Source of the DNA: Clostridia bacterium
Lineage (GTDB): Bacteria; Bacillota; Clostridia; Christensenellales; QALW01
Direction of reading: 5' to 3'
NCBI GenBank assembly: GCA_045600705.1
Contig: JAZRYL010000042.1
Location: 45,507 to 109,506, forward strand
Length of the DNA stretch: 64,000 nucleotides
Numbering within the stretch: position 1 is the stretch's first letter; each line of letters opens with the position of its first letter. This document shows, in pieces, positions 1 through 64,000 of this stretch. The notes under the pieces were generated by a model. It made no database searches. It was not told the origin of the DNA and saw only the letters and a list, made by a program, of their open reading frames with translations. The position numbers were made by a program, and so were the translations under genes.

Positions 1-33
1 ATTTGGGCATATTACGTTCAGTTAAGCACTCAC

Positions 34-969
34 ATGTGGGATGACGAAACCGCCGAAAAGAGATTTATCTATCTTCCGCAGGGGTCAACGGGGGAACTGT
101 TTTCGGACTACAAGAACAATCTTATAGAGGAGTCCGCTTGGGACAAACTTATGAAAGATTTAGCCGAAAAGCACTTTAATACCGTTGTTATCGACTTGGG
201 CGACGGCGTTAAGTGGGATTCTCATCCGGAAATCTGTGCCGACAATGCGTGGAGCAAGGAACTGTTAAAGAAAAAGTTGGACGAAATCCGTGCTTTGGGA
301 ATGACTCCTATTCCGAAAATAAACTTTTCCGCTTGCCATGACACGTGGATGAAAGAATACAGAAGAATGGTTGGCTCAAGCGTTTATCTTAAATTCTGCG
401 AGGACCTTATTTGCGAGGCGTGCGAACTCTTTGACAAGCCCGAACTTTTCCATTTGGGACTTGACGAGGAATGTTCCGAGGGCTGCCACTCACACAGCGA
501 AGCTATGGTTATCCGCGGAACAGAACTTCTTTGGCACGATTATCATTTCTTTATGGACGTTTGCCGCAGAAACGACGCAAGACCTTGGATGTGGGCTGAC
601 TATTTCTGGGACCGCAACGAACTTTTCGTTAAGAATGTTCCTACCGATGTGCTTGTTTCCAACTGGTACTACAATAATTTCAGACCGTACACGCAGGAAA
701 CATGGCTCACCCGTTCTATGGACGCTTACGAAAATCTTAACAAGTACGGCTACGACCAGGTGCCGACTTCAAGCCTTGTTGCAGGCGCTATTTCCAACCC
801 TTACGAAACTATGATAAATGCTAAACTGAAAATTGACTCAAACAGACTTAAAGGCTTTATGACCGCTCCTTGGTACTCCACCACCGAGGTCAACCTGCCT
901 ATGCTTAAAACCGAAGCACACTATTTTGAATACGGCAGAAAACTCACTTTCCCCGAAACGCTGAAATAA
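34..969 (+). CDS. Hypothetical protein, possibly a GH20-like (beta-hexosaminidase-like) TIM-barrel C-terminal portion. The reading frame stays open to window position 1, so the gene is probably 5'-truncated by the window edge.
   Basis: Long ORF with no in-frame stop back to nt 1. The 'FHLGLDEE' motif resembles the GH20 'HxGGDE' catalytic motif. No signal peptide is visible in the retained part. Confidence 0.3.
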   Translation: MWDDETAEKRFIYLPQGSTGELFSDYKNNLIEESAWDKLMKDLAEKHFNTVVIDLGDGVKWDSHPEICADNAWSKELLKKKLDEIRALGMTPIPKINFSACHDTWMKEYRRMVGSSVYLKFCEDLICEACELFDKPELFHLGLDEECSEGCHSHSEAMVIRGTELLWHDYHFFMDVCRRNDARPWMWADYFWDRNELFVKNVPTDVLVSNWYYNNFRPYTQETWLTRSMDAYENLNKYGYDQVPTSSLVAGAISNPYETMINAKLKIDSNRLKGFMTAPWYSTTEVNLPMLKTEAHYFEYGRKLTFPETLK

Positions 970-1045
970 TCTCTCTTACTTTTCTTGTAAGAAAAGTAAG
1001 CAAAATAACTTTTGTTTCGCTTTGCGGCAATAGTTCAAACTTTAT

Positions 1046-1080
1046 AAAAAACGCCTCGCTTTACACAAGCGAGGTGTTTT
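1046..1080. terminator. Bidirectional rho-independent terminator between convergent genes.
   Basis: The GC-rich inverted repeat cctcgct...agcgagg has an A-tract upstream and a T-tract downstream. Confidence 0.6.
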
Positions 1081-1082
1081 GA

Positions 1083-1751
1083 CTATTTCGTAACAGAGTC
1101 CCAAAACTTGTCCTGCAATTTTGAGAACGCGCCGATAAGCGGAGCATTGATAAATGTAACCGCTACCGTACCTATTCCGATAACATCGAAGCGGAATTTT
1201 CCGAAGAAAACGAACATTAGTATAATTCCCATACCAAGTGATGAAAAATCGTATATCCACTTGACTTTTGTAAGATTAAACTTAAAATTATCGGCAATTT
1301 CCTTTACAACGAGTTCCCAAACAACCACGGGAAGCCATGTCTTGAAGAACAGTGCAACGGCAAAAGCGATAAGAATACATCCGATTATTGCAAGAATTAT
1401 TCGCACAAGCAATGTGTCGGCGGCAATCCACGAAAAAACGATATTCCAACCGTCCAAAATCAGGCCGTCCAAAAAAGCCGCTCCAAAGGAAAGCAAATAT
1501 CTCCACTTGAATTTTCTGATTGTGATGCACATTATAAGCAAAACGACCGTTTGCAAAGTGTATTCGGCGGTACCGTAGGTGAACCAACTGAAATACTGTG
1601 AAATTTTAAGATGTAAAGCGAACACCGGCGCTTCTATCATAGACACTCCGAAACTGCTTTTTACCGCAAAGCAGACACCCAACGGGCATAACAGCATTGC
1701 AAGAATCCACGAAACGATGGGCTGAATTTTATTTCTTTTTTCTAAAGTCAT
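1083..1751 (-). CDS. YczE/DUF6198-like polytopic membrane protein.
   Basis: The 222-aa product has 6-7 hydrophobic helices. Its overall layout is similar to Bacillus YczE-family proteins. An RBS is present upstream. Confidence 0.45.
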   Translation of the reverse strand: MTLEKRNKIQPIVSWILAMLLCPLGVCFAVKSSFGVSMIEAPVFALHLKISQYFSWFTYGTAEYTLQTVVLLIMCITIRKFKWRYLLSFGAAFLDGLILDGWNIVFSWIAADTLLVRIILAIIGCILIAFAVALFFKTWLPVVVWELVVKEIADNFKFNLTKVKWIYDFSSLGMGIILMFVFFGKFRFDVIGIGTVAVTFINAPLIGAFSKLQDKFWDSVTK

Positions 1752-1857
1752 TTTATTTTTCTCCGAATTAGAATAAAAACGGGAACCGTTAATTGAACGG
1801 GTTCGAATTTGTGTTATTACGCTAAACGGCTCACAAAAATGTGAGCCGCTGAATTTA

Positions 1858-3534
1858 TCAGAACAGACCGATTATTTTGCCGTTTTCGTCCACGTCGATT
1901 TTTTCTGCGGCGGGAACTTTCGGCAGACCGGGCATAGTCATAATATCGCCGGTAAGAACAACAACGAAGCCTGCACCTGCGGACACCTTAACATTCTTGA
2001 CCGTAACGGTAAAGTCTTCGGGCGCACCTATTTTTGTTGGGTCATCGGAAAAACTGTACTGAGTTTTCGCAATGCAAACGGGGCAATTTGAGAAACCGAG
2101 TTTTTCAAGCTGTTCGATTTGCTTTTTGGCATTGGGTAAAACGTTTATACCGCTTCCGCCGTAAACTTTTTTAACAACTGCTTCGATTTTCTCGGTAATT
2201 GACATTTCGTCGGTGTAGGAGAATGTGAAATCTCCCTTTTCTTCTTCGCAAAGGCGAACGACTTCACGGGCAAGAGCCTCGCCGCCTTTTCCGCCGTCAG
2301 CCCAAACTGTCGAAAGAACGGTGTTTACACCAAGTTCACGGCACTTCTTGATAATGAAATCAATTTCGGCATCCGTATCGGTGGGGAAGCGGTTTACCGC
2401 AACTACGCAGGGAAGCTTATATACGTTTTTAATGTTCGAAACGTGGCGCAAAAGGTTGGGAATACCCTTTTCAAGGGCAGAAAGGTCTTCTGTTCCCAAC
2501 TGCTTTTTGTCAAGTCCGCCGTGCATTTTAAGCGCACGGACGGTGGCAACCATAACTACCGCATCGGGGACAAGTCCTGCCATACGGCACTTGATATCAA
2601 GGAATTTTTCGGCACCTAAATCTGCACCGAAGCCTGCTTCGGTAACGGTGTAATCGCCCATTTTAAGCGCCATCTGCGTCGCCATAACCGAGTTACAGCC
2701 GTGAGCAATGTTGGCAAAAGGTCCGCCGTGAACAAATGCAGGAGTTCCCTCTAAGGTCTGAACAAGGTTCGGCTTGAGCGCATCTTTAAGAAGTGCGGTC
2801 ATAGCACCCTGTGCGTGTAAATCGCCTGCGGTGACCGGCTTGTCGTCATAAGTGTACGCAACGATGATTCTTGCAAGGCGCTCTTTTAAGTCGGAAATCG
2901 ACGTGGCAAGGCAGAATACCGCCATTATTTCGCTTGCAACGGTAATATCGAAGCCGTCTTCACGGGGCGTTCCGTTTACTTTTCCGCCGAGACCGTCCAC
3001 AACAAAACGAAGTTGACGGTCGTTCATATCAACACAGCGCTTCCAGGTTATTTTTTTAACGTCTATTCCGAGAGCGTTGCCCTGCTGAATATGATTGTCA
3101 AGCATTGCGGCAAGCAGGTTGTTAGCGGCACCGATTGCGTGGAAATCTCCCGTGAAATGAAGATTTATGTCTTCCATGGGAACGACCTGGGCATATCCGC
3201 CACCTGCCGCACCGCCCTTTATTCCGAATACGGGACCAAGCGACGGCTCACGAAGCGCAACGGTAACATCCTTGCCGATTCTTGCAAGGCCGTCCGCAAG
3301 ACCGATGGTGGTGGTCGTTTTGCCTTCGCCTGCCGGTGTGGGCGTAATTGCGGTTACAAGAATAAGTTTGCCGTTTGCTTTATCTGTATCCGAAAGCAGA
3401 GCAGGGTCAATTTTCGCCTTGTAATTGCCATACTGCTCAAGATATTTTTCGTCAACGTGCGCTCTCTTTGCAATTTCCGTAATGTGCTTCGGTTTGCATT
3501 GCTGAGCTATTTCAATATCTGATAAATATGCCAT
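1858..3534 (-). CDS. fhs: Formate--tetrahydrofolate ligase (formyl-THF synthetase).
   Basis: The 558-aa product has the FTHFS N-terminus [11 protein letters not shown]...YGNYKAKID and the P-loop [11 protein letters not shown], and is collinear with FTHFS along its full length. Confidence 0.93.
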
Positions 3535-3773
3535 TTTGATTTCTCCTTTTAAGTGTAAAATTTGCTACACCGCTATAATTGTACCCGAAAAATTCGATTC
3601 GGTCAAGGCGCATTTTCTCAGTTGGCTACCGAATGCTTGAACTTGTTCTTTTTATATAAAAAAAGAAAACTTAAAAAAATATCACTTGTATGTTGTGTTT
3701 TGTTGATATGGGTGATATACTATAAGTGAGTGTAAGATTTTTACACAATATTTTATAATAAGGAGTCTTTATT

Positions 3774-4460
3774 ATGAACAACAATCTTTTCAAAAAGGCG
3801 CTTGCCGAATTCGTCGGCACGTTCGTACTTGTGTTCTTCGCTTGCGGAGTCGCAGCATTTACCGGCGGAAATCTTGTTCCCACCGCACTCACATTCGGAC
3901 TTGTTATCGTCGCAATGGCTTATTCTGTGGGAAAAGTTTCGGGATGCCACATTAACCCTGCGGTTTCCATTGCTTGTCTTTTTGACGGCAGAATGAATGT
4001 TACCGAATTCATTGTTTATGTAGTTTCACAAATCGTGGGCGCAGTAGTAGGCGGAATCGCTATTTTCGGAATTGCCAAAATGGGCGGTCTTACTTTGGCA
4101 GGCGACGCTTGTAACGCAGTTCTTGCACAAAATGCAGGCGGCTACGTTGGTGCAATTTTGACTGAAATCATTCTTACCTGTGTGTTCACATACGTTATTC
4201 TTAACGTTACGGATGACAGCGGAGTTGCAGGCAAAAAAGCAGGAATCATCATCGGTCTTACGCTTACGCTTGTTCACCTTTTGGGAATCAACCTTACCGG
4301 AACAAGTGTAAATCCCGCAAGAAGCATCGGAACAGCAGTTGCAGCACTTATTTTTAACGGCAACGGAACACCTCTTGGCCAGGTTTGGGTATTTATTGTT
4401 GCTCCTCTTGCAGGCGGAATTTTGTCCGTAATGCTTTATAAGGCACTTAATAAAAAGTAA
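3774..4460 (+). CDS. aqpZ: MIP-family aquaporin (aquaporin Z-like water channel).
   Basis: The 228-aa product has two NPA boxes (HINPAVS and VNPARS) in a 6-TM topology. A good RBS (aggagt) lies upstream of the ATG. Confidence 0.85.
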   Translation: MNNNLFKKALAEFVGTFVLVFFACGVAAFTGGNLVPTALTFGLVIVAMAYSVGKVSGCHINPAVSIACLFDGRMNVTEFIVYVVSQIVGAVVGGIAIFGIAKMGGLTLAGDACNAVLAQNAGGYVGAILTEIILTCVFTYVILNVTDDSGVAGKKAGIIIGLTLTLVHLLGINLTGTSVNPARSIGTAVAALIFNGNGTPLGQVWVFIVAPLAGGILSVMLYKALNKK

Positions 4461-4599
4461 TTTACGGTACTTAAAAGTCGTCATTGCAACAGAAAGCGGA
4501 ACAGATAAACGAAATAATCCAAAAATAAACAGTCCGGAAAAAATTTTTCGGACTGTTTTTATACATTTGTTTAGTGAATTTTCAGGGATAACGATTGAA

Positions 4600-4860
4600 C
4601 TGTTACCGCAAAGCGAAATAAAAGTTCTTTTGCTTACTTTTCTTACAAAATGAATTTATTGTCAAAGAGTTGTACCTGTTATTATAATCTGCCGAGGGGT
4701 TTTTGAGAAAAGATTGAACTGTTACCGCAAAGCGAGGTAAAAGTTCTTTTGCTTACTTTTCTTACAAGAAAAGTAAGGAAGCAGTTCTTTTTGTTTCCTT
4801 TTCTTTCAAGAAAAGGAAAGAAACCGTTTTCTTTCCCAAAAGAAAAGTATGGTAATCAAT
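4600..4860. repeat. Cluster of palindromic intergenic repeat units (REP/MITE-like family). Other copies lie at 970-1035, 42290-42430 and 42660-42830.
   Basis: Repeated modules of the form ccgcaaagcgRRnnaagttcttttgcttacttttcttacaagaaaagtaag, with the imperfect palindrome CTTTTCTT-N-AAGAAAAG. The copy at 970-1035 matches at more than 85% in reverse orientation. Confidence 0.7.
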
Positions 4861-6040
4861 GGTGGAACAGACGCATACCGGTAAATGCCATTGCCATACC
4901 GTACTTATCGGCACATTCGATAACAAGGTCGTCACGAATAGAGCCGCCCGGCTCGGCAATATATTTTACACCGCTTCGATTTGCACGTTCGATGTTGTCG
5001 CTGAAGGGGAAGAATGCGTCAGAACCGAGAGCAACACCGTCAAAGGAATCAAGATACAACCTTATTTCCTCACTTGTAAGCGGTTCGGGGCGACGGGTAA
5101 AGTATTTCTGCCATATTCCGTTGGCGCAAACGTCTTCCTCGTTTTTGTTAATGTAGCCGTCAATAACGTTGTCACGGTCGGGACGTCCGAGAGTAGGCAG
5201 GAAAGGAAGTTGAAGAACTTTTTCGTGCATACGCAGGAACCATGTATCAGCCTTGCTTCCCGCAAGACGGGTGCAGTGAATTCGTGACTGCTGACCTGCG
5301 CCGACGCCGATAGCCTGACCGTCGTAAGCGTAGCACACGGAATTCGACTGAGTATATTTAAGAACAATAAGCGAAATTATCAAGTCACGAACGGCACTTT
5401 CGGGCAAAGACCTGTTTTCCGTCACAATGTTGGAAAGCAGTTCACGACCGATTTTGAAATTGTTTCTGCCCTGCTCAAAGGTGATTCCGAAAACCTGCTT
5501 GCGTTCCACAGGTTCGGGAACGTAGTTTTCGTCAATTTTAACAATATTGTAGTTGCCCTTGCGCTTGGTTTTAAGAATTTCAAGTGCTTCGTCGGTGTAT
5601 CCGGGTGCAATTATTCCGTCGGAAACCTCTCGCTTGAGCATAAGCGCAGTAGTCTTGTCACAAACGTCCGAAAGTGCCACCCAGTCGCCGAACGAACACA
5701 TACGGTCGGTGCCTCTTGCACGGGCATAAGCGCAGGCAATGGGGGAGTCGTCAAGACCTTCCACATCGTCAACAAAGCACGCTTTTTTCAGTTTTTCGGG
5801 AAGTTTTATTCCCACCGCCGCAGAAGTAGGACTAACATGCTTGAATGATGCCGCCGCAGGCAAATTAAGTGCTTCTTTAAGTTCTTTTACAAGCTGCCAC
5901 GAGTTGAACGCATCTAAAAAATTGATATATCCCGGCTTTCCGCACAGAATTTCAATGGGAAGGTCACTTCCGTCCTGCATAAAGATTCTTGACGGCTTTT
6001 GATTGGGATTGCAGCCGTATTTAAGTTCAAATTCGTTCAT
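4856..6040 (-). CDS. purH: AICAR transformylase (PurH C-terminal AICARFT domain only). It lacks the MGS-like IMP cyclohydrolase domain.
   Basis: The 394-aa product has an LKYGCNPNQ motif (compare LRYGENPHQ) and a C-terminus ...AFTGMRLFHH typical of PurH (RHFRH tail). Confidence 0.8.
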   Translation of the reverse strand: MNEFELKYGCNPNQKPSRIFMQDGSDLPIEILCGKPGYINFLDAFNSWQLVKELKEALNLPAAASFKHVSPTSAAVGIKLPEKLKKACFVDDVEGLDDSPIACAYARARGTDRMCSFGDWVALSDVCDKTTALMLKREVSDGIIAPGYTDEALEILKTKRKGNYNIVKIDENYVPEPVERKQVFGITFEQGRNNFKIGRELLSNIVTENRSLPESAVRDLIISLIVLKYTQSNSVCYAYDGQAIGVGAGQQSRIHCTRLAGSKADTWFLRMHEKVLQLPFLPTLGRPDRDNVIDGYINKNEEDVCANGIWQKYFTRRPEPLTSEEIRLYLDSFDGVALGSDAFFPFSDNIERANRSGVKYIAEPGGSIRDDLVIECADKYGMAMAFTGMRLFHH

Positions 6041-6049
6041 ATTTTCACC

Positions 6050-6769
6050 TCATTTATTGGAATTTATCAGTCGGTTTTCTTCTTTTCCGCTTTCAAGGTC
6101 GGTGTAACGAACATAAAGCGAAATTCGGTTGTCGCGGTCAAGTGCATTCCATAACAAATCGGTAAAGTCGTCGATACTGTCGGGAATAGCCACACGTTCC
6201 GGCTCGCCCACAAAGGTGGGAAGGGGATTTCCGTCGCAAACGTAGGTATGAATAAAATGCCCGAGTCCGTTTATCGGCGCATAGGAAAAAGTAAATCTGT
6301 TGCACGCAGAACCGTTTTCGTCGGCACTTTTGAGAATACTCATTTCGTATGTGAAGTTATTTTCGGAAAAATCAAGTATTCCGCTTATTCTCGGAGTAAA
6401 ATTCGGGGCGTCGGGTTCAAATTCCCGTGAAACAAGTGAAGATGCAAAGGATTTTCCGCTTTTAATTCCCTCAAAAACCGTGTCGGTTTGATCACCGTTT
6501 GTCACTATCAGTTTGTTCCCGATTTTCTTTTGCGCAGGATAGATAATAAGGCTCGGATCTTCAACCTTGGATGCATCAAAAGGCTGAGTGTAAAGCACAC
6601 CGTCCTTTTCAACAAAAATGCGGTTGCGGCTGTTGGCACTTCTGCCCATAATAAAATACGCCGAAACGGCACTTTTTCCGTTCTGCGACTTGCCGATAAC
6701 GATGCCTCGCCCAACGTAACTGTTGTTGCGTATAAGTTCGCCGATGTTGTGAATTTCGTAAACGTTCAT
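6050..6769 (-). CDS. purO: PurO-type (archaeal-type) IMP cyclohydrolase.
   Basis: The listed ORF starts at 6943 but is better trimmed to the internal ATG at 6767-6769, which is preceded by aaaggaga and gives MNVYEIHNIGELI.... The start at 6943 would run through the riboswitch and its terminator. The family was assigned by recognition of PurO-like sequence. Confidence 0.6.
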   Translation of the reverse strand: MNVYEIHNIGELIRNNSYVGRGIVIGKSQNGKSAVSAYFIMGRSANSRNRIFVEKDGVLYTQPFDASKVEDPSLIIYPAQKKIGNKLIVTNGDQTDTVFEGIKSGKSFASSLVSREFEPDAPNFTPRISGILDFSENNFTYEMSILKSADENGSACNRFTFSYAPINGLGHFIHTYVCDGNPLPTFVGEPERVAIPDSIDDFTDLLWNALDRDNRISLYVRYTDLESGKEENRLINSNK

Positions 6770-6788
6770 ATTCTTTCTCCTTTTTTTT

Positions 6789-6952
6789 GAAAAATAAAAG
6801 GGCACAGATTTACATTGGCGTGACTTTAAGAATGTTACGCTAACGTAAAACTGTGCCCAGACGGTCGGCATATAAGGTTCCCGCTCCCATGCAGTTGCCT
6901 GCTTTGCGAATTTTTTTCGCATTTCCGTCAGTAACGGGGACACATAAAGAAT
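6789..6952 (-). ncRNA. ZTP (pfl-motif) riboswitch with a terminator expression platform, upstream of purO-purH.
   Basis: The minus-strand RNA reads GUCCCCGUUACUGACGGAAAU, then a P2 hairpin GCGAAaaaaaUUCGC, then CAUGGGAGCGGGAAC, a linker, and the conserved 3' pseudoknot strand CCGACCGUCUGGGCAC. The GGGCACAG...CUGUGCCC hairpin plus U-tract overlaps the pseudoknot strand. The genomic context (purH, fhs) is classic for ZTP. Confidence 0.6.
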
Positions 6953-7069
6953 AACACGGTAAATTGATTATGTCAATCAAATTAGTTCGTACCGCTTCGA
7001 ATAATACTCGAAATCGGCAGAACATACCTTATATTATATATAAGGCGAATTTGGACGGCTTTTGAAGAA

Positions 7070-9451
7070 TTATTTTTTCAAAAACGCATCAAGTTTTTCA
7101 AACTGTAATTCCGCTTTCTGCTTTTCAAAGGGCAGAACAAAGGGCGTCAAAGATTCAAGCACATCGCAAAATCCCGATGACTTGTAATTTTCCATTTGAG
7201 TAAATTCCACGGTGGACAGGTTGTAACCGAGGTCATCAAGAATGTGTCTTATTTTTGCGTTGTAAACCATCGGAAGCACTTTTTTGCCCATGTTAAGTCC
7301 GAGAATAACGGAATGAAGTCGTGTACCGATAATGTATTCCGACTGCGCAAGAACTTCAAGCACTTGGTCTTTCGTTTGGAACGAATAGCCCAACACATCG
7401 GTTTTTTCACGTTCGGAGTCGGACAATTCGGCTAAAATTCTGTCGATAAACGAGTTGTCACCCTCAAAAGAACAAAAACTGATAATGCTTGTTTTTCTGC
7501 CCGCCGCCACGGAAGTTTTAACGGTATTAACGAGGGCTTGCAGATATGCGGAAGCGTCGCTCTCGCTGATTTTTCTTGAAGGCAGGAAGGGGTCACACAC
7601 GGAAATGGCAAGACTGCCCGGAATTTCCGCTTTTTTCGGAATGTTGTAGGAGAACAAAAGGTCCGGAGCGCAGCGCACCTGCCTTAAATCCTTGAAAAGT
7701 TCCGCGGAATAGGTTTCACGGAAGCAGATGTCCTCGAATTTTTTGAACTGTTTTACCCACATCTGCTTGAATTCATCGGTTTCAAAGGTGCCGAAATTGC
7801 AGGAAACGGAGAAAAACGGCTTAAAAGGACGCTTTCTTCTTTTTCTGAGTTTGTAATCAAGCATATAGTCGCCGACCTGCTGATAAATCGAACCGCCCAA
7901 GTGCAGAGTTGCATCGCTTTTTGAGAGCAGGAAGTATTCAAACAGGTCACGGATACCGAACTTTTCGCCGAACTTGTTGAGTTTGGCAACAAAGCCGTCA
8001 CCGGCGTAGAAGAACTTTACGTTATCGAAACGGTTGGCAAAAGCGGAATAATCCCACCCGCAATAGAATATAAATAATGTGTCGGGGTAACGCTTAAGCA
8101 ATGTTTCAAAAAACAAATCATCACCTAAGTTCATGGCAAAGTAGCCGTAAAGCATAACGGTGCGCTTATATTTTCTGCCGTCCCTGCCACGGAGAAAAAG
8201 GAAGTGCTTTAAGTGCTTTATGGGCGAAAGAACCTTGCCGAACTTCGATTTAATACGAAAATCAAGAGTGCGGTGAAGCTGTGCGGTAACACTGTTCAGT
8301 TCGCCTAAGGTGCGGGACAGTTCGCCCGAAGTGCGTGAAAGTTCACCTTGAAGACGTGCAATTTCGTTATTTGCCGCATCTCGCTGAGTTTCGGCGATAG
8401 TGCGCAAATTTATTTGGTGAGTAAGGGTTGCGTTAAGTTCGTTTATTTCGGCAGCGTCGTACAGATATTTTGATGCCTCACGGTCGTAGAAGCCACGGAT
8501 ATCAAGACCGAATTTATCCCTTGCTATTTCAACATTGCGGTAATCTCTGAAAAGTTCGGAAAATTTCAAAATTCCGAGAATGCTGTTTTCCGGCATAAAA
8601 ATGAGTCCCTTTTCCAAAAGAAACGCTTTTTCAATTTCCGTTTCCGCATGGGTGTGTTCGCCCTTTAAGCGAAGTCTGTCGGAGAATGCTTCAAGAAACA
8701 GACCGTCGGGACAGTCGTTTATCATCGAATATATGATTTGCGCATATTCCACGTTGTGAACGTTCGTCTTTTTTTCGTTAAGTCCGCTGTTGTGAGTTTC
8801 AAGGGAACTTATACGGTATTTTGCCATAGGCTTTTCAAAAAGTTTTATGGGGTGCTTTATTACAAGCCGTGCCCAGTAATCGAAATCGTGAAGATAACAG
8901 TATGAGGGATAGTGAGGCCCTAATTCGTCAACGGCGGATTTGCGCATTACCGTTCCCGCATAGGAAAGATGGTTCGATGCATCGAAGAACAAACGGACAA
9001 AATCTGCTTGGGTTTCGGCGGAAACGTCAAAAACGTCCTCAAGCCACTTGTAACTTTCACCGGCAGGAGTTCCGTCTTCATTGACGATTACGGGCTTGAA
9101 AAAGCAGGCGGCACATTCGGGAACACCGTTAAGATAATTTACGGCGGTTTCGATAAGTTCCGGGTCCATAAGGTCGTCCGAATCTATGTGAGCGATAAAT
9201 TCTCCCCGTGCGTGGCTGAACGCCTCGTTGTTGGCATTTGAAATGTGACCGTTGCGGGGGAGTTCGTAAAGTTCTATGCGCCGGTCGGGGAAAGACTTTA
9301 CAATTTCGGCCGTGTTGTCGGCAGAACAGTCGTCCACCACGATGACCTGAAGATTAGTGTACGTCTGACCGCAAACCGATTTAAGGGTTTCACTGATAGT
9401 TTTTGATGCGTTGTACGCATTGATACATACGCTTACTAACTGTTCGTTCAT
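7070..9451 (-). CDS. Bifunctional polysaccharide-modifying enzyme with an N-terminal GT2 glycosyltransferase domain and a C-terminal polysaccharide pyruvyl transferase (CsaB/WcaK-like) domain.
   Basis: N-terminus VSVCINAYNASKTISETLKSV...VVDDCSADNT...DSDD (GT2 DxD), a central coiled coil with GELSRT repeats, and a C-terminus ...LHLGGSIYQ...RLHSVILGL typical of PS_pyruv_trans. Confidence 0.65.
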   Translation of the reverse strand: MNEQLVSVCINAYNASKTISETLKSVCGQTYTNLQVIVVDDCSADNTAEIVKSFPDRRIELYELPRNGHISNANNEAFSHARGEFIAHIDSDDLMDPELIETAVNYLNGVPECAACFFKPVIVNEDGTPAGESYKWLEDVFDVSAETQADFVRLFFDASNHLSYAGTVMRKSAVDELGPHYPSYCYLHDFDYWARLVIKHPIKLFEKPMAKYRISSLETHNSGLNEKKTNVHNVEYAQIIYSMINDCPDGLFLEAFSDRLRLKGEHTHAETEIEKAFLLEKGLIFMPENSILGILKFSELFRDYRNVEIARDKFGLDIRGFYDREASKYLYDAAEINELNATLTHQINLRTIAETQRDAANNEIARLQGELSRTSGELSRTLGELNSVTAQLHRTLDFRIKSKFGKVLSPIKHLKHFLFLRGRDGRKYKRTVMLYGYFAMNLGDDLFFETLLKRYPDTLFIFYCGWDYSAFANRFDNVKFFYAGDGFVAKLNKFGEKFGIRDLFEYFLLSKSDATLHLGGSIYQQVGDYMLDYKLRKRRKRPFKPFFSVSCNFGTFETDEFKQMWVKQFKKFEDICFRETYSAELFKDLRQVRCAPDLLFSYNIPKKAEIPGSLAISVCDPFLPSRKISESDASAYLQALVNTVKTSVAAGRKTSIISFCSFEGDNSFIDRILAELSDSEREKTDVLGYSFQTKDQVLEVLAQSEYIIGTRLHSVILGLNMGKKVLPMVYNAKIRHILDDLGYNLSTVEFTQMENYKSSGFCDVLESLTPFVLPFEKQKAELQFEKLDAFLKK

Positions 9452-9944
9452 AAATACCTCTCAATCATATACTGTTATGACAGTAAATATAATACCATAC
9501 ATTATATTATATGTAAACATCGTAGTGAAAAAAATATTTTTGTAACATTTTTTACTGCTTGGAACATATATATAGTATGGATGAACAGAAAAATGAATAT
9601 ATATTCACTATATACGCATTTTTTTGAAGACGTGCGGAACGAAAAACGAAAAAATTTTTAAAAAAAGTGTTTGACATAAAATGTACTATAGATATAATAT
9701 GTATATGTAGCTTGAATGCATCGTATTTGGTACGGAAAAGCATTTTTGTGATATAAGCGTATTCCGAAAAAAACGCTTCCACGATTTGCCAAAAACCCCG
9801 ATAAATAGGGCATTATGAACAAATTGTGAACAAAAAATATCTAAATTATTTACAAAAAAATAATTTGAATATTTTTTCAAAAAAATCGAAAAAAATGCTT
9901 GACAAGTATAAAAAACGATGATACAATTCAGGTACAAAATTTAA

Positions 9945-10072
9945 GAACATTGCCAAACCCGTGGAAACATGGGGACGGAAAGCTCAGGAGTCTAAAGCAT
10001 AATATGCAATGACAGTCCGGTTGCAAAATAAAGATTTTTTGCACGGGCTGCTTTTTTATTGCCCGTGGAGAG
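9945..10072 (+). ncRNA. Candidate c-di-GMP-I (GEMM) riboswitch in the 5' leader of the gene at 10082.
   Basis: UUGCCAAACC, then a CCCGUG-GAAA-CAUGGG GNRA hairpin, then GGGACGGAAAGCU, then a hairpin containing UCUAAAGC. This matches the GEMM-I signature (GGCAAACC...GNRA...GGGACGCAAAGCC...CCUAAA), followed by the stable hairpin cacgggc...gcccgtg just before the RBS. Confidence 0.55.
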
Positions 10073-10081
10073 GAGACCATT

Positions 10082-11275
10082 ATGAAAAAATTTGTATCTT
10101 TATTTCTTGCCTTAACGATGTTCGTAGCAGTATTCGCAACATTAGGTTTGACAGTAGGCGCTACTTCGGAAATTCAGTATTCCGATCACATGCAGGGCGC
10201 AACCCGTTATGAAATCACAGACAGCTCCATTGCTTGGGTTAAACAGGCAACCGGCGCTCTTATCTGGGTATACGGCGACGACACTCGCACAAAAGCAGAA
10301 ATCGTTGCTCAGGCTAAAAACGCAGACCCCTCACTTAAGAATGCTTGCAACGCATTTGAAGTTTTGAGAGGCGTTGGTATTAAGTACACACCCAATGCAA
10401 ACGGTTCAAAAACTAAGGTTACAGTTGCTGAAGAAGACGGAAAACTTTATATGATTCTCGGCGGAAACTACAGCCACTTCGTAAAAGGTGACGGCGGCAA
10501 AGCAGTTGCTCCCACACCTGTTCCTACAGCAGTTCCCACAGCAGCTCCTACAGCAGCTCCCACTGCTACACCTGCTCCCGGTACCACAGCAGAACCTACA
10601 GCAGTTCCCACTGCTACACCTGCTCCCACAGCAGCTCCCGTAGTTCCTGAAACTCCCGCTACCGGCGAAACAATCAACATCAGAATCGATACCGCTAAGA
10701 AAATGGCAGTTAGATTTGAAGACGGTAACGTTTATTACAACGGCGACCTTAAGGAAATCGAAATCGGTAAAGAATATCTTTTCCAGATCTGCTCAGTAAA
10801 CTGGGAAAACGGCATCTACGACGATGAAGGCAACGGCCTTTGCGGTACAGTTGTTTACAGAATGAAAGTCGTTCATGAAAAAGAATTCAAGACCATCAGA
10901 GAAATCGCTCTTCAGAACCCCGAAAGATACACCGTTAAGGGTATGGATATCATCGATAACCTTAACAAAGTAATCATCATTAACTGCGACGCTGAAAACT
11001 TCCATCTTGAAACAGACGTTAACAACTTCTTCATGGCTTATCGCTTCCACTTTGAAAAGGGCGACTACAACAAGCAGACCGGTATCAAGAACGTTGTTAA
11101 TCCTACCGAAAGCCTTTCGGTAAACCTTCCTCTTGGAACAACAGTTACTGCTGATGCTTATGCAAAGTTCTCAAAGATTGCTTCTGCTGCTATCCTTGTT
11201 GAAAACAACAACGGCACAGGCGTTTATGAAAACGTATATCTTACAAGCGTAAACGATTATACTTGGAACTACTAA
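10082..11275 (+). CDS. Secreted protein with a Pro/Thr/Ala-rich linker. Function unknown; possibly surface-associated or an adhesin.
   Basis: Signal peptide MKKFVSLFLALTMFVAVFATLG; a PT-rich low-complexity linker (APTPVPTAVPTAAPTAAPTATPAP...); RBS ggagag upstream. Confidence 0.6.
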   Translation: MKKFVSLFLALTMFVAVFATLGLTVGATSEIQYSDHMQGATRYEITDSSIAWVKQATGALIWVYGDDTRTKAEIVAQAKNADPSLKNACNAFEVLRGVGIKYTPNANGSKTKVTVAEEDGKLYMILGGNYSHFVKGDGGKAVAPTPVPTAVPTAAPTAAPTATPAPGTTAEPTAVPTATPAPTAAPVVPETPATGETINIRIDTAKKMAVRFEDGNVYYNGDLKEIEIGKEYLFQICSVNWENGIYDDEGNGLCGTVVYRMKVVHEKEFKTIREIALQNPERYTVKGMDIIDNLNKVIIINCDAENFHLETDVNNFFMAYRFHFEKGDYNKQTGIKNVVNPTESLSVNLPLGTTVTADAYAKFSKIASAAILVENNNGTGVYENVYLTSVNDYTWNY

Positions 11276-11348
11276 TATCTGTTTCTTATCGTAAAAAGAA
11301 CATCTAAACCCATGTGGATATCTTAGGATTTATCTTGTATGAATAATC

Positions 11349-11394
11349 GGCCACACAGGTACACAGTTCTTGTGTGCCTGTGGCTGATTTTTTT
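11349..11394 (+). terminator. Rho-independent terminator.
   Basis: Stem ggccacacaggtacac...gtgtgcctgtggc followed by tttttttt. Confidence 0.65.
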
Positions 11395-11482
11395 CACCGA
11401 ATAAAATCAGAATATTACAGTTGTGTTACACAACGTGAAAAAACATAAAAATTAACGTATTTTATTGAAATGTGGTGCTTTT

Positions 11483-13024
11483 ATGGACGGATTTAAGAAA
11501 TCACTTTTTGGCGGATATAAAAAGAAAGCCGTTGATAACGCTATGAACGAAATCAACGAAAAACTTAAAGATTGCCAGAACGACAACATATATCTTAAAA
11601 GAACTTCCGAGGAGTCTATTTCGAGAGCAACCGAACTTGAAAAGAAACTTCAGGAGTTAAGCGCAGAGAATATCAGACTTCAAAGCGAAACCGACAAGTT
11701 CAAAAATGAGCAGGAATGGTACAAAATCGAAACCGAAAGAGCCCGTAACGAACAGAATGCCATTAGGTCCGAAAAGGAAAGATTCGTTCAGGAACGTGAG
11801 AAATTTGCTCAGGAATTGGAACTTTGCAGACAGGAATTGCAGAACAACAAGCAAGAACTTGCCAAAGCAAAGCAGGACCTTGCACAGGCAAAGCAGGAAC
11901 AGTATTCACGTCCTGCTGAGCGTTCCGAAAACGTGGACGTATATAAGAATATTGAAAAGATTTACAGACGTGCTTACGGTACCGGCCACGAAATCGTTGC
12001 AGAGTCAAAAGAAGTTGCTCAGGAAATGCTCACAAAGGTTGATGAACGTTTCGATAAGACTATGGGCGACTCCACACAGATTGTAAACGATTACCAGGCA
12101 ATTTATGAGGACCTTGAAAAGCTTATTACCGCACTTTCGGCAGATATTTCCTGCGTGCAGAAAAATGCTGATGTGGTAATGAAAAAGGCACAGACGTTCT
12201 TGGGTGTTTATGACGAACTCGGAAGCGTTGTAAAAGCCGCTAAAACAAAGAACGAGGATATGCTTGCAATTTACGAATCGGATATCTCCGAATTTGTTGA
12301 CAGTTGTGCCGTTCAGGCAAAACTTCAGAGCCAGACAGAAACATCCGATTCAACACAGAACGAAGCTGAAAAGCCCGTTGAAACAGTTGAAGCATTTGCC
12401 GAGCAGACCTTGAACGTTGCCGAAAACAATGCTGAAACGGCTCCCGAATCATTTGAACAGAGCAATTTCAGAGTAATTCCGGCACATATTCCGTACGAAA
12501 GCGAACCCGTTCGCCGTGCGGATACCGAATTTAACAATACTCCCGCTTATGCGACAAACGTAAACAATGCACCCGTATATACCGCACATGCAACACCTGT
12601 TTACAGTGCGCCTGCATACACAACGCCGGTAAATAATGCGCCTGCATACGCAGTACCCGCAGCACCGGCAAATAATACACCTGCATACACTGCACCCGCA
12701 ACGCCGGTAAATAATGCGCCTGCTTATACCGAAAATGCTGATTCCACCGTTAATACGGCAGAAAATGTAGCGGCAAATGCGGCAGTAATCAATGCGGTAC
12801 GCATGGCAGTTGCCGATAACAACACACAGGAATCACCTGCACAGAGCGCGGCAGATACCGCTGCACAGAGCGCAGCACCTGCAAATCAGCCGGCTTCTCA
12901 GCCGAGCGCAAACAACAATGCCCGCAGTACTGACTTTACACAGTTCGGCAGAAAGAGCCGTGTTTCCTCAGAGGAACGCAGTGAACTGCTCAGAAAGGCA
13001 CTGCTTAAAAACGGCGGCAGGTAA
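11483..13024 (+). CDS. DivIVA-domain coiled-coil protein with a C-terminal Ala/Pro/Thr/Tyr-rich low-complexity tail.
   Basis: N-terminus MDGFKKSLFGGYKKKAVDNAMNEI matches the DivIVA N-terminal motif. A long heptad-rich coiled coil follows (ELEKKLQELSAENIRLQ...), then degenerate 'NAPAYT/ATPV' repeats. The ORF could also start at 11465. Confidence 0.55.
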   Translation: MDGFKKSLFGGYKKKAVDNAMNEINEKLKDCQNDNIYLKRTSEESISRATELEKKLQELSAENIRLQSETDKFKNEQEWYKIETERARNEQNAIRSEKERFVQEREKFAQELELCRQELQNNKQELAKAKQDLAQAKQEQYSRPAERSENVDVYKNIEKIYRRAYGTGHEIVAESKEVAQEMLTKVDERFDKTMGDSTQIVNDYQAIYEDLEKLITALSADISCVQKNADVVMKKAQTFLGVYDELGSVVKAAKTKNEDMLAIYESDISEFVDSCAVQAKLQSQTETSDSTQNEAEKPVETVEAFAEQTLNVAENNAETAPESFEQSNFRVIPAHIPYESEPVRRADTEFNNTPAYATNVNNAPVYTAHATPVYSAPAYTTPVNNAPAYAVPAAPANNTPAYTAPATPVNNAPAYTENADSTVNTAENVAANAAVINAVRMAVADNNTQESPAQSAADTAAQSAAPANQPASQPSANNNARSTDFTQFGRKSRVSSEERSELLRKALLKNGGR

Positions 13025-13047
13025 TAAAAAAGCCGTTTTTCAAAAAA

Positions 13048-13167
13048 AGTAAAAAGGCAAAACACGTGAAAGCGTGTGACGCAAAGTTGTGAATCTAAAA
13101 CCGAAAGGTCATGATAGTCAAACTGCACTAATAAAGGGTTACTATACTTTATTTGTGCAGTTTTTTC
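13048..13167 (+). ncRNA. Candidate c-di-GMP-I (GEMM) riboswitch with an intrinsic terminator, upstream of the operon that starts at 13203.
   Basis: GGCAAAAC, then an ACACGU-GAAA-GCGUGU GNRA hairpin, then GACGCAAAGUU, then a hairpin with AUCUAAAACC. This is followed by the terminator ctgcac...gtgcag plus tttttt at 13123-13167. Confidence 0.55.
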
Positions 13168-13202
13168 TATTTTTCTGAACTGAAAAGGAGTTTTTTTGCA
13201 TT

Positions 13203-13874
13203 ATGGAAAAAGCAAAACTGTTTTTTCAAAAGGCATTCAAAAGAACAAAAGCAATCGGATTGGTATTGGTGCTTGTGATGCTTACGGGAATGCTTTGTTC
13301 GTGTAACAATGTAAATCCCAATGTCGGCACCGATAAAGAAGAAACGAACAAAAACAATTACACTTCGTCCACATCAAAGGTTGATAAATCGGTTCCGGAA
13401 TATGTCAACGGCGACGACCTTGCCAACCGCAGTTACGAATTAAGTTTTTTGCTTGCGCAAAAGAAGTTCAATTCGCCCAATGAAATAGGTGTAAATGCAC
13501 TTGTACAGTATTCGTTCTGTCACCTTTACTACGATAATTTGATTGAAATTCCCACCAACGGAACTCAGTTGAGAACGGCTACCGTGGATGAAATGGCGGA
13601 TGAAATCAAAAAGGAATTCGGTGACGTTACCACGGATATAAAGACTTCCGATTTGTACAACGGAGCGAAAAACTGCTTCGAAATGTGGGAACCGCCCTAC
13701 GGCAGAGATATTTACTACGATGTTGAAGTATCGGGACAGGGAAACGACACATACAAAGCGAACACAACGTTCTATACGGATTCAACAAAAGAAGAAATTC
13801 TCGGAAGAACGATTTTAACGGTTAAAGACGTAAATCAAAAAATGGTAATACAAAGATTAACATCAAGTAATTAA
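13203..13874 (+). CDS. Putative secreted protein or lipoprotein of unknown function.
   Basis: N-terminus MEKAKLFFQKAFKRTKAIGLVLVLVMLTGMLCSC with Cys shortly after the hydrophobic segment. It is the first gene downstream of riboswitch candidate #2. Confidence 0.5.
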   Translation: MEKAKLFFQKAFKRTKAIGLVLVLVMLTGMLCSCNNVNPNVGTDKEETNKNNYTSSTSKVDKSVPEYVNGDDLANRSYELSFLLAQKKFNSPNEIGVNALVQYSFCHLYYDNLIEIPTNGTQLRTATVDEMADEIKKEFGDVTTDIKTSDLYNGAKNCFEMWEPPYGRDIYYDVEVSGQGNDTYKANTTFYTDSTKEEILGRTILTVKDVNQKMVIQRLTSSN

Positions 13875-13889
13875 ACGAGGTGCGAAACA

Positions 13890-14090
13890 ATGGATGAGTA
13901 TTTATCAATAGAAGAATTAAAGAAAGAAAACCAGGAATTAAAGAACCTGCTTGCAAAAATTCTTAAAGCATACGACCTTGTAAGTGACGAACTTGAAGAG
14001 TATAAAATAAAGATTATGACTCAGCAGAACGCAACCGTAAGCAGTACGGACGACGTTAAAAAACTTTTGGAAAAGTATTCTCGCTTGTAA
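13890..14090 (+). CDS. Small coiled-coil protein (66 aa), unknown function.
   Basis: RBS gaggtg; heptad-rich sequence EELKKENQELKNLLAKILKAY; tightly spaced within the operon. Confidence 0.4.
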   Translation: MDEYLSIEELKKENQELKNLLAKILKAYDLVSDELEEYKIKIMTQQNATVSSTDDVKKLLEKYSRL

Positions 14091-14102
14091 GGTGAAAAAC
14101 TA

Positions 14103-16334
14103 ATGAATAATGACGGACAGTTTTTGCAAAAATTAAAAGAATTCGGAAGCAAAATCAAAAAACAGGGCGACACTCTGATTTATTTTGAACTTGCGGTAGT
14201 TTTGACGGTAATAATCGTTGCCGTAAACTATATGTTCCAATATACCGAGAATAAGATTTCAAACGCCAAATCGATAAAAGCGTGGGAATACGTTTACACC
14301 GACAGTGAAGACGAAAAATTCAACGGCGATTTGAGAAATGCCAATAACCTTGTTCCTATGGAAAAGGAAAAGCTTGGCTCCTATCTTCACGTTAAAGCGA
14401 AAATCGATGCGTCAGACAATGACAGAACACTTATCGTTAATACGGACTATGCACCGATCAAAATAATTTTGAACGGCAAGGAAAGATACAATAACTACTA
14501 CGGAAAAGCAGATTACGTGGGAAATTCGTACAATGCGATAAAAATTCCCGCTTCCTCTTCACCTACGGAAATACGTATTTCGGCACGTCTTCCGTTCTCC
14601 ACTACGTTCACTATGCAGACGGTGGAGGGTGTGGCTCACCCCGACTTTTCGGTGGATGTACACATTATTTTTTCGGCGGTTGTAATCCTGCTTAGCATCG
14701 GATTTTTCGTATTTTCCGCAGTTATTAAGTCCGTTAAGCATAAAAAAATTAAATTTATCGCCGTGTTTGCGGCAATACTTGTTTACGGCATCGCTACGGC
14801 AGCTAAAGCGCTGACGCAGGATACCTATTACGTAAATATGCCGAATTTCTATAACATTTCAGTGGCACTTGAAAACGTAAGTTTGGCTATTATTATGTTC
14901 ATTTCGGCACGGCTTGTTTCAATGAAAAATAAGACTGTTTATGTGCTAATATTCGTCGATATTCTTGCAGCCGCGGCAACCTGCATCTTCACAAACCTGT
15001 GGATAGCAAGAATTTCGTTCATCGCTTCGGATATTCTTATACTGGGCACGCTTCTTTTGATGGTAAAAGAAAACTATCCTATGCTTGACAGACGTGTTCA
15101 GTACGCCAAAATCACATATCTTATGCTTCTTGCTTCGGTGATGATCCATGTTCTCTGCGGTATTATGATGAATACCGTGAGACTCAGAGTAACTTATTAT
15201 TACTGCCAGAATATTATGATGGTCGTATTCCTGTGCTATAACGTATTCGCTCAGATTGAAAAGACCATTGAATTCACCAATCCGGAAGAAATACAGCAAA
15301 AAATCAATCAGTACAATCTGTTTGTTGAAAAAGTTGCCGAACTGATTAAGAATATCATGGCGGTTAATACGGAAAACGAAATCTGCCGTGAGGCTTGCGA
15401 AGGTATTAGTTCTCTTTGCCATGAGATGGGCAAGTTCGATGATGAAAATGAACTGACCGTTACCGCTTTAATTAAGGAAAACGGCGAGTACAGTACCATG
15501 TACAGTATCGGTAATCCCGGAACAATAAACCCCTTTGTTGTGGAAAACCGCTGTCTTCTTGAAGAAAAGTTCTGCATTTATAACGAAACTTACTTCGATA
15601 TGGTTTTCGTTACAGAAAATGACTTCCATATTATTGTTCACGTTGAAAACGTCAAGGACGGACTTGATAATTTCTTCATCAGCATTATGGACACGATTTT
15701 CAGTTGCGTTCGTGCAAAATACATTCGTATGACAGAAGAAGACGTTGACTGCATTGATGCAGATATGCAAATATTCGTAGACCTTGCCGAAAACTGTGAA
15801 AGCGGTACGGCGGACAACAACGAACACCTCGGATCCGTTTGCTTCTATACCAAAACGATTATGGAACAAATGGGTTATCCCGAAGAAATTTGCGAAATCG
15901 TTTCAAAAGCCGCAATGCTTCACGATATCGGAAAAATCGCAATTCCTTTGGAAATCGGCTCAAAGGGCGCTCTGCTTAACGAGGAGGAGCGCACCATTAT
16001 GAAAAAACACACCGACTTCGGATATTCACTTTTGTCGGTGTTCGACAGTGACTTCCTTATGGTCGCTTCCATGATTGCAAAGCACCACCACGAAAAGTAT
16101 GACGGAACCGGCTATGCGGGCATCAAGGGCGAGGATATCAACGAATTCGCACGTATCGTATCCGTTTCCGACGTTATGGACGCACTTATGGCAAAGCGTT
16201 CGTATAAAGACCCGTGGCCCTTTGAAAAGGTTATGGATTATATTAAAGCAGGTTCGGGCAAAATGTTCGACCCCAAGGTAGTAGAAGCAACTCTTGCCTG
16301 CACGGAGATATTCAGAAGTAACACAGAAAAATAA
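14103..16334 (+). CDS. 7TM-receptor (7TMR-DISM-like) membrane sensor with a C-terminal HD-GYP domain; a c-di-GMP phosphodiesterase candidate.
   Basis: One N-terminal TM, an extracytoplasmic domain of about 150 aa, then about 7 TM helices, a cytoplasmic linker, and an HD-GYP domain (HDIGKIAIP ... KHHHEKYDGTGYAG, a GYA variant of GYP). Confidence 0.65.
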   Translation: MNNDGQFLQKLKEFGSKIKKQGDTLIYFELAVVLTVIIVAVNYMFQYTENKISNAKSIKAWEYVYTDSEDEKFNGDLRNANNLVPMEKEKLGSYLHVKAKIDASDNDRTLIVNTDYAPIKIILNGKERYNNYYGKADYVGNSYNAIKIPASSSPTEIRISARLPFSTTFTMQTVEGVAHPDFSVDVHIIFSAVVILLSIGFFVFSAVIKSVKHKKIKFIAVFAAILVYGIATAAKALTQDTYYVNMPNFYNISVALENVSLAIIMFISARLVSMKNKTVYVLIFVDILAAAATCIFTNLWIARISFIASDILILGTLLLMVKENYPMLDRRVQYAKITYLMLLASVMIHVLCGIMMNTVRLRVTYYYCQNIMMVVFLCYNVFAQIEKTIEFTNPEEIQQKINQYNLFVEKVAELIKNIMAVNTENEICREACEGISSLCHEMGKFDDENELTVTALIKENGEYSTMYSIGNPGTINPFVVENRCLLEEKFCIYNETYFDMVFVTENDFHIIVHVENVKDGLDNFFISIMDTIFSCVRAKYIRMTEEDVDCIDADMQIFVDLAENCESGTADNNEHLGSVCFYTKTIMEQMGYPEEICEIVSKAAMLHDIGKIAIPLEIGSKGALLNEEERTIMKKHTDFGYSLLSVFDSDFLMVASMIAKHHHEKYDGTGYAGIKGEDINEFARIVSVSDVMDALMAKRSYKDPWPFEKVMDYIKAGSGKMFDPKVVEATLACTEIFRSNTEK

Positions 16335-16353
16335 TAAGTAATGCTACGGAGAA

Positions 16354-19300
16354 TTGATAATGGATGAAAATTTGAATGGCAATCAGCCGGAATTCACCGC
16401 TTCGACGGACGAAAACGGCGTTGCACCGATAAATGAGCAGACCGCTGAAGGTTTTTCTGCTGAGAACGAGCAGACCGCAGAAGGTCTTTCCGCCGATGGC
16501 GAGCAGGTAGCCGAAAACGGTGTTCCTGCCGATGGCGAACAGGCAGCAAACGGCGTCAATCTTGCGGGAATGCAGGAAAACACCTCCGACCAGGTTGCGT
16601 TCAATCCGGAAGCGGAGCAGGAAAAGAAAACCGAAGATAAGGTGGCAAATGCCAAAAAGCATAAAAAGACCAAGTGGTTTTTTATAATTCCCTTGATATT
16701 TCTTATTCTTATTTCGTTACTGTTCATCATTTGGCAGATAAGTCCCAAAAAGGGTATGAACGTATGCGTTCTTGACAAAACAATACTGACCGTTGAGGAA
16801 AACAACGATATCAATATTGATTCTGTTTACAGAAAGCATCAAGGACTGTTCTGGCTGCTTGAACAGCAGAAGTACGTTTTCCAGAACGGTGACTTCTATG
16901 ATACAAAGCAGGACTATTTCGGACCTATTCTTGACGAAGAAGGTCAGATAAAAGAGGAAAGAGCCCTTAAAGACCTTGATTATGAGCCGGATTTGATGTA
17001 TGTTTCCGACGTGTACGGCGCAGTAAACGACACCTACGGCTATTACGACAAGAACGACGCCAAAAATGCGGGTGTAACTGTCGATGAAATGTCGGTTATT
17101 TCCTACGCATACGAGAGCAATGCCACAATCGTTGCGGAAATGGAACTTTTCAATTCCAACTTGAACAGTTCAATCCACTCTCAGCTTGCGAGTCTTTGCG
17201 GCGTTAAGCCCACCGGCTGGGTAGGAAGATACATTTACGATTTGCAGGATTTCACCGACGTTCCCGACTGGGCTCCTCCCATGTACGAACAGCAGGAAGG
17301 TGTTGAGTGGCAGTTCTCAGGCCCCGGAATTTTGCTTGTTTCCGATGAAAAAATCATCATTCTTGAGCAGAAAACCGACTTTGAATCACGAAATCTTTTG
17401 CAGATTTTCATAACAGACGAATACAAAAAAGAATTTAAGCACTGTGACCGTGTTAATTTCTATAACTGGTTCGAAATCGTAGAGCCGGTGGGAAATACTG
17501 AGGTTATTGCAAACTTTGAATTCGATGTAAACGCAACCGGTATGGAAAAACTTAAAGGCGTGCTCAGGTCGCCTGTATTCTGTGCCGCAACACGCAAGGT
17601 AAGTACGGGAAAGGCTCCCGTTTACTACTTTGCCGCCGACTTTAACGATTACGTTTCGCATCTTAACTACAACAGATTTATGTTTGCAAACACGGTTTAC
17701 AGATGGATAGCATTTGACCGTCAGGGCGATATTACCAACTTCTATTGGAACTTCTATGACCCGCTGATGACGAAAATTCTTTCCTATGTGAACACCCGTG
17801 AAATTATCAAAAATCCCGACGAAAACGCCGCTAATGTTGACAGAACAACGCATTTCAGCGTAAGCGACAACGGATTCAGAATAAAGGGCGAAGACGATTG
17901 GGAAAAAATATCGTTTAATGCGGTAAGCATAAACGCCCACGAACCGGGCAAGAGTACCTATTCACGAAATTACGGTTTTTACGAAAACCTTGTCCGTGAA
18001 ACGGTTACAATGGGTGCGAACTGTATTTACGCAAAGGATATTCTTCCGCCCGAGTTTTACCGTGCAATATACGCAAACAATTCTTCCGAAAAAGCAAAAA
18101 AGGTGTACTTGATACAAAACATCACTCCTCCGGACGAAATTTCTCAGGAGGAATGGCAGAAAAAAGCGGAAGCGGCAGTTAATGTTCTTAACGGAAAAGG
18201 CTCTTATTCCATCGGAAACACCGACGACGCAATAAGATACTTCATTGACACTTCCAACTTCGTTGCGGCGATAACCTTCGACGGCTTCGACCCGCAGCAG
18301 CAACTTTCATATAGCGGTGAGTTCGCTTCCGGCGAAGGTCAGACCGGCTATCCTGCGTTTATTTACGATACTATTCAAAAGTACGCCAAGGACGAATTCG
18401 ATATGCAGGTTCCCATCGGAATAAATCTTCCGGCAGGGCTTGTTAAGGGAACCGGACTTGAGGGCGAAAACGCAATAAGCATCAGCGATATTATCACTGA
18501 CAGCGAATGTAAAAACAATTATTCCTTTACGGTTATTTCATATAAGGACACTAACGGACTTGTTACCGAGCAGGGCGAAAAAATCACTACTGACGGTGAC
18601 AAAATGGGTGGCGCATTCGCACTTTTCCGTGAGGCCACAAACGGACGCTATATGGTAAATAACATCGTGTTCTCGGCAAATTGCGGAACGGGTAACGACG
18701 ATAAAGTAACCGAAAAGCAACAAGGTCAGCAGACGGTTGCCGCATTAAGAATGGCAAAGGGCTCCGGCGCACTGTGTGCGATTGCTTCCGACCTTAACGA
18801 CGACTGGTCGGAACTTTCCGATAGTATGTATGCGTTCACATCGCCTTTGGAAAACAACAGTATGTGGCAGAACGTGGCAGACCCTGCACAGACAACGGGC
18901 TTTATCGCACTCGACCCCGAAGAACCCGAAAAAGTCGGAATAAATATGACCGATGACGACCGTGTGCAGATGCTTTCACTGTCGTCCAACGAAGGATATT
19001 TCTATCTGACCGCACAGTTGCTTACGGATATTGACTACGAAAAAGAAAAACTGTTTATCGGTATCGACACATATCAGCGAAACGACGGTGAATACTACTA
19101 TTCAAAGGAATATACACCTACATCGCTTTCCGGAATGGAATTCGTGCTTGCCTTTGACAGTAAACAGCAGGCAGGGTTGTACGTTACTTCAACATACGAC
19201 AAAAAAGCGGGAAGATATGCTACAAAAGAAAGTTATACCGGTGATTACGGTCTTGTTTCGCAACTGACCTACGGCGGTTTCTCCTCGGTTGACAATCAGT

Positions 19301-19623
19301 TCTATCAGTCAGGTTCTACGATTTACATTCGTATTCCTTGGGCGTGGCTGAACGTTACCGACCCGTCACAGAAAATCGTTATCAACAACGACGGTGAAAT
19401 TTCCGGTCAGGCAAAAACGGTCACCACAAACGGTGCAGTCGTTTCCGTACTGATTGCAGATAAGCAAACAAAGGACCAGTTGTATCTGTTCCCCGAAACA
19501 AAACAGGAACCGTCCTACAAAACATACAAGTGGGCAACGTGGGAAAAGGTTTCCTATTCAATGAGAGAAAAAGAAAGTTTTACAATTCTTAAAAACTACT
19601 TCAGTAAAGAAAACGGTAATTAG
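16354..19623 (+). CDS. Large membrane-anchored extracytoplasmic protein (1089 aa). It is a paralog of the two downstream GH-like proteins and a putative polysaccharide-processing component.
   Basis: Acidic N-terminal tandem repeat (NEQTAEGFSAENEQTAEGLSADGEQVAENG...), one TM (WFFIIPLIFLILISLLFIIW), then a region homologous to genes 22178 and 24400 (e.g. ...GANCIYAKDILPPEFYRAIYAN...KVYLIQNI versus ...NANCVRIYTLMPPQFYQAL...NVYLFQGIW). It also shares the C-terminal motif IYIRIPWAWLNVTDPS. Confidence 0.55.
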   Translation: MIMDENLNGNQPEFTASTDENGVAPINEQTAEGFSAENEQTAEGLSADGEQVAENGVPADGEQAANGVNLAGMQENTSDQVAFNPEAEQEKKTEDKVANAKKHKKTKWFFIIPLIFLILISLLFIIWQISPKKGMNVCVLDKTILTVEENNDINIDSVYRKHQGLFWLLEQQKYVFQNGDFYDTKQDYFGPILDEEGQIKEERALKDLDYEPDLMYVSDVYGAVNDTYGYYDKNDAKNAGVTVDEMSVISYAYESNATIVAEMELFNSNLNSSIHSQLASLCGVKPTGWVGRYIYDLQDFTDVPDWAPPMYEQQEGVEWQFSGPGILLVSDEKIIILEQKTDFESRNLLQIFITDEYKKEFKHCDRVNFYNWFEIVEPVGNTEVIANFEFDVNATGMEKLKGVLRSPVFCAATRKVSTGKAPVYYFAADFNDYVSHLNYNRFMFANTVYRWIAFDRQGDITNFYWNFYDPLMTKILSYVNTREIIKNPDENAANVDRTTHFSVSDNGFRIKGEDDWEKISFNAVSINAHEPGKSTYSRNYGFYENLVRETVTMGANCIYAKDILPPEFYRAIYANNSSEKAKKVYLIQNITPPDEISQEEWQKKAEAAVNVLNGKGSYSIGNTDDAIRYFIDTSNFVAAITFDGFDPQQQLSYSGEFASGEGQTGYPAFIYDTIQKYAKDEFDMQVPIGINLPAGLVKGTGLEGENAISISDIITDSECKNNYSFTVISYKDTNGLVTEQGEKITTDGDKMGGAFALFREATNGRYMVNNIVFSANCGTGNDDKVTEKQQGQQTVAALRMAKGSGALCAIASDLNDDWSELSDSMYAFTSPLENNSMWQNVADPAQTTGFIALDPEEPEKVGINMTDDDRVQMLSLSSNEGYFYLTAQLLTDIDYEKEKLFIGIDTYQRNDGEYYYSKEYTPTSLSGMEFVLAFDSKQQAGLYVTSTYDKKAGRYATKESYTGDYGLVSQLTYGGFSSVDNQFYQSGSTIYIRIPWAWLNVTDPSQKIVINNDGEISGQAKTVTTNGAVVSVLIADKQTKDQLYLFPETKQEPSYKTYKWATWEKVSYSMREKESFTILKNYFSKENGN

Positions 19624-19640
19624 AAAACCGTCACAAAGGG

Positions 19641-20732
19641 GTGAATTTATTGCATTACGAGTTAATCGCAATTTTATGCGTTTTGTTCTGCCTGTTCATA
19701 CTTGCGCTGGAATATCTGTGGCTCGCCTCCCTTGCAAAAAGGCAGGAGGACGATGCGAAAAAGTACGATACCATTTCGCAAAAAGTGTACAGCATCGTTG
19801 AAGGAATTTTGTACAGTCCTTCCGAGGCAAGCAGAAAAAACGAAATAAAAGAACTTAAAAAAATAATGAAGGATGACGTTCGCACCTTTGAAATCATCAA
19901 TGCTCAGCTTTGCTTCTGGGACGAATACGGCGAAGATGATGCATTCGTGAACAAGCAGGAAGTCATTGATGCGGTTTACGAAGAACTTAAACCTATCGAA
20001 CTTTATGCAAAAATTCTTAAGAAAAAGGATAAGTATAAAATCGGTTACGCCTGCCGCCGACTTGCTGACTTCGATGCTTACGATTACCTTAACGACATTT
20101 ACGACCTTTCCAAATCAAAGAACCGTAACGTTTCGTACAGTGCGGCAATGGCACTTTCAAGACTCGGCTACACTGACGGCGTTGCCGAATACATTCTTGA
20201 CATTCAGGACGACAAAAAGTATTCCTGCCGTATCGTAAACGAAATTTTCGATACATTCAGTTCCGACCGTGCAGAACTTGCCGAAATTCTTTTGGAAAAA
20301 TGCAACAATTATATGAAAGCGGTTATTATCAAGGCCATTGCGGCATACAAGTTCGAACAGTTCGAAAAAATGTACATTGACGGAACGGTCAGCAAGGATA
20401 TGCAGATGCGTATTGCCTGCATTAAAGCCCTTGGCTATCTGGCAAAACGTGAAAACGAACACATTCTTGCAATTGCGGCAAAGGATAAGGACTGGGTAGT
20501 TCGCTGCGCCGCCATTGACGGACTGAAACGTCTTGATACCGTAACTGCAATCAACTGCGTTAAAGAAGGAGTCAAAGACAAGGAGTGGTGGGTTCGCCAG
20601 AATGCGGCACGTGCCCTTGCCGATATGAACGTAAACATTTCCGTAATCGAAGACATTTTGAGCGGATACGACAAATATGCTTCCGATGCGGCAAAATATG
20701 CACTTTACCGCCATGTAAACCTTAATCACTAA
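19641..20732 (+). CDS. Membrane-anchored HEAT-repeat (PBS-lyase-like) protein.
   Basis: N-terminal TM (LIAILCVLFCLFILALEYLWL), then HEAT-like repeats (DKDWVVRCAAIDGLKRL; EWWVRQNAARALADM). Confidence 0.55.
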   Translation: MNLLHYELIAILCVLFCLFILALEYLWLASLAKRQEDDAKKYDTISQKVYSIVEGILYSPSEASRKNEIKELKKIMKDDVRTFEIINAQLCFWDEYGEDDAFVNKQEVIDAVYEELKPIELYAKILKKKDKYKIGYACRRLADFDAYDYLNDIYDLSKSKNRNVSYSAAMALSRLGYTDGVAEYILDIQDDKKYSCRIVNEIFDTFSSDRAELAEILLEKCNNYMKAVIIKAIAAYKFEQFEKMYIDGTVSKDMQMRIACIKALGYLAKRENEHILAIAAKDKDWVVRCAAIDGLKRLDTVTAINCVKEGVKDKEWWVRQNAARALADMNVNISVIEDILSGYDKYASDAAKYALYRHVNLNH

Positions 20733-20768
20733 AGTATGATTCCACAATCATGGAAAGAATAGGTAACT

Positions 20769-22181
20769 ATGAGTTTTATTACTATTGTACGAGCATTTAT
20801 ATCATTCTTTAACTATTTCTGTATGGCATTTACATTGCTGCTCAGCGTGATATATATTGTTCAGTTGATAATTTCATTATTTTCCGTAACGAAAAACGAC
20901 AAATACCGTCAGTCCAACGACTTCGGACGGTACGTTGACAGTGAAAATATTCTTCCTATTTCGCTTCTTATACCTGCGTATAACGAACAGGAAAATATCG
21001 TGCAGAACATTAAATCGCTTATGACCATTGACTATCCCGAATTTGAAATATGCGTTGTAAACGACGGTTCTACGGACAGAACTCACGACCTTATCGTTGA
21101 GGCGTTCCACCTTTATAAAATTGAATCTTCCTTTAAGACCTCCATACCCACGCAGGAGGTTCGAGGCATTTATTACAATACCGAATATCCCAACCTTATC
21201 TACGTTGATAAGGAAAACGGCGGTAAATCCGATGCTCTTAATGCAGGAATAAACGTTTCATCGTATCCGCTGTTCGCCTGCCTTGATGCGGACTCCCGTA
21301 TCGAGCCGGACGCTCTGCTTAAACTTTCAACGGAATTCTTGAAAAACTCCGATACTATCGTTGCCGGCGGACTTGTTCGTATTGCCAACGGCTTCAAAAT
21401 CAAGGACGGCGTAGTCAGCGAATTTACAATGCCGCCCAAAATGGTTGAACGTTTCCAAATCGTTGAATATTACCGTTCTTTCCTTTCGGGAAGAGTAGGA
21501 TGGGGCGCCGCTAACGCAATGCTTATCGTTTCGGGCGCATTCGGTGTATTCAGAAAATCCTCCGTTATCGAGGTAGGCGGCTACAAGACGAATACCATCG
21601 GTGAGGATATGGAAATTGTCGTTCGTTTGCACAAATATTACAGAAGTCACCATAAAAAATACAAGGTTATTTTCTGTGAAGACTCGGTTTGCTGGACTCA
21701 GGGCCCCATGTCAATGAAGGATATCCGAAGCCAGCGCCGTCGTTGGCAGATAGGTCTGCTTGATACACTTTTAACACACAAAACAATGTTCTTTAACATC
21801 CGCTACGGCATTGTAGGTTTGCTTGCAATTCCGTACAACTGGATATTCGAGCTTCTCGGCGCCGTTATCGAGGTTTTGGGTTATGCGCTCATACCGTTCT
21901 CGCTGATAATGGGCGAATTGAATATGTTCTTCTTCATAATTTACTTCCTGCTTGCGGTGCTTTTGGGTATTATCCTTTCAATGGGAAGTCTTGTTCTTGA
22001 ACAGTTCACGAGAAAATCCATTATGACCGCAAAACAGTGCCTTATGCTTTCAATCTATACGATTCTTGAAAACTTCGGCTACCGTCAAGCGATTACAATT
22101 TTCCGTGTTGAGGGAATACTTAAATACCGTAAACTTCGCAGAACGTGGGGTAAGATTCAAAGAAAGGGTATTGAACAATGA
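20769..22181 (+). CDS. Family-2 processive beta-glycosyltransferase (synthase-type; PgaC/IcaA/BcsA/NodC-like).
   Basis: N-terminal TM, then LLIPAYNEQENI...VVNDGSTDRT, GGKSDALNAG, DADS (DxD), and the QxxRW motif SQRRRWQIG, followed by a C-terminal TM bundle. No PilZ domain is present. Confidence 0.8.
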   Translation: MSFITIVRAFISFFNYFCMAFTLLLSVIYIVQLIISLFSVTKNDKYRQSNDFGRYVDSENILPISLLIPAYNEQENIVQNIKSLMTIDYPEFEICVVNDGSTDRTHDLIVEAFHLYKIESSFKTSIPTQEVRGIYYNTEYPNLIYVDKENGGKSDALNAGINVSSYPLFACLDADSRIEPDALLKLSTEFLKNSDTIVAGGLVRIANGFKIKDGVVSEFTMPPKMVERFQIVEYYRSFLSGRVGWGAANAMLIVSGAFGVFRKSSVIEVGGYKTNTIGEDMEIVVRLHKYYRSHHKKYKVIFCEDSVCWTQGPMSMKDIRSQRRRWQIGLLDTLLTHKTMFFNIRYGIVGLLAIPYNWIFELLGAVIEVLGYALIPFSLIMGELNMFFFIIYFLLAVLLGIILSMGSLVLEQFTRKSIMTAKQCLMLSIYTILENFGYRQAITIFRVEGILKYRKLRRTWGKIQRKGIEQ

Positions 22182-24403
22182 AAAAAATTGCAATTTCAGT
22201 TATCGCAACTCTTTTGGTACTCGTATTTCTTGCCCAAATCGGCGTTCTTGAAAGATTCGGAATTCACGGAATTTCCGTTTTCACCAAGAAAAAAGAAGAC
22301 ACTTCTTCTTCGTCGTCGGAAAATACCGCAGAAACATATATTGATTCCACTACAAATGTAAGTTACCGCTTCAAAACAAAGGGTGACTACTTCTATCAGT
22401 ATGTGGACGGCGATTGGGAACAGCTTTTTATGCGCGGCGTAAACATCGGTGCTACCGAACCCGCTTTGTTCCCCGGTGACCTTACCATTTCCTACGACAG
22501 TTATCTTCGCTGGTTCGGCTATATCAGCGAAATGAACGCAAACTGCGTTCGAATTTACACGCTTATGCCTCCGCAGTTCTATCAGGCATTGGCGGATTTT
22601 AACAAAAGTACAAAAAAGAACGTTTACCTTTTCCAAGGAATTTGGGTAAACGAAGAAGATATTGAACGTCTTTCCGATGCGTATGCGGAAAACGAAAAAA
22701 TTCTTAACGATTTCACCGCCGACGCAATAAACCTGGTGGACGTTATTCACGGCAACGCAAAAGTGGCGGAAAGCCCCGGTGAAGCATCGGGTACCTACAC
22801 CGCCGACGTTTCAAAATGGCTCGCAGGGTGGATTATCGGTATCGAATGGGACCCGAACTTCGTTATGAACACGGACCAGCAGCACCCGGACAAGAAAGAT
22901 TTTGACGGTGAGTATCTGTACACACAGACCGCCTCACCTTTCGAAGCGTTCCTTTGTCGAGTGGGCAATTCAATGATAAAGTACGAAACGGATACCTATA
23001 ATTTCCAAACTCCGCTTGCTTTCACAAACTGGATTACTACCGACCCGCTTACACACCCCAACGAACCCCACTTCGATGAGGATAAGGCAACGGTAAATAC
23101 AGAAAACGTTAAGTACAGAGATTTTGGACCCGGTATGTTTGCTTCGTACCACATTTACCCGTACTATCCCGACAGTCTTAACTATCAGACAGACTATCTT
23201 CAGTACATTGACGAGGACGGCAACGTAAACACCTACCTTGCTTATCTTGAAGACCTTAAGCTTGCACACACTATGCCTATCATCGTTGCCGAATTCGGTA
23301 TTCCCACCTCACGAGGCTTGGGCCATAAGAGTGTTATGGGTTACGACCAGGGCGGCGTTGATGAGATGGACCAAGGCGAAATGATTATAAATATGCTCAG
23401 GTATATTGAAGATACTAAATATGCGGGAGCAATTATTTTCACATGGCAGGATGAATGGTTTAAGAGAACGTGGAACAACGTTATGTACGATATCGCTGAC
23501 CGCCGTCCTTTCTGGACGAACATTCAGACAACGGAACAGTGCTTCGGCGTAATGGCATTCGACCCCGGTCAGGAAAAGTGCGTTTGCTACGTTGACGGCG
23601 AAACAAACGATTGGAATTCATTTTCACCTGTGGTTTCAACGTCGCAGGGCGACCTTTATGTTACAAGCGACGAAAGATACGTGTATTTTATGGTGGATGC
23701 CAAGGACTACGACTTCGAAAACGATACGCTTGTCATTCCCGTAAACACCATTGCAGACCAGGGAAACAGTGCGGCAACCGCTTACGGTGCACAGTTCGAC
23801 AAGGATGCCGACTTCCTTATTTACATCAACGGCAAGGAAGATTCCCATATCTTCGTTGACAGATATTACGATGCTTTCAACTACTATTTCCTTAACTCCA
23901 AAAAGCTCAGCGATATTCCCGAGGAAGAAAATGCCAACGTTAAAAACAGCGGTAATTTCGACATTATGCGCCTCTGCTACGGCTATAACCTTACCGTAAA
24001 GGGAACGGGCGAGGTGGTTACCGATAAGGCTTACGAAACGGGCAAACTTCTTTTCGGAAACGGCAATCCCGATGCGGAAAATTACAGGTCGTTAAGTGAT
24101 TTCTGCTACAAAAACGGCAAACTTGAAATAAGAATTCCGTGGCAGCTTCTTAACATTATGGACCCGTCGGGCAAAAAGCAGATTTCCGATTTCTGGCAGA
24201 CGCAGGTTATTTCGCCCCAGGATTACACGGAATTCAATATGGGCTTTGGGTACAGAAGCAACACAAGCACCGATACGCTTCAGGTTTCCCTTTCCGGCTC
24301 CTACGACTACAAAGCGTGGAATATGCCCACGTGGCACGAGCGTCTTAAACCTGCATATTATCAGTTGCAGGAATATCTTTCAAAATTCGTGGAGGAACAA
24401 TGA
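22178..24403 (+). CDS. Secreted or membrane-anchored clan GH-A-like TIM-barrel protein (putative glycoside hydrolase of unknown family), 741 aa.
   Basis: Its start overlaps the stop of the upstream gene (ATGA), and it has an N-terminal TM or signal. MNANCVRIYT resembles the clan-A GFNAVRIP motif. IIVAEFGIPTSRG looks like a clan-A nucleophile motif (xxxxEFG). Conserved C-terminal motif LEIRIPWQLLNIMDPSG. Confidence 0.5.
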   Translation: MKKIAISVIATLLVLVFLAQIGVLERFGIHGISVFTKKKEDTSSSSSENTAETYIDSTTNVSYRFKTKGDYFYQYVDGDWEQLFMRGVNIGATEPALFPGDLTISYDSYLRWFGYISEMNANCVRIYTLMPPQFYQALADFNKSTKKNVYLFQGIWVNEEDIERLSDAYAENEKILNDFTADAINLVDVIHGNAKVAESPGEASGTYTADVSKWLAGWIIGIEWDPNFVMNTDQQHPDKKDFDGEYLYTQTASPFEAFLCRVGNSMIKYETDTYNFQTPLAFTNWITTDPLTHPNEPHFDEDKATVNTENVKYRDFGPGMFASYHIYPYYPDSLNYQTDYLQYIDEDGNVNTYLAYLEDLKLAHTMPIIVAEFGIPTSRGLGHKSVMGYDQGGVDEMDQGEMIINMLRYIEDTKYAGAIIFTWQDEWFKRTWNNVMYDIADRRPFWTNIQTTEQCFGVMAFDPGQEKCVCYVDGETNDWNSFSPVVSTSQGDLYVTSDERYVYFMVDAKDYDFENDTLVIPVNTIADQGNSAATAYGAQFDKDADFLIYINGKEDSHIFVDRYYDAFNYYFLNSKKLSDIPEEENANVKNSGNFDIMRLCYGYNLTVKGTGEVVTDKAYETGKLLFGNGNPDAENYRSLSDFCYKNGKLEIRIPWQLLNIMDPSGKKQISDFWQTQVISPQDYTEFNMGFGYRSNTSTDTLQVSLSGSYDYKAWNMPTWHERLKPAYYQLQEYLSKFVEEQ

Positions 24404-26559
24404 AAAAACTGATTTCGGCTTTGCTTGCGGCTCTTGTGATTTTATCGGCAACGGGCTGCAACAGTCCGCTTGTTAATCCGGATGAAAAAAAGAATAACAA
24501 CGGTAATTATCCCTCGCCGGAATCGTCGGTCGCAGCACCTAACGGCTACGGTGTCGATTTTGATTTTTTCACACATTCCAACGGATATTTCTACAAAAAC
24601 GGTGAGAATACGGAACTTACCTACATTCGAGGCGTGAATATGGGACTTTCCGAAGCCACCACGGATTTGGCAAATCCCGATATCACCTACGATACGTTCA
24701 GCGAATGGTTCTCGCAAATCAAGGAAATGAACGCCAATACGGTGCGTGTCTTTTCCGTTATGAACCCGGATTTCTATAATGCGCTTTACGATTTCAACAA
24801 GGAACATTCCGATTCTCCGCTTTACCTTATTCAGGGAATATGGTTTTCCGAGGACCTTATGTACGAACTGACCGATGCTCTGGAAAGCGATGAAATTCTT
24901 ATTTCCGCGTTCAAGCGCTCTGTTACTGAAACAATCGACATTGTTCACGGAAACAGCAACTATACCACCTACGGCAAAATTTCGCCGGCTATTTACAAAA
25001 AAGACGTTTCAAAGTATTGCATAGGCTATATTCTCGGCCTTGAATATCCTGCCGAATTCGTTATTGAAACGAATGCTTCGCACCCGGATAAAAAGGAATT
25101 TTCGGGAACATATCTTTATACCGACACCGGCGCATCGCCGTTTGAATATTTTCTGTGCGACGTTGGCGAAACGCTTATCGCATACGAAACAGACAATTAT
25201 TCCCACCAGACACCCATTGCGTTTCTTAACTGGCAGACGCTTGACACCATAAGACATTCCAACGAGCCCTTTGTGGACGAGGAAGATGCGGTCAGCGTAA
25301 ATACCGAAAATATTATGAAAACGTCAATGTACGTTCCAGGACTTTTTGCCGCAGTAGATATTTACCCCTATTACCCGGAATTTATGAATCACCAAGGCGA
25401 ATATCTTGAATACCGTGACGAAAACGGCAACAGTGACACTTACAGAGCGTATCTTAATGACCTTAAAAAGCAGTATTCCGTGCCGGTTCTTGTTGCCGAA
25501 TACGGACTTCCCACATCAAGAGCCGTTGCACATCTTTCGGTTAACGGCTACAATCAAGGCGGATTGACCGAGCAGGAGCAGGGCGAATACTGCGCACAAA
25601 TGACAAGAAGCATTGCGCTTGAAGGCTATTGCGGCGGACTTCTTTTCTCGTGGCAGGACGAATGGTTCAAAAGAACGTGGAATACCACAATGTACTATCC
25701 CGAAAATCCCTCGGAAAGAACGCACAATCTGTCCTCCGCCGAGCAGAGTTACGGAATTGTAAGTTATGACGTTTCAAAATACTATCCCGACGGTGATTTT
25801 TCTGAATGGACTGATTTGGATTTCATTCAAAACACCAACGTAAAGGTTCGCTACGATGCGGAATATATGCACGTCTACGTGGAACTTCCGTCGAATTTCA
25901 ATTTTGAAAAGGATAAATACTACGTTCCCATCTCGGTTTTGGGCGCAGGAAGCACCGAATGTAAAGATAAAAATCTTTCGTTTGATAAAAATTGCGATTT
26001 CCTGCTTGAAATAAACGGCGAACAAAATACCCGAATACTGTGCGACGAATACGTGGATTTGTTCAAATTCAAGTATTACGTGCAGAAAAACGTGTTCGGA
26101 AACGTGGCAAGCCTTGCGGATAATACCGGCAAATACAACAAAATTCAGATGATTGTTGCAAACGAAATGTACTTGCCCGACGATGACAAAACTATTCCTC
26201 CTCAGTCCTACGAAACGGGACTTCTCAGATACGGCATCGCCAATCCCGATTCGGAACAGTTTAATTCTCAGGCAGATTTCTATTATAAGGACGGCGAGGT
26301 GGAAATTCGCATTGCGTGGCACTTGCTTAACGTTGCGAATGCTCGGCTGAGTATGTGCATTGACAAGTTCACCGGCGATGAAGTCACTTTCACGGGCTTT
26401 AAGGACATTTATATCGGCAGCGGCACAAGCGGCGAAATATCGTTAAATCCCACATACTTCGAAGCGCCTAAGTTCGTTAAGGTGAAAAAACGTCTTAAAG
26501 CTTCATATAAATATATGAAAGACGCCTTTGCCGAACTGAAAGAAAATATCAGCAACTGA
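24400..26559 (+). CDS. Lipoprotein paralog of the previous GH-A-like protein, 719 aa.
   Basis: Start overlaps the stop of the upstream gene. Lipobox LSATGC. About 40-45% identity to the 22178 product over its length (IQGIWFSEDLMYELTDALESDEIL...; VLVAEYGLPTSRA; VEIRIAWHLLNVAN). Confidence 0.5.
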   Translation: MKKLISALLAALVILSATGCNSPLVNPDEKKNNNGNYPSPESSVAAPNGYGVDFDFFTHSNGYFYKNGENTELTYIRGVNMGLSEATTDLANPDITYDTFSEWFSQIKEMNANTVRVFSVMNPDFYNALYDFNKEHSDSPLYLIQGIWFSEDLMYELTDALESDEILISAFKRSVTETIDIVHGNSNYTTYGKISPAIYKKDVSKYCIGYILGLEYPAEFVIETNASHPDKKEFSGTYLYTDTGASPFEYFLCDVGETLIAYETDNYSHQTPIAFLNWQTLDTIRHSNEPFVDEEDAVSVNTENIMKTSMYVPGLFAAVDIYPYYPEFMNHQGEYLEYRDENGNSDTYRAYLNDLKKQYSVPVLVAEYGLPTSRAVAHLSVNGYNQGGLTEQEQGEYCAQMTRSIALEGYCGGLLFSWQDEWFKRTWNTTMYYPENPSERTHNLSSAEQSYGIVSYDVSKYYPDGDFSEWTDLDFIQNTNVKVRYDAEYMHVYVELPSNFNFEKDKYYVPISVLGAGSTECKDKNLSFDKNCDFLLEINGEQNTRILCDEYVDLFKFKYYVQKNVFGNVASLADNTGKYNKIQMIVANEMYLPDDDKTIPPQSYETGLLRYGIANPDSEQFNSQADFYYKDGEVEIRIAWHLLNVANARLSMCIDKFTGDEVTFTGFKDIYIGSGTSGEISLNPTYFEAPKFVKVKKRLKASYKYMKDAFAELKENISN

Positions 26560-26590
26560 AAAATTTCACGATAACAGTAAAATAATAAAT

Positions 26591-26630
26591 CAGCCCCCTG
26601 CGGATTGAACGCAGGGGGCTTTGCTGTTTT
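26591..26630. terminator. Bidirectional rho-independent terminator between convergent genes.
   Basis: An 11-bp GC-rich stem agccccctgcg / cgcagggggct flanked by an A-rich 5' side and ttgctgtttt on the 3' side. Confidence 0.7.
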
Positions 26631-26648
26631 AGATTACTGTTAATTTGA

Positions 26649-29600
26649 TTAGTCTGCTGTGTATTCAACAGTGGAAGCGGTTTTATATGCACATCCTGCA
26701 AGGTTGGCGGTAACTGTTTCGTCGTTCAAACAAGATACTGACATTGTTCCGCTGAACGTTGTGCCGGCGAACATATATCTTATTCCCATTGTATCATACG
26801 ATACTTTTTCGCCTAAACTGTCGTATGCACCTGCGGTGAGCGATCCTACAAGATTTGAGAAATAGCATTCACGGGGAACTGTAAGTGTTATGACCGTTTC
26901 TTCACCGGGGGCAAGGTTTACGTTACATCTTGCAGAAGTGATGGGGGTAAGATTTTCATCGGCATAAGCCACGTGACCCCAGTTGTAATTCAGTGATACC
27001 CATGTAACAGTTGCCGTAGTGTTGTTCTTGATAAGAAGTTGAACTTCTTTTTCAGTTTCGCCGTCTTCAAAAACAAGATCGGAGAAAGGCAGACTTGATG
27101 CGTTAGCACCCGACGTGCTGACAATGTAAAGATTTTGTCCAGCAAGCGTGTAACGGGCACAAGCCGTGTTTTCACAGAAAAGGCACTGTGCATCGTTATA
27201 ATCAATGATGCTTTGGAGATTTTCGGGCAACAGAGTAGCACGGGTAACATTTTCGAATGTATCTTGTGCGCTCATTGAACCTGTTGCGGATAAGCCAACT
27301 GTTACGGCAGGGTCGTTAAGACAGGTAACGTACAGACTTCCGTCAGCGGTATTGCTAAATCCGAATTTAATTCCGAAATCTTTATAAGAAATCTGCTCGC
27401 CTAAACTGTCGTACGCACCTTGAGTGAGCTGCCCCGGCTGATTTGAGAAATAACACATTTTGGGAACGGTCAATTCGATAACCGCATATTCACCGGGGAG
27501 AATACGTTCTGATGAGTACGTGCCGGATATACGGACAAGTTGGTCAGCAGAGGGATATGCCAAATATCCCCAGTTATAGCAAAGGGTGGCTCCCGTAAGA
27601 GTTGCATTTGTGTCGTTGTAAACAAGGAAGCGGTAAAGTTTACTGTCTTCGTTACCCATATCTGAGAATTTGAATGGTGTAACTCTGCTTGAACCGGATT
27701 TTGATACAACGTAATTTCTTGTTCCTGCAAGAGTAATCTTGGCAACATCCACGTTGTGGTGACCCGTGGCGGGAAGTGAAACAATGTTTTCTGTTACTCC
27801 TTCGCAATGGACACATTTGTCACCGTATCTAAAACCGTCAATGCAATCGGCAATGCTTCTTGTTCCGATATAGCCAATCCGTTCAAGTTCTTGAACAAGG
27901 TCTTCGGGTACTGAGAGTTTATTCGATATCAGGCTTGCATTAACATGTCTGCCGCCGTTGGCACCGGCCTGCGATAATGCATAATTGAGTGTGGCTTCGT
28001 TAAGTCCGGAAACGTAAAGAGTGCCGTCGTTTACTGCACCGTCAAACATAAACCTTAATCCTACGGAATGATAGTCAATAAGTTGACCTAAACTGTCAGA
28101 ACTTCCGTCTGTTGCGTTGTTGCGCAAATTGGAGTAAATTGCTTGGCGGGGCAAGGTAAGAGTGATTTCAATTCCCTGGCCGGGCATAAGCTCAAGTGAT
28201 TTGGCCGTATTGGGAATACGTGTAAGATTGTCAGCATCGGGATAAGCATAGAAGCCCCAATTATAGTTAAGCGTAACGCTTGTAAGTTTTTTGTTTGTGC
28301 CGTTGTACAGATACAAGTGAATTTCTTTTTCGTTTTCATCACCCATATCCACGAACTTAAAGGGTGAATATTCAACTCCGGGACGGGTAACTAAGTATGA
28401 ACCGTTAATGTCGTTAAAACCAACGGTTTCAAATGACTTGTGACTGAGTGCCGGAACAATAGTATCACTTGTGATGCGGCCGCATCGTGTGCAGGCGGAA
28501 ATTTCAAATCCATCAGCGTCGCAGGTGGGTGCAATGTAGGAAGTAACCTTATCGTTATGACCGAGGGAAGCAATCCTCTCCGTTTTAGTAGCGTTACAAC
28601 GGGTGCAGGCAAAATATTTTGTTCCTTCTGCTTCGCAGGTAGCGGGAGCGGTGGAGGTAAGAACAAAATCATGACCTAATGCGCTATGCATCGTCTGACC
28701 GCAGATTTCGCATACCTGAGCGGTAAGGCAAGTTGCTTCAGCACCGGGCGTATGCGCACCGTAGTCTTCAAGGGCAGTTTGAGTCATTTCAGCGGAGCAG
28801 TGTACGCAAAGATTGGAAGAATGACCTTTGTGCATACAGTCGTGTTCAAAAAGTCCGATCTTTGAAAAACCGCAGGCGGTAAGTCCGTCATTGACATAGT
28901 TGGGAACTGCCGTGTTCTGCAACAGCGCAACGGGTTCGTCGTTGAAGCAAGCCGTTTTTGAAAGGCAGGCATTGATGTTTCCTGCTTCCACACCGTCGGA
29001 ATTTATGCAGGTAATGTAAACGTTTCCGGTGGCATTGCCGCCGCCGAACATAATACGAAGTCCCAAATCCTCATAGGAAACTATCTCGCCGTTGCTGTCG
29101 GTAGAACCGTCGGTAAGGTAGCCCGATTTATTGGACATTATGCAATTCTTGGGAACGGTCAGTGTAACTTGGATGCCGTTGTGAGGTGCAAGAGAGCCGT
29201 TCCAACAGGTGTTTGGAATACGTGTAAGTGTTCCGTTGGCAGGATAAGCGTAGTATCCCCAACGGTAGCCGAGTGAGAATGTTGTAATAGTCTTATCCGT
29301 ATCATTGAAGAGATAAAAACTTACTTGTTTGGAATCTCCGCTCATACTCATTGTCTTAAAGGGAGTGAGTTTATCTGCACCGGCATTTGTAACGACGTAA
29401 TAGTAAGCACCGTTTACGGAAATGCGAACAGTTTCTGTTTCGGCGTGATTCAAAGCACTGATGTTGTCGGTTTCAACGATTCGGCAGCGAGTACAGATGT
29501 GATCTACTTTTCCTGCTTCGGTGCAGGTAGCGGGAACAGAACTGTTTTCAAAATCGTGACCTAAAGCGTCATTGATGATAGCATGACAATTTCTGCAAAC

Positions 29601-32600
29601 TTGCGGTGCCGTGCAGGTTGCGTTAGCTCCGCCTTGATGCGGAAGCAGGGGTGAAGCGGTAAGTGAACCGGATATTATACTGTTGCAGTCCGCACAGTAG
29701 GTGTATGCGCCGTGACCGCGACGTGCGCAGGTGGAATTCATTGAACCAAATATAACGGTATTTGAATGTGCGCAGGAAGCATTGGCACGACAAACGTAAA
29801 GCGCCATATCGCAGGTTTCTTTTTCAGTAACATTCCACGTTCCGGAGGACGAGGCGGTGAAACTGCCGGCCGAATCAATTTGACCTGTAACGGGATTAAA
29901 CCATATATAATTATATGAAGCATTAGCTGTTAAGTGACCTAAAACACCGGTTTTTACAGCATTTTCGGGTGTTGCGTTAGGTGTTCTTGCAATAGTAGTA
30001 TCACTGAAATTGTAGAAGTAAACTACTGCCTTGCTTGAGTCATTCGCAGAAGCGCAAATGGGGAATACTCCGTTGTTTTCGGGCGTAAAGTATTCCGTAT
30101 AGTCAAAGCGAGGAACAAGGTCGTACCAATTTCCAACCAAGTTGGACATAAATTCGTGCAGATAGCCTAACTGATAAGTGCTTGGATATTCAAGTGAACT
30201 TTCCCACGTTGCGGCAACTTTATCTGCGGCGGTAATAATATCTACACCGTCGGTACTGTCTTCGTCTTCACCGTAGGAACTTAAATAGCACCATGTGTCC
30301 TGACCGCCCCATGCGGCACCGTACATTCCGCTGAGGTATGCCATCCAGCCCTGAACTCTTGCACCGAAATTTTTTGTCCAAAGGTAACAGTATTTTCCCT
30401 CGTAAAGAACTACCGGTTTACCTTGACCGTTCTGCCAATAATCCATAGGTGCAGTTTGATTTATTTTTACATTGTAACTTTGTGACCACTGTGAAGCATA
30501 CCAAGTATGCGCTGAACAGTCACGGAAAGCAGAATCTGAAGCGGCGGTACTGCCGGAATATTCCTGATGAGCGGTCAACGGATGCGAGTAGGCATCGTGA
30601 TGAGCGATACGTTCAGCAACATAAACGTAGGGGTTGTTTACGTATGACCATTCCATGTGACTGTTATATTCACTTCTATCCCAATAGAAGTCGTTGTCAA
30701 CCTCTTGACCGAGAGTCCAGAAAACGGGATAAGCACCGTAACGGGCAACCCAGTATCTTGAAATAAGGTCAAGTGCTTCTTTTGCCGAATCGGATAAATC
30801 GTACACGGTAACGTTTGAATGATTTTCGTTTGCTGTGCCTACGGGGGTATTTGACCATCCGCCGTTATTATTGATAAATGATTTCATATCCGACGGGAAG
30901 AAGAATTCCGCATTTGAATGGCACAATCCGTAGGAGGCGATTATGTCGAATTTTTCGTCATTAACGTGGAAACCGTCAATATCTTCTTGGGTGATGCCGT
31001 TTTTTGCATTGAAGCCTGCACCAATCGGTTCGGACTGAATAACGGTGAAGTTCTGCTGAACACGTTTTTTTACTACTGTTTTAATGTTTGAAACGGGTTC
31101 GGAGCCCATTCCCCAATGGGTATCGCCGAGATAGAAGAACGGTGTTCCGTCTGCATAGGTGAAATATTTTGTTGATCCGGTTTTTACGAATCCGTGACGG
31201 TAAATATCAAGAGTTCCTGCGTAAGGTGTGCAGATAACTGTTCCGGTCTGATTGTGAAGCCCCCCATCAAGGGTGTTTGAACAATCGGTGTAATAAGTCC
31301 ATGTTCCGGGTTCGGTGCAAACAAAACGGGCACGCCAAATATTGCTTCCGTCCCAGAATGCGGGAACGGTGTAGGTGACTGTTCCGTTTGTAAGGACAAG
31401 GTCGAGAGTTACGTCCTTATAGGGGTTCGAGTAAGTGTTTTTTGCAACAAAGACTGCCTCGTTGAGTGTCCATGTGGAAGCACGGCCTACTTCGTGAGCA
31501 TAGTCGCTGCCGTCGTCAATAAGAATAATGCGGAAATTGTCTATTTTTATATTTGTTACGTCGGCAGCAATCATGTGAAAACCGAATTTCCACCAACCCG
31601 AAGCGTTAACGTCGGCATCGGAAACGGTAAAAGTGTCTTCGTAAGAATACCACTGATTACCTGCCTTTGTGCCTGCACCCTTTAAGCCTCTGTAGTTTGT
31701 AAAATTACAGAAAGAATACTGTTTATCAGTACGGATAACGCAGGAGAAAGGCTGTTCGGCGGTAGTATTGTTCGCTTTGTAGTCAAATGAAATCTTATAT
31801 GTACCTGCACGGTCAATTCTTGTTTTAATATTTATTGCAGCGGTGTGGAATGAATAACTGCTTCCTGAATTTTTTGTAAATTTAAAACAGTTGCCGTCCT
31901 TGCCGTCAGCAGAAATGGCCGTTGTGACTGAACCGAATGATTCCGTCCACATAGTGTCGTTTACGTTTGAAACATTATCAAAGGAAGAAGAACTTTCGGG
32001 AATTATATTTGCCGATTCGGAAGCGATAACCTTTACATTGTCAATGTAAATTTCCGAAACGGAGTTGTGAATTTGATGTAAGCAAAGATCCCACTTATTT
32101 TTGGATGCAAAATCTGCTTCGGTGAAAGTGAGAGTAGCGGTGTATGTGTACCATACGCCCGATGAACCGAATTTTGCCTGAGACAGTTCACCGTAATAAT
32201 TATCACCGTAAAGTCTTGCAAATGAATACTGCTTGTCGGTACGAATAAGTACTGTGAACGGCTGACATTCGGATGAAGAGGTTACCGAGTAGTCGAACAG
32301 AAGTGTGTATGTACCGGGGTGATCTATATAAGGAGCAAGATTTAATGCGGCTGAAGCATACGATCCGCCGGAAGCGGGTTTTACCACTTTGAGGCATTTT
32401 CCGGGGTTGCCTAAATCAACTACCGACATGTTAGGCGAACCGTAGTGGTTACCCCAACCTGCATCGATAGGAGAAACTGCACTGTCAAAATTACTTGCTT
32501 TGTCCGGAATAATATTTCCGGCACGGCAGATAAGGCTGTTTTCTGTTGCCGATACATTAAGCGCAAGCATTGGAAATACAGACAGAATCATTGTAAGGCT

Positions 32601-32639
32601 AATCAGAATACTCAAAAATTTAGTATGTGTTTTTTTCAT
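26649..32639 (-). CDS. Giant secreted multidomain carbohydrate-active protein (1996 aa): two N-terminal CBM-like domains, a DUF4038/GH140-like TIM-barrel domain, Cys-rich modules, and four tandem C-terminal domains of about 170 aa.
   Basis: Signal peptide MKKTHTKFLSILISLTMILSVFPMLALNVSA. Central domain with FFYLGDTHW, WTLGQEVDN (clan-A acid/base-like) and VLYEGKY motifs. Repeated Cys modules (ALGHDF..PATC..G.....CTRC). Four repeats of the ...NYNWG(F/Y)(L/Y)AYP...TRIPNT... domain. Confidence 0.6.
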   Translation of the reverse strand: MKKTHTKFLSILISLTMILSVFPMLALNVSATENSLICRAGNIIPDKASNFDSAVSPIDAGWGNHYGSPNMSVVDLGNPGKCLKVVKPASGGSYASAALNLAPYIDHPGTYTLLFDYSVTSSSECQPFTVLIRTDKQYSFARLYGDNYYGELSQAKFGSSGVWYTYTATLTFTEADFASKNKWDLCLHQIHNSVSEIYIDNVKVIASESANIIPESSSSFDNVSNVNDTMWTESFGSVTTAISADGKDGNCFKFTKNSGSSYSFHTAAINIKTRIDRAGTYKISFDYKANNTTAEQPFSCVIRTDKQYSFCNFTNYRGLKGAGTKAGNQWYSYEDTFTVSDADVNASGWWKFGFHMIAADVTNIKIDNFRIILIDDGSDYAHEVGRASTWTLNEAVFVAKNTYSNPYKDVTLDLVLTNGTVTYTVPAFWDGSNIWRARFVCTEPGTWTYYTDCSNTLDGGLHNQTGTVICTPYAGTLDIYRHGFVKTGSTKYFTYADGTPFFYLGDTHWGMGSEPVSNIKTVVKKRVQQNFTVIQSEPIGAGFNAKNGITQEDIDGFHVNDEKFDIIASYGLCHSNAEFFFPSDMKSFINNNGGWSNTPVGTANENHSNVTVYDLSDSAKEALDLISRYWVARYGAYPVFWTLGQEVDNDFYWDRSEYNSHMEWSYVNNPYVYVAERIAHHDAYSHPLTAHQEYSGSTAASDSAFRDCSAHTWYASQWSQSYNVKINQTAPMDYWQNGQGKPVVLYEGKYCYLWTKNFGARVQGWMAYLSGMYGAAWGGQDTWCYLSSYGEDEDSTDGVDIITAADKVAATWESSLEYPSTYQLGYLHEFMSNLVGNWYDLVPRFDYTEYFTPENNGVFPICASANDSSKAVVYFYNFSDTTIARTPNATPENAVKTGVLGHLTANASYNYIWFNPVTGQIDSAGSFTASSSGTWNVTEKETCDMALYVCRANASCAHSNTVIFGSMNSTCARRGHGAYTYCADCNSIISGSLTASPLLPHQGGANATCTAPQVCRNCHAIINDALGHDFENSSVPATCTEAGKVDHICTRCRIVETDNISALNHAETETVRISVNGAYYYVVTNAGADKLTPFKTMSMSGDSKQVSFYLFNDTDKTITTFSLGYRWGYYAYPANGTLTRIPNTCWNGSLAPHNGIQVTLTVPKNCIMSNKSGYLTDGSTDSNGEIVSYEDLGLRIMFGGGNATGNVYITCINSDGVEAGNINACLSKTACFNDEPVALLQNTAVPNYVNDGLTACGFSKIGLFEHDCMHKGHSSNLCVHCSAEMTQTALEDYGAHTPGAEATCLTAQVCEICGQTMHSALGHDFVLTSTAPATCEAEGTKYFACTRCNATKTERIASLGHNDKVTSYIAPTCDADGFEISACTRCGRITSDTIVPALSHKSFETVGFNDINGSYLVTRPGVEYSPFKFVDMGDENEKEIHLYLYNGTNKKLTSVTLNYNWGFYAYPDADNLTRIPNTAKSLELMPGQGIEITLTLPRQAIYSNLRNNATDGSSDSLGQLIDYHSVGLRFMFDGAVNDGTLYVSGLNEATLNYALSQAGANGGRHVNASLISNKLSVPEDLVQELERIGYIGTRSIADCIDGFRYGDKCVHCEGVTENIVSLPATGHHNVDVAKITLAGTRNYVVSKSGSSRVTPFKFSDMGNEDSKLYRFLVYNDTNATLTGATLCYNWGYLAYPSADQLVRISGTYSSERILPGEYAVIELTVPKMCYFSNQPGQLTQGAYDSLGEQISYKDFGIKFGFSNTADGSLYVTCLNDPAVTVGLSATGSMSAQDTFENVTRATLLPENLQSIIDYNDAQCLFCENTACARYTLAGQNLYIVSTSGANASSLPFSDLVFEDGETEKEVQLLIKNNTTATVTWVSLNYNWGHVAYADENLTPITSARCNVNLAPGEETVITLTVPRECYFSNLVGSLTAGAYDSLGEKVSYDTMGIRYMFAGTTFSGTMSVSCLNDETVTANLAGCAYKTASTVEYTAD

Positions 32640-32682
32640 AACGATACATCTCTTTCCTTATTTTTCTTTTGGCTTCGAAAAC

Positions 32683-32711
32683 ATTATAGCATACCGCTTT
32701 TTCAATTTCAA
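32683..32711 (-). promoter_or_regulatory. Sigma-A-type promoter for the giant gene at 26649..32639.
   Basis: Read on the minus strand: TTGAAA, a 17-nt spacer, then TGcTATAAT (extended -10), about 40 nt upstream of the ATG. RBS aaggaaagag. Confidence 0.45.
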
Positions 32712-33030
32712 GAGGAAATTTAATTATTTGTTAAATATTTGTACATAATTTCAAAACACCGAAAAGTGCGGTGATTACTGCGTTTTCGTGAATTCGGGAC
32801 AAAAAATATTCTTATTATAATATAGTAATGAAGCGATTATTCGGTGAGAAAATGAAAATTTGGTATTGACAAACGGTTCATTTTATGCAATCATAAAAAT
32901 GCAGGGGAAAGTGGCTCTTATGACATTTTCCGTACGCATAACGGTATGAATCAGAAACTAATCAAATTTGCAAAAAAAGTTGTGTCTTTATTACTTTATT
33001 CGTATTTTCATCATTTGCGGGGAATAGACT

Positions 33031-34707
33031 ATGAACGATTACAAAAGAACTGTTCTCATAGTGGACGATAACGAGTTTAACCGTGATTTTTTAACAGAAT
33101 TACTTTCAGATGAGTATTTTGTTCTTAAAGCGGAAAACGGTCAAGTCGCTTTTGATTTGCTGAAAAGCGACGACGGAATGATTTCTGCGGTTTTGCTCGA
33201 TATGCACATGCCGGTTATGGACGGAGCGACGTTTCTCGACGCCGCCGGCAAGGATGCCAAAATTTCCAAGATACCCGTAATAATAATGACCACATCAGAC
33301 GATATTAAAACTGAAGTAAGTTGGCTTAACAAAGGCGCAGTGGACTTTATTCCCAAGCCGTTTCATCCCGATGCGGTAAAAGCACGACTTAAAAATGCCA
33401 TCAATCTCCGTGAATCGGTGGCAATGCTTTCCGCCACGGAATTTGACGAACTCACGGGTTTTTACACCCGAGGCGCATTCTTGAAGCACGCAGAAATTCT
33501 GCTGCAAAAGCGGCCGGACGTTCGTTTTGACCTTGTGACCGCAACTATATTCGACTTTGACCAGATCAGTTACAAATACGGCTCGGACATGGCGACTGAG
33601 GTGGTTCGCTGCATCGGTCAGAACGTGCTTGAAGGAGACACTGAGTATTGCATTACGGGAAGATTCGATAACGAACAGTTTGCTGCACTGATTCAGGTGG
33701 ATGCCGACGGAGCAGACGGCATGGAACAAATCAAAAAGACACAAATTGCGATAGAAACTAACTCGCCGGTGAAGGACGTTAAACTTAAATATGCGATATA
33801 CGAAAACGTTGAGCATAACATTCCCGTCTACGTTTTGTGCAGCCGTGCGTTCAATGCGCTTCAGCAAATCAGACACAGTTACGGCGTGACCTGTGCCAAG
33901 TATTCGCCGGAAGTCCAAAAAGAAATAGACATTCTTAACGAATTGGAAGACGGCATGGTCAAAGCACTTGAAGAAAAGCAGTTTGAAGTGTATTATCAGC
34001 CGAAATTCTACGTTGCGGACGGAAAAGACCGCATTGCGGGTGCGGAAGCGCTTGTCAGATGGGTGCATCCTGACAAGGGATTTATCAAGCCGGACGTGTT
34101 TATCGGTATGTTCGAAAAAAACGGATTTATCAGCAAACTTGACAGATATATGCTTGAAAACGTTTGCCGTGACATTAAGGAATGGCGTGAACAGGGTATT
34201 CCCGTGTTTCCCGTTTCGGTTAATTTGTCCCGTGTTGACTTTTCAATAGCCGACCTTGCTCAGCGTGCCGAGGAAATAGTGGATTCTTATGGAATTCCTC
34301 ACGAACTTATCCATTTTGAAGTTACCGAATCTGCATTTACCAAGCATGACGGTTTGCTGAAAACGATAATTCATCAGTTACATTCGGCAGGCTTTTCCAT
34401 TGAACTTGACGATTTCGGAACGGGATATTCTTCGCTTTCGTCGTTGCAGAGCCTTGACCTTGACATGGTAAAACTCGATATGAGCCTTATTCGTGAGGAC
34501 GACCCGAATTCCGGCAAAAGCGTGCTTGAATTGGCACATAACATTGTGAATATGATGAAAATGAAAACAGTTCAGGAGGGCGTGGAAACACAAAGCGAAC
34601 TTGAACGTGTTCGAGATTTGGGGTGTGCGTTCGTGCAGGGATTTTATTTTTCCAAGCCCCTTTGCAAAAAAGATTTTGTTACATTTATTAAAAATATGAA
34701 AGTATAA
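33031..34707 (+). CDS. Response-regulator c-di-GMP phosphodiesterase: REC, degenerate GGDEF, and EAL domains.
   Basis: REC (VLIVDDNEF...LLDMHMPVMDG); a GGDEF-like region with RFDNEQF in place of GGDEF; an EAL domain with YYQPKF, EALVRW, DDFGTGYSS and KLDMSLI motifs. Confidence 0.8.
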   Translation: MNDYKRTVLIVDDNEFNRDFLTELLSDEYFVLKAENGQVAFDLLKSDDGMISAVLLDMHMPVMDGATFLDAAGKDAKISKIPVIIMTTSDDIKTEVSWLNKGAVDFIPKPFHPDAVKARLKNAINLRESVAMLSATEFDELTGFYTRGAFLKHAEILLQKRPDVRFDLVTATIFDFDQISYKYGSDMATEVVRCIGQNVLEGDTEYCITGRFDNEQFAALIQVDADGADGMEQIKKTQIAIETNSPVKDVKLKYAIYENVEHNIPVYVLCSRAFNALQQIRHSYGVTCAKYSPEVQKEIDILNELEDGMVKALEEKQFEVYYQPKFYVADGKDRIAGAEALVRWVHPDKGFIKPDVFIGMFEKNGFISKLDRYMLENVCRDIKEWREQGIPVFPVSVNLSRVDFSIADLAQRAEEIVDSYGIPHELIHFEVTESAFTKHDGLLKTIIHQLHSAGFSIELDDFGTGYSSLSSLQSLDLDMVKLDMSLIREDDPNSGKSVLELAHNIVNMMKMKTVQEGVETQSELERVRDLGCAFVQGFYFSKPLCKKDFVTFIKNMKV

Positions 34708-34779
34708 CGAAAATCATTCGATTTTCAAACTTGACCGCCAAAGGCATTTTGTTCTGTATAATATGGGGGAAATATATAT

Positions 34780-35127
34780 ATGGACGTTAAAAAGTTTTAC
34801 GATAGTATAGGCGGAGATTACGACAATGCAAAATCACGTCTGACCAGCGATGAACAACTCGAAAAATTCCTTAAAAGGTTTCCTGCTTACGTTGATATTG
34901 AGGGACTTACAACAGCGGTGAACAATAAGGATTACCGCACCGTATTCGACATAACGCATACGGTTAGGGGAATGTGTCTTAATTTGGAACTGACTCCGCT
35001 GACGAAAAGCAGTTCGGCGCTTTGCGAATCCGTTCGCAACGGTGCGCCTGCGGAAGACATTCAGCCGCTGCTTGAAAAATTCAGAAAAAATTTCGACAAG
35101 GTAAAACAGTGCCTGCAAAACGGTTAG
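34780..35127 (+). CDS. Putative Hpt (histidine phosphotransfer) domain protein.
   Basis: The 115-aa helical protein has HTVRGMCLNLEL, which resembles the Hpt motif HxxKGxxxNLG. It sits immediately downstream of the REC-EAL gene. Confidence 0.4.
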   Translation: MDVKKFYDSIGGDYDNAKSRLTSDEQLEKFLKRFPAYVDIEGLTTAVNNKDYRTVFDITHTVRGMCLNLELTPLTKSSSALCESVRNGAPAEDIQPLLEKFRKNFDKVKQCLQNG

Positions 35128-35164
35128 GAACTGTAAAAAGTTACTTGTTATAATTGAACAGCCA

Positions 35165-35209
35165 TAAAAAAGCCTCGAAAGTGTATTAACTTTCGAGGCT
35201 TTTTTTTAT
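35165..35209. terminator. Bidirectional rho-independent terminator.
   Basis: aaaaaagcctcgaaag...ctttcgaggcttttttttt. Confidence 0.75.
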
Positions 35210-35243
35210 AAGTTGTATTTTTGTTACTTAAATATGCAGTTGC

Positions 35244-35789
35244 TTAATTTTCAAGACCTGCTTCTTTGTGTTCTTCAAAGCGGGCGGTGTATGAAAAAGC
35301 AAGGGCGGTGAAAATAATCAGAGGCATAATAATTTTGATTGCGATAAGCAAATTATGACTGCTTGCGCAAATGAATTCAACGGTCTGTCCGGCAATAAGA
35401 AGCGCACCTGAAATTATCAAAAGAATTATGTTCTTTTCGATTTTGTTCAGTCTGCCTGCAATATATGAAGCGTTAATTGCCGCAACCATGCTGAGAAAAC
35501 CGTTGACGTCGTTATATGTAGTGAGTGCAACAGTGCCCAAAAATCCGGCAAAAATGAAAAATATCGCTCTTAACATATTTCCGTGAGGCTTTTTATAACC
35601 CATCAGCGTATAGAAAAATGTAGCAATAATAATAACAATTCTGAGAGAAATCAATGTAATTGCCAAGGGATTGGGATTATTCAAACTAACCAAACTCATA
35701 ATTTCGCCGATCAGTGCGATAACACAAAGCACCGCAGAAGCAATCAGTCCGATTTTTGTTCCCTTTTTCAAATTTTTGTAACTATCCAT
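35244..35789 (-). CDS. Small polytopic membrane protein, unknown function.
   Basis: The 181-aa product has about 5 hydrophobic helices; terminator downstream. Confidence 0.45.
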   Translation of the reverse strand: MDSYKNLKKGTKIGLIASAVLCVIALIGEIMSLVSLNNPNPLAITLISLRIVIIIATFFYTLMGYKKPHGNMLRAIFFIFAGFLGTVALTTYNDVNGFLSMVAAINASYIAGRLNKIEKNIILLIISGALLIAGQTVEFICASSHNLLIAIKIIMPLIIFTALAFSYTARFEEHKEAGLEN

Positions 35790-35824
35790 AAAGTATAATC
35801 CTTTTATTGATTTGTTTTTTTCGA

Positions 35825-37471
35825 TTATTGAATAATAATGCGTTCACCCGCTGTGCGATATGCGGAAAAATCATTATTCAATGAAATAATATAATTTGCA
35901 ATAACCTGATAATCGGGAGCGATTTCGTCCAATAACGCAGGATGATCTTTCAGCAAAATTGTCATACCGCTGCCGCCATTTTTTAAGATGTAATTGGTGC
36001 ACGCCATTGTGTAGTTCTCTTGCGGATCAAGCGGAACGTATTCTCCGTTCTTGAGTATTTGCACGTCGGAAACTCGACGTGTTTCGCCAATACCGATGAG
36101 CGCATCACTGTCATCCTTTTTAACTGAAGAAGCAATATCGGTGTGCACGGTACATTTCAAACCCGAAAATTGTCCGAAACTTCCGTTTTCACCTATGGCA
36201 AGTCCGTTCTTAGAATAATCCGCTTTGACTTTTTCGTAAAAATATTCAAGCATATCCAAAACTTCCTGCCCGCTGACCTCGGTCATACAAATCATATTTC
36301 CGTAGGGGGAGATGTTAATTATGTCGCCGTACGTAATGTCGCCTGCAAGAAGATCGGCACGAATTCCGCCGCCGTTGATATAAGCAAAATCTGCGTCGGT
36401 TACGGCACGGTACGAGTCGGAAATTAAATCGCCCAAAGCGATTTCGCGTGAACGCACTAAACGAATTCCGTTTTCGTCAGTGGTTTTTATATCAAAATCC
36501 AATTTTGCTATGCTCTCACTCATCATGTTATCTACTGCTGCGGTGATTTCGGCAAGGCGGGCATCGGTATCGGGATCTTTTTTCTCATAATCGGAAATGT
36601 AACCCACCGAAATATATCCGTCGGTGGAAATTACAAGTTGACCTATATGCGTGAGTTTTGTTCCCGTCTGTGCAATAATAACGTCTTCTCCGAGTTCGTT
36701 CTGCTCAATACGGCTCGGAATTTCGGAATGAGAATGTCCGTCAAGAATTACATCTACGCCTTGAGTGTTCTGCGCAATGGCGTAGGAAGTGAAAGGCATG
36801 GAATTTTCATCTACGCCCATGTGCATCATCAAAATGACGTAATCGGCGCCCTGAGCACGGCAGGCATCTACGTTTTCCTGCACCGTGGAATATAACGCTT
36901 CGCCGTCGGTTCCGCAGAAATCGTAAACGTTGTTTCCGTTTTCCTGAAAATAAGCCGGCGCTGATGAAGACTTGCTTTCGGGTGTGGATATGCCCACAAA
37001 ACCGACTTTCACATAGCCGAAATCACGGATATCGTACGGCTTTGTGTATTCCAACGGAGTTTTGCCGCTGCCGGTGTACGTCACGTTGCAACACAGATAT
37101 GTTGCATTTGCTTTCTGTACAAGCTTGGTAAGTTGCTCCATTCCGTAATCGAATTCATGATTGCCGAATACGGCGTAGTCATAGCCGATGATATTCATTG
37201 CGTCGATCGCTGATTCTCCGGCGGAAATAGCCGTTTGATACGTGCCTTGCAACGCATCACCGCAGTCAACGGTCACAACGTTGGGCGTACGTGTTAAAAC
37301 GGATTTCTTGTAAGCGGCAAGGCCGGAATAACCGATATTGTCGTTTATAGCACCGTGAACGTCATTGGTGAAAAGAACGACCACATCCTGCTTTGCGGTT
37401 TTTGTACCTGTGCAGGCGGTAAATGACAGTAAAACTGACAGAATCAGAATAAATGAAAATATTTTTTTCAT
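35825..37471 (-). CDS. Bifunctional metallophosphatase / 5'-nucleotidase (UshA-like) lipoprotein.
   Basis: Start moved to the ATG at 37469-37471 (RBS aaggaag), giving MKKIFSFILILSVLLSFTAC (lipobox). Motifs LFTNDVHG, DCGDALQG, GNHEFDYG and GHSH are typical of the calcineurin-like 5'-nucleotidase N-terminus, with a 5'-nucleotidase C-terminal domain. Confidence 0.8.
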   Translation of the reverse strand: MKKIFSFILILSVLLSFTACTGTKTAKQDVVVLFTNDVHGAINDNIGYSGLAAYKKSVLTRTPNVVTVDCGDALQGTYQTAISAGESAIDAMNIIGYDYAVFGNHEFDYGMEQLTKLVQKANATYLCCNVTYTGSGKTPLEYTKPYDIRDFGYVKVGFVGISTPESKSSSAPAYFQENGNNVYDFCGTDGEALYSTVQENVDACRAQGADYVILMMHMGVDENSMPFTSYAIAQNTQGVDVILDGHSHSEIPSRIEQNELGEDVIIAQTGTKLTHIGQLVISTDGYISVGYISDYEKKDPDTDARLAEITAAVDNMMSESIAKLDFDIKTTDENGIRLVRSREIALGDLISDSYRAVTDADFAYINGGGIRADLLAGDITYGDIINISPYGNMICMTEVSGQEVLDMLEYFYEKVKADYSKNGLAIGENGSFGQFSGLKCTVHTDIASSVKKDDSDALIGIGETRRVSDVQILKNGEYVPLDPQENYTMACTNYILKNGGSGMTILLKDHPALLDEIAPDYQVIANYIISLNNDFSAYRTAGERIIIQ

Positions 37472-37664
37472 AAAACTTCCTTTTGCAGACGAATATTGGT
37501 TTTGTCGGTACGGCATTCGCTGCAAACATTACTTTGACTTGAAAAGTGGAAGCACCACTCGGAAAATATAAACCGACATCGCAAAATATTATATCATATC
37601 CGCACCGAAAATGCAAAATCTTTTAGTGTAGAAGATGTGATGATGAAGCAAAGTTGCCCAGCGG

Positions 37665-38486
37665 TTATATGGGCTTTTTGCTTTTGCGGTATTCACTCGG
37701 AGTTTTGCCGGTAATGCTCTTAAAAAGTCTTCGGAAATATATTGCCGATTCAAAGCCGTAAGTATATGCTATATCCTCTATTTTTTCATTCGGCTCGCTG
37801 ACAAGAGTGTTCATTGCGTGACGGATACGAATTTTGTTTTTATAATCAATCGGCGTCATTCCCGTTTCATTCTTGAAAGCCGTGAAGAAGCGAACCTCAC
37901 TCATATAGCAAAGCGACGCAAGATATTTTACGGAAACTTTTTTATCAAAATTCATTTCCAAATAGTCGAGCGCAGGCTGAATTGTGGTGCTTTCCGAAAT
38001 TTCGGTATATTTAAGTTGTGAAAAGGTGTCCGCACAAAGCGAATAAAACGTACTCACGAAAGAAAACGATTCCGAGTTTGTGTCATTCTGATGCTCGTAA
38101 ATGTACTTCATTTTCGCTTCCGAGTCCGCATTTCCCTTTAATATTTGGATATGTATTAACTTGTTTTTCAAAGGGTCGTAGCGCCAATCAAAGTCAAAAT
38201 GTGCCGTGATTGACTCTATTATTCCTTTTCCGTGCCACCGATACCGGTATGTGCACCCTTTCGGGATAAACGCAAAATTTCCCGCATACGCCGTAACAAA
38301 ATTTCCGTTTTCTTCAAAATCGACTTGACCGCTTATTACGTAAGACAGATTGTGGCTCGGTCGTGGAGTTGTTGAAAAATCATCGCTGACTTCATCTTTA
38401 TATTCATACGAATCTGTAACAAAATACTTCAGCCCCTGCTTCGGACAGTACATAATCAGTTTCCTTTCTTTAGTGCAACAATACAA
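37665..38486 (-). CDS. AraC-family transcriptional regulator (cupin sensor plus HTH_AraC).
   Basis: The C-terminus has two HTH motifs of the AraC type (...LASLCYMSEVRFFTAFKNETGMTPIDYKNKIRIRHA...). The N-terminal half is cupin-like. The start may be the internal ATG at 38453. Confidence 0.75.
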   Translation of the reverse strand: MYCCTKERKLIMYCPKQGLKYFVTDSYEYKDEVSDDFSTTPRPSHNLSYVISGQVDFEENGNFVTAYAGNFAFIPKGCTYRYRWHGKGIIESITAHFDFDWRYDPLKNKLIHIQILKGNADSEAKMKYIYEHQNDTNSESFSFVSTFYSLCADTFSQLKYTEISESTTIQPALDYLEMNFDKKVSVKYLASLCYMSEVRFFTAFKNETGMTPIDYKNKIRIRHAMNTLVSEPNEKIEDIAYTYGFESAIYFRRLFKSITGKTPSEYRKSKKPI

Positions 38487-38638
38487 ATCCTACGGACTTT
38501 AATATATTGTTACGTTAGAATAAGTTTCATTTATTGTATTATAAGTTATTGTATATGTTACGTCAATATGATATTATAAGCTTGTGAAAATTTGTAATTC
38601 ATAAATTGATGCAAAAGCAATAAAAAAGGAGAAGAGAT

Positions 38639-41600
38639 ATGAAAAAAACACGTTTTTTAATTGCATTGATGCTGATTTTAGCATTAGTCGTATCATGCTT
38701 GCAGGTCGTTTCGGTGCCTGCCCTTGCAAAGAGCGATTACGTTGCATTTTCAATTACAAACGGAAATCAGTATTATCATCTAATAAAGAATATTTTTTCG
38801 TTTGAAAATCGAAAAAGCGAAACGTTTGAAAGAAAATATAATGTTTATAATCCCACCGACCACGATGTTTGGGTACAGTTTGAGGTAATAGACCTCGCAA
38901 CGTGGGGACCCACCGCAAAAAGCGGTGAAATACTTGTTGCGGCAGGAGGATCAACAGAAATTTCCACCGGCAACATTACGGTTGACGGAAGCGGAAAAAT
39001 CACCTGCTCAACACAAGCGGGCAACGTAACACAAATAGCCGTTACTGCGGCAACGCTTCGTGTTAACATTCTCGGCAGTGCCGGACCTACAAAGTTCGAC
39101 AATCAGTTAGCTGAGGGCGAAAAAATATATTTTGAACCCTTGGACCAGGCAGAGCTTTCGTGGTACAACAACGGCACAACGACGGATGCCACCTTGTATT
39201 CAAGCTCGTCTAATGCGGCTTTTGAAACACGTCTTCCCGAAGTTGGAAAATACATCGGTTGGAAAATTTCCGGCGCTACTAAGTGCTATCACATAATGAA
39301 CGAAACGTTCTCATTTGAAACGGACAGAGCAGGCACAACCTTTGTACGTTCGTACGACATATATAACTTATCCGACAGCGAAATTCACGTTATGGTTGAA
39401 TTGGACGGCAGTTGGAAAGAATATGCAATGGGTACTCAAGTAACTATTCCTGCCGGCGGTCACGAAGAGGTTTCCACAAAGAATATTGTTGTTGATGCAG
39501 ACGGAAAAATTCTTGATTATAACGGAGCAAACCCCATTCCGCTGACAAATGCAAGAATAAGATTTAATATAGGACACACAAGTGCGTACGACGGTTATGA
39601 AAATACCGACTGCTATATTGTTGCCAAAGATGAAAGAGAAATCGCATGGCTGCAGGATAACGAACCTTCGGGCAGTCTTATGGGTGCAACCATAGAAAGG
39701 GTTAAAAAGGCAGATTTGGAAAATGATTTCCCCGAACTTGCAGAGTTTATCGGTTGGAAGCTTTCCGGCGCTACTCAGTATTATCACATGATAAACGGAA
39801 CGTTCTCCTTTGAAACGGACAGAGCCGATTCAACCTTTGTACGTACTTACGATGTGTACAATTTGTCAGACAGAGAAATCTATGTTCAAGCCGAATTGGA
39901 CGGCAGTTGGAAAGAGTATGCAATAGGAACTCGAGTAACTATTCCTGCCGGCGGTCACGACGCAGTTTCCACAAAGAATATTGTTGTTGACGCAGACGGA
40001 AAAATTCTTGATAATAACGGAGCAAATCCCATTCCGCTGACAAGTGCAAGAATAAGATTTAATATAGGACACACAAGTTCGTTCGGCGATTTTGCCGATG
40101 CTGACTGCTATATTCTTCCGAGAGATGAAGAAGAACTTGCATGGCTGCAGGATAACGAACCTGCGGGCAACCTCGGCGCAACCGTAAAGAAAATAAAGAT
40201 GTCAGATATCGGCGGAAACGGCGGACTTCTTATGAAGCAAACGATTGATTTTTCCGACCCCAACCTTATGATATCGGGACGTTACACGGAAAATGCAGAC
40301 GGTTCAAGAACAATTGGCTTTGAGCCGTACACGGAATTGAACTTTACGGGAACTTCCGTTTCGGTAAACGGTTCGGGAAGCTGCTATCTTGAAATAGACG
40401 GCGTTCCCTATAAGGTAAACGGACAGTACAAATGTATTGCACTTTCTTCCAATAAAGGCCTTGCGGAAAATCTTCCCGAGGGCAACCACTGTGTAAGACT
40501 TTACGCATTCTCACAGCGCTGCAACTATACGATAAAAGAATTCTATATTGACCTTAATGCACAGACTCTGCCCCCGGAATACAATAAGACTATCGAATTT
40601 ATCGGTTCGTCCTCGCTTGTTGCGTACACCGATGCACGTGATCCTCACGAAGAATACGATACAAACACAAGTTATATGATTTCTTTTGCATACCAGACGG
40701 GCAAGATGCTTCAGAATGACGGTTTCCGCTTTAATACCGTCGCATACGGCGGAAGCGGTGTTGTATATCATTCATCTGCAAACGGCGCTTCAGCAGACGG
40801 AGATAAGGACTATCTCACCATGCAGGACCGTTACAAATTAGTGCATGAATATTTGGGCGGAAAGGGCAATCCCGAACCGACACCTGTAGCCGCTTGGGAT
40901 CACTCAAAATACGTTCCCGATTATATTGCTCTCTATCTTGGCGCAAATGATTTGGGACAGGGCTTGGACGTATTCAAAACAAATTACAAGGGCTTTATTG
41001 ATCAGCTTTTGGGATATTATCCCGATGCGGTTATAATTGCAATGGCTCCGTATAATTCCAACGAAAGCTATGCAAAGGCATTGGAAAGCGTTGTAAATGA
41101 ATATCACAGTATGCAGGTAAGATATGTAAATACCTTGAATTGGGGCGTAAGTGCAAGTCCCACCGACGGCATGCATGCCGTTGCGGCAGACCATGTAGTG
41201 CTTGCACAAAAGCTTTACCCCGAATTGCAGAAAATATGCCTCACGGATACTTTTGAATTTGATTCCAAAAATCTTGCTCTTGAAAATAGTCTTACGTTCC
41301 GTTTCAAAGGATTCCTGCACGATAAAACTCCGGCAGATGATGCTTATATGGAATTCAAAATCGGCGATGTTCGCACGGAAAACATTCCTCTTTCAAAGGC
41401 AACTACCGATGAAAAGGGCAGATACGTATTTAATTGTCACGTAAACGTTCTTGAGCTTGACGAAAAGATAGAACCGATCTTCCACGACGGCGAAAAGACC
41501 GTTGAAAGACAAAATCCGGTTTCGGTAACAGATTATCTTGAGCAGGTTCTTGCAAACCATAAAGGCGGAACGGCAGAAGATATAAAGAACGTCAACATTG

Positions 41601-42148
41601 TCAATGCAATATCAAACTACGCACACTATGCGCAGATAGCACTTGACGAAACCCATGAGGCGTACACCGTCGGCGCTGACGGAAAATATCACGGCACAGC
41701 GGCAAGAACTGCAATTACTCAGAAAACTGTTGACCAACTTTTGGACTATAAGGCAGTAAAGAATGTTGCAGGCGAATTTACCGATGTAACGGCTACTTCA
41801 CGAAGCCTTGCACTTTATGACAAAACGGCAATAATCGTTTACATTACACCTGCAAACAGCAGTTATATTCCTGATGTTAAGGTAACCGACAAGTTCGGCG
41901 AAAATGCAGATTTCACCTGCGAAAAGCAAGCAGACGGCAGATATATGGTTGTTATCTCCGGCATTGCGGCGCACATGCTGGGCAGCGGATATACAGTAGA
42001 CATTGACAACGGCAAACTGACTTACACTAACCTTTCTGCACTTTCGTATGCTTATTCAATTCTTTTAAGCAGCAACAGTGAAGCATCTAAAAATGCAGTG
42101 TCTGCATTATATGACTATTTTGTAGCCGCAGATAATTTTAAGAAGTGA
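38639..42148 (+). CDS. Large secreted protein (1169 aa) with three copies of an uncharacterised domain of about 160 aa and a C-terminal SGNH/GDSL hydrolase (carbohydrate esterase-like) domain.
   Basis: Signal peptide MKKTRFLIALMLILALVVSCLQVVSVPALA. Repeated domains contain YHxxNxTFSFETDRA...IPAGGHExVSTKNIVVDADGKILD. SGNH blocks: FIGSSSL, LGANDLG, DGMHAV. Confidence 0.6.
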   Translation: MKKTRFLIALMLILALVVSCLQVVSVPALAKSDYVAFSITNGNQYYHLIKNIFSFENRKSETFERKYNVYNPTDHDVWVQFEVIDLATWGPTAKSGEILVAAGGSTEISTGNITVDGSGKITCSTQAGNVTQIAVTAATLRVNILGSAGPTKFDNQLAEGEKIYFEPLDQAELSWYNNGTTTDATLYSSSSNAAFETRLPEVGKYIGWKISGATKCYHIMNETFSFETDRAGTTFVRSYDIYNLSDSEIHVMVELDGSWKEYAMGTQVTIPAGGHEEVSTKNIVVDADGKILDYNGANPIPLTNARIRFNIGHTSAYDGYENTDCYIVAKDEREIAWLQDNEPSGSLMGATIERVKKADLENDFPELAEFIGWKLSGATQYYHMINGTFSFETDRADSTFVRTYDVYNLSDREIYVQAELDGSWKEYAIGTRVTIPAGGHDAVSTKNIVVDADGKILDNNGANPIPLTSARIRFNIGHTSSFGDFADADCYILPRDEEELAWLQDNEPAGNLGATVKKIKMSDIGGNGGLLMKQTIDFSDPNLMISGRYTENADGSRTIGFEPYTELNFTGTSVSVNGSGSCYLEIDGVPYKVNGQYKCIALSSNKGLAENLPEGNHCVRLYAFSQRCNYTIKEFYIDLNAQTLPPEYNKTIEFIGSSSLVAYTDARDPHEEYDTNTSYMISFAYQTGKMLQNDGFRFNTVAYGGSGVVYHSSANGASADGDKDYLTMQDRYKLVHEYLGGKGNPEPTPVAAWDHSKYVPDYIALYLGANDLGQGLDVFKTNYKGFIDQLLGYYPDAVIIAMAPYNSNESYAKALESVVNEYHSMQVRYVNTLNWGVSASPTDGMHAVAADHVVLAQKLYPELQKICLTDTFEFDSKNLALENSLTFRFKGFLHDKTPADDAYMEFKIGDVRTENIPLSKATTDEKGRYVFNCHVNVLELDEKIEPIFHDGEKTVERQNPVSVTDYLEQVLANHKGGTAEDIKNVNIVNAISNYAHYAQIALDETHEAYTVGADGKYHGTAARTAITQKTVDQLLDYKAVKNVAGEFTDVTATSRSLALYDKTAIIVYITPANSSYIPDVKVTDKFGENADFTCEKQADGRYMVVISGIAAHMLGSGYTVDIDNGKLTYTNLSALSYAYSILLSSNSEASKNAVSALYDYFVAADNFKK
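39240..40180 (+). repeat. Intragenic tandem DNA repeat: two units of about 440 bp at roughly 85-90% identity inside the 1169-aa gene.
   Basis: 39240-39700 and 39730-40180 are nearly collinear (e.g. ggcagttggaaagaatatgcaatgggtactcaagtaactattcctgccggcggtcacga in both). A third, more diverged copy lies at 38750-39230. Confidence 0.7.
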
Positions 42149-42158
42149 GGGTAATAAT

Positions 42159-42290
42159 ATGAAAGCCGAAAAGAAAATGTATGAAAACCCCGAATTAGAG
42201 ATTATCGGCCTTACAAAAGAAGACGTTTTCACCAACGACAGCAGCACGAGTTGGAAAGACCCTGCAGAGCTTGAGGAAATTCCCGACTAA
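42159..42290 (+). CDS. Small ORF (43 aa) missed by the ORF track, giving an acidic peptide: MKAEKKMYENPELEIIGLTKEDVFTNDSSTSWKDPAELEEIPD.
   Basis: ATG 10 nt after the stop of the 1169-aa gene, with the RBS-like gagggtaataat upstream. It is followed by repeat elements and terminators. No Cys residues; coding status uncertain. Confidence 0.3.
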   Translation: MKAEKKMYENPELEIIGLTKEDVFTNDSSTSWKDPAELEEIPD

Positions 42291-42430
42291 ACTTACTTTT
42301 TTCTGCTTACTTTTTCTTGAAAGAAAAGGAAGCGAAAAGAACTTTTATCTCACTTCGTGACAACTTACTTTTCTTATAAGAAAAGTAAGCAAAAGAATTT
42401 TTATCTCACTTCGTGGCAATAGAATAAATT
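42290..42430. repeat. Two tandem copies of the palindromic intergenic repeat family (variant with a ...tctcacttcgtgRcaa tail).
   Basis: cttactttttcttgaaagaaaaggaagcgaaaagaacttttatctcacttcgtgacaac, then cttacttttcttataagaaaagtaagcaaaagaatttttatctcacttcgtggcaatag, which is about 80% identical to the 970-1035 copy. Confidence 0.65.
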
Positions 42431-42435
42431 TTATA

Positions 42436-42467
42436 CAAAAAGGACGGTATTAAACCGTCCTTTTTCG
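42436..42467 (+). terminator. Rho-independent terminator.
   Basis: aaaaaggacggtattaaaccgtcctttttcg. Confidence 0.65.
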
Positions 42468-42659
42468 TTGCTTTTATTTATGCCAATAGCTCATTTAACC
42501 AAAAAAAGCCTCCCTTGTGCAAAGGGAGGTGTTGAGCGTAGCGAAACGGAGGGATTGTATATAAAGTATAAACAAAAGACGGTTGTTTTCATATTACCCT
42601 CAACACAATCCCTCAGTCACTTCGTGCCAGCTCCCTTTACACAAGGGAGCCTTATTATA

Positions 42660-42830
42660 TACAAAAGATTATTGTATTGCCGCAAAGCGAAATCAGCTTT
42701 CTTTTGCCTACTTTTCTTTCCCGAAAGAAAAGTACGGTGCCGCAAAGCGGAAGCAGCTTTCTTTTGCCTACTTTCCTTTCCCGAAAGAAAAGTACGGTAC
42801 CGCAAAGCGAGGCAATAAAATCTGTGATTT
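42660..42830. repeat. About 2.5 direct tandem copies (around 67 bp each) of the palindromic intergenic repeat, in inverted orientation.
   Basis: ccgcaaagcgaaatcagctttcttttgcctacttttctttcccgaaagaaaagtacggtg is repeated, with variants ccgcaaagcggaagc and ccgcaaagcgaggc. Each unit contains the palindrome cttttctttcccgaaagaaaag. Confidence 0.7.
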
Positions 42831-43011
42831 TGACGGAGAAATTGCATATAATGCAGTAATTTTTAGCAAATAAATACATATTTTTACTTGCAATATTATT
42901 TAATGTTGAGAATGAGGGCTGCAAACGAAAAATTATTACGTACTATTGACATTTTCAAATAACTGTGATATTCTTATTTCATACAATATTATTGTATATT
43001 AGGAGAGTTTT

Positions 43012-43644
43012 ATGGGACTTTTCGACACATTGAAAAAAGCGGCAACAGATGCCTTGAAAAGTAACGTTTCAAGCGCCACGAGAAAGGCGATGAATAATGT
43101 TACGACTGCCACGTCAAATGCAATCAACAAAGCGTTTACGCCTAAGGAGTCAAAAACATTTACATTTGAAGCTTTGCCGAATACTTTGGACGAAATGAAG
43201 GCACTTCCGGAAGCAACACTTGATACCCCGTTCAAGACGGCGGCTCTTTCGGTTTGCGCACTCTGCACTTTCGGCGAAAACAGAGCGGTAGCAAAGGAAA
43301 TGCTCAATTTCCTTAAGGGACCAAGTCCACTTACGCCCTCGGAGGAACAGTTTATTGCAAACAGATTTATGGACGGCAAAAAGTATATTCCCGTTTCATA
43401 TTTTGAGGGTGCAGTTCCGACCAACGATTACAAACCCAATGTTCCGTACAAAATAACGGTTATGGCAGGCCCGTATTCGTTCAAGGACCCCAACTATGCA
43501 ACACTTTTCATTAAATCCGGCGGTGCGGATTCCGAACGCCAGATAACGCTCAGAAAAAAAGGCGAAACAGGACAGTGGTTCATGTGGGAACAGTTCCTGC
43601 TTCCCGATATTCGCCAGCCTAAGTCGGCTGACCCCTGGGCATAA
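43012..43644 (+). CDS. Hypothetical protein (210 aa), first gene of the SPFH/zinc-ribbon/TPM module.
   Basis: Good RBS (aggagag). The N-terminus MGLFDTLKKAA resembles the amphipathic N-terminal helix of PspA- and SPFH-associated proteins. No recognisable catalytic motifs. Confidence 0.4.
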   Translation: MGLFDTLKKAATDALKSNVSSATRKAMNNVTTATSNAINKAFTPKESKTFTFEALPNTLDEMKALPEATLDTPFKTAALSVCALCTFGENRAVAKEMLNFLKGPSPLTPSEEQFIANRFMDGKKYIPVSYFEGAVPTNDYKPNVPYKITVMAGPYSFKDPNYATLFIKSGGADSERQITLRKKGETGQWFMWEQFLLPDIRQPKSADPWA

Positions 43645-43724
43645 CTTTTCTGCCGAAATCATCGGCTGATAAATTCATTTTATTTGAATTAAGCACTACA
43701 AATAATTTTTTATGAGGTGATATT

Positions 43725-45047
43725 ATGGGACTTATTAAAGCAGCAATCGGCGCAGTTGGCGGCAACCTTGCAGATCAGTGGAAAGAGTTCTTTTCCTGCG
43801 ATGCATTACCCGCAGACGTGCTTGTAAGACAGGGAAATAAACAAATCGGAAAACGTTCGTCAAACACAAAGGGAAGCGACAACGTTATCAGCGACGGTTC
43901 GGGAATTGCAGTTGCCGACGGTCAGTGTATGATTATCGTTGAGCAGGGCAAGGTAGTAGAAGTCTGCGCTGAACCCGGTGTGTTCACGTACAGAACAAAT
44001 CTTGCACCCAGTCTGTTTACCGGAAGCCTCGGCGAAAGCATTAAGGCAACATTTAAGGATATCGGCGCTCGTTTCACCATGGGCGGCGCTACCGGTAAGG
44101 ATCAGCGAGTTTACTATTTCAACACAAAGGAAATCGTTGACAATAAATTCGGCACGGCAAACCCCATTCCGTTCCGTGTAGTTGACAACAAAATCGGTCT
44201 TGACATCGACGTTTCTCTGAGAATGAACGGTGTATATTCATACAAGATTGCCGATCCTATTCTTTTCTACACCAACGTTTGCGGAAACGTAGGCGAAGAA
44301 TATACCCGTGAAGAAATCGACAGTCAGCTTAAAACCGAATTCGTAAGTGCTTTGCAGCCTGCATTTGCACGTCTTTCGGATATGGAAATCCGTCCCAATC
44401 AGATAATTGCTCACAACACAGAACTTGAGCAGGCTATGAACGTTTCACTTTCGGATAAGTGGGGCAATCTCCGTGGTTTGAAGGTCGTTTCGGTGGCACT
44501 TGGTTCCGTAACACTTCCCGAAGAAGATCAGCAGCTTATCAAGGACGCTCAGAGAGCCGCTATGTACAAGGATCCCACAATGGCTGCGGCGAACCTTGCA
44601 GGCGCTCAGGCAGATGCTATGCGTACTGCGGCAGGAAACACGGCAGGCGCAATGACCGGCTTTATGGGCATGGGAATGGCTATGAACGCAGGCGGCGGTA
44701 TGGCGAATATTCAAAACCTTTACGCAATGGGCCAGCAGAATCAGGCACAGCAAGCACAGCAAAATCAGTCTGCTCCGGCAGAAAACGGTTGGAAATGTTC
44801 CTGCGGTGCAACGGCTACCGGCAAGTTCTGCACAGAATGCGGAAAAGCAAAACCGGCAGACGGATGGACCTGCACCTGCGGTGCGGTAAACCAAGGCAAA
44901 TTCTGCCCCAACTGCGGCGCAAAGAAGCCTGAGGGCGCACCCTTATACCGTTGCGACAAGTGCGGATGGACTCCGGAAGATCCTCACAATCCCCCGAAAT
45001 TCTGCCCCGAATGCGGCGACGTTTTCGACGATAACGACAAACAGTAA
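43725..45047 (+). CDS. SPFH/band-7 (YdjI-like) domain protein with three C-terminal zinc-ribbon repeats.
   Basis: N-terminus MGLIKAAIGAVGGNLADQWKEF, then an SPFH-like core. The C-terminus has three CxxC...CxxC ribbons: GWKCSCGATATGKFCTECG, GWTCTCGAVNQGKFCPNCG and YRCDKCGW...KFCPECG. Confidence 0.6.
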   Translation: MGLIKAAIGAVGGNLADQWKEFFSCDALPADVLVRQGNKQIGKRSSNTKGSDNVISDGSGIAVADGQCMIIVEQGKVVEVCAEPGVFTYRTNLAPSLFTGSLGESIKATFKDIGARFTMGGATGKDQRVYYFNTKEIVDNKFGTANPIPFRVVDNKIGLDIDVSLRMNGVYSYKIADPILFYTNVCGNVGEEYTREEIDSQLKTEFVSALQPAFARLSDMEIRPNQIIAHNTELEQAMNVSLSDKWGNLRGLKVVSVALGSVTLPEEDQQLIKDAQRAAMYKDPTMAAANLAGAQADAMRTAAGNTAGAMTGFMGMGMAMNAGGGMANIQNLYAMGQQNQAQQAQQNQSAPAENGWKCSCGATATGKFCTECGKAKPADGWTCTCGAVNQGKFCPNCGAKKPEGAPLYRCDKCGWTPEDPHNPPKFCPECGDVFDDNDKQ

Positions 45048-45158
45048 TAAATAAAGAGTTATGGGCTGTTTTGTGAAATGCAAGACAGCCCTTATAATAA
45101 ATGTAGCAATCCGGTTTGAATTTTATAGGGTTGCGACAGATTATAAGGAAGTGATTAT

Positions 45159-46259
45159 ATGCCCGATATGGAACAGTACAAGTGTCCCTCCTGCGGCGGC
45201 GCTCTTGAATTTGACAGTAAGTCGCAAAAACTGAAATGTCCCTATTGCGACGGCGAATTTGATATTGAAGTATTAAATGAAATTTCCGAAGCGGAACAGA
45301 AAATCGGAACGGAAGATAAAATGGACGGCTGGCAGAACAACCAAAGCCAAAATATGTCCAATGAAGAAAATTCTTCCGTAGCCACGTATATTTGTAAGTC
45401 CTGCGGCGGCGAGGTAATAGCAAATGTGAACACGGGTGCGACTACTTGCCCGTTCTGCGGAAACAACGTTGTAATCAACGAAAAGTTTGCGGAAACACTG
45501 CGCCCCGACCTTGTTATTCCGTTCAAACTTGACAAAAAAGCCGCAAAGGAAGCATTTATCAAGCACTTGTCCGGCAAGAAACTTTTGCCGAAGTTTTTCA
45601 GGTCGGAAAACCACGTTGACGAAATCAAAGGCGTGTATGTTCCGTTCTGGCTTTACAATGCGGACGTTGACGGCGCAGTAAAATATAACGCCACGAAAGT
45701 CAGAATGTGGTCAAGCGGCAAGTATGATTACACGGAAACAAAGTATTACGAAATATACCGTGAGGGTGGAGTGGGATTTCAGAATATTCCCGTTGACGCT
45801 TCCACAAAAATGGCGGACGATTTGATGGATTCGCTTGAACCCTTCGACTTGCACGAGGCGGTGGACTTTAATACCGCTTATCTTGCAGGATATCTTGCGG
45901 ATAAATACGATGTTACCGTTGAGGAAAACATTCCACGTATAAACACGAGGGTAAAGTCAAGTACCGAGGACGTTTTCAGAGGCACGGTAACTGAATTGTA
46001 CAATACTCTTTCAGTTAAGGATTCGTATATCGACCTTAAAAACGGAAACGCAAGATATGCACTTCTGCCCGTTTGGATACTTAACACCACGTGGAAAGAT
46101 AAAAAATACGTTTTCGCAATGAACGGTCAAACGGGAAAATTCGTGGGCAATCTGCCTATGGATAAAAAACTTTATTGGAAGTATTGGCTCATATCGTTTT
46201 TGTGCGCCATTCCCATCGGCTTGATTATATCGCTGATTGTTCAGTGGATTTGCAAGTAA
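45159..46259 (+). CDS. YdjG-like zinc-ribbon protein with a C-terminal transmembrane anchor.
   Basis: N-terminal double zinc ribbons (YKCPSCGGALEF...LKCPYCDGEF; YICKSCGGEVI...TTCPFCGNNVV), a central domain of unknown function, and a C-terminal TM (YWLISFLCAIPIGLIISLIVQWI). Confidence 0.55.
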   Translation: MPDMEQYKCPSCGGALEFDSKSQKLKCPYCDGEFDIEVLNEISEAEQKIGTEDKMDGWQNNQSQNMSNEENSSVATYICKSCGGEVIANVNTGATTCPFCGNNVVINEKFAETLRPDLVIPFKLDKKAAKEAFIKHLSGKKLLPKFFRSENHVDEIKGVYVPFWLYNADVDGAVKYNATKVRMWSSGKYDYTETKYYEIYREGGVGFQNIPVDASTKMADDLMDSLEPFDLHEAVDFNTAYLAGYLADKYDVTVEENIPRINTRVKSSTEDVFRGTVTELYNTLSVKDSYIDLKNGNARYALLPVWILNTTWKDKKYVFAMNGQTGKFVGNLPMDKKLYWKYWLISFLCAIPIGLIISLIVQWICK

Positions 46260-46272
46260 GGAGGGCGAAAAA

Positions 46273-47406
46273 ATGAAAAAACTGATTTCTGTATTAGTTG
46301 CATTTGTTATCGCCGTTTCCTGCATAAGCATTTCAGCATTTGCTCTTGACGATTTGGCGCCCGGCACGTTCTTTACTGCCGAGCAGGCGGAAAAAGCCCA
46401 AAAAATAAAAGAAAAGTTCGGGTTTGACGCAATTTTCTTTTGCACCGAAGAAACCGGAAGTTTAAGCGAACTGACGCAAGACTATCTTGCAACCAACGGC
46501 ATTACCGAAAAATATCTTATTCTTTCGACTAATGATGAGTATTATTACTGCAACTGGTCAAAAGACCTTGACGGAATATTCCACAGTGCCGACAGCAGTT
46601 TTCTGTTTGAATCCGTTTGGTATGACGGAAATGGCATCGAACTTTCGCCTCAGGAAGCAGAGGACAATTTCTTTGAACTTGTTCCGAAAACCGTGGAAAA
46701 CAGAATAAACTGTCCGTATAAGTACATAAAGGACCAGGCAGATGTTCTGACAGATGAACAGGAAAAGGAACTTGAAGGAATTCTTGCTTCGTTTAGCGAA
46801 AGCAACAACGCCGATTTTGCGGTAGTGTTTGCCAACGGAATAGATAACGGCGATTATAAAAATGACGACCGTATGGCATTCGCAGACGACTATTATGATT
46901 ACAACGGTTACGCCAAGGACGGCACGTTGCTTCTTGTAAATATCGGCGCACACGGTATTTATTCACGGGGTAACAGTTGGATTTCCACTTCGGGAAAATG
47001 TATTTATTCCGTTGACGACAGCGATATTTCAAGCATAGGCTCGAAACTTACGCCGATGCTTATCAGCGGTGAATATTTTGAGGCGGTAAAAAGTTATTCG
47101 TCTATGACGGAAAAATACCTTAAACAAGATAAAAATGAGGGAATTTCTTTGGTTGCTATTATAACTATTGTTTTAAGCATTATTGTTGCATTTATTTACA
47201 CGGGAAAACTTAAAAAACAACTTAAATCCGTAAAGGATGCTACCGACGCAAACGATTATATCGTTGACGGCTCGCTGAATATTTCCCGTGCTTACGACCA
47301 TTTCCTTTATGCACACGTTACGAAAACGGCAAGGGAAAGCAGTAGCAGCAGCGGCGGTTCGCATACGTCGTCTTCCGGCTCGTCCCATGGCGGCGGCGGA
47401 TTTTAG
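46273..47406 (+). CDS. TPM-domain (YgcG/YdjH-like) membrane protein with a Gly/Ser-rich tail.
   Basis: Signal/TM MKKLISVLVAFVIAVSCISISAFA. TPM-like core (IKDQADVLTDEQEKELEGIL...ADFAVVFANG...DGTLLLVNIGAHGIYSRGNS), a TM helix, and a C-terminal SSSSSGGSHTSSSGSSHGGGGF typical of the family. The start is taken at 46273 rather than at the listed 46237. Confidence 0.6.
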   Translation: MKKLISVLVAFVIAVSCISISAFALDDLAPGTFFTAEQAEKAQKIKEKFGFDAIFFCTEETGSLSELTQDYLATNGITEKYLILSTNDEYYYCNWSKDLDGIFHSADSSFLFESVWYDGNGIELSPQEAEDNFFELVPKTVENRINCPYKYIKDQADVLTDEQEKELEGILASFSESNNADFAVVFANGIDNGDYKNDDRMAFADDYYDYNGYAKDGTLLLVNIGAHGIYSRGNSWISTSGKCIYSVDDSDISSIGSKLTPMLISGEYFEAVKSYSSMTEKYLKQDKNEGISLVAIITIVLSIIVAFIYTGKLKKQLKSVKDATDANDYIVDGSLNISRAYDHFLYAHVTKTARESSSSSGGSHTSSSGSSHGGGGF

Positions 47407-47551
47407 CATAACAATATAAGTCAAACGGCTGATGCACAAAGGCTGAACGGCAGAACAAAGCAAACCGAAACGGCTGATGCACCAATATTAAATGACAACG
47501 GCACAAAACCGAATGGCGGCTTAATAAATAACTACAAGACATTTTCTAAAG

Positions 47552-47590
47552 AAAAAATCAACAAAGCAAGTTTGTTGATTTTTTTGTTTT
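47552..47590 (+). terminator. Rho-independent terminator closing the SPFH/ZnR/TPM operon.
   Basis: atcaacaaagcaagtttgttgat followed by tttttttgtttt. Confidence 0.6.
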
Positions 47591-47791
47591 ATAAAAAGAA
47601 GAAAAAACTGTGAAATATACATATTTTGCCTGAAAAATATGGCTTGATTGACTTGACAAAAAATAAAGTGTGTTATAGAACGAATTATGATTACATAATA
47701 GCATACCTATATGCCGAAGAATAGGTTTTGGGATTTAAGTAAGTAAAAAATACTTCCCGAAAACTGTTTTTTATTTGAAAGGAGAAAGGCG

Positions 47792-48682
47792 ATGGCCGCA
47801 AAAACAAAAGGCGTAAAGATTTTAACGTCTGTTATTGGCATTATACTGTGCATTGTTTTTAGCGTTTCCCTGATCGTAAATATTGTAATAATAGTAAAGG
47901 GCTTTTCTGATCCGAATAACCCGCCGTCTGTTTTCGGCGTTGTTCCGATGGTCGTACAATCGGGTTCTATGAGTATATGGAATGATGCGGATGACCATTC
48001 GGCAGGCTATGTAGTGCATAAGGTTTTTCCGGATGAAATAGCCGATATGGACCGAGATAGCGTTACTTCGCTTAAAAAGGGCGACGTTATTTGGTCGTAT
48101 GAGGAGAAGTATAAAGTCAGAAATGAAGTTGTTGCCGTAATTGACAGCGGTGATGACGGCGTTTGGGTAAATACTGTTCGCCCTGCCGACGATCATATAG
48201 AAGTCGGTGATATGATTTTCTCCAAGAAAATTGATGCAAAGGACTTAAAAGTCGGGGATGTCATATCATATCTTGAAGACAGTGTTGTGGTAACGCACCG
48301 TATTATAAGAATTGATACTGCGGAAGACGGCACAATTGAATTCGTTACCAAGGGCGATGCAAACTTGTCTAAGGACGAAAAACCGGTTCCTCAGTCCAAG
48401 GTAATAGGAATTTACACGCTGAGAATAGCAAAAATAGGCGATCTTGCAATGTTTATGCAAAAACCGTTGGGAATGCTCTTGTTTGTGGGTGTTCCTCTGT
48501 TGGCATTCATTGTCTATGATATAATAAGAAGACAGTCTGCCGTTAGCAAAGCAGGAAGCAAGGATGCTGAAAAAGAAGAACTGGAGAGAAAGGCAGCGGA
48601 AATGCAGGCGGAGATTGAACGCTTACGCAAACTTTCCGAGAAAAAAGAAGAGAACGAAGAAAAACCTTCGGATACTCAATAA
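47792..48682 (+). CDS. sipW: SipW-type (archaeal/ER-type, S26B) signal peptidase I with a long C-terminal extension, copy 1.
   Basis: N-terminal TM, then VVQSGSMS, which corresponds to the SipW catalytic motif SGSMEP. C-terminal TM, then a charged coiled-coil tail. Confidence 0.55.
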   Translation: MAAKTKGVKILTSVIGIILCIVFSVSLIVNIVIIVKGFSDPNNPPSVFGVVPMVVQSGSMSIWNDADDHSAGYVVHKVFPDEIADMDRDSVTSLKKGDVIWSYEEKYKVRNEVVAVIDSGDDGVWVNTVRPADDHIEVGDMIFSKKIDAKDLKVGDVISYLEDSVVVTHRIIRIDTAEDGTIEFVTKGDANLSKDEKPVPQSKVIGIYTLRIAKIGDLAMFMQKPLGMLLFVGVPLLAFIVYDIIRRQSAVSKAGSKDAEKEELERKAAEMQAEIERLRKLSEKKEENEEKPSDTQ

Positions 48683-48861
48683 AATTATTATCAGTTTTTG
48701 ATGTTTTGCCGTGCCAATGCCACTGGCACGTTGTAAATACATACGGGAGTAATGTTTGCTCCCGGAAATCGGAGATTATAAGAGAGATAACATACTGCCA
48801 CGATGAATAAATATCTCAATTGTAAACTCATAGCTCTACTTTATATAGGAGGAAATCAAAA

Positions 48862-49560
48862 ATGAAAAAGAATTGGACAATGAGAGTTGCCGCTTTGATG
48901 GCTATTCTCACTCTTGCTACCAGTTGCTTTGTTGGCGGTACTTTCGCTAAATACGTAAGAACAGGCGCTGGCGATGATAATGCACGTGTTGCTAAATTCG
49001 GTGTTGGTATTACAGGAACCGGCGATTTGTTCAACACCACTTATGCAAAACATGACACCAGCTTCGGTATTGCAGCAGATTCAGTTGTTACATCACCCAC
49101 AGGAGATGGCAAAAAACTTGTTGCTCCCGGTACTGATGGCAATCTTGCCGCATTTGAACTTACCGGTATTCCCGAAGTTGCAGTTCGTGTAAGCTACACA
49201 GTAAACGATTTTACACTTACCAACTGGGCTGTCGGAACTGAATTCTATTGCCCGCTTATCATCAAGGTTGGCACCACAGAATTCTGCGGTCTTGACTATA
49301 CTGATGCTGATGATTTCATAGCAGATGTTAAAGTTGCAATCGAAGACACAACCTATGATTACGAAGCAAACACCGATTTGAGCGCACAGACTGCTGACGA
49401 TCTTGCTATTGCATGGAAATGGGTATTTGATGATTCTAAGGCTGATTATCCTGCAGGTCAGACCGACGTAAAGGATACTTACCTCGGAGACCGTGCTGCT
49501 GCAGGCGCTGCAGCTACAATCGCTCTTGAAGTTACCTGCGCAGTAACTCAGATCGACTAA
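48862..49560 (+). CDS. TasA/CalY (camelysin-like) family secreted protein with a SipW-cognate signal peptide.
   Basis: The signal peptide ends in FVGGTFAKYVRTG (compare TasA GGGTWAAFND; TIGR04088-type). Core motif LVAPGTDGNLAAFELTG matches the TasA box PG-x5-(F/V)-x-(F/L)-x-N-x-G. Confidence 0.5.
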   Translation: MKKNWTMRVAALMAILTLATSCFVGGTFAKYVRTGAGDDNARVAKFGVGITGTGDLFNTTYAKHDTSFGIAADSVVTSPTGDGKKLVAPGTDGNLAAFELTGIPEVAVRVSYTVNDFTLTNWAVGTEFYCPLIIKVGTTEFCGLDYTDADDFIADVKVAIEDTTYDYEANTDLSAQTADDLAIAWKWVFDDSKADYPAGQTDVKDTYLGDRAAAGAAATIALEVTCAVTQID

Positions 49561-49708
49561 TTGCAAAAATAATTACTTAATGTTTTTTTGCCTGCCATTG
49601 TGGCAGTGGCAGGCAAAAAATATTTCGTTTTTTGAGAAAAGTTATGTATTCTCAAAGGCAAATATATAGCTTTTCTGAAAAAATATTGCGAAAGGAAAAA
49701 ACAGCATA

Positions 49709-50497
49709 ATGAGCTTTTTAAGGAAGCAAAAAGTCTGGATTCTTCCTACGATTATCGTTCTTTTCATACTTGAAATACTTACATTTCCATTAGTTGTTTC
49801 GCTGACCTATGCAGGAAAAAGCGAAAGTCCCGAACATATTATTACTTATAATACCGGGAAACTGATATGGGATGACAATACTAAAGTGCGTGCAGACGGA
49901 ACAGGAGAATTAACATTATTTGATACCTTGTATCAGAATGTAAACAGTGACAACGGCGAGAAGGTTTTGGCTCCCGGTACGGAAGGGGACAACATCGTTC
50001 GACTTCATAACAAGTGCGGAAACGAAGTAACCTATACCGCTATTATGTACACTATACGTTCTGTGGGTAATTTGCCGGTTGTTGCAGTTATGGATGGCGA
50101 CGGCAATGATACTGAGGACTTTTCTTTACCAAACGGCATCGAAAAGGACAGTGTTGTCAAGGCTTTGAGCGGTAAACTTTCGGACGGACAGATTGCGGAT
50201 TTTAATATAGATTGGCATTGGACCTTCGAACAGGGAACCGAGCAGGATATCATTGATACGGCATTCGGAGATAAGGCCGCACAAGATGAAGCCGACAATG
50301 TTGTTATGGGCATATATATCGTGGTGGAAGATCAGGGATCGAAAGTGCGTCCTAATCCGCCTAAAACCGGTGATGACACCGTTATTTTCGGCTACATTAC
50401 TTTGTGTGCTATCAGTTTTATTGCAATAATTCTGCTTCTTATAACGGATAGGAAAAAGCGCAAGGAAGATGAAAGTTGCATTGAGCAAGATACTTAA
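49709..50497 (+). CDS. TasA-like protein carrying a C-terminal sortase-type sorting signal.
   Basis: TasA box VLAPGTEGDNIVRLHNKCGNEV. The C-terminus has PPKTGDD, then a hydrophobic helix (TVIFGYITLCAISFIAIILLLI), then RKKRKEDE, which is the architecture of an LPXTG-like cell-wall sorting signal. Confidence 0.5.
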   Translation: MSFLRKQKVWILPTIIVLFILEILTFPLVVSLTYAGKSESPEHIITYNTGKLIWDDNTKVRADGTGELTLFDTLYQNVNSDNGEKVLAPGTEGDNIVRLHNKCGNEVTYTAIMYTIRSVGNLPVVAVMDGDGNDTEDFSLPNGIEKDSVVKALSGKLSDGQIADFNIDWHWTFEQGTEQDIIDTAFGDKAAQDEADNVVMGIYIVVEDQGSKVRPNPPKTGDDTVIFGYITLCAISFIAIILLLITDRKKRKEDESCIEQDT

Positions 50498-50999
50498 ATG
50501 GATCGGTAGGATATTTACATTTCTTCTCATTTTAATTTTAGGCTTTAACGTTTACATTATTGTTATGCGTAGCTGTTTTAATGTTAAGATGCCTACGGTT
50601 TTCGGGTTTTCAAATGCCATAGTTTTGACGGGCAGTATGGAACCGACGATTCATGTAAATGATATGATAATTGTGAAATCACAGGACGTTTACAACGAAG
50701 GCGATATAGTAACTTATATTCCCGAAAACAACGGCACGCCTGTGACACACAGAATAATAGAAAAAAGAGATAATATTTTTATAACGCAAGGCGATGCAAA
50801 TAATACTGCAGATCCGGGAATTAAAGCGGAACAGGTTGTCGGACGTGTGGTGTTGACAATACCGTTTGTCGGAAGCATTGTTGCATTGCTTACTACACCG
50901 TTGGGACTGATGATTTTTATAATAATCGGTATTGCGGTGTTCGGCTTGGTACGGTTGATTGAAACCGTAAAAAATAAAAAGCAAACTCCGGATGAATAA
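50469..50999 (+). CDS. sipW: SipW-type signal peptidase I, copy 2.
   Basis: N-terminal TM, the exact SipW motif LTGSMEPTI, a C-terminal TM, and a size of about 176 aa typical of SipW. It overlaps the upstream gene by 29 nt. Confidence 0.65.
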   Translation: MKVALSKILKWIGRIFTFLLILILGFNVYIIVMRSCFNVKMPTVFGFSNAIVLTGSMEPTIHVNDMIIVKSQDVYNEGDIVTYIPENNGTPVTHRIIEKRDNIFITQGDANNTADPGIKAEQVVGRVVLTIPFVGSIVALLTTPLGLMIFIIIGIAVFGLVRLIETVKNKKQTPDE

Positions 51000-51019
51000 T
51001 AAGGAAAGAGAGGGACATC

Positions 51020-51670
51020 ATGTCGGAAAAGAGCGAAAAAAGTTTTTCTAAAATTCCGTTTAGGGTATACATTGTATACCTGTTAGTTGCGTCCTTCCTT
51101 TTTACAGGCGTTGCTTTTTCTAAATACGTTACATCCGGCTTCATAAACGACAGAGCACGTGTTGCAAGCATCGGAGAGGTAATTATTACCGAAACGGGCG
51201 ACTTTTCATCGTCATCCGTGGACGGTGATACCACCGAGAATTCTTATATTGTGATACCCGGAGTCGATTTAACAAAAGACGTTCGGCTTCGCTTTGACGG
51301 GTCGGAAATGGCATGCTACGTTTTCTTGCAGGTTGACCCGAACGGCTTTACCACAACGGATAATTATCACTTTGCACAGGGAAAAATTTCGTGGGCGATT
51401 GATGACTCATGGACGTTCCTTAAAGAAGACGGCGGCGTTTACGTTTATTATCATATAGTTGCCGCAAACGCTGCAATCGAAAATAAAGCTATACTTGAAG
51501 ATTCAAAAGTTACTGTAAATGAACAACTGATAAGGTCGGAACTTAACAGTCTTCCGGGTCTTCTTAACATAACCTTCAAAGCTACAGCCGCCCAGTATGA
51601 CGGTTTTGGAAATTTTGATACCGAAGAAGAACATGCTCTTGCTGCATGGAATTCGGTTAGTGCACATTGA
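51020..51670 (+). CDS. TasA/CalY-family secreted protein with a SipW-cognate signal peptide.
   Basis: Signal ...FTGVAFSKYVTSG. Core IVIPGVDLTKDVRLRFDG closely matches TasA KPGDKLTKDFQFENNG. Confidence 0.55.
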   Translation: MSEKSEKSFSKIPFRVYIVYLLVASFLFTGVAFSKYVTSGFINDRARVASIGEVIITETGDFSSSSVDGDTTENSYIVIPGVDLTKDVRLRFDGSEMACYVFLQVDPNGFTTTDNYHFAQGKISWAIDDSWTFLKEDGGVYVYYHIVAANAAIENKAILEDSKVTVNEQLIRSELNSLPGLLNITFKATAAQYDGFGNFDTEEEHALAAWNSVSAH

Positions 51671-51703
51671 TCTGTTATTAAGCATAAAGGAGGATAGAGA
51701 GCT

Positions 51704-54700
51704 GTGCATATATTCAATAAAATTAAAAAATCAAAAATAAGTATCAGAGTAATCTCAGCGGTTCTCTGCCTTTCTTATATGATATCTGTTTTTCAGCTGT
51801 TGCCAATGCTGACTAAAGCATTTGACGATGTTGACATTTATGTTGTCCGTGACGGCGAGAAGATAGATGAACTTATCATAAACTCCAACGAACATGTAAA
51901 TATCTCGGCAAAAACATCGGGATTTGTTACAACACGCTATCAGTGGCAGATTTTGGCTGACCGCCAAAATGAACTGTGGGTAGACGTTTACGATATGAGA
52001 AGCGAAGAAGCAGAAGTATCGTATGCACTTATTTCGCCTGTTATGGACGAATCAAACAGCGCATATATTCGATGTGTAGCCATACTTCCGGATAAGACGG
52101 TTTGCAGCAGCCCCGTATGCGTTACAGTACACGAACAGGCAAAATCAAACGTTCAGGGTAGCCTCGGCGCTCCTGTTTTAAGCGCTGCCCGTGCAAAAGC
52201 ACCGGTTTTATTAGGCGAACCGGCACCGGAATATGCGTATATTACCATAAATTATCTTAGTGCTGAATCCCCCGACAAAAAAGTTTTTACACCTTATGTT
52301 GCAAAAATTGCATACGATTCTACGTATTCTCAGGTCGTACCCAGCCCCACACAAATCGGATTTGCACCGTATTATTCCGGCGTGTCAGGAGATTCCGATC
52401 CCGAAAATGCCGAATACAGCGCACAGGCTATCAGTGTAAACTATAATCCGGGCGACGGTGACATCGTTTACAACGTTTATTACAAAGCCATTGACGTTCC
52501 CTATGCCGTAAAATATTTCTTCCAGAATATCAACGATGACGGATATACGCCAAATGCTTCCATATCCTTCAACGGAATGGCTAAAACCGGAACTATTGTT
52601 TCGGATGAAACTCTTAACCAACCCGTATTTGATTATTTCGGCGTTGACGAGAACGAAGATTTCGGATTTTCACCTCTTTACCATTATCCCGAATCGGTTG
52701 CTGCCGACGGTTCGACAGTATTCGAATGTTACTACGACAGAAACTATTATTTGATAAAATTTGACCTTGACGGCGGCTACGGCGTTGAACCTATTTATGC
52801 CCGTTTTGGCTCGTCATTCGTAATTACTCCCCCAAACAAGGCAGGATTTGTCTTCAAAGGATGGGATATCATCGACTCATACACGTATGACGTGTATATT
52901 GACGTTGACGGCACAGAAGTTAAAGTTGACACGGTTGTTCTTAATGCGGAACAGTACGTGGAAAAGGGAAGTCCGTCTGCGTTTGTAGGTTATTATACGT
53001 CGGGCGGAACTGAATACCCGGATGCAGTTTATAAGTTCGTTAAGGCAAGCGGCGACGGCATACCCGATAAACCCGAAGATACTTCAAAAATTCCGCTTGT
53101 ATATAACGGAACTGTTGAAGCTAAGGCCGCAAACTACAAGGCAATTTGGGAAACAACAACTACTACGTATACAATCGTTTATTGGGCTGAAAATGCCGAC
53201 GATAGCGGTTACAGTTATTGGGGCAATAAATTGGTTTCGACACAGTCAGCCACTGTTCTGACAGATTTCGATGCAATCGTTGCCGCAAACTCGGCCGCAA
53301 GCGCTTCGCTTACTGACGCAAAGTACTTTACCTATAATAGTGATAAGACAAAATTTGTGAACGGCGACGGCGTTTTGGTAGAAGGTGACGGTTCTACTAT
53401 CATAAACGTTTATTACAGCAGAAATACCTACGACCTTCTGTTCTATGATAGCGTGACCAAGTGTTACGTTCCGGAACATGTACATTCCGATTCGTGTTAT
53501 GCGTATGACTGCACATCTACACACGTTCACACCGCAGATTGCTGTAAATACGGCTTGAATGAAAATCCGCATACAGAGCTCTGTTGCGGACTTGAAAATC
53601 ACGCACACGGTGAAGAATGTCTTGTGAATTGCACTATTCCGGAGCATACTCACACTGTTGCGTGCTGTACGCTTTCGGAGCATACTCATACTGCTGCGTG
53701 CTGTAATAAAGAAGTGCACACTCATACCGCTGCGTGCATAACCTGTTCGCACGTACATACGGCGGCTTGCTATGGCGTCACCATTGCCGGATCTGCAACA
53801 GTGCCGAACGGTAACGGTTGGGATAATAGGAACGATAATAAAGACTTTATGAATCAGTTGGGTCTTACGTCCGGATATGTCTATTATTATGATGACCGTA
53901 AGGTGAATAACGCAAAGGATCACTACATTCTGTATCTCGACGGAATGTACTATAATCTGACCCAGGCAGAGTTTAATAATATAAAAGACGGAGATGAGGT
54001 TGCGAGCGGTGATTTTACCGGTACCGGTACTCTCCCTATGAAGGATTACTTTTACAAGTATAAAGCTAAGATTGTTACCGCCAAGTGCACCCATCCCACT
54101 CACGATGATTCCTGCTATAGTTGCGGCAAAACGGAGCATACGCACAGCGACGGAACCTGTACGTATAATTGCGGACAAATCGTTCATACTCACGGCGACG
54201 GAAATTGTAATCACGGCTGCGGAATGGTGGAGCATACTCATTCTGCGGCATGCAGATACAGATGTGCAAAGATAGAACATACTCATTCAAATTCGTGTTG
54301 TACCGTGCCCGCACATACGCATCAGCGTTCGTGCTATACGCTGTCCGGTACATTCAGGTCAAATAACCGAGATAGAGAAATTTCACTCGGAAATGCAACG
54401 ACGCCTACATGGACAGACAAAAGATCGGTGACAGTAAAAGGTGTCACTCTTTGGTATGATAACCAAGCGAACACTAACCAAAAGTATTTATACCTTAAGA
54501 TAGGTGAGTCCTATTACAGACTTAATTATAGCGGTACAACGGGAATCACTTACAGTAATATAAACAATATTACCGCTCTTAACTTAAACAGAACCTGTGC
54601 CTATGATGTAGAGCACACACACGGTGACGGAAACTGCACATATAATTGCATTGGCTATGAACACACACATACCGACAGCTGTTATGGATGCGGTAAAAAA

Positions 54701-57700
54701 GAACATATACACGGCGACGGAAACTGCAATTTTGCTGCATGTACAGATCCTACGCATCATGTTCACACCAGCGATTGTTTGGTATGCGGTTTTTTATCCG
54801 AGCACGTTCATGATGAAAGTTGCCCACGTGTTCTTGAATGCACGCAGACAGAACATTCGCACACTGACGGTACCTGCCGTACAACGGCATCCGGAAGCCA
54901 GGTAGACAGCGCTACACGTTATCTTGTATACAAAATAACTGCCAAATATAATGCGGATATTCACGCTCATTGGCCGATAAACGGATATAACGGAACAACG
55001 TATTCTTCCGCAAACCTTTACCGTTGGGACCCGGACAGAAGCAACAAGTTAGGATTAGATTCAGTTCTTGTTTATATGGACCGTATGCCGGGTATGGAAA
55101 GCGAAACCAATAAATCGCTTACGTTGCTCGCACAAAAGTCAAGCGGTAAATCAAATATCACCATGCACTATTGCGTACAGACAATTCCCGGTGATTCAAC
55201 GGCACAATACGTGAACTATTTAGGCGAACCGGCTGCAATAAACGCAGGTAAAGGCGGTGCAAGCGGTTATCAGTTTGTAACCGATTACCGTCGTGCCGGC
55301 GCATATTATACCGGTATCACCATGGACGTTGACTTCATCGACCTTGAAGGCTTTGAAAAATACCGTCTTTATACAAACAGCGGTGTAGATATTGCATACG
55401 CAAATAACACGACTACACGTAACGGTACGGACGACTATTTCTACTATCTCAGAAAACAGTACAATCTTTCGTTCTATAACTACAACGCCGATTGGGGTAC
55501 AACCAACAAGATATATTACGAACAGAATATGAATCCGTTCAATCCCGGTGAACCGCCGTATCCTTCAAGCCTTGAAGCCGGTGCATACGAGTTCGAAGCG
55601 TGGTACACTACGCCCGAATGTTATCCGGGAACCGAGTTCGATTGGAATGCGGTAAACAAGATGCCGGCGAAAGACGTTAAGTTATACGCAAAATGGGTTC
55701 CCGTTAAACACACGGTTAGATTCTTTGAAACCTACGACAAGATGAAAGAGTATGAACGCAGTGTTGCAAACGGTACTCCCGACGAAAGTCTTGTTTACGT
55801 CAAAGAATCCATGCCTACTGTTCCGTATAGCATGAAAGTCGATCACGGATCGTTTGTCGGTTCATTGCCTAACCCGGACAAATTGCTTGTTCAAAATTCC
55901 GGCGGATCAACCAGTGAGTATGACTTTGCAGGATGGTTTGCCGTTGAAAACGAGCAGAAAAAAGCGTTCACTCCTCTTGATATGCCTATTACGAAGGATA
56001 TGAACGTTTACGCCGATTGGGGTACGCATACAGCACAGCCCTATGCGGTTTACTACATCGTCAATGATTACGAAACAAATTCCATGTGGCTTAACATGCT
56101 CGGTGAACCTACGGAAGGCCAGAAGTGGAAGTCAAAATCGGTTACCATCGGAGGCCAACATCGCAATTATCTGTGTGTTGAGGAAAACGGTGTGTACCGT
56201 TGGTACCGTGAAGTTGCCGATAAAACAAGAGGATATGCTTACCAGGGTACTACACGAACCTTCCCTGCAAAAGCGGGCGAGTCGTTACATCAGTTATACA
56301 CAGATTACGATATAGACTTTAACCAAGGATATTATCCGACACCTGCTTCACACTCAATAACCATGGTGTATGAAGAAAACAGCTTGGAACCGATTAACAA
56401 CGTATTCGCTTTCAAGTATGTTCACGTCGATAATGTAAACTATACGGTTCGTTATCTTGATGCTGCAAACCCGGATCCCGGTAATCCTCTCCACGAGGAA
56501 AAGGTTGTTAGCACAGGAAATGCTATTGTAACGGAAAGATTCGTTCCTATACCGAACTACGTTCCGGATGCTTTCTACAAACAGTGCATTCTTGCGGTTA
56601 CTGAAGACCCGGATCATCCCGGCGTGTTCGTTTCTTCGCAGGATAACGTAATTACATTCTATTATTCAAAGAATACCACATCAGCTCGATATACTGTTCA
56701 CTTCCTTCTGCAAAAAGCAGACAGCGAACCGCTGAATGATAGTGATTTCAATGTATCCTTTGATACGAATTTGTATAGCGAATCCTACGGTACATACTCA
56801 TTCTCAAGTAAATTTGAGGAGTCCGGTTCTCGTATTGACGGTGTTGCCGATAAGGATACTCAGATACAAATAAGTCCTATCGACTTCGCAGGATTTAATC
56901 TTGTAGAGAATAAAGCAAAATATTCAAACGGTATGGGCGCCGCACAAAATGCTGCTTATTCCGGCGGCTCGTATAGCATTACGCCTGTACTTGACGGAAC
57001 CGATCTTTTCATTTTCTATGAAAGAGAATCGTATCCGTACAAGGTCTACTACTTAAAGTATGAAACACCTGTTTCAACAAGTGACCTTGCAACCTATATT
57101 ACCAAGGATGAAGCAAGAGGCGTTTTGGCCGACACAAAAGGAATGAGCGGAGATTTAATTGCACTTTACGGCAATACCTATTCCGAAAATGCGATTGATA
57201 TTGACGGATACGTTTGCGTATCGGCTCATACTATTGAAAAAGCAATTACACCGGTAGTTGAAAGCAACTATATTGTATTCTTCTACGTTCCCGAACAGTT
57301 TACTGTTCAGTACGTTGTCGCCGGCGGAAAAGGCGGAGAATTGTCCGCAACTAACGAAACCGGTTCTGCAACGTCCATAATGGGATCTGTTGCAATGGCA
57401 CTTCCCGGATACAAATTTGCGGGTTGGTTTATCGACCCGGAATGTACAATTCCGGCAATGTATGACCCGTCCACAAATCCGGACGGAAAAGGTACTACAT
57501 ATACAAGCACCTTAAAGGAAACAGAAGCCGTGGGCGAAAACGGTATTTACGTTATGCCCGACGTTGCAAAGATGATTCCTAACGGACAAGAGGGCGCAAA
57601 CAACAACATCTTCTATGCTAAATTTGATCCGCTTGTGGGCGAATTGACCGTTATTCGAAATAATTCGGATAATGAGGGCAACGGTGATCAGGTATTCGTT

Positions 57701-57958
57701 TACGAAATCAGAAATAAGACGACCGGTGCGGTATATTATGTTACTATTACAGGCAACGGATCGGCTACCGTTAAGGGTATTCCTCTCGGCGAATATACTG
57801 TGACACAGCAAAATGATTGGTCACATAGATTTGCTGACGCTTCAAAAGACGTTACAGTATCTCACTTGACAGGTGACAGCGTTACTTTTGAGGATGCCGC
57901 TGTAAAAAATAAGTGGCTGAACGGTAACGGCCACGTGGCTGTTAACAAAAAGGGGTGA
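51704..57958 (+). CDS. Giant secreted protein (2084 aa) with about 20 tandem His/Cys-rich 'EHTH...C' repeats and a C-terminal Cna-B/SpaA-like (prealbumin-fold) domain; a putative fibre-associated or metal-binding surface protein.
   Basis: Signal peptide ending LPMLTKAFDD (SipW-cognate-like). Residues around 590-1065 carry repeats CTIPEHTHTVACC, LSEHTHTAACC, KTEHTHSDGTC, MVEHTHSAAC, GYEHTHTDSC and so on. C-terminus GELTVIRNN...VKGIPLGEYTVTQ typical of the Cna B / SpaA isopeptide domain. Confidence 0.6.
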   Translation: MHIFNKIKKSKISIRVISAVLCLSYMISVFQLLPMLTKAFDDVDIYVVRDGEKIDELIINSNEHVNISAKTSGFVTTRYQWQILADRQNELWVDVYDMRSEEAEVSYALISPVMDESNSAYIRCVAILPDKTVCSSPVCVTVHEQAKSNVQGSLGAPVLSAARAKAPVLLGEPAPEYAYITINYLSAESPDKKVFTPYVAKIAYDSTYSQVVPSPTQIGFAPYYSGVSGDSDPENAEYSAQAISVNYNPGDGDIVYNVYYKAIDVPYAVKYFFQNINDDGYTPNASISFNGMAKTGTIVSDETLNQPVFDYFGVDENEDFGFSPLYHYPESVAADGSTVFECYYDRNYYLIKFDLDGGYGVEPIYARFGSSFVITPPNKAGFVFKGWDIIDSYTYDVYIDVDGTEVKVDTVVLNAEQYVEKGSPSAFVGYYTSGGTEYPDAVYKFVKASGDGIPDKPEDTSKIPLVYNGTVEAKAANYKAIWETTTTTYTIVYWAENADDSGYSYWGNKLVSTQSATVLTDFDAIVAANSAASASLTDAKYFTYNSDKTKFVNGDGVLVEGDGSTIINVYYSRNTYDLLFYDSVTKCYVPEHVHSDSCYAYDCTSTHVHTADCCKYGLNENPHTELCCGLENHAHGEECLVNCTIPEHTHTVACCTLSEHTHTAACCNKEVHTHTAACITCSHVHTAACYGVTIAGSATVPNGNGWDNRNDNKDFMNQLGLTSGYVYYYDDRKVNNAKDHYILYLDGMYYNLTQAEFNNIKDGDEVASGDFTGTGTLPMKDYFYKYKAKIVTAKCTHPTHDDSCYSCGKTEHTHSDGTCTYNCGQIVHTHGDGNCNHGCGMVEHTHSAACRYRCAKIEHTHSNSCCTVPAHTHQRSCYTLSGTFRSNNRDREISLGNATTPTWTDKRSVTVKGVTLWYDNQANTNQKYLYLKIGESYYRLNYSGTTGITYSNINNITALNLNRTCAYDVEHTHGDGNCTYNCIGYEHTHTDSCYGCGKKEHIHGDGNCNFAACTDPTHHVHTSDCLVCGFLSEHVHDESCPRVLECTQTEHSHTDGTCRTTASGSQVDSATRYLVYKITAKYNADIHAHWPINGYNGTTYSSANLYRWDPDRSNKLGLDSVLVYMDRMPGMESETNKSLTLLAQKSSGKSNITMHYCVQTIPGDSTAQYVNYLGEPAAINAGKGGASGYQFVTDYRRAGAYYTGITMDVDFIDLEGFEKYRLYTNSGVDIAYANNTTTRNGTDDYFYYLRKQYNLSFYNYNADWGTTNKIYYEQNMNPFNPGEPPYPSSLEAGAYEFEAWYTTPECYPGTEFDWNAVNKMPAKDVKLYAKWVPVKHTVRFFETYDKMKEYERSVANGTPDESLVYVKESMPTVPYSMKVDHGSFVGSLPNPDKLLVQNSGGSTSEYDFAGWFAVENEQKKAFTPLDMPITKDMNVYADWGTHTAQPYAVYYIVNDYETNSMWLNMLGEPTEGQKWKSKSVTIGGQHRNYLCVEENGVYRWYREVADKTRGYAYQGTTRTFPAKAGESLHQLYTDYDIDFNQGYYPTPASHSITMVYEENSLEPINNVFAFKYVHVDNVNYTVRYLDAANPDPGNPLHEEKVVSTGNAIVTERFVPIPNYVPDAFYKQCILAVTEDPDHPGVFVSSQDNVITFYYSKNTTSARYTVHFLLQKADSEPLNDSDFNVSFDTNLYSESYGTYSFSSKFEESGSRIDGVADKDTQIQISPIDFAGFNLVENKAKYSNGMGAAQNAAYSGGSYSITPVLDGTDLFIFYERESYPYKVYYLKYETPVSTSDLATYITKDEARGVLADTKGMSGDLIALYGNTYSENAIDIDGYVCVSAHTIEKAITPVVESNYIVFFYVPEQFTVQYVVAGGKGGELSATNETGSATSIMGSVAMALPGYKFAGWFIDPECTIPAMYDPSTNPDGKGTTYTSTLKETEAVGENGIYVMPDVAKMIPNGQEGANNNIFYAKFDPLVGELTVIRNNSDNEGNGDQVFVYEIRNKTTGAVYYVTITGNGSATVKGIPLGEYTVTQQNDWSHRFADASKDVTVSHLTGDSVTFEDAAVKNKWLNGNGHVAVNKKG

Positions 57959-58509
57959 TGAGCGTGAAGAAGAAAAAAAAGCTTGTTCTTGCATTGCTGT
58001 TGATTTTGATTCTTGCGCTTATTGCTGCCGGTGTAACAATAGCCTATATGCTGCGTAGCTCCGGCAAAATAAACAACATTTTTGAAAAAGCAGTTGTTTC
58101 ATGTGCTGTTGTAGAGGATTTTGACTCTGAAACCGGTGTTAAGAGCAGTGTTAAAGTAAGAAACACCGGAAATATCAACGGTTTTATAAGAGTTCGTCTT
58201 GTATCTTATTGGGTAGACGGTGAAGGCAATATTGTCGGAAAACCGTCTGAAATGCCAAGCGTTTCGTATGATTCCGAAAAATGGATCAAAGGAGCAAACG
58301 ACACGTATTATTGTAAAGAACCGGTAATGGTCGGGGAAGAAACTCCGGAATTTTTAGATGCGAATATTCAATTGAAATATCCGCCTGATGAAGAATATTA
58401 CCAGGTGCTTGAAGTAATTCCCGAGGCGATACAGTCCGCACCTGCAAAGGCAGTTAAAGAGGCGTGGGGAATGTATGTCAAAGACGGCAAGATATCTAAC
58501 GAGCCTTGA
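57955..58509 (+). CDS. Small TasA/camelysin-like secreted protein with a SipW-cognate signal.
   Basis: Its start overlaps the stop of the giant gene (ATGA). Signal ...AAGVTIAYMLRSSG. Core VKVRNTGNINGFIRVRL resembles the TasA FQFENNGSLAIKEV box. Confidence 0.5.
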   Translation: MMSVKKKKKLVLALLLILILALIAAGVTIAYMLRSSGKINNIFEKAVVSCAVVEDFDSETGVKSSVKVRNTGNINGFIRVRLVSYWVDGEGNIVGKPSEMPSVSYDSEKWIKGANDTYYCKEPVMVGEETPEFLDANIQLKYPPDEEYYQVLEVIPEAIQSAPAKAVKEAWGMYVKDGKISNEP

Positions 58510-58529
58510 TAAAAGAATGCATTAAATGA

Positions 58530-58563
58530 AAAACGGCAGAGAATTTTCTCTGTCGTTTTTTTG
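58530..58563 (+). terminator. Rho-independent terminator ending the SipW/TasA-like operon.
   Basis: acggcagagaattttctctgtcg followed by tttttttg. Confidence 0.7.
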
Positions 58564-58603
58564 ATAAATCCCTGCATTAAAAATAACACCGAAATAATTT
58601 TTA

Positions 58604-58632
58604 TTGAAAATATAACGGTTATCGTGTATAAT
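58604..58632 (+). promoter_or_regulatory. Sigma-A-type promoter for the LuxR-family gene.
   Basis: TTGAAA (58604-58609), a 17-nt spacer, and TATAAT (58627-58632), about 90 nt upstream of the ATG at 58726. Confidence 0.5.
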
Positions 58633-58725
58633 ATATGTCGTAATGCTAACCGCTTGGCGGTGCGTTTCAGCGGCAAAACGGAATACGGCATTGTTCGTAT
58701 TTGCGTAAAAAAAACGGAGCGAAAA

Positions 58726-60600
58726 ATGAAAAAACGGTTATATAATAAAGCCATACAGATATTTGTGCTTGTTTTGGGCTTTTCACTGATTTTAATGAAT
58801 ATTCCTGCTTTTGCAGTGTCGGATGTGCCTATGGCTACAACGGTAAAAGAATTCACCGATGCACTTGTGAACGCAAAAGACGGTGACACGGTGCTTGTGG
58901 GGGATATCACGTTCAAGCCGATGCCTATGGGCATGATATCCGTGCAGAAGAATGTTAAAATCAAAAGCGGCAAGGACACAAATGCGATTTTTACCAATGC
59001 GACATTTGCGTTTAACGGTTCGGTTGCGGATTCGGCGCCGCTCAGTGTTCAGTTTGAAAATATTGATTTCCGAGGCGATTGCTTCGGCAAGGAAATAAAC
59101 CCTGCCTCTCCACCCGAAATCAGTTCTAAAATTCCGAGCATTATGAAAACCATGTGTGCGGGAATTTTCAAAATGAACGTGAACGCTTCGTACAGTAACT
59201 GTACCTTTGAGGGCTACCATTACGGCTACGGCGGAGTTTTCAGCGCAATTTATTCTTCCGATGACAACAAAAATATGCTTAATTTGTCCCTTGACGGATG
59301 CACTTTCAAAAACAATGCGGCAAAATACGGCGGAAGCATATATTTGTCCGGCTACGGGCATAACATCAATTTTGATGCTCGCCATTGCATTTTTGAAGAT
59401 AACTGTGCCACCACCGGCGGAGCAATTTGGGCGGAGGATGCAAATGTGCATTTGCTTGATTGCTCGCTTACGGGAAACCGTTACATAGAGGAAGACGTTA
59501 CCGAACCTAACGGCGGAGCGCTGGCACTTTATAATTGCGGAGTGGACCTTGACGGATGCCTGATTGCCAATAACACGTCCGGCGGCGACGGGGCGGGAGT
59601 GTACTGTTCCATTTCGCCGTTCAAAACGCTGATTATGGAAAACTGTACCGTAATCGGCAATGAAGCGTCTGCGGATAAAGGTATTTCGGTGGCTCTTGAA
59701 AAAACGAAACTTGACACTTCTGCGGCGGCACACATTTACTTCTCGTCGCTTTTCGGAGAACAGAATTTTTCCGACAATGTGGAACTTTTCGGATGCCTTA
59801 TCGTCGAAAAAAATATTGATGAAAAGGAACCGACCGAAGAAAATAACTACTGTCTTGAACTGACCGAGGAAACCGCACGGGAAAAAGGACTTGTTCCCGA
59901 TTTAGCGGAAAATGCCGAGCATATAAGCGTTCCGCAGGGAGAATACACGGTTCCGCAGGAAGCGATAGACAAGGTTGCCGGCGGAAAGTTCTCCCAAAGT
60001 ATGGGCATATTGCAGGTGGGCGATAATTACCGCAAGGAAGAAACGGTTCAAGTCAAAATTACTCCCGAACGCACGGAAAATGTGACAGTTGCATACGGCG
60101 AAGAACTGACCTTGCCCGAACCGGAAAGAAAAGGCTTTTCGTTTGAAAAGTGGGAAAGTCCGCTTGATGCCGATAAAACGGTGTTTATGGGTGGCGAACT
60201 TCCCGAAACACCTATTAAGGCACAGTGGCACTTTGATTTTTTCGACAAACTGTATGTTGTTTGGATACTGATATTTGCATTTGCTCTTGCAATCGCCTTT
60301 TTGATTTATCAGCGCAGAAGAAAATCGACGGAGGCTGTTCCTCTTGCCGAAAACGGCGACAATCTGCCTCTTTCGGACGATTGGATAAATAAGGTCTGCG
60401 AAAGTCCGGAAATCACCGCACTTATTTCAAAGCGCGAACTTGAAGTGTTACATAAACTTCTTGAGGGAAAAAGCCGAAAACAAATAGCAGAGGAACTTTT
60501 TATTACGGAAGCGACTATTCGCAAACATTCCACAAATATTTATTCAAAACTTGAAGTGCATAACCGAACCGAACTCGTTTATAAATTAACAAAGCACTGA
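58726..60600 (+). CDS. Membrane-anchored LuxR/GerE-family transcriptional regulator with an extracytoplasmic parallel beta-helix (pectin-lyase-fold) domain.
   Basis: The start is taken at MKKRLYNK (RBS ggag), not at the listed 58561. Signal/TM, then PbH1-like repeats (NNAAKYGGSIYL; CATTGGAIWAED; NNTSGGDGAGVYC), a TM (LYVVWILIFAFALAIAFLIY), and a C-terminal HTH_LuxR (SKRELEVLHKLLEGKSRKQIAEELFITEATIRKHSTNIYSKL). Confidence 0.65.
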   Translation: MKKRLYNKAIQIFVLVLGFSLILMNIPAFAVSDVPMATTVKEFTDALVNAKDGDTVLVGDITFKPMPMGMISVQKNVKIKSGKDTNAIFTNATFAFNGSVADSAPLSVQFENIDFRGDCFGKEINPASPPEISSKIPSIMKTMCAGIFKMNVNASYSNCTFEGYHYGYGGVFSAIYSSDDNKNMLNLSLDGCTFKNNAAKYGGSIYLSGYGHNINFDARHCIFEDNCATTGGAIWAEDANVHLLDCSLTGNRYIEEDVTEPNGGALALYNCGVDLDGCLIANNTSGGDGAGVYCSISPFKTLIMENCTVIGNEASADKGISVALEKTKLDTSAAAHIYFSSLFGEQNFSDNVELFGCLIVEKNIDEKEPTEENNYCLELTEETAREKGLVPDLAENAEHISVPQGEYTVPQEAIDKVAGGKFSQSMGILQVGDNYRKEETVQVKITPERTENVTVAYGEELTLPEPERKGFSFEKWESPLDADKTVFMGGELPETPIKAQWHFDFFDKLYVVWILIFAFALAIAFLIYQRRRKSTEAVPLAENGDNLPLSDDWINKVCESPEITALISKRELEVLHKLLEGKSRKQIAEELFITEATIRKHSTNIYSKLEVHNRTELVYKLTKH

Positions 60601-60818
60601 TTGCCATTCTGCGGAAAAGGTAAAACAGTGAAAAATGCGCTCTTGAGGGTGTTTTTTAGGCATATTACTAAAAAAGTAAACCCATTTACTCACAAAGGTA
60701 GACTTTTTTCTAATACCGTTTTACCGCAGATATAAGTATAATATATAATAGAATATGGGGGATTGACATACATCCAACCCGTTCAAAATTTCTTAAACAA
60801 GTTAGGAGAAAAAAGAAA

Positions 60819-61343
60819 ATGAAAAAAATTGTTGCAATTATTCTTTCCGCAATGCTTGTTCTTTCGCTTGCTGCCTGCGGCGCAAAAAAAGACAATGACA
60901 CCAACGAAGTTTCCGATTATCAGGGCGAGGTAACGGAGCAGAAGCAGGACACAGAGGACAAACAGGATAAAAAAGACGACAAAAAAGATGACAAAAAAGA
61001 CGAGGATAAAAAAGATGCGGACGACGATTATCAACTTGACATAAAAGAGGATGATCATACGGTAATTCTCACCGTCGGAAACGTTAAAATGGTATTTACC
61101 CACGACGGCAAGAACGTAACCGGATGCACGTCATACGTTGAAGCCGAAAATGCTGAAGCAGCAAAAGAGGCGGCAGATGCAATGAACAAAAATCTTGAAC
61201 TTTTCAAGACTGAGGGAATGAAGTCCGTAAAAGCAAAAGGCAAGTATGTTATTACCGAGTACACGGAAGACGGATTTGCATATACCACCTATGAAGAACT
61301 TCACGAAGCGGCAGAAACATACAAGAATTTAACGAATCAATAA
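60819..61343 (+). CDS. Lipoprotein with a Lys/Asp-rich low-complexity region.
   Basis: Lipobox LSLAAC; KDDKKDDKKDEDKKD repeats; RBS aggag. Confidence 0.6.
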   Translation: MKKIVAIILSAMLVLSLAACGAKKDNDTNEVSDYQGEVTEQKQDTEDKQDKKDDKKDDKKDEDKKDADDDYQLDIKEDDHTVILTVGNVKMVFTHDGKNVTGCTSYVEAENAEAAKEAADAMNKNLELFKTEGMKSVKAKGKYVITEYTEDGFAYTTYEELHEAAETYKNLTNQ

Positions 61344-61346
61344 AGG

Positions 61347-62093
61347 TTGATGAAAATGAAAAAAGTTTTAGCGATTATTCTTACGTTGATTTTGGCAATC
61401 GGAATGCTTACGGTTACTGCTTTTGCTAAGGATTATACGGAATTTAATATTACATTCGACGAAAAAGACGGCGAAAAGGTAAACGAAACAAAAATCACCG
61501 TTTTGGCATCGGTTGGCGATGGCGCAATGGTTGACCGCACCTCCGAATTCACAATGGAAGGCGTGGAATGGACCAAGTACGTTTCCGCACCCGAAGAGGG
61601 CAAAACTGCCGATGATTACGACTATGTTGACGAAGAACTGAAAATTTACGGTATGCTTTGCACTGACGAGGACGTTTTCGAAAGCGAAAATTATTCGTAT
61701 TTTCTGCGTATCTCAAGACTTTATGCTCAGGAAGATGATTCTTTCGACAGAAATATAAAAATAAACGGAAAAGGTATAGACGAACTAAACGGAATTTGCT
61801 ATAATACAGGTAATGAGTTTTTTATTAAAACCGTAACGAACGGATTTAAGGGAACACCCACCGAGGAAACCGAGCCGACTCCGATAAACATTGAGCCCGA
61901 TACGGAGCCTATTATCGAGTCCGAAGACGTTTTGGAAGAAGCGGCTGAAGAAAAATGCAAGGTGTGCGGAATTTGCCCGATTCAACCTCTCGGAATATGC
62001 CTGTTTATTTGGATCGCAATTATTCTTCTTGCAATCATCTTCATCGTTATCGTTGTTTCCGTTGCAAAAAAGAAAAACGGTAAAAATAAATAA
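61347..62093 (+). CDS. Secreted protein with a C-terminal Cys-rich segment and membrane anchor, unknown function.
   Basis: Signal MKKVLAIILTLILAIGMLTVTAFA. C-terminal CKVCGICPIQPLGIC, then a TM helix and a KKKNGKNK tail. Confidence 0.5.
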   Translation: MMKMKKVLAIILTLILAIGMLTVTAFAKDYTEFNITFDEKDGEKVNETKITVLASVGDGAMVDRTSEFTMEGVEWTKYVSAPEEGKTADDYDYVDEELKIYGMLCTDEDVFESENYSYFLRISRLYAQEDDSFDRNIKINGKGIDELNGICYNTGNEFFIKTVTNGFKGTPTEETEPTPINIEPDTEPIIESEDVLEEAAEEKCKVCGICPIQPLGICLFIWIAIILLAIIFIVIVVSVAKKKNGKNK

Positions 62094-62140
62094 ATTCAAA
62101 TTAGCAGACGGCATTCCGTCTTAAAAAAGGAGTAATTAAA

Positions 62141-62530
62141 ATGGCTGATCTTAACGAAAAATTCAATGAATTCAACAACACCAACGATTCCACAAACGAA
62201 TTTGATCCTGCCGACATTCAGCAGAACAAGGTAATGGGCATTTTGGCTTACATTTCATGGCTTGTACTTGTTCCGATTTTCGGCGCAAAGAATTCAAAAT
62301 TTGCTCGCTTCCATGCTAATCAGGGACTCGTTCTTGCTATTGCAGAAATCATCTGCTGGGTAGTTCTTGGCATCCTTATAAGAATTCCCTATATCGGTTG
62401 GATTTTTGCAATCATTGAATCTCTTTTCAGTCTTGTTTGCATTGGCTTTGCAGTTATCGGTATCGTAAATGCCGCTAACGGAAAAGCAAAGGAACTTCCT
62501 ATCGTAGGCAAATTCAAGATTTTGAAATAA
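62141..62530 (+). CDS. DUF4870-like small membrane protein.
   Basis: ILAYISWLVLVPIFGAKNSKFARFHANQGLVLAIAEII matches the DUF4870 signature (...fvrFHAnQgL...). Two TM helices. Confidence 0.55.
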   Translation: MADLNEKFNEFNNTNDSTNEFDPADIQQNKVMGILAYISWLVLVPIFGAKNSKFARFHANQGLVLAIAEIICWVVLGILIRIPYIGWIFAIIESLFSLVCIGFAVIGIVNAANGKAKELPIVGKFKILK

Positions 62531-62599
62531 TAATTGATACAAGTAAAACAAAAAAGGGCATTGAAAAAATCAATGTCCTTTTTGCATTTTTGATGATTT

Positions 62600-62875
62600 T
62601 TATTGCAGATTAGCGGCAATTGAAGCAAGCAATGCTGCACCGCCGATGGCGTAAATAATAACAATAACAACCAGCGCAATAACAAGTGAGCAGAAGAAAC
62701 TTCTTGCAAAACTGCGTCTGTTAATGTTGCTGTCGCTAAATGAAAAAATAATCAAAAAAATTAAGCCGACTATCGGAACGGCAAACAGTATTGACAGTCC
62801 CCAATAACTCCAAGCGGAAAGAGGTCTGTATTTTTCGGGAAGGTTTTCAATTTCAACTTTTTCGGCACTATTCAT
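62600..62875 (-). CDS. Small membrane protein, unknown function.
   Basis: The 91-aa product has two hydrophobic helices; terminator-free tight spacing. Confidence 0.35.
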   Translation of the reverse strand: MNSAEKVEIENLPEKYRPLSAWSYWGLSILFAVPIVGLIFLIIFSFSDSNINRRSFARSFFCSLVIALVVIVIIYAIGGAALLASIAANLQ

Positions 62876-62955
62876 AATAAATTCTCCTTAACAATGATTT
62901 TGGTATTTTTCTTGATTTAATTATAATATATGAGTTATAAAATATCAAGAATTTT

Positions 62956-63171
62956 TTATTTGTTTATCGCAGGGTTATCTGTTCGGCATAAAATATAGTC
63001 AATACTGACATTATAGAAATCTGCTAAACAAATTAGCGTTTCCGTCGGCGGAACTCTTTCCCCGTTTTCAAATTTCGATAAAAGTGCTTGTTCGATTCCT
63101 GTTTTTGTCTGCAAACATATCTGTGTCAAATTCGCTTTTTTTCTTAACTCTTTTAACCGATTTTTCATCAT
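62956..63171 (-). CDS. XRE-family HTH transcriptional regulator.
   Basis: The HTH_XRE signature LKELRKKANLTQICLQTKTGIEQALLSKFENGERVP is present. Confidence 0.7.
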   Translation of the reverse strand: MMKNRLKELRKKANLTQICLQTKTGIEQALLSKFENGERVPPTETLICLADFYNVSIDYILCRTDNPAINK

Positions 63172-63230
63172 ACCACCTCAATGACATTATTTGTAACGGT
63201 GCAATTTAATTGCTCCGCTGTTTTTTACGG

Positions 63231-63437
63231 TTAAAAATAAAACAGTTCTTCAAATTTCTTGTCGAGCGCAACACACAGAATAAGGGCAAGTTTTGCGGTT
63301 GGGTTAAACTGTCCCGTTTCTATTGAACTGATAGTATTTCTTGATACGCCTACCGTTTTAGCCAATTCGTTTTGCGATAAACCGAGTTCCGTCCGTGCTT
63401 GTTTAATATTGTTTTTTAACACTAATTCTTCATTCAT
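63231..63437 (-). CDS. XRE-family HTH transcriptional regulator.
   Basis: IKQARTELGLSQNELAKTVGVSRNTISSIETGQFNPT is a canonical HTH_XRE. Confidence 0.8.
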   Translation of the reverse strand: MNEELVLKNNIKQARTELGLSQNELAKTVGVSRNTISSIETGQFNPTAKLALILCVALDKKFEELFYF

Positions 63438-63763
63438 TATATAACACCTACTGTTGACAATACAAATAAAGTCCCCATAAGAATTGCCGCCGCCGTATAA
63501 ATAATTGATACGACTAATTCGTGCTTTTTCTTGAGTTTAACGTATTTGGTTATGAAAATTCCGCTTTCCACCACGAAAAATATAAAGAATGCACCGTAAT
63601 TTGTTTTGTGTTCAATAAATCCGGTAACCGCAAGAACAACGGCTATGGCTATCCAACCGGCAACAGTTCCTGCAAAAGCGGCGGTTTTGTACGTATCTTG
63701 TTCCACTAAATCATTATTTTTGTTTTCTTTTCTGCTCATTTCGAGTATTTCTTCTTTACGCAT
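63437..63763 (-). CDS. Small membrane protein co-transcribed upstream of the XRE regulator.
   Basis: The 108-aa product has 3 TM helices, and its stop overlaps the start of the XRE gene. Confidence 0.45.
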   Translation of the reverse strand: MRKEEILEMSRKENKNNDLVEQDTYKTAAFAGTVAGWIAIAVVLAVTGFIEHKTNYGAFFIFFVVESGIFITKYVKLKKKHELVVSIIYTAAAILMGTLFVLSTVGVI

Positions 63764-63870
63764 AATAATTCTCCTTCTGTGCCAAGTTTACTTGGCACGG
63801 TTAGATTATATCATTGCCAAGTAAACTTGTCAATATTTTTTTGAACATTTTATAAATTTCCTCTTTTGAC

Positions 63871-63901
63871 AAAAAAAGTCCCCATTCTTGCGAATGGGGA
63901 C
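63871..63901 (-). terminator. Rho-independent terminator of tuf.
   Basis: On the minus strand: agtccccattcgcaagaatggggac followed by ttttttt. Confidence 0.7.
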
Positions 63902-63936
63902 TTTGCGTTTATAAAGTTTTCAAGCGTTAAGCAAAA

Positions 63937-64000
63937 TTACTTAATGATTGATGAAACGATACCTGCGCCAACGGTTCTTCCGCCTTCACGGATAGCGAAG
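63937..64000 (-). CDS. tuf: Elongation factor Tu, 3' end only (the gene continues beyond the window).
   Basis: The minus-strand translation ...FAIREGGRTVGAGIVSSIIK* matches the conserved EF-Tu C-terminus (RFAIREGGRTVGAGVV...). Confidence 0.8.
   Translation of the reverse strand, partial: FAIREGGRTVGAGIVSSIIK

Follow-up and report, generated by a model that had tools for sequence, protein, structure and literature searches.

Anatomy and relatives of a family of palindromic, possibly MITE-like intergenic repeats in a Clostridia bacterium

What kind of repeat occupies four intergenic sites within a 64-kb stretch of a Clostridia contig (the whole of which is referred to as the window), and does it belong to a wider family? 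A first-pass annotation had described dispersed palindromic copies and had left several readings side by side. On balance we lean towards reading the four sites as one family of non-coding, palindromic, MITE-like, non-autonomous structured elements.

Repeat units in the window

Read 5' to 3', the unit consists of a mini-hairpin head, a T-rich tract (S1), a linker and a hairpin (S2/S3). The head is CGC-AAA-GCG or, via a compensatory change, CAC-GAA-GTG (and CGC-GAA-GCG in the Oscillospiraceae copy L005); the tail variant ...TCACTTCGTGRCAA that had been recorded earlier is genuine and represents this compensatory change of the head, CGC/GCG to CAC/GTG. S1 is TTCTTTT (a pyrimidine tract, T2-3 C T4), the linker is GCYTAC and the hairpin is ACTTTTCTT..AAGAAAAGT, with loops of 2-4 nt in the window copies. 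S2 (AC T4 C T2-3), which forms the 5' arm of the hairpin, mirrors S1, and the 3' arm, S3, is purine-rich. S1 is degenerate in unit U1 (C>A) and in the relatives L011/L012. The palindrome that was noticed at first is thus one part of a three-segment motif, a mirror tract plus a hairpin, which the earlier reading lacked.

In the window we count seven complete or nearly complete units (56-60 nt) and three partial ones, confined to the four sites, and the presence of copies at these sites was borne out far above chance by pattern counts, tandem-repeat detection (TRF) and profile searches. In the window, exact matches to CCGCAAAGCG numbered 6 (0.25 expected), CTTTTCTT-N6-AAGAAAAG was found three times at ≤2 mismatches (0.09 expected) and the S1-linker-S2 core TTMTTTTSSYTNCYTTYCYTT seven times at ≤1 mismatch (0.00 expected). 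TRF returned arrays of 60 nt (2.2 copies, 42678-42810), 56 nt (2.0 copies, 42306-42419) and 42 nt (2.0 copies, 4742-4822), and every significant nhmmer match of the unit profile to the 64 kb fell within the four sites, with zero outside. The adjacency of the intergenic copies to terminators and the spurious ORFs over the arrays were confirmed as well: 42660-42830 is open in all three forward frames and in two reverse frames.

Half-elements and a composite element

Sites 1 and 2 (972-1085 and 4588-4855) flank the DUF6198-fhs-aquaporin block, as had been pointed out, and do so as inverted half-elements. At site 1, unit U1 (972-1045, minus strand; nhmmer E 1.3e-19) has its head CCGCAAAGCG at 1018-1027 and its core, with the degenerate S1 TTATTTT, at 978-1008; its hairpin begins 5 nt past the TAA stop of ORF 34-969. 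Just 5' of U1, on the same strand as the unit, lies a terminator-like hairpin, CCTCGCTT-GTGTA-AAGCGAGG with a T run after it (1054-1074, minus), which is similar to two hairpins located between the unit arrays of sites 3 and 4 (42509-42529 and 42630-42650). At site 2, unit U2 (4588-4650, plus; E 3.7e-15) comprises the head and S1-linker-S2 and is truncated at the expected start of the hairpin 3' arm. A promoter-like site, TTGTCA-18-TATAAT (4659-4688, plus; 11/12, a consensus match only), reads into unit U3 (4707-4777, plus; E 1.8e-20), which has the head hairpin TTACC-GCAAAGCGA-GGTAA and a core at 4744-4774, and which is 90% complementary to U1 across 69 nt. Two headless subunits follow, one with an S1-like tract and a hairpin (4783-4821, plus) and one with the hairpin only (4826-4855, plus), and these abut the stop of ORF 4856-6040 (minus).

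Sites 3 and 4 had been counted as separate; the repeat sequences are indeed there, but the sites are not independent, being the two arms of one complete palindromic element of ~540 bp (42291-42830). The left arm contains U7 (42306-42363, minus; head variant TCACGAAGTGA; core 42309-42341 with 1-nt insertions; E 9.6e-16) and U8 (42364-42434, minus; head variant CCACGAAGTGA; core 42367-42397; E 1.3e-17). Between this arm and the centre lies an intrinsic-terminator-like hairpin of 12 bp (42437-42465, plus), flanked by an A run and a T run. The central palindrome (42503-42656) contains the hairpins CCTCCCTT..AAGGGAGG (42509-42529) and GCTCCCTT..AAGGGAGC (42630-42650), and has inner motifs, GAGCGTAGCGAAAC and CAGTCACTTCGTGCC, that are reminiscent of the unit head. 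The right arm contains U4 (42664-42737, plus; head 42680-42689; core 42699-42733 with S1 TTTCTTTT, S2 ACTTTTCTTT and S3 AAAGAAAAGT; E 1.3e-20), U5 (42738-42797, plus; S2 with a single T>C substitution) and U6 (42798-42815, plus), a remnant consisting of the head alone. Folded as a single strand, the element forms a long but imperfect palindrome (z = -9.7). It is flanked by genes on the same strand (42159-42290 and 43012-43644, both plus), so that the earlier statement that the copies follow convergent gene ends does not extend to sites 3 and 4. A complete element of ~0.5 kb has two inverted arms round a palindromic centre, and the order in an arm, from the inside to the outer end, is: terminator-like hairpin, AT-rich spacer, GNA/AAA head, S1, linker and S2/S3 hairpin.

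This architecture bears on the proposal of REP/BIME-type repeats, i.e. short extragenic palindromes spread as single-stranded hairpins by a RAYT (TnpA-REP) protein. The copies share with REP/BIME and REPIN-RAYT systems that they are short, palindromic, mostly located in 3' intergenic regions next to terminators and of mixed orientation, their inverted pairs are reminiscent of REPIN doublets, and the head, with its GAA/AAA triloop, resembles stable DNA mini-hairpins. We nevertheless consider this proposal very improbable: a conserved GTAG-type tetranucleotide 5' of the palindrome is lacking, the unit has three parts (head, mirror tract, hairpin) and is longer, at 56-60 nt, complete elements measure ~0.5 kb and have a structured centre, and a Pfam scan of the 39 principal window ORFs, which covered all but two ORFs of ~2,000 aa (26649-32639 and 51704-57958), recovered no transposase, RAYT or Y1 protein.

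Upstream of ORF 43012-43644 the 60-nt repeat stands 2.2 times in tandem, which also recalls the antitoxin RNA array of a type III toxin-antitoxin system, with a toxin gene downstream of site 4; ToxI-type RNAs form triplex-containing pseudoknots. The product of that ORF is a DUF6935 protein without a match to ToxN, AbiQ, CptN, TenpN or PADLOC, the interval between array and gene holds a promoter-like site rather than a terminator, and units occur at the three other sites and at rpsP-khpA (see below) with no toxin gene nearby, which leaves this reading barely credible.

Relatives of the core in other genomes

The S1-linker-S2-loop-S3 core recurs in replicons of Burkholderia, Paraburkholderia, Ralstonia, Pasteurella, Pseudoalteromonas and Fusobacteria and in phage contigs; its membership of a family spread across phyla was absent from the earlier reading. 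These cross-phylum relatives were retrieved with patterns derived from the window, and a shared core as short as ~35 nt and low in complexity means that some of the likeness could reflect convergence. We recovered 422 places in 43 plasmid or chromid records (at least 40 per Paraburkholderia replicon), and in Ralstonia a discrete element of ~540 bp at 1-11 places in each of 133 megaplasmid records. In viral contigs, for which the search pattern did not contain S1, S1 was present at the right distance in 33 of 230 strand-wise flanks (~115 hairpin matches, both strands read). Outside the window the core copies often form head-to-head pairs of similar size (L131, L154, L155 and L162), for instance twice in a phage, flanking terminase-portal (L131), and in Pasteurella, inside dapF-yigA-xerC (L162).

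A full unit was found in another Oscillospiraceae genome between rpsP and khpA (L005/L009). This spacer measures ~97 nt with the element (L009-L012) versus 16-20 nt without it (L013-L018), and the hairpin is preserved there through a compensatory A-T to G-C change. We thus regard it as very unlikely that the four sites are purely local duplications of terminator regions with no family outside the window, the more so as they lie 3.6 kb and 37 kb apart in unrelated gene contexts and the core is found in many other genomes. Such duplication would accord with the rarity of the strict, window-type head-plus-S1 pattern, which was absent from 185,579 species-representative genomes (three chance matches only; the home species is outside this collection) and had one true match in the JGI metagenomes, and with the lack of database relatives for the peptides of the repeat-derived spurious ORFs.

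The inverted arms, the non-coding nature, the size of ~0.5 kb, the multiple copies and the presence or absence at the orthologous rpsP-khpA spacer agree with the MITE-like character that had been suggested, and the repeat is probably mobile. No target-site duplication, no autonomous partner with matching ends, no Rfam family match and no published description of the family was found. The element would most likely spread as non-autonomous mobile DNA, its units being amplified locally in tandem like modular repeats such as BOX, and it would be tolerated in 3' intergenic spaces beside terminators, where it may contribute structured RNA to 3' UTRs.

A putative three-stranded arm end and its likeness to known systems

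In single-stranded or transcribed form, S1 could occupy the major groove of the S2:S3 helix in parallel orientation to S3, with T(U).A-T(U) triples and one C+.G-C triple; the mirror tract could in this way clamp the hairpin into a three-stranded helix, a predicted triplex that requires a protonated C. The covariation of S1, S2 and S3 in the relatives fits such a triplex and a pseudoknot. The inner runs of S1 and S2 agree in length ((4,4) in 31 cases, (3,3) in 6, (3,4) in 2 and (4,3) in 0; Fisher p = 8.6e-6) and the outer run of S1 equals that of the stem in 33 of 39 (Spearman 0.74), both statistics ignoring shared ancestry. The covariation includes two coordinated three-strand changes, between the Ralstonia wenshanensis and R. 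solanacearum copies and between two paralogues (L135, 3772 versus 5774). Where a relative has a longer loop, the bases immediately 5' of S1 pair with it and close an H-type pseudoknot: with shared ancestry ignored, the mean best helix is 4.54 versus 3.07 ± 0.17 (5000 permutations), and a helix of at least 5 bp occurs in 13 of 24 instances versus 1.6 expected. The 2-4 nt loops of the window copies preclude the pseudoknot stem there.

The same data bear on duplex DNA binding sites, i.e. an operator array or nucleoid-protein sites formed by the palindrome TTTTCTT..AAGAAAA. The half-sites are perfect palindromes and stand in tandem upstream of gene 43012-43644, but loop length ranges between 2 and 13 nt, with the arms kept complementary by compensatory changes, which points towards pairing and not towards a constant distance between half-sites. 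Nor would a duplex operator be expected to show interleaved complementarity (A:A') and mirror-tract covariation, and the location is mostly at gene 3' ends, so that we hold such sites to be improbable.

A functional RNA in place of selfish DNA, whether a 3'-UTR triple helix that blocks exonucleases (of the ENE/MALAT1 type) or sRNAs directed outward from within the element, seems to us unlikely rather than far-fetched. The covariation suits an RNA-like H-type pseudoknot with U.A-U triples, a promoter-like site leads into U3, the rpsP-khpA element persists across species, and in one relative (L028) the motif lies in the sense orientation with a stop codon on one side and a terminator on the other. 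Moreover, a match to the TwoAYGGAY RNA (Rfam RF01731) stands ~24-70 nt ahead of the motif, and on its strand, both in a viral contig (L045) and in Pseudoalteromonas (L156, where 748-bp units are repeated three times in tandem). On the other hand, the window units (S1 to S3) sit downstream of a terminator-like hairpin and would be transcribed by read-through only, in 6 of 8 solo cases it is the complement of the motif that the sense transcript contains (not significant either way), and the high copy numbers per genome, the inverted pairs and the occurrence in phages fit selfish spread. The choice of functional strand, like any effect on the host, we infer; the G.U evidence on the former is mixed, with L070, L135 and L138 pointing to one strand and L101, L046- and U5 to the other. 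The reported range of TwoAYGGAY (gamma-Proteobacteria, Clostridiales and the human gut; PMC2864571) overlaps that of the motif. The window has no TwoAYGGAY match, the Rfam model does not cover the triplex motif, and most motif copies lack AYGGAY hairpins.

Triple-helix pseudoknots of the H type (SAM-II and SAM-V riboswitches, telomerase RNA) have the same order as the motif, A-L1(U-rich)-S2-A'-L3-S3, with the U-rich loop and the purine strand of the second stem in parallel, and the U.A-U runs interrupted by a single C+.G-C that are predicted for the motif are MALAT1-like (for the general architecture of such pseudoknots and of the 3'-end triple helices of MALAT1 and PAN ENE, see PMC6061858, PMC10159000). 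These RNAs, however, are single-copy and have a known ligand or role, whereas the window family is multi-copy and occupies both strands of palindromic elements, its triplex is predicted only and its window copies miss the pseudoknot stem.

Turning to repeats, we liken the family by architecture to BOX/SPRITE, with which we know of no sequence relationship, nor do we know of a reported mirror repeat or triplex potential in BOX. The BOX/SPRITE repeats of Streptococcus pneumoniae are modular Firmicute intergenic repeats with a tandem-amplified module of variable number and terminator-like hairpins (PMC10969869). The tandem-amplified boxB module would correspond to the S1-hairpin unit.

Closest to our favoured reading of MITE-like elements are the long-palindrome MITEs Correia/NEMIS, ERIC/IRU and RPEs, which like the window family are non-coding, 0.1-0.6 kb long, intergenic and often co-transcribed with their neighbours, have inverted arms and a long hairpin fold, and occur in many copies per genome with presence or absence between relatives. 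To our knowledge, a mirror-tract and hairpin (triplex/pseudoknot) module at the arm ends is not a feature of these elements. The window family also differs from them in having neither a detected target-site duplication nor a detected parent IS, and in a core that spans phyla and phages.

Repeat units and their arrangement in the window

The first-pass annotation had located copies of a palindromic intergenic repeat at four sites (970-1035, 4600-4860, 42290-42430 and 42660-42830; sites 1 to 4 in the following), and these repeats are real: reading of the regions, counts against shuffled sequence, Tandem Repeats Finder and a profile search agree on their presence at all four. The motif CCGCAAAGCG was observed 6 times in the window against 0.25 expected from shuffled sequence, the palindrome with a 6-nt loop 3 times against 0.09, and a core made up of tract, linker and hairpin arm 7 times against 0.00. 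Tandem arrays were reported at 42678-42810 (60 nt x 2.2), 42306-42419 (56 nt x 2.0) and 4742-4822 (42 nt x 2.0), and all significant matches of a profile built from six units fell within the four sites and nowhere else in the 64 kb, where the copies occupy three intergenic regions. The suspicion that the ORFs called over the arrays are spurious was borne out, because the arrays are open in five of the six frames; the concatenated peptides of these ORFs, possibly a poorly designed query, gave no match in a protein search.

Alignment of the units revealed a fixed order on one strand: a head, a spacer of about 9 nt, a T-rich tract (S1), the linker GCYTAC, the 5' arm of a hairpin (S2), a loop of 2-4 nt, the 3' arm (S3), and then AAG or ACGG. 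The head is a mini-hairpin (C-G-C AAA G-C-G) that reads C-A-C GAA G-T-G in the two units of site 3 (U7, 42306-42363, and U8, 42364-42434, both on the minus strand) and C-G-C GAA G-C-G in L005, a locus from another genome; its stem changes are compensatory, since the paired bases change together (CGC/GCG, CAC/GTG). S1 is TTCTTTT or TTTCTTTT, S2 is ACTTTTCTT(T) and S3 is (A)AAGAAAAGT, and the S2/S3 hairpin of 11-12 bp was recovered in every fold, whether as RNA or as DNA (z = -2.6 to -6.5 at the window sites). A role of this hairpin as terminator was rejected, as no U tract follows it on either strand.

Site 1 is flanked by ORF 34-969 (+) and a DUF6198 gene (-), and site 2 by an aquaporin gene (+) and an AICARFT/IMPCHase-type gene (-); a 43-aa ORF (+) and a DUF6935 gene (+) enclose the single spacer that contains both site 3 and site 4. 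The earlier statement that all copies follow convergent gene ends does not hold for sites 3 and 4, because both flanking genes are on the plus strand. The adjacency to terminators was confirmed: a terminator-like hairpin (1074-1054 on the minus strand, 4527-4560, 42465-42437 and 42630-42650, respectively) and an AT-rich spacer precede every site when read from S1 to S3. Sites 3 and 4, annotated initially as separate, diverge from a central palindrome (42503-42656), and 42285-42835 folds as a single long imperfect palindrome (-104.9 kcal/mol, z = -9.7); because of this divergence and the joint fold, 42291-42830 is best read as one predicted two-armed element of about 540 bp. The central palindrome holds terminator-like hairpins (CCTCCCTT..AAGGGAGG and GCTCCCTT..AAGGGAGC), which the hairpin at 1054-1074 resembles, and the inner motifs GAGCGTAGCGAAAC and CACTTCGTGCC.

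Sites 1 and 2 also form two arms, head-to-head like those of sites 3 and 4, 90% complementary over 69 nt (975-1043 versus 4709-4777) and separated by a 3.6-kb DUF6198-fhs-aquaporin block. This block, between two inverted half-elements (1083-4460), may have been moved or rearranged. Among close relatives the genes next to fhs vary (L007 has an ABC transporter and NUDIX, L008 purD-purL), and L006, the sole contig of the same species, retains aquaporin-fhs; comparison of the fhs region gave no aligned orthologous spacer, L006 being too short and synteny being different in L007 and L008. Fhs shares 99% identity with a single short ENA contig and 92-94% with abundant gut species, and by sequence the host is placed as a relative of the Oscillospiraceae/Ruminococcaceae. 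U3 (4707-4777, plus strand) has a promoter-like site (11 of 12) directed into it at 4659-4688, which is a lead only.

Several other features were recorded in the stretch. Site 2 is found at the 3' end of an IMP-cyclohydrolase-like/AICARFT-type gene pair (6050-6943 and 4856-6040) that carries a ZMP/ZTP riboswitch at its 5' end (6848-6945, minus strand, 47 bits), and fhs, a usual gene of the ZTP regulon, is located just beyond it. Two c-di-GMP-I aptamers, at 9942-10028 (+) and 13046-13130 (+) (73 and 70 bits), are each followed by one ORF without Pfam domains (10082-11275, with a 12/24-nt coding tandem repeat at 10500-10650, and 13203-13874); nearby are genes for an HD-domain protein, a response regulator with EAL and GGDEF, and polysaccharide functions. 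The ORF at 38639-42148 (+) encodes a secreted-looking protein of 1169 aa with a weak GDSL-lipase match and an internal 495-nt coding duplication (39212-39511 versus 39707-40006, 82% identity); it is followed by the 43-aa ORF (42159-42290), the stop of which adjoins the repeat element. Directly 3' of the tandem units of site 4 runs a co-directional set of genes (43012-47406, plus strand) encoding DUF6935, SPFH/Band-7, zinc-ribbon and TPM-domain proteins. Two ORFs are very large: 26649-32639 (-, 1996 aa) and 51704-57958 (+, 2084 aa), the latter with many short coding repeats and a Cys/His-rich periodicity at 53630-54880.

Relation between the tract and the hairpin

S1 is the mirror image of S2 and not its complement, and the single C is equidistant from the linker in both. 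The mirror relation holds in 5 of the 7 window cores and in most relatives; the outer T runs of S1 and S2 measure 2 and 2 in U3, U7 and U8, and 3 and 3 in U4 (42664-42737, plus strand). When a pyrimidine tract runs antiparallel to the pyrimidine arm of a hairpin, it runs parallel to the purine arm, which is the geometry of a pyrimidine-motif triplex (T.A-T, C+.G-C). By this established nucleic-acid chemistry, S1 would be placed with respect to the hairpin as in a pyrimidine-motif triple helix.

We parsed 42 distinct core instances to compare the three segments. The lengths of the inner T run in S1 and S2 were (4,4) in 31, (3,3) in 6, (3,4) in 2 and (4,3) in 0 cases (Fisher p = 8.6e-6, with ancestry ignored), and the outer run of S1 equalled the paired outer run in 33/39 (Spearman 0.74, again with ancestry ignored). 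The right arm of the Ralstonia wenshanensis unit reads TTTCTTTT / ACTTTTCTTT / AAAGAAAAGT, and its R. solanacearum relatives are one base shorter in each segment; in the two paralogues of locus L135 the C of both S1 and S2 and the G of S3 are all displaced by one position. These two three-strand changes are clearly separate events, and together with the covariation in run length they place the putative third strand in register with the purine strand. A mirror-tract and hairpin module with putative triplex covariation, joined in relatives by a probable pseudoknot, is therewith added to the account given in the first-pass annotation.

The pseudoknot concerns the copies with loops of at least 6 nt, in which the 4-8 nt directly 5' of S1 (A) and the first bases of the loop (A') are complementary, in varied sequences: GTGGCG/CGCCAC, CCTGC/GCAGG, GTCGGC/GCCGAC, CGTCC/GGACG, CTTGAA/TTCAAG, TGCCC/GGGCA and GCTGC/GCAGC. 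A permutation test was used because the MAFFT alignment of the long-loop copies is out of register; it gave a mean best A:A' helix of 4.54 against 3.07 +/- 0.17 (maximum 3.67 in 5000 permutations), and helices of at least 5 bp in 13/24 instances against 1.6 expected. The resulting order, A-S1-S2-A'-S3, corresponds to an H-type pseudoknot with S1 as loop 1, running along the major groove of stem 2 and parallel to S3. No A:A' pairing was found in the window units, the loops of which are 2-4 nt, so that the second stem occurs only in the long-loop relatives; the loci L019, L028, L047, L102 and L117 are also short-loop copies that carry, as in the window, S1 and the hairpin part only. As to the active strand, G.U-compatible changes point to the S1-S3 strand in L070, L135 and L138 and to its complement in L101, L046- and U5 (42738-42797), and on the complement strand the pseudoknot is sterically normal as well, with a short loop 1 and a long A-rich loop 3. 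An orientation rule relative to the flanking genes was dropped, as the complement lies in the sense transcript by 6 to 2, which is not significant.

Distribution and class of the element

Exact-match look-ups of two window proteins gave nothing, and the home strain is accordingly absent from the collection searched. The combination of head, N9, S1 and linker (CCRCRAAGYG-N9-TTNTTTTGCYTAC) had no true match in 185,579 species-representative genomes, where three chance matches occurred in Proteobacteria, and a longer pattern had one true match in the JGI metagenomes. This match, L005 (with the identical L009), is a complete unit from another Oscillospiraceae, located between the stop of rpsP and the start of khpA. 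A diverged copy is found at the same place in L011 and L012 (S16 92% identical), its hairpin preserved by an A-T to G-C double change, and in the relatives L013-L018 (S16 87%) the rpsP-khpA spacer is 16-20 nt long, without the element. Judged from these alignments, rpsP-khpA presents a filled/empty contrast at an orthologous site among related Oscillospiraceae. Between ffh and rpsP, L005 contains a different, GC-rich long hairpin (480-560; GTAGGGGCGGCC...GGCCGCCCCTAC), apparently a further type of repeat common among Clostridia.

The core is distributed more widely. In viral contigs the S1-linker-S2 pattern was found at 27 loci, at least 8 of which continue into a matching S3 arm, and a pattern of the two hairpin arms was found at 113 loci, with TTCTTTTG 2-4 nt upstream in 33 of 230 strand-wise flanks (each hairpin match being read on both strands) on contigs with a G+C of 0.29 to 0.68. 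The extra segment is in each scan independent evidence of relationship, because it was absent from the search pattern. A 98-nt copy from a contig of 68% G+C matched at least 422 places in 43 plasmid/chromid records (at least 40 places in each of seven Paraburkholderia replicons), from genera that include Burkholderia, Paraburkholderia, Caballeronia, Ralstonia, Variovorax, Pseudoalteromonas, Aeromonas, Pasteurella, Haliovirga and Ilyobacter; E. coli genomes gave no match, and a window unit compared with plasmids and phages by blastn gave nothing at E 0.01. The cross-phylum set was gathered with window-derived patterns, and a profile built from it matches the window with E down to 1.4e-7, which is partly by construction.

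Many copies take the form of head-to-head pairs of 0.45-0.55 kb. A Ralstonia pair unit of 540 bp occurs in 133 megaplasmid records (77-81% identity, 1-11 places each, with differing flanks), a phage contig from IMG/VR (L131) has pair units at 6332-6845 and 10444-10897 that are 90-95% identical and flank terminase-portal genes, and in Pasteurella one pair is found within the dapF-yigA-xerC operon. The inner-hairpin loops of the Ralstonia and Pasteurella units, e.g. GAGCGAAGCGAG and CAGCGAAGC, tentatively echo the window head and the central GAGCGTAGCGAAAC; 'AGCGAAGC' loops inside these pair elements (L155, L162) resemble motifs of the window central palindrome. A location of the module at the ends of palindromic elements of about 0.5 kb in several phyla and in phages, as the sequences indicate, is a second addition to the first-pass annotation.

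Among the classes proposed earlier, a MITE-like element is best supported, by inverted arms, a length of about 540 bp and the lack of coding capacity. The window arms (42363-42432 and 42664-42733) are terminal inverted repeats, 73% complementary over 70 nt and paired head-to-head as in the relatives, and 42291-42830 holds spurious ORFs only and, with the Ralstonia unit, stays under about 600 bp. No direct repeats that could be target-site duplications were recognised at the ends of the window elements, nor at rpsP-khpA, nor around the L131 pairs, the exact ends being uncertain, and no autonomous IS with matching ends was seen in the fetched loci. The 'AAACTGCAATTT' flank motifs at the L131 pairs were set aside as target-site duplications, as they are not consistently direct repeats; AAACTG(C/A)AATTT is present in all four flanks of these pairs, at a distance of 25-35 nt from the hairpins on their outer side, and its two copies are in direct orientation at one element and in inverted orientation at the other. 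The REP/RAYT option fails on the 5' tetranucleotide: the units begin with TTGCCGCAAAGCG or TTGYCACGAAGTG, without a GTAG-like sequence ahead of the palindrome, and the GTAAG in them is the 3' end of the stem and not a 5' head. In REP/RAYT systems such a conserved tetranucleotide precedes an imperfect palindrome of 20-40 nt, and the cognate RAYT (Y1 transposase) gene typically has REPs around it. No transposase or RAYT domain was detected by Pfam in the 39 principal ORFs of the window that were scanned, a set without the very large ORFs 26649-32639 and 51704-57958 (each about 2,000 aa).

A CodY-like or other operator of fixed spacing was rejected on account of the variable loops and the compensatory changes. 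A type III toxin-antitoxin RNA array, in which a terminator and a toxin gene of the ToxN/AbiQ/CptN/TenpN type come after the tandem repeats, was likewise rejected, as the gene downstream of site 4 encodes DUF6935, without any PADLOC match, and no such toxin gene adjoins the other copies. The neighbours of site 4 had no defence-system match above noise; the zinc-ribbon protein (ORF 45159-46259) had weak PADLOC matches only (PDC-S64, E 9e-4; DruE, E 4e-3).

Rfam 15 at gathering threshold recovered in the window only the two c-di-GMP-I aptamers and the ZTP riboswitch, and nothing at the repeat sites; E-value scans of both repeat regions and L029 returned sub-threshold noise only, and the best match on a relative was 6A (18 bits against a cut-off of 41). 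The TwoAYGGAY RNA (RF01731) has no match in the window and adjoins the motif in two relatives only, L045 and L156; the L045 contig has two type II hammerhead ribozymes elsewhere. At 2077-4220, L156 (Pseudoalteromonas piscicida NZ_CP074588.1) contains three or four non-coding units in tandem, each about 748 bp long and with a TwoAYGGAY match that precedes the S1-S2-S3 motif by 24 nt, and this orphan RNA may be an internal part of the L156 repeat element. No description of the element was found in the literature by topic or by literal sequence, in a coverage mostly outside subscription journals; a MITE reported in Ralstonia avrA, as cited in PMC10969869, is a candidate for an earlier description.

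Possible role and comparison with known structures

A broader reading, offered tentatively and to our judgement rather doubtful, is that the core module, with its optional stem between 5' flank and loop, would be an undescribed triple-helix hairpin/pseudoknot carried by each end of a mobile non-coding element that has reached Firmicutes, Proteobacteria, Fusobacteria and their phages, with the triplex as the selected function and TwoAYGGAY as an internal part of one branch. The triplex could then act as a nuclease- or polymerase-resistant single-stranded end required for propagation of the element or, alternatively, as a protector of RNA 3' ends. If this reading is true, an apparently ordinary REP/MITE carries a conserved three-stranded motif common to distant bacteria and phages, which would provide a concrete structure for the recognition, movement or tolerance of such elements, a possible bacterial case of natural multi-copy triplex-forming sequences, and a context for the orphan TwoAYGGAY RNA. 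Should the triplex be irrelevant, the repeats are one more lineage-specific intergenic family of modest interest. The units are bound to cause gene miscalls; they also mark 3' UTRs and regions with terminators, and lie on both sides of an fhs block that may have been rearranged.

The pseudoknot architecture proposed for the long-loop relatives is the same as that known from SAM-II/SAM-V and telomerase RNA; SAM-V is an H-type pseudoknot with loop 1 in the major groove of stem 2 (PMC6061858). In its version as a 3'-end protector, the module would be a bacterial counterpart of the triple-helix stability elements in eukaryotic transposon and lncRNA transcripts.

Follow-up and report, generated by a model that had tools for sequence, protein, structure and literature searches.

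The question raised by this locus is whether two adjacent genes, purO and purV, which would together convert ZMP (AICAR) to IMP in a bacterium of the Clostridia, are controlled by a riboswitch that responds to the compound they consume. The riboswitch class is known, the motif dating from 2010 and the ligand from 2015, and so is its connection with the AICAR transformylase step. A terminator-overlap ON-switch design has already been described for the pfl RNAs (PMC2864571), and the validation of ZMP/ZTP as the class ligand came later (PMC7266159). The gene pair has also been described, since bacterial purO accompanied by an AICARFT-only “purV”, with Clostridia among the carriers, was reported by Cruz et al. 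in 2019 (PMC6486802). The figure quoted in a passage of PMC6797443 is that purO/purV occurs in “a tiny fraction” of bacteria, 22 of 1,266 genomes.

In the present work these elements were analyzed together within a single stretch of 64,000 nucleotides, which as a whole is called the window. The interpretation that we favour, with a probability of roughly 0.85, is that the two genes form an operon, purO-purV, for the conversion of ZMP to IMP, and that a transcriptional ON switch of the ZTP class governs it; this interpretation is drawn from sequence comparison and predicted RNA structure. The features on which the argument depends are listed here.

6948 to 6976, minus strand: promoter-like site from a consensus scan, with TTGACA (-35), a 17-nt spacer and a TG-extended TATTCT (-10)
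6848 to 6945, minus strand: ZMP/ZTP riboswitch aptamer (pfl motif), a covariance-model match to RF01750
6906 to 6920, minus strand: inserted hairpin GCGAA-AAAAA-UUCGC, GCGAAAAAAAUUCGC, between the pseudoknot 5' strand and P2
6790 to 6858, minus strand: predicted intrinsic terminator, from the minimum-free-energy fold of the leader
6050 to 6769, minus strand: purO-like IMP cyclohydrolase gene, 239 aa, PF07826 (RBS GGAG 6780-6777, ATG 6769-6767, TGA 6052-6050)
4856 to 6040, minus strand: purV, putative AICAR formyltransferase gene without an IMPCH/MGS domain, 394 aa (NF005492, PF01808)
4814 to 4837, minus strand: terminator-like hairpin from a terminator scan, with a 10-bp stem and a T-rich tail
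3774 to 4460, plus strand: convergent aquaporin gene between purV and fhs
3606 to 3578, minus strand: promoter-like site of fhs, from a consensus scan
3534 to 1858, minus strand: fhs, 1.3 kb downstream of purV

The leader RNA as a ZMP/ZTP riboswitch

The scan of the window with Rfam 15 at gathering thresholds yields three matches, one of which is the match of RF01750 to the aptamer on the minus strand. This match has 47.4 bits (gathering score 39) and extends over model positions 1-86 of 86, with an E-value of 1.3e-4 when computed for the 64-kb window and 2.8e-5 when computed for the first 14 kb alone; the clade model R1 scores the same aptamer at 51.3 bits. Sub-threshold Rfam matches near the locus, to two plant miRNA families and to RefA1 (E = 0.35-0.77), were dismissed as chance.

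The motifs by which an earlier note on this DNA had recognised a pfl/ZTP riboswitch on the minus strand are all present. They are the conserved UUACUGACGG (6934-6925), the P2 hairpin GCAG-GCAA-CUGC (6902-6891, with strands 6902-6899 and 6894-6891), GGGAGCG (6888-6882), the 3' aptamer strand CCGACCGUCUGGGCAC (6868-6853), and a terminator that overlaps this 3' strand. P1 is formed by strands 6943-6934 and 6884-6875 and P3 by strands 6870-6867 and 6857-6854, while CU 6931-6930 pairs with GG 6888-6887 and the pseudoknot joins GACGG 6929-6925 to CCGUC 6864-6860 with full complementarity. P1 keeps 8 of its 10 pairs with two non-canonical positions, no mismatch occurs in P2, P3 or the pseudoknot, and the invariant nucleotides of the family (ACUGACGG, GGGAGC(G) and GCCGACCGUCUGGGC) are complete. 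The window RNA has the P1/P2 subdomain, the P3 subdomain and the conserved junction and loop nucleotides that characterise the riboswitch family, and it also has the family's association with purine and 10-formyl-THF genes, the aptamer lying directly 5' of the AICAR-to-IMP genes and, in relatives, ahead of pur operons, in agreement with the genes listed in PMC2864571. By its covariance-model score and predicted architecture, the leader RNA is confirmed as a member of the ZMP/ZTP (pfl) riboswitch family.

The expression platform of the class, a terminator competing with the aptamer 3' part, is found in the window and is kept in four other leaders. In the window the 5' arm GGGCACAG (6858-6851) pairs with the 3' arm CUGUGCCC (6807-6800) around an inner extended stem, and the U-run UUUUAUUUUU (6799-6790) follows directly 3' of the hairpin. 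The fold of the leader has z = -4.5 against shuffles, and the terminator hairpin folded separately has -30.1 kcal/mol. P3, with the pseudoknot, and the terminator are mutually exclusive, because GGGCAC belongs both to the terminator 5' arm and to the 3' strand of P3. The same terminator design is found in the leaders of L002, L082, L086 and L087, related loci that are described below, where the 5' arm likewise begins in GGGC at the 3' end of the aptamer, and the stem shows a compensatory change between GGGCACAG/CUGUGCCC in the window and GGGCGCAG/CUGCGC in L082.

The promoter-like site has 10 of 12 consensus matches in addition to the TG, and is called sigma-70-like from this consensus match; its -35 box and TG/-10 region can be aligned with those of the L002 and L082 leaders. 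It lies immediately 5' of the aptamer, and the transcript is therefore likely to start at the aptamer 5' end or within a few bases of it.

The steps by which such a leader would regulate the operon can be proposed as follows, the binding of the ligand and the direction of regulation being what the family resemblance and the layout of the platform suggest. Transcription would start just past the promoter-like site. When 10-formyl-THF is short, or when the influx of ZMP exceeds its use, ZMP/ZTP would accumulate and bind the aptamer. The ligand would lock P3 and the GACGG/CCGUC pseudoknot, so that GGGCAC would be held in P3 and the terminator would not be nucleated, and RNA polymerase would read through to purO and purV. 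Without the ligand the terminator of -30 kcal/mol would form and transcription would stop at the U-run. PurV would then formylate ZMP with 10-formyl-THF, and PurO would cyclise the resulting FAICAR to IMP.

Related loci and the placement of the leader

At least 555 genomes were found to encode a PurO relative in a scan of species-representative genomes, and 80 loci, from Clostridia metagenome-assembled genomes or isolates of gut and rumen, were kept. In 78 of the 80 purV lies directly 3' of purO, the remaining two loci stopping at a contig edge, and in 77 purN lies immediately 5' of purO and purD lies 3' of purV, sometimes after glyA. The slot between purN and purD is the position of purH in classic Gram-positive pur operons. 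The nearest PurO relatives among the matches listed (about 80% identity) belong to operons with the order purE-purC-purF-purM-(PF01226 transporter)-purN-purO-purV-purD-purL.

A strict pattern for the 3' strand, applied to the 400 nt upstream of purO, gave the impression that ZTP aptamers are nearly absent from these relatives, a result that is refuted by both Rfam and the custom model. In the first 20 loci Rfam places a ZTP aptamer at the operon head, about 3.8 kb upstream of purO, in five cases, and directly before purO in one, L002. With the clade-specific covariance model, the window and 21 loci are found to contain the aptamer, on the pur strand in every case, and the position is at the operon head in all of the 21 but L002; with the flanks of 4 kb that were used, many of the loci that have no aptamer match end before the operon head. 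Predicted ZTP control of purO/purV is thus the rule in related Clostridia, and it is the direct juxtaposition of the aptamer to purO that is unusual.

The base pairing of the aptamer was evaluated by pair counts in 16 distinct aptamers, whose 70-nt cores were realigned after the unpaired variable linker and the inserted hairpin of the window had been cut out. Standard pairs make up 90.3% of the cells, a share that falls to 37-45% if the partners are displaced by 1-3 columns. The covariation resides in P1, where 9 of 12 pairs change on both sides. Two of the four P2 pairs do so as well, a count that is circular because the P2 strands were selected by their ability to pair. The 5-bp pseudoknot pairs in 16 of 16 aptamers and is invariant, and the three core G-C pairs of P3, a core which barely varies, form in all 16 except for one G-U; because they are almost invariant, neither element provides covariation evidence within the clade. 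Between the clade and the Rfam consensus, the pseudoknot shows a compensatory change from G-C to A-U (GACGG/CCGUC compared with GGCGG/CCGCC).

When the complete leaders of the window, of L002 (which precedes purO) and of L082 (which precedes purE) are aligned, their homology begins at the -35 box and extends across aptamer and terminator as far as the U-run. Since their leaders are homologous with that of L082, the window and L002 carry a pur-operon leader fused to purO-purV. The leader of the window thus appears to be the pur-operon leader of related Clostridia, which ended up before purO-purV and detached from purE...purN and purD. The direct layout is found in the window and in three other contigs (L002, L086 and L087), a minority. 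L086 and L087, metagenome contigs obtained with a bridging pattern, have ZTP directly before purO-purV and a PurO of about 69% identity, so that the detached layout recurs, though as a minority, in divergent lineages; the PurO proteins of the lineages with this layout are 69-77% identical. The pair stands apart from all other pur genes over 64 kb in the window, 8.7 kb at the L002 locus and 12.7 kb in L086. Within the 64 kb of the window, Pfam on 39 ORFs and tblastn with E. coli PurH revealed neither an IMPCH/MGS domain nor any further pur or his gene.

This placement brings up the possibility that purO-purV and its own ZTP switch form a free-standing module for the disposal or recycling of ZMP, uncoupled from de novo purine synthesis. 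Such a module might serve AICAR that comes from histidine biosynthesis, or from salvage in an organism whose purE...purN are lost or separately regulated, and the hairpin and longer terminator loop of the window might then retune the kinetics of the switch. We regard this uncoupling as unlikely, and retain the ON switch of a ZMP-to-IMP operon as the interpretation of the locus.

The inserted hairpin and the integrity of the switch

Among the clade members measured, the aptamer of the window has the lowest Rfam score, 47.4 bits compared to 54.9-66.7, owing to the inserted hairpin, the longer terminator loop and the two non-canonical P1 positions. The hairpin appears in the cmscan alignment as a 17-nt insertion and folds with 5-6 bp. 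It lies between the pseudoknot strand and P2, in a junction that has 22 nt in the window and 4-8 nt in 15 relatives. The hairpin was not found in these 15 aligned relatives, nor in L086 and L087, and in all about 20 relatives are without it. The loop of the terminator is about 20 nt longer in the window than in L002 and L082. Of the leaders compared, that of the window is the only one in which an inserted aptamer hairpin is seen, and likewise the only one with an enlarged terminator loop.

A hairpin of 15 nt beside the pseudoknot strand, combined with two P1 mismatches, could impair the folding of the aptamer. If these changes abolish the binding of the ligand, as the low score and the lengthening of the junction in the window alone would allow, then the leader is a relic whose remaining action is that of a leaky terminator or constitutive attenuator, and the expression of purO-purV no longer responds to ZTP. 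What counts against such a relic is that the invariant nucleotides are intact, that only two of the ten P1 pairs depart from the canonical and the other helices and pseudoknot are perfect, and that the insertion, because it forms a hairpin by itself within a junction whose length varies, can bulge out and leave the rest undisturbed. In addition, selection would act against a constitutive terminator of -30 kcal/mol placed before two genes essential to the pathway. A relic is accordingly very unlikely in our assessment, and a working switch is much the likelier state, because all of the invariant nucleotides are intact. We infer that the aptamer tolerates the hairpin, and this natural insertion beside the pseudoknot strand offers a ready-made test of the tolerance of the ZTP aptamer junction.

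The proteins encoded by the operon

The start of purO must be fixed before its product can be compared with other proteins, since a 297-aa ORF that begins at a GTG would extend the gene through the leader. This longer ORF is excluded because purN, in the relatives of operon type, ends 2-3 nt before the ATG of purO. The ATG at 6769-6767, proposed in the earlier note, is further upheld by the GGAG that precedes it and by the N-terminus MNVY..., which is conserved in 80 of 80 related loci. The annotation is corrected as a result, and the 5' UTR is riboswitch and not coding sequence.

The 239-aa protein matches PF07826 with 204.5 bits (gathering 28.1) over profile positions 1-189 of 192, as expected from its earlier description as a PurO-type protein. 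It misses the cut-offs of the archaeal PurO equivalog models, with 57.6 bits against 158.35 for TIGR01922 and 64.3 against 150 for NF003167, and these models match only its residues 18-136. It is also matched to the archaeal PurO structures 2NTK (E = 1.9e-7, with the motifs R..RS, NG..TDT and TPRI aligned) and 1KUU (E about 1e-7), the phmmer alignment to 2NTK spanning only residues 7-136 at about 30% identity. With respect to the substrate-contacting residues of M. thermautotrophicus PurO, the 1KUU/2NTK alignment over this part has Arg5, Arg25, Ser26, Arg30, NG..TDT and TPRI kept in the window protein, Ser24 replaced by Gly, and Tyr56 opposite a Leu, beside a Ser at a one-residue gap. Changes at the positions of Ser24 and Tyr56 have been reported for bacterial PurOs, which Cruz et al. 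place in their own clade (PMC6486802), and it is to this distinct bacterial branch that the window PurO belongs by sequence. The available PurO homologues, at least 73% identical, would form only a shallow alignment.

The low equivalog scores and the restricted alignment to 2NTK could also be taken to mean that the PF07826 protein has another role in AICAR or folate metabolism, and that the cyclisation of FAICAR falls to an enzyme not yet recognised or to a purH product encoded elsewhere in the genome; in the literature searched, no assay of a bacterial member was found, the PurO assays being of archaeal members only (PMC6797443), among them the complementation of an E. coli purH deletion by TK0430 with a PurH1-only construct. 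Such a role is highly improbable given the genomic context, in which the gene is always beside an AICARFT-only gene and, in 77 of 80 genomes, occupies the purH position in operons that otherwise hold purE, C, F, M, N, D and L. It is also hard to reconcile with the conservation of active-site positions and the anticorrelation of purO/purV with purH that Cruz et al. observed in bacteria (PMC6486802), and the window residues aligned to 2NTK fit the bacterial pattern of the same study. The bacterial PurO is therefore presumed here to be the enzyme that converts FAICAR to IMP, and predicted ZTP control together with the fixed purH slot would add independent support for its place in the ZMP-to-IMP branch.

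The ATG of purV lies 9 nt past the purO stop and is preceded by GAGGTG. PurV matches the model of stand-alone AICAR formyltransferases, NF005492, with 673.2 bits (cut-off 415) over positions 1-390 of 390, and PF01808 with 187.5 bits, while of the bifunctional purH model TIGR00355 it covers positions 207-511 only, which agrees with the earlier description of the neighbour of purO as a PurH homologue reduced to the AICARFT part. Its start corresponds to residue 203 of human ATIC, the start of the transformylase domain. PurV and ATIC agree fully in SFKHVSP (human Lys267/His268) and, at the C-terminus, in RLFHH (Arg589), and Arg208/Tyr209 of ATIC are Lys/Tyr in PurV; the catalytic Lys-His and the PurH1 residues that contact AICAR are those listed in PMC3261824.

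PurV is 55% identical to the transformylase domain of fungal ATIC and 28% identical to E. coli PurH, the latter over the first 264 residues of PurV, and it matches residues 217-605 of Cryptococcus ATIC with 460 bits. A shared insertion of about 65 residues enters into the comparison of PurV with eukaryotic ATIC and bacterial PurH. In sequence the PurV transformylase is thus eukaryote-like and not archaeal-like. The earlier note had presented the gene pair as the archaeal solution in a bacterium; the architecture is indeed that one, but it is not new (PMC6486802, 2019), the PurO scores fall short of the archaeal equivalog models, and the resemblance of PurV is to fungal ATIC.

The terminator-like hairpin at 4837-4814 begins 19 nt past the purV stop codon, within a block of small repeats, and is likely the end of the purO-purV transcript.

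The neighbouring fhs gene

It had also been suggested that fhs, nearby, fits the same logic of 10-formyl-THF stress. The suggestion is sensible, and it gains from the synteny of L002, where ZTP-purO-purV-glyA-fhs are co-oriented and where fhs is 92% identical to that of the window; control of fhs by the riboswitch, for which the window holds no sequence evidence, does not follow. In the window glyA is absent, and purV is separated from fhs by the convergent aquaporin gene and the block of small repeats. Read-through from purV, which would join purO-purV and fhs in one ZTP regulon unit, is a minimal prospect even though fhs lies 1.3 kb downstream on the same strand, is co-oriented with the pair in L002 and is classically ZTP-associated (PMC2864571), since purV is followed by a terminator-like hairpin and then by the convergent aquaporin gene, a promoter-like site lies ahead of fhs itself, and a search for a second ZTP aptamer upstream of fhs found none even at Rfam E <= 1. 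At the window locus fhs is a predicted separate transcription unit, and its link to the riboswitch is syntenic only.

Comparison with known systems

The association of a ZTP riboswitch with purO/purV can be deduced directly from what is known, and it is common in the clade, although a full-text literature search returned nothing that pairs “ZTP riboswitch” with “IMP cyclohydrolase”. The gene pair is itself very common in gut and rumen Clostridia, as is seen from the at least 555 species-representative genomes and from the more than 8,000 near relatives of PurO (protein clusters) in the protein database, where the NCBI name is “IMP cyclohydrolase”. What interest the locus retains comes from the detachment of the module, from the inserted hairpin and from the likeness of PurV to eukaryotic enzymes; otherwise its value is mainly one of annotation.

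The window RNA shares with the representatives of RF01750, pfl of Clostridium beijerinckii and that of Thermosinus carboxydivorans, the aptamer of two subdomains with P1/P2, P3, the pseudoknot and the conserved nucleotides, as well as the overlap of the terminator with the aptamer 3' part that gives the ON logic, and the placement before a ZMP-consuming enzyme. It differs from them in its pseudoknot, which has GACGG/CCGUC and not the consensus GGCGG/CCGCC, a change that is clade-wide, in the 15-nt inserted hairpin and enlarged terminator loop, both seen in the window only, and in the genes that follow, which are purO and purV and not a bifunctional purH.

When the comparison is made with the bacterial purV/purO pair of Cruz et al. 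(PMC6486802) and with archaeal PurO (2NTK; TK0430), a PF07826 protein and an AICARFT-only gene likewise replace purH, and the active-site motifs are conserved. The riboswitch is unmentioned in PMC6486802, and the pair in the window is detached from other pur genes; compared to archaeal PurO, the window protein is about 30% identical over residues 7-136 and is under the equivalog cut-offs. The closest complete operon for comparison is that of L082 (GCA_002315685.1), ZTP-purE-purC-purF-purM-transporter-purN-purO-purV-purD-purL, whose leader and purO-purV are orthologous to those of the window and whose PurO is 80% identical. The leader of the window instead adjoins purO, an arrangement shared with L002, L086 and L087, and the window locus lacks purD and the upstream pur genes.

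Possible transcription into the riboswitch leader

The gene located directly upstream of the promoter of the ZMP/ZTP riboswitch encodes a fusion of two enzymes, and the distance from its stop codon to the -35 box is about 95 nt:

7070-9451, minus strand: 793-aa protein in which a family-2 glycosyltransferase is fused to a polysaccharide pyruvyl transferase (Pfam)

A terminator scan of the minus strand between this stop codon and the -35 box found no terminator-like site, and some transcription from the fusion gene may therefore read through into the riboswitch leader.

Gene order downstream of purV

The window also contains a small dispersed intergenic repeat (975-1038, 4590-4852 and 42364-42389; number expected by chance, 0), made up of the 26-nt palindrome CTTACTTTTCTTACAAGAAAAGTAAG, often adjoined by TTGAACTGTTACCGCAAAGCGA. 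Just 3' of purV are two 59-nt copies of this repeat, 119 nt apart, together with related AT-rich palindromes. The block occupies the position held by glyA in L002, a relative in which the ZTP aptamer also directly precedes purO, and it may mark a rearrangement.

The glyA gene (serine hydroxymethyltransferase) of L002 lies right after purV, at 6041-7276, and is followed by fhs; in the related pur operons L006, L028, L036, L054 and L077, glyA likewise directly follows purV and precedes purD. Through glyA, and in L002 also through fhs, one-carbon supply is tied to the same transcription unit as purV. In the closest relatives, whose pur operons are headed by a ZTP aptamer, purM and purN are separated by a gene of the formate/nitrite-transporter family (PF01226; L081, 2968-3582; L082, 4272-4883; L083, 792-1403; L084, 4790-5401), a position which suggests that import or export of formate is regulated together with purine synthesis.

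Other features of the window and of a related locus

Pfam and Rfam matches elsewhere in the window
9942-10028, plus strand: c-di-GMP-I riboswitch, 69.9 bits (Rfam)
13046-13130, plus strand: c-di-GMP-I riboswitch, 73.2 bits (Rfam)
26649-32639, minus strand: 1,996-aa ORF with apiosidase-like and DUF5060 domains (Pfam)
33031-34707: REC-GGDEF-EAL protein (Pfam)
51704-57958, plus strand: 2,084-aa ORF with a Listeria-Bacteroides repeat (Pfam)

The c-di-GMP-I riboswitches each precede one ORF (10082-11275 and 13203-13874), neither of which has a Pfam match, and downstream of them an HD_5 (HD-GYP-like) protein and a GT2 glycosyltransferase are encoded in a cluster together with several large ORFs that have no Pfam match, as is also the case for many ORFs neighbouring the 1,996-aa and 2,084-aa ORFs. 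At one related locus, L017, a Clostridiales-1 RNA (RF01699, 93.6 bits) is located immediately 3' of purV, at 5915-6075.

Affinity of PurV to eukaryotic ATIC

In protein comparisons the window purV product (4856-6040, minus strand), a stand-alone AICAR formyltransferase, resembles eukaryotic ATIC much more closely than it does bacterial PurH; we did not find this affinity discussed in the literature searched. Cryptococcus ATIC is 55% identical to PurV across 387 columns and matches it with 460 bits; human ATIC reaches 451 bits, whereas bacterial PurH structures reach only 76-103 bits. E. coli PurH is 28% identical over the first 264 PurV residues and 57% over the last 60; PurV residues 265-334 have no counterpart in the E. 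coli protein, which has 8 residues at that place, but ATIC aligns throughout them, so that the insertion is common to PurV and ATIC.

What the first reader, a model, noticed from the sequence alone, without database searches (positions are those of the whole stretch)
9945..11275. Second candidate c-di-GMP-I riboswitch controlling a secreted PT-linker protein
The 630-bp AT-rich leader upstream of the 10082 gene contains a GEMM-like sequence: GCCAAACC, a GNRA hairpin, GGGACGGAAAGC, and a UCUAAAGC hairpin. A strong hairpin follows, abutting the RBS. Known clostridial GEMM riboswitches often control adhesins and surface proteins. The downstream product is a secreted protein with a Pro/Thr/Ala linker and no recognisable domain.
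Basis: partly seen in the sequence, partly recalled or inferred. Interest (0 to 1): 0.6.

Follow-up and report, generated by a model that had tools for sequence, protein, structure and literature searches.

The report
c-di-GMP ON riboswitch gating adhesin-like gene
This is a genuine but ordinary class I c-di-GMP riboswitch that most likely turns on a secreted surface protein when c-di-GMP is high; the less ordinary part is that the protein belongs to a small, uncharacterised rumen-bacterial family in which almost every gene carries the same switch.

Summary
Window 9942-10028(+) matches Rfam RF01051 (c-di-GMP-I) at 69.9 bits against a gathering score of 35. All 19 orthologous leaders with enough upstream sequence also carry the aptamer.

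Two details need correcting. The transcribed leader is about 150 nt, not 630, because a near-consensus promoter sits at 9899-9927. The hairpin next to the RBS (10042-10067) is not the regulatory terminator. The terminator is 10013-10050 plus a U-run; its 5' arm is the aptamer's own 3' strand, so a ligand-bound aptamer excludes it. This predicts a transcriptional ON switch, like Bc2 RNA of Bacillus thuringiensis. Both competing helices are conserved, with a compensatory change.

The gene (10082-11275) encodes a signal peptide, a 110-aa N-domain with no known fold, a Pro/Thr/Ala linker and a ~205-aa C-terminal module. That module is absent from Pfam, NCBIfam and the PDB and matches only 60 clusters among 1.84 billion representatives. 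It sits at the C-terminus of proteins with varied adhesin-type heads. In the fetched loci, 54 of 57 testable genes carrying it have a c-di-GMP-I aptamer.

Verdict: a new member of a known riboswitch kind, with a modestly interesting uncharacterised regulon.

The parts
9899..9927 (+). Sigma-70-type promoter TTGACA-17-TACAAT with TG extension; predicted TSS near 9934
   Evidence: 11/12 match. An equivalent promoter of at least 10/12 lies 8-50 nt upstream of the distal-most aptamer in 18 of 20 orthologous leaders. TSS position is inferred.
9942..10028 (+). c-di-GMP-I (GEMM-I) aptamer. P2 hairpin with GAAA tetraloop 9958-9973; P3 hairpin 9981-10022 with a receptor-like CUAAAG/AAUGA motif. Inferred ligand-contact equivalents are G9952, A9979 and C10024.
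   Evidence: RF01051, 69.9 bits vs gathering score 35. Aptamer helices are 83-100 % paired per helix across 20 orthologues, with changes on both sides in 6 aptamer pairs. G9952, A9979 and C10024 lie in invariant columns. The mapping to Vc2 G20/A47/C92 (PMC4744006) is my inference from the Rfam alignment.
10013..10060 (+). Intrinsic terminator: CAGUCCG-GU-UGCAAAA / loop / UUUUGCA-CGGGCUG (10013-10050), then CUUUUUUAUU (10051-10060). Its 5' arm (10013-10028) is the aptamer's P3 3' strand and the ligand-contact region.
   Evidence: It is the MFE and centroid structure of the leader. The hairpin alone is -16.6 kcal/mol. It is 97.7 % paired over 13 pairs in 20 orthologues, against 31-41 % for slid controls. 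The same design occurs in 67 of 72 family aptamers against 152 of 720 shuffles.
10042..10067 (+). Alternative (ligand-state) hairpin CACGGGC / 12-nt loop holding the U-run / GCCCGUG. It uses the terminator's 3' arm, so it excludes the terminator.
   Evidence: It forms when the aptamer is enforced (-12.1 kcal/mol alone). It is 92.9 % paired in 20 orthologues, with a compensatory GC(10)/AU(8) at alignment columns 111:129. Its role after the termination decision is inferred.
10071..10075 (+). Shine-Dalgarno AGGAG, 6 nt before the ATG
   Evidence: Read from the sequence. Predicted accessibility is 0.44 in the ligand state and 0.60 in the terminator state, so there is no support for translational control in this window.
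10082..11275 (+). CDS of 397 aa: signal peptide (residues 1-27), N-domain (about 29-140; nt 10166-10501), Pro/Thr/Ala linker (about 141-190; nt 10502-10651), C-terminal module (191-397; nt 10652-11272)
   Evidence: ORF. The AF2 model has both domains at pLDDT around 90 or more and the linker below 50. The N-domain alone gives pLDDT 93.3. 273 homologues were found. No Pfam, NCBIfam or PDB family matches.
11354..11392 (+). Intrinsic terminator ending the monocistronic unit
   Evidence: 13-pair stem followed by GCTGATTTTT.

Best explanation
A strong constitutive promoter (9899-9927) starts a leader of about 150 nt whose first 87 nt fold into a class I c-di-GMP aptamer. At low c-di-GMP, the aptamer's 3' strand (CAGUCCGGUUGCAAAA, 10013-10028) is captured by UUUUGCACGGGCUG (10037-10050). 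This forms a 14-pair terminator followed by CUUUUUUAUU, and transcription stops before the gene. At high c-di-GMP, the bound aptamer holds that strand, including the inferred ligand-contact C10024. The terminator cannot nucleate and RNA polymerase reads through. The freed 3' arm then pairs with GCCCGUG (10061-10067), and the Shine-Dalgarno sequence stays open. The switch is therefore a transcriptional ON switch working by repression and de-repression. Its product is a Sec-secreted two-domain protein. The variable N-terminal 'head' is carried on a flexible Pro/Thr/Ala stalk by a conserved C-terminal module. I infer that this module attaches the protein non-covalently to the cell surface or matrix, so that high c-di-GMP puts an adhesin-like protein on the surface. 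Shown here: aptamer identity, its conservation, the mutually exclusive helices, and the linkage between the gene family and the aptamer. Inferred: ligand binding, ON polarity in vivo, the TSS, and the protein's function.
For: Aptamer: RF01051 at 69.9 bits vs gathering score 35, kept as the best family of clan CL00126. It is present in 19 of 19 testable orthologous leaders. Aptamer helices are 83-100 % paired per helix; over the aptamer plus the ligand-state hairpin, 96 % of cells pair and 8 pairs change on both sides, a value no shuffle in 500 reached.
Terminator: it overlaps the aptamer and is the MFE and centroid fold. It is -16.6 kcal/mol alone, and the aptamer-enforced and free folds are nearly isoenergetic (-38.2 vs -39.8), so ligand binding energy could tip the balance. 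It is 97.7 % paired in 20 leaders against 31-41 % for slid controls.
Two-state signature: alignment column 111 is G or A. Both pair with U79 in the terminator, and the change is compensated by C/U at column 129 in the alternative hairpin (GC 10, AU 8).
Generality: 67 of 72 aptamers at these loci have the same design, against 21 % of shuffles.
Promoter: a match of at least 10/12 lies just upstream in 18 of 20 leaders.
Precedent: Bc2 RNA is a c-di-GMP-I ON switch using terminator/antiterminator structures and controls a collagen adhesion protein (PMC4933901).
Protein: the C-module is the last domain in nearly all of 60 representative clusters. It is fused through linkers to pAdhesive_15/choice-of-anchor A, Beta_helix_3, GBS104-like Ig, DUF7305 and List-Bact-repeat heads, never to enzymes. 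54 of 57 testable C-module genes carry the aptamer.
Context: HD-GYP-type and REC-GGDEF-EAL genes lie in the window.
Confidence: 0.8

Rival explanations
1. Translational or dual control. The hairpin next to the RBS, or pairing of the U-run or the GCCCGUG element with the purine-rich SD, gates ribosome access, either instead of or in addition to termination.
For: The unconstrained MFE pairs CUUUUUUAU with GUGGAGAGG. In several orthologues (L009, L012, L013, L018, L014, L010) the UCCGU element can pair with ACGGAGG, and predicted SD accessibility is 0.5-0.8 in the ligand state against 0.2-0.4 in the terminator state (folds). Conservation of the post-terminator GYCCGUG element needs some explanation.
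Against: In the window the SD is no more accessible in the ligand state (0.44) than in the terminator state (0.60). The 10042-10067 hairpin does not include the SD. The effect is absent or reversed in about half of the orthologues. The U-run/SD pairing is mostly G-U.
Confidence: 0.15
2. OFF switch. c-di-GMP binding promotes termination, as reported for the class I riboswitches of C. difficile.
For: [quoted passage not shown]
Against: The only hairpin followed by a U-run uses nucleotides 10013-10028, which are paired inside the folded aptamer, so the terminator and the bound aptamer cannot coexist. The other hairpin (10042-10067) is followed by GAGAGGAG rather than a U-run. Class I ON switches exist (Bc2, PMC4933901).
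Confidence: 0.04
3. The aptamer senses a different ligand (3'3'-cGAMP, or the unknown ligand of a variant class), or it is a decayed, non-functional copy.
For: Variant GEMM-I classes exist in the same Rfam clan. One paralogue leader (L033 846-931) scores best as RF03167, c-di-GMP-I-GGC.
Against: cmscan keeps RF01051 as the best model of clan CL00126 at 69.9 bits. The equivalents of Vc2 G20, A47 and C92 are G, A and C, and they are invariant in 20 orthologues (contact residues from PMC4744006). The aptamer and its platform are under clear purifying selection.
Confidence: 0.04

Closest known systems
Bc2 RNA, the c-di-GMP-I riboswitch upstream of cap (collagen adhesion protein) in Bacillus thuringiensis BMB171 (PMC4933901)
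   Same: Class I aptamer. The intrinsic terminator lies immediately before the ORF. c-di-GMP binding favours read-through (ON, repression/de-repression). The target is a secreted adhesin-type protein. A strong promoter is combined with a default-off leader.
   Different: Bc2 is experimentally validated; this one is not. Cap is a collagen-binding, sortase-type adhesin, whereas this product has no LPXTG and no known domain. Here an additional conserved hairpin follows the U-run.
C. difficile c-di-GMP riboswitch regulon (class I OFF: flgB, PPEP-1; class II ON: CD2831, CD3246, pilA1) (PMC11477304)
   Same: A clostridial-type organism uses riboswitches as its main c-di-GMP effectors to switch on surface adhesins at high c-di-GMP. 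Several adhesin genes per genome are each individually gated.
   Different: In C. difficile the adhesin-inducing ON switches are class II and the class I ones are OFF. Here class I aptamers do the ON job. The C. difficile adhesins are covalently sortase-anchored.
Triple-tandem c-di-GMP riboswitch Bc3-5 of B. thuringiensis (PMC4759541) and tandem riboswitch architectures (PMC9481103)
   Same: Orthologous leaders of this gene in other MAGs carry 2-3 complete aptamer-plus-terminator units in series.
   Different: The window itself has a single unit. No degenerate second aptamer was detectable in 9452-9941, even at E up to 10.
Vc2 (Vibrio cholerae), the structural reference c-di-GMP-I aptamer
   Same: Same family model, GNRA tetraloop/receptor architecture and G/A/C ligand-contact identities.
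   Different: A different expression platform. P1 here is very short and A-U rich.

Membership tests
c-di-GMP-I riboswitch (Rfam RF01051, GEMM-I) | Covariance-model score at or above the curated gathering score, over the full model | tested here: met
   69.9 bits vs 35; model positions 1-87 of 87; E=1.2e-11 for the 64-kb window.
c-di-GMP-I riboswitch (Rfam RF01051, GEMM-I) | Two adjacent hairpins, with a GNRA tetraloop on the first and a receptor-type internal loop on the second, supported by covariation | tested here: met
   GAAA loop and the CUAAAG...AAUGA motif align to the consensus. In 20 orthologues the aptamer helices are 83-100 % paired and 6 aptamer pairs change on both sides. For the aptamer plus the downstream hairpin together, no shuffle in 500 reached the observed covariation.
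c-di-GMP-I riboswitch (Rfam RF01051, GEMM-I) | Ligand-contact nucleotides equivalent to Vc2 G20, A47 and C92 (PMC4744006) | tested here: met
   G9952, A9979 and C10024 are all in invariant alignment columns. The position mapping is my inference from the Rfam alignment, not a structural superposition.
c-di-GMP-I riboswitch (Rfam RF01051, GEMM-I) | Location in a 5' UTR, same strand as a downstream gene, with an expression platform | tested here: met
   Promoter 9899-9927, aptamer 9942-10028, terminator 10013-10060, SD 10071-10075, ATG 10082.
c-di-GMP-I riboswitch (Rfam RF01051, GEMM-I) | Specific, high-affinity binding of c-di-GMP with ligand-dependent gene control | not testable with these tools
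   Requires in-line probing or ITC and transcription or reporter assays.
Transcriptional ON switch of the Bc2 type | Terminator stem shares nucleotides with the ligand-stabilised aptamer, so the two are mutually exclusive | tested here: met
   Nucleotides 10013-10028 belong to both. The overlap is conserved in 20 of 20 orthologues and in 67 of 72 family aptamers against 21 % of shuffles.
Sortase-anchored (LPXTG) Gram-positive adhesins and pilins | C-terminal LPXTG-like motif followed by a hydrophobic segment and a basic tail | tested here: not met
Known non-covalent wall-binding or carbohydrate-binding modules (WxL, SLH, CWB2, LysM, SH3b, CBMs in Pfam) | Profile match to the family model | tested here: not met

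The most novel reading that the evidence does not exclude
The ~205-residue C-terminal module (window 10652-11272) is a previously undescribed, clade-restricted surface-anchoring or matrix-assembly domain of rumen Ruminococcus/Acutalibacteraceae. Each genome has several paralogues that present unrelated adhesive heads on this common module, and nearly every one is individually gated by one to three class I c-di-GMP ON riboswitches. If so, the riboswitch defines a complete, swappable adhesin repertoire, and the 110-residue N-domain of this particular member is a new fold with a new binding specificity.
Probability: 0.45. Interest if true: 0.5.

Novelty: new member of a known kind. Interest (0 to 1): 0.33.

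Why it matters
The riboswitch itself adds nothing new in kind; any Rfam-based annotation would flag it. Its value is as a label. It marks an uncharacterised, narrowly distributed family of secreted proteins as c-di-GMP-induced, and therefore probably part of the attached or biofilm lifestyle of fibre-degrading rumen Firmicutes, where adhesion mechanisms outside cellulosomes and type IV pili are poorly known. The near-universal linkage (54 of 57 genes) gives an unusually clean, testable regulon. The shared C-terminal module is a concrete candidate for a new anchoring domain. The family also shows class I aptamers used systematically as ON switches, sometimes in series of two or three. That contrasts with C. 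difficile, where class I is OFF and class II is ON.

Tried and rejected
1. Degenerate second aptamer. GCCAAAAACCCCGATAAATAGGG (about 9788-9810) lies at the spacing seen for tandem units in orthologues. A permissive cmscan of 9452-10100 at E up to 10 found no c-di-GMP match there, and the spacer is not conserved in related loci. Rejected.
2. A translational second layer in the window. SD accessibility does not rise in the ligand state. Not supported for the window; possible in some orthologues.
4. Foldseek against afdb50 was unavailable.
6. No other copy of either domain exists in this window (tblastn).
7. Literature searches for c-di-GMP riboswitches in Ruminococcus or the rumen found nothing specific.
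8. The OFF-switch and other-ligand readings were considered and rejected on structure (see rival explanations).

Full report
**1. Observation**

A scan of the whole window against Rfam 15 at gathering thresholds gives three matches:
- c-di-GMP-I (RF01051) at 9942-10028(+): 69.9 bits against a gathering score of 35, covering model positions 1-87 of 87.
- A second c-di-GMP-I at 13046-13130(+): 73.2 bits.
- A ZMP/ZTP riboswitch at 6848-6945(-).

The spacer between the divergent GT2/pyruvyl-transferase gene (7070-9451, minus strand) and the ATG at 10082 is 630 bp. A TTGACA-17-TACAAT promoter with a TG extension lies at 9899-9927, so the transcribed leader is about 150 nt. The rest of the spacer is not conserved in related loci. 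A promoter matching at least 10/12 lies 8-50 nt upstream of the distal-most aptamer in 18 of 20 orthologous leaders.

**2. Expression platform**

They pair the aptamer's own 3' strand, CAGUCCG-GU-UGCAAAA (from 10013), with UUUUGCA-CGGGCUG (to 10050). CUUUUUUAUU follows, which makes this an intrinsic terminator of -16.6 kcal/mol.

When the Rfam aptamer pairs are enforced, the terminator cannot form. Its 3' arm instead pairs with GCCCGUG (hairpin 10042-10067, -12.1 kcal/mol), with the U-run in the loop. The two global states are nearly isoenergetic (-38.2 vs -39.8 kcal/mol), so ligand binding energy could decide between them.

Nucleotides 10013-10028 are needed by both the folded aptamer and the terminator, so the bound aptamer and the terminator exclude each other. 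High c-di-GMP should therefore give read-through, which makes this an ON switch. The hairpin next to the RBS is followed by GAGAGGAG rather than a U-run, so it is not a terminator.

**3. Comparative test**

The protein has 273 detectable homologues. A pattern scan of one genome per GTDB species returned 52 loci, nearly all from rumen or gut MAGs of Ruminococcus, Acutalibacteraceae and Clostridia.

cmscan of these loci puts an RF01051 aptamer directly upstream of the gene in 19 of 19 full-length orthologues that have upstream sequence. Nine C-module genes have two or three aptamers in their leader. In most of these the repeat unit includes the terminator region.

In an alignment of 20 leaders (A2):

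| Helix | Cells paired | Comparison or variation |
|---|---|---|
| Terminator (13 pairs) | 97.7 % | 31-41 % for slid controls |
| Aptamer helices | 83-100 % per helix | 6 pairs change on both sides |
| Post-terminator hairpin | 92.9 % | GC(10)/AU(8) swap at columns 111:129 |

For the aptamer plus the post-terminator hairpin together, 96 % of cells pair, 8 pairs change on both sides, and no shuffle in 500 reached the observed covariation. Column 111 is also the partner of U79 in the terminator, where both G and A can pair. One substitution is thus tolerated in one helix and compensated in the other, as expected if both alternative structures are used.

Caveat: the sequences are related, so the number of independent events is unknown.

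A broader heuristic asked for a terminator of at least 8 pairs and at most -8 kcal/mol, with its 5' arm inside the last 22 nt of the aptamer and a T-run after it. It passes 67 of 72 aptamers at these loci, against 152 of 720 shuffled controls.

**4. Is there also translational control?**

With either state enforced, predicted SD accessibility in the window is 0.44 for the ligand state and 0.60 for the terminator state, so there is no support here. About half of the orthologues show the expected direction (0.5-0.8 vs 0.2-0.4), through pairing of the UCCGU element with ACGGAGG.

The conserved post-terminator element is therefore not fully explained. It is transcribed after the U-run, so it cannot influence the termination decision. 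It may lock the ON conformation, or it may act on translation or stability in some lineages.

**5. Ligand**

cmscan keeps RF01051 as the best model within its clan. The Vc2 ligand contacts are G20, A47 and C92 (PMC4744006). I map their equivalents to G9952, A9979 and C10024, all in invariant columns. The canonical G/A/C identities argue for c-di-GMP rather than a variant ligand. One paralogue leader, L033, instead scores as the GGC variant RF03167.

**6. The product**

The 397-aa protein has four parts: a Sec signal peptide, an N-domain (about residues 29-140), a disordered Pro/Thr/Ala linker, and a C-terminal module (191-397).

- AF2 models both domains confidently: overall pLDDT 80 with the domains around 90 or more, and 93.3 for the N-domain alone.
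- Pfam, NCBIfam and a PDB profile search find nothing.
- There is no LPXTG signal.

The C-module is 60-72 % identical in paralogues with quite different N-terminal parts: pAdhesive_15/choice-of-anchor A, Beta_helix_3, GBS104-like Ig, DUF7305 and List-Bact repeats. An exhaustive profile search of 1.84 billion representatives finds only 60 clusters, and in nearly all of them the module is at the extreme C-terminus.

Across the fetched loci, 54 of 57 testable C-module genes have a c-di-GMP-I aptamer in their leader.

I infer a modular surface-protein family with variable adhesive heads on a flexible stalk and a common C-terminal attachment module. The anchor role is inference from architecture. 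Binding to substrate or matrix polysaccharide is an equally open alternative.

**7. Context**

The order C-module gene, then a homologue of 13203-13874 (itself behind riboswitch #2 in this window), then an HD_5/HD-GYP-type protein (14103-16334) recurs in at least 11 loci. The window also encodes a REC-GGDEF-EAL protein (33031-34707) and a GT2 synthase cluster (19866-26559). This fits a c-di-GMP-controlled attachment neighbourhood.

**8. Comparison and verdict**

The closest characterised system is Bc2 RNA of B. thuringiensis: a class I ON switch using terminator/antiterminator structures in front of a collagen adhesion protein (PMC4933901). Tandem class I arrays are also known (PMC4759541). 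In C. difficile class I switches are OFF and adhesins are induced through class II (PMC11477304), so the systematic use of class I ON switches here is a lineage-specific variation rather than a new principle.

All computationally testable membership criteria for RF01051 are met; ligand binding is untested. The finding is confirmed as a new member of a known kind. The point of moderate interest is the uncharacterised protein family, and its C-terminal module, that the riboswitch marks out.

Noticed in passing
window 13046-13130 (+), with ORF 13203-13874 and ORF 14103-16334: A second c-di-GMP-I aptamer (73.2 bits) with the same ON design: terminator AAACUGCAC...GUGCAGUUU plus a U-run. It precedes a 223-aa lipoprotein-like protein with no family match, followed by a 743-aa HD_5/HD-GYP-type protein, a possible c-di-GMP phosphodiesterase and feedback loop. 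The order C-module gene, 13203 homologue, HD-GYP homologue is syntenic in at least 11 related loci.
   Followed up: partly
window 9671-9698 (+): A perfect 12/12 sigma-70 consensus promoter (TTGACA-16-TATAAT) about 230 nt upstream of the riboswitch promoter. No terminator, ORF or Rfam match lies between them, and the region is not conserved in related loci. It may be a second promoter feeding the same riboswitch, or a chance match in AT-rich DNA.
   Followed up: partly
L005 2230-2446; L007 1589-1804; L008 2209-2435; L010 650-1123; L011 1915-2437; L014 2145-2436; L015 1878-2436; L016 2144-2438; L023 1025-1305: Orthologous and paralogous leaders carry two or three c-di-GMP-I units in series. In most, each unit has its own terminator region. 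This resembles the Bc3-5 triple tandem and predicts a steeper, more digital ON response.
   Followed up: partly
L033 846-931: The aptamer upstream of a beta-helix/C-module paralogue scores best as the variant class RF03167, c-di-GMP-I-GGC (60.6 bits, gathering score 59), within a family otherwise using canonical RF01051.
   Followed up: no
window 6848-6945 (-): A ZMP/ZTP riboswitch (47.4 bits, gathering score 39) upstream of IMP-cyclohydrolase-like and AICARFT/IMPCHase genes (6050-6922, 4856-6040), with formate-tetrahydrofolate ligase nearby (1858-3534). This is the classic arrangement and is ordinary.
   Followed up: no
window 19866-26559 (+) and 16360-19623 (+): A cluster made of a HEAT-repeat protein, a GT2 processive-synthase-like protein (with a chitin-synthase/cellulose-synthase-like match) and two proteins of about 700 aa with no family match. 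It is preceded by a 1087-aa protein with no match. It may be an exopolysaccharide synthase operon next to the c-di-GMP-controlled genes.
   Followed up: no
window 33031-34707 (+): A response-regulator receiver plus a weak GGDEF match plus a strong EAL domain: a likely c-di-GMP phosphodiesterase under two-component control.
   Followed up: no
window 11465-13024 (+): A 519-aa protein lying between the two riboswitch units. It has a long N-terminal coiled coil and a C-terminal low-complexity region with repeated NNAPAYT/PVYSAPAYT motifs. It has no significant family match, but homologous segments occur near C-module genes in L019-L021.
   Followed up: no
L001 1865-1941 (-); L004 6-79 (+): A Gut-1 RNA (65.7 bits) just downstream of the orthologue in L001, and a group II intron domain at the edge of L004.
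   Followed up: no
L031 900-1172; L043 2555-3160; L047 1863-2453: These are the only three C-module genes with upstream sequence but no aptamer. They are short or partial ORFs (91-aa match, 298 aa, 193 aa) and may be fragments or pseudogenes.
   Followed up: no
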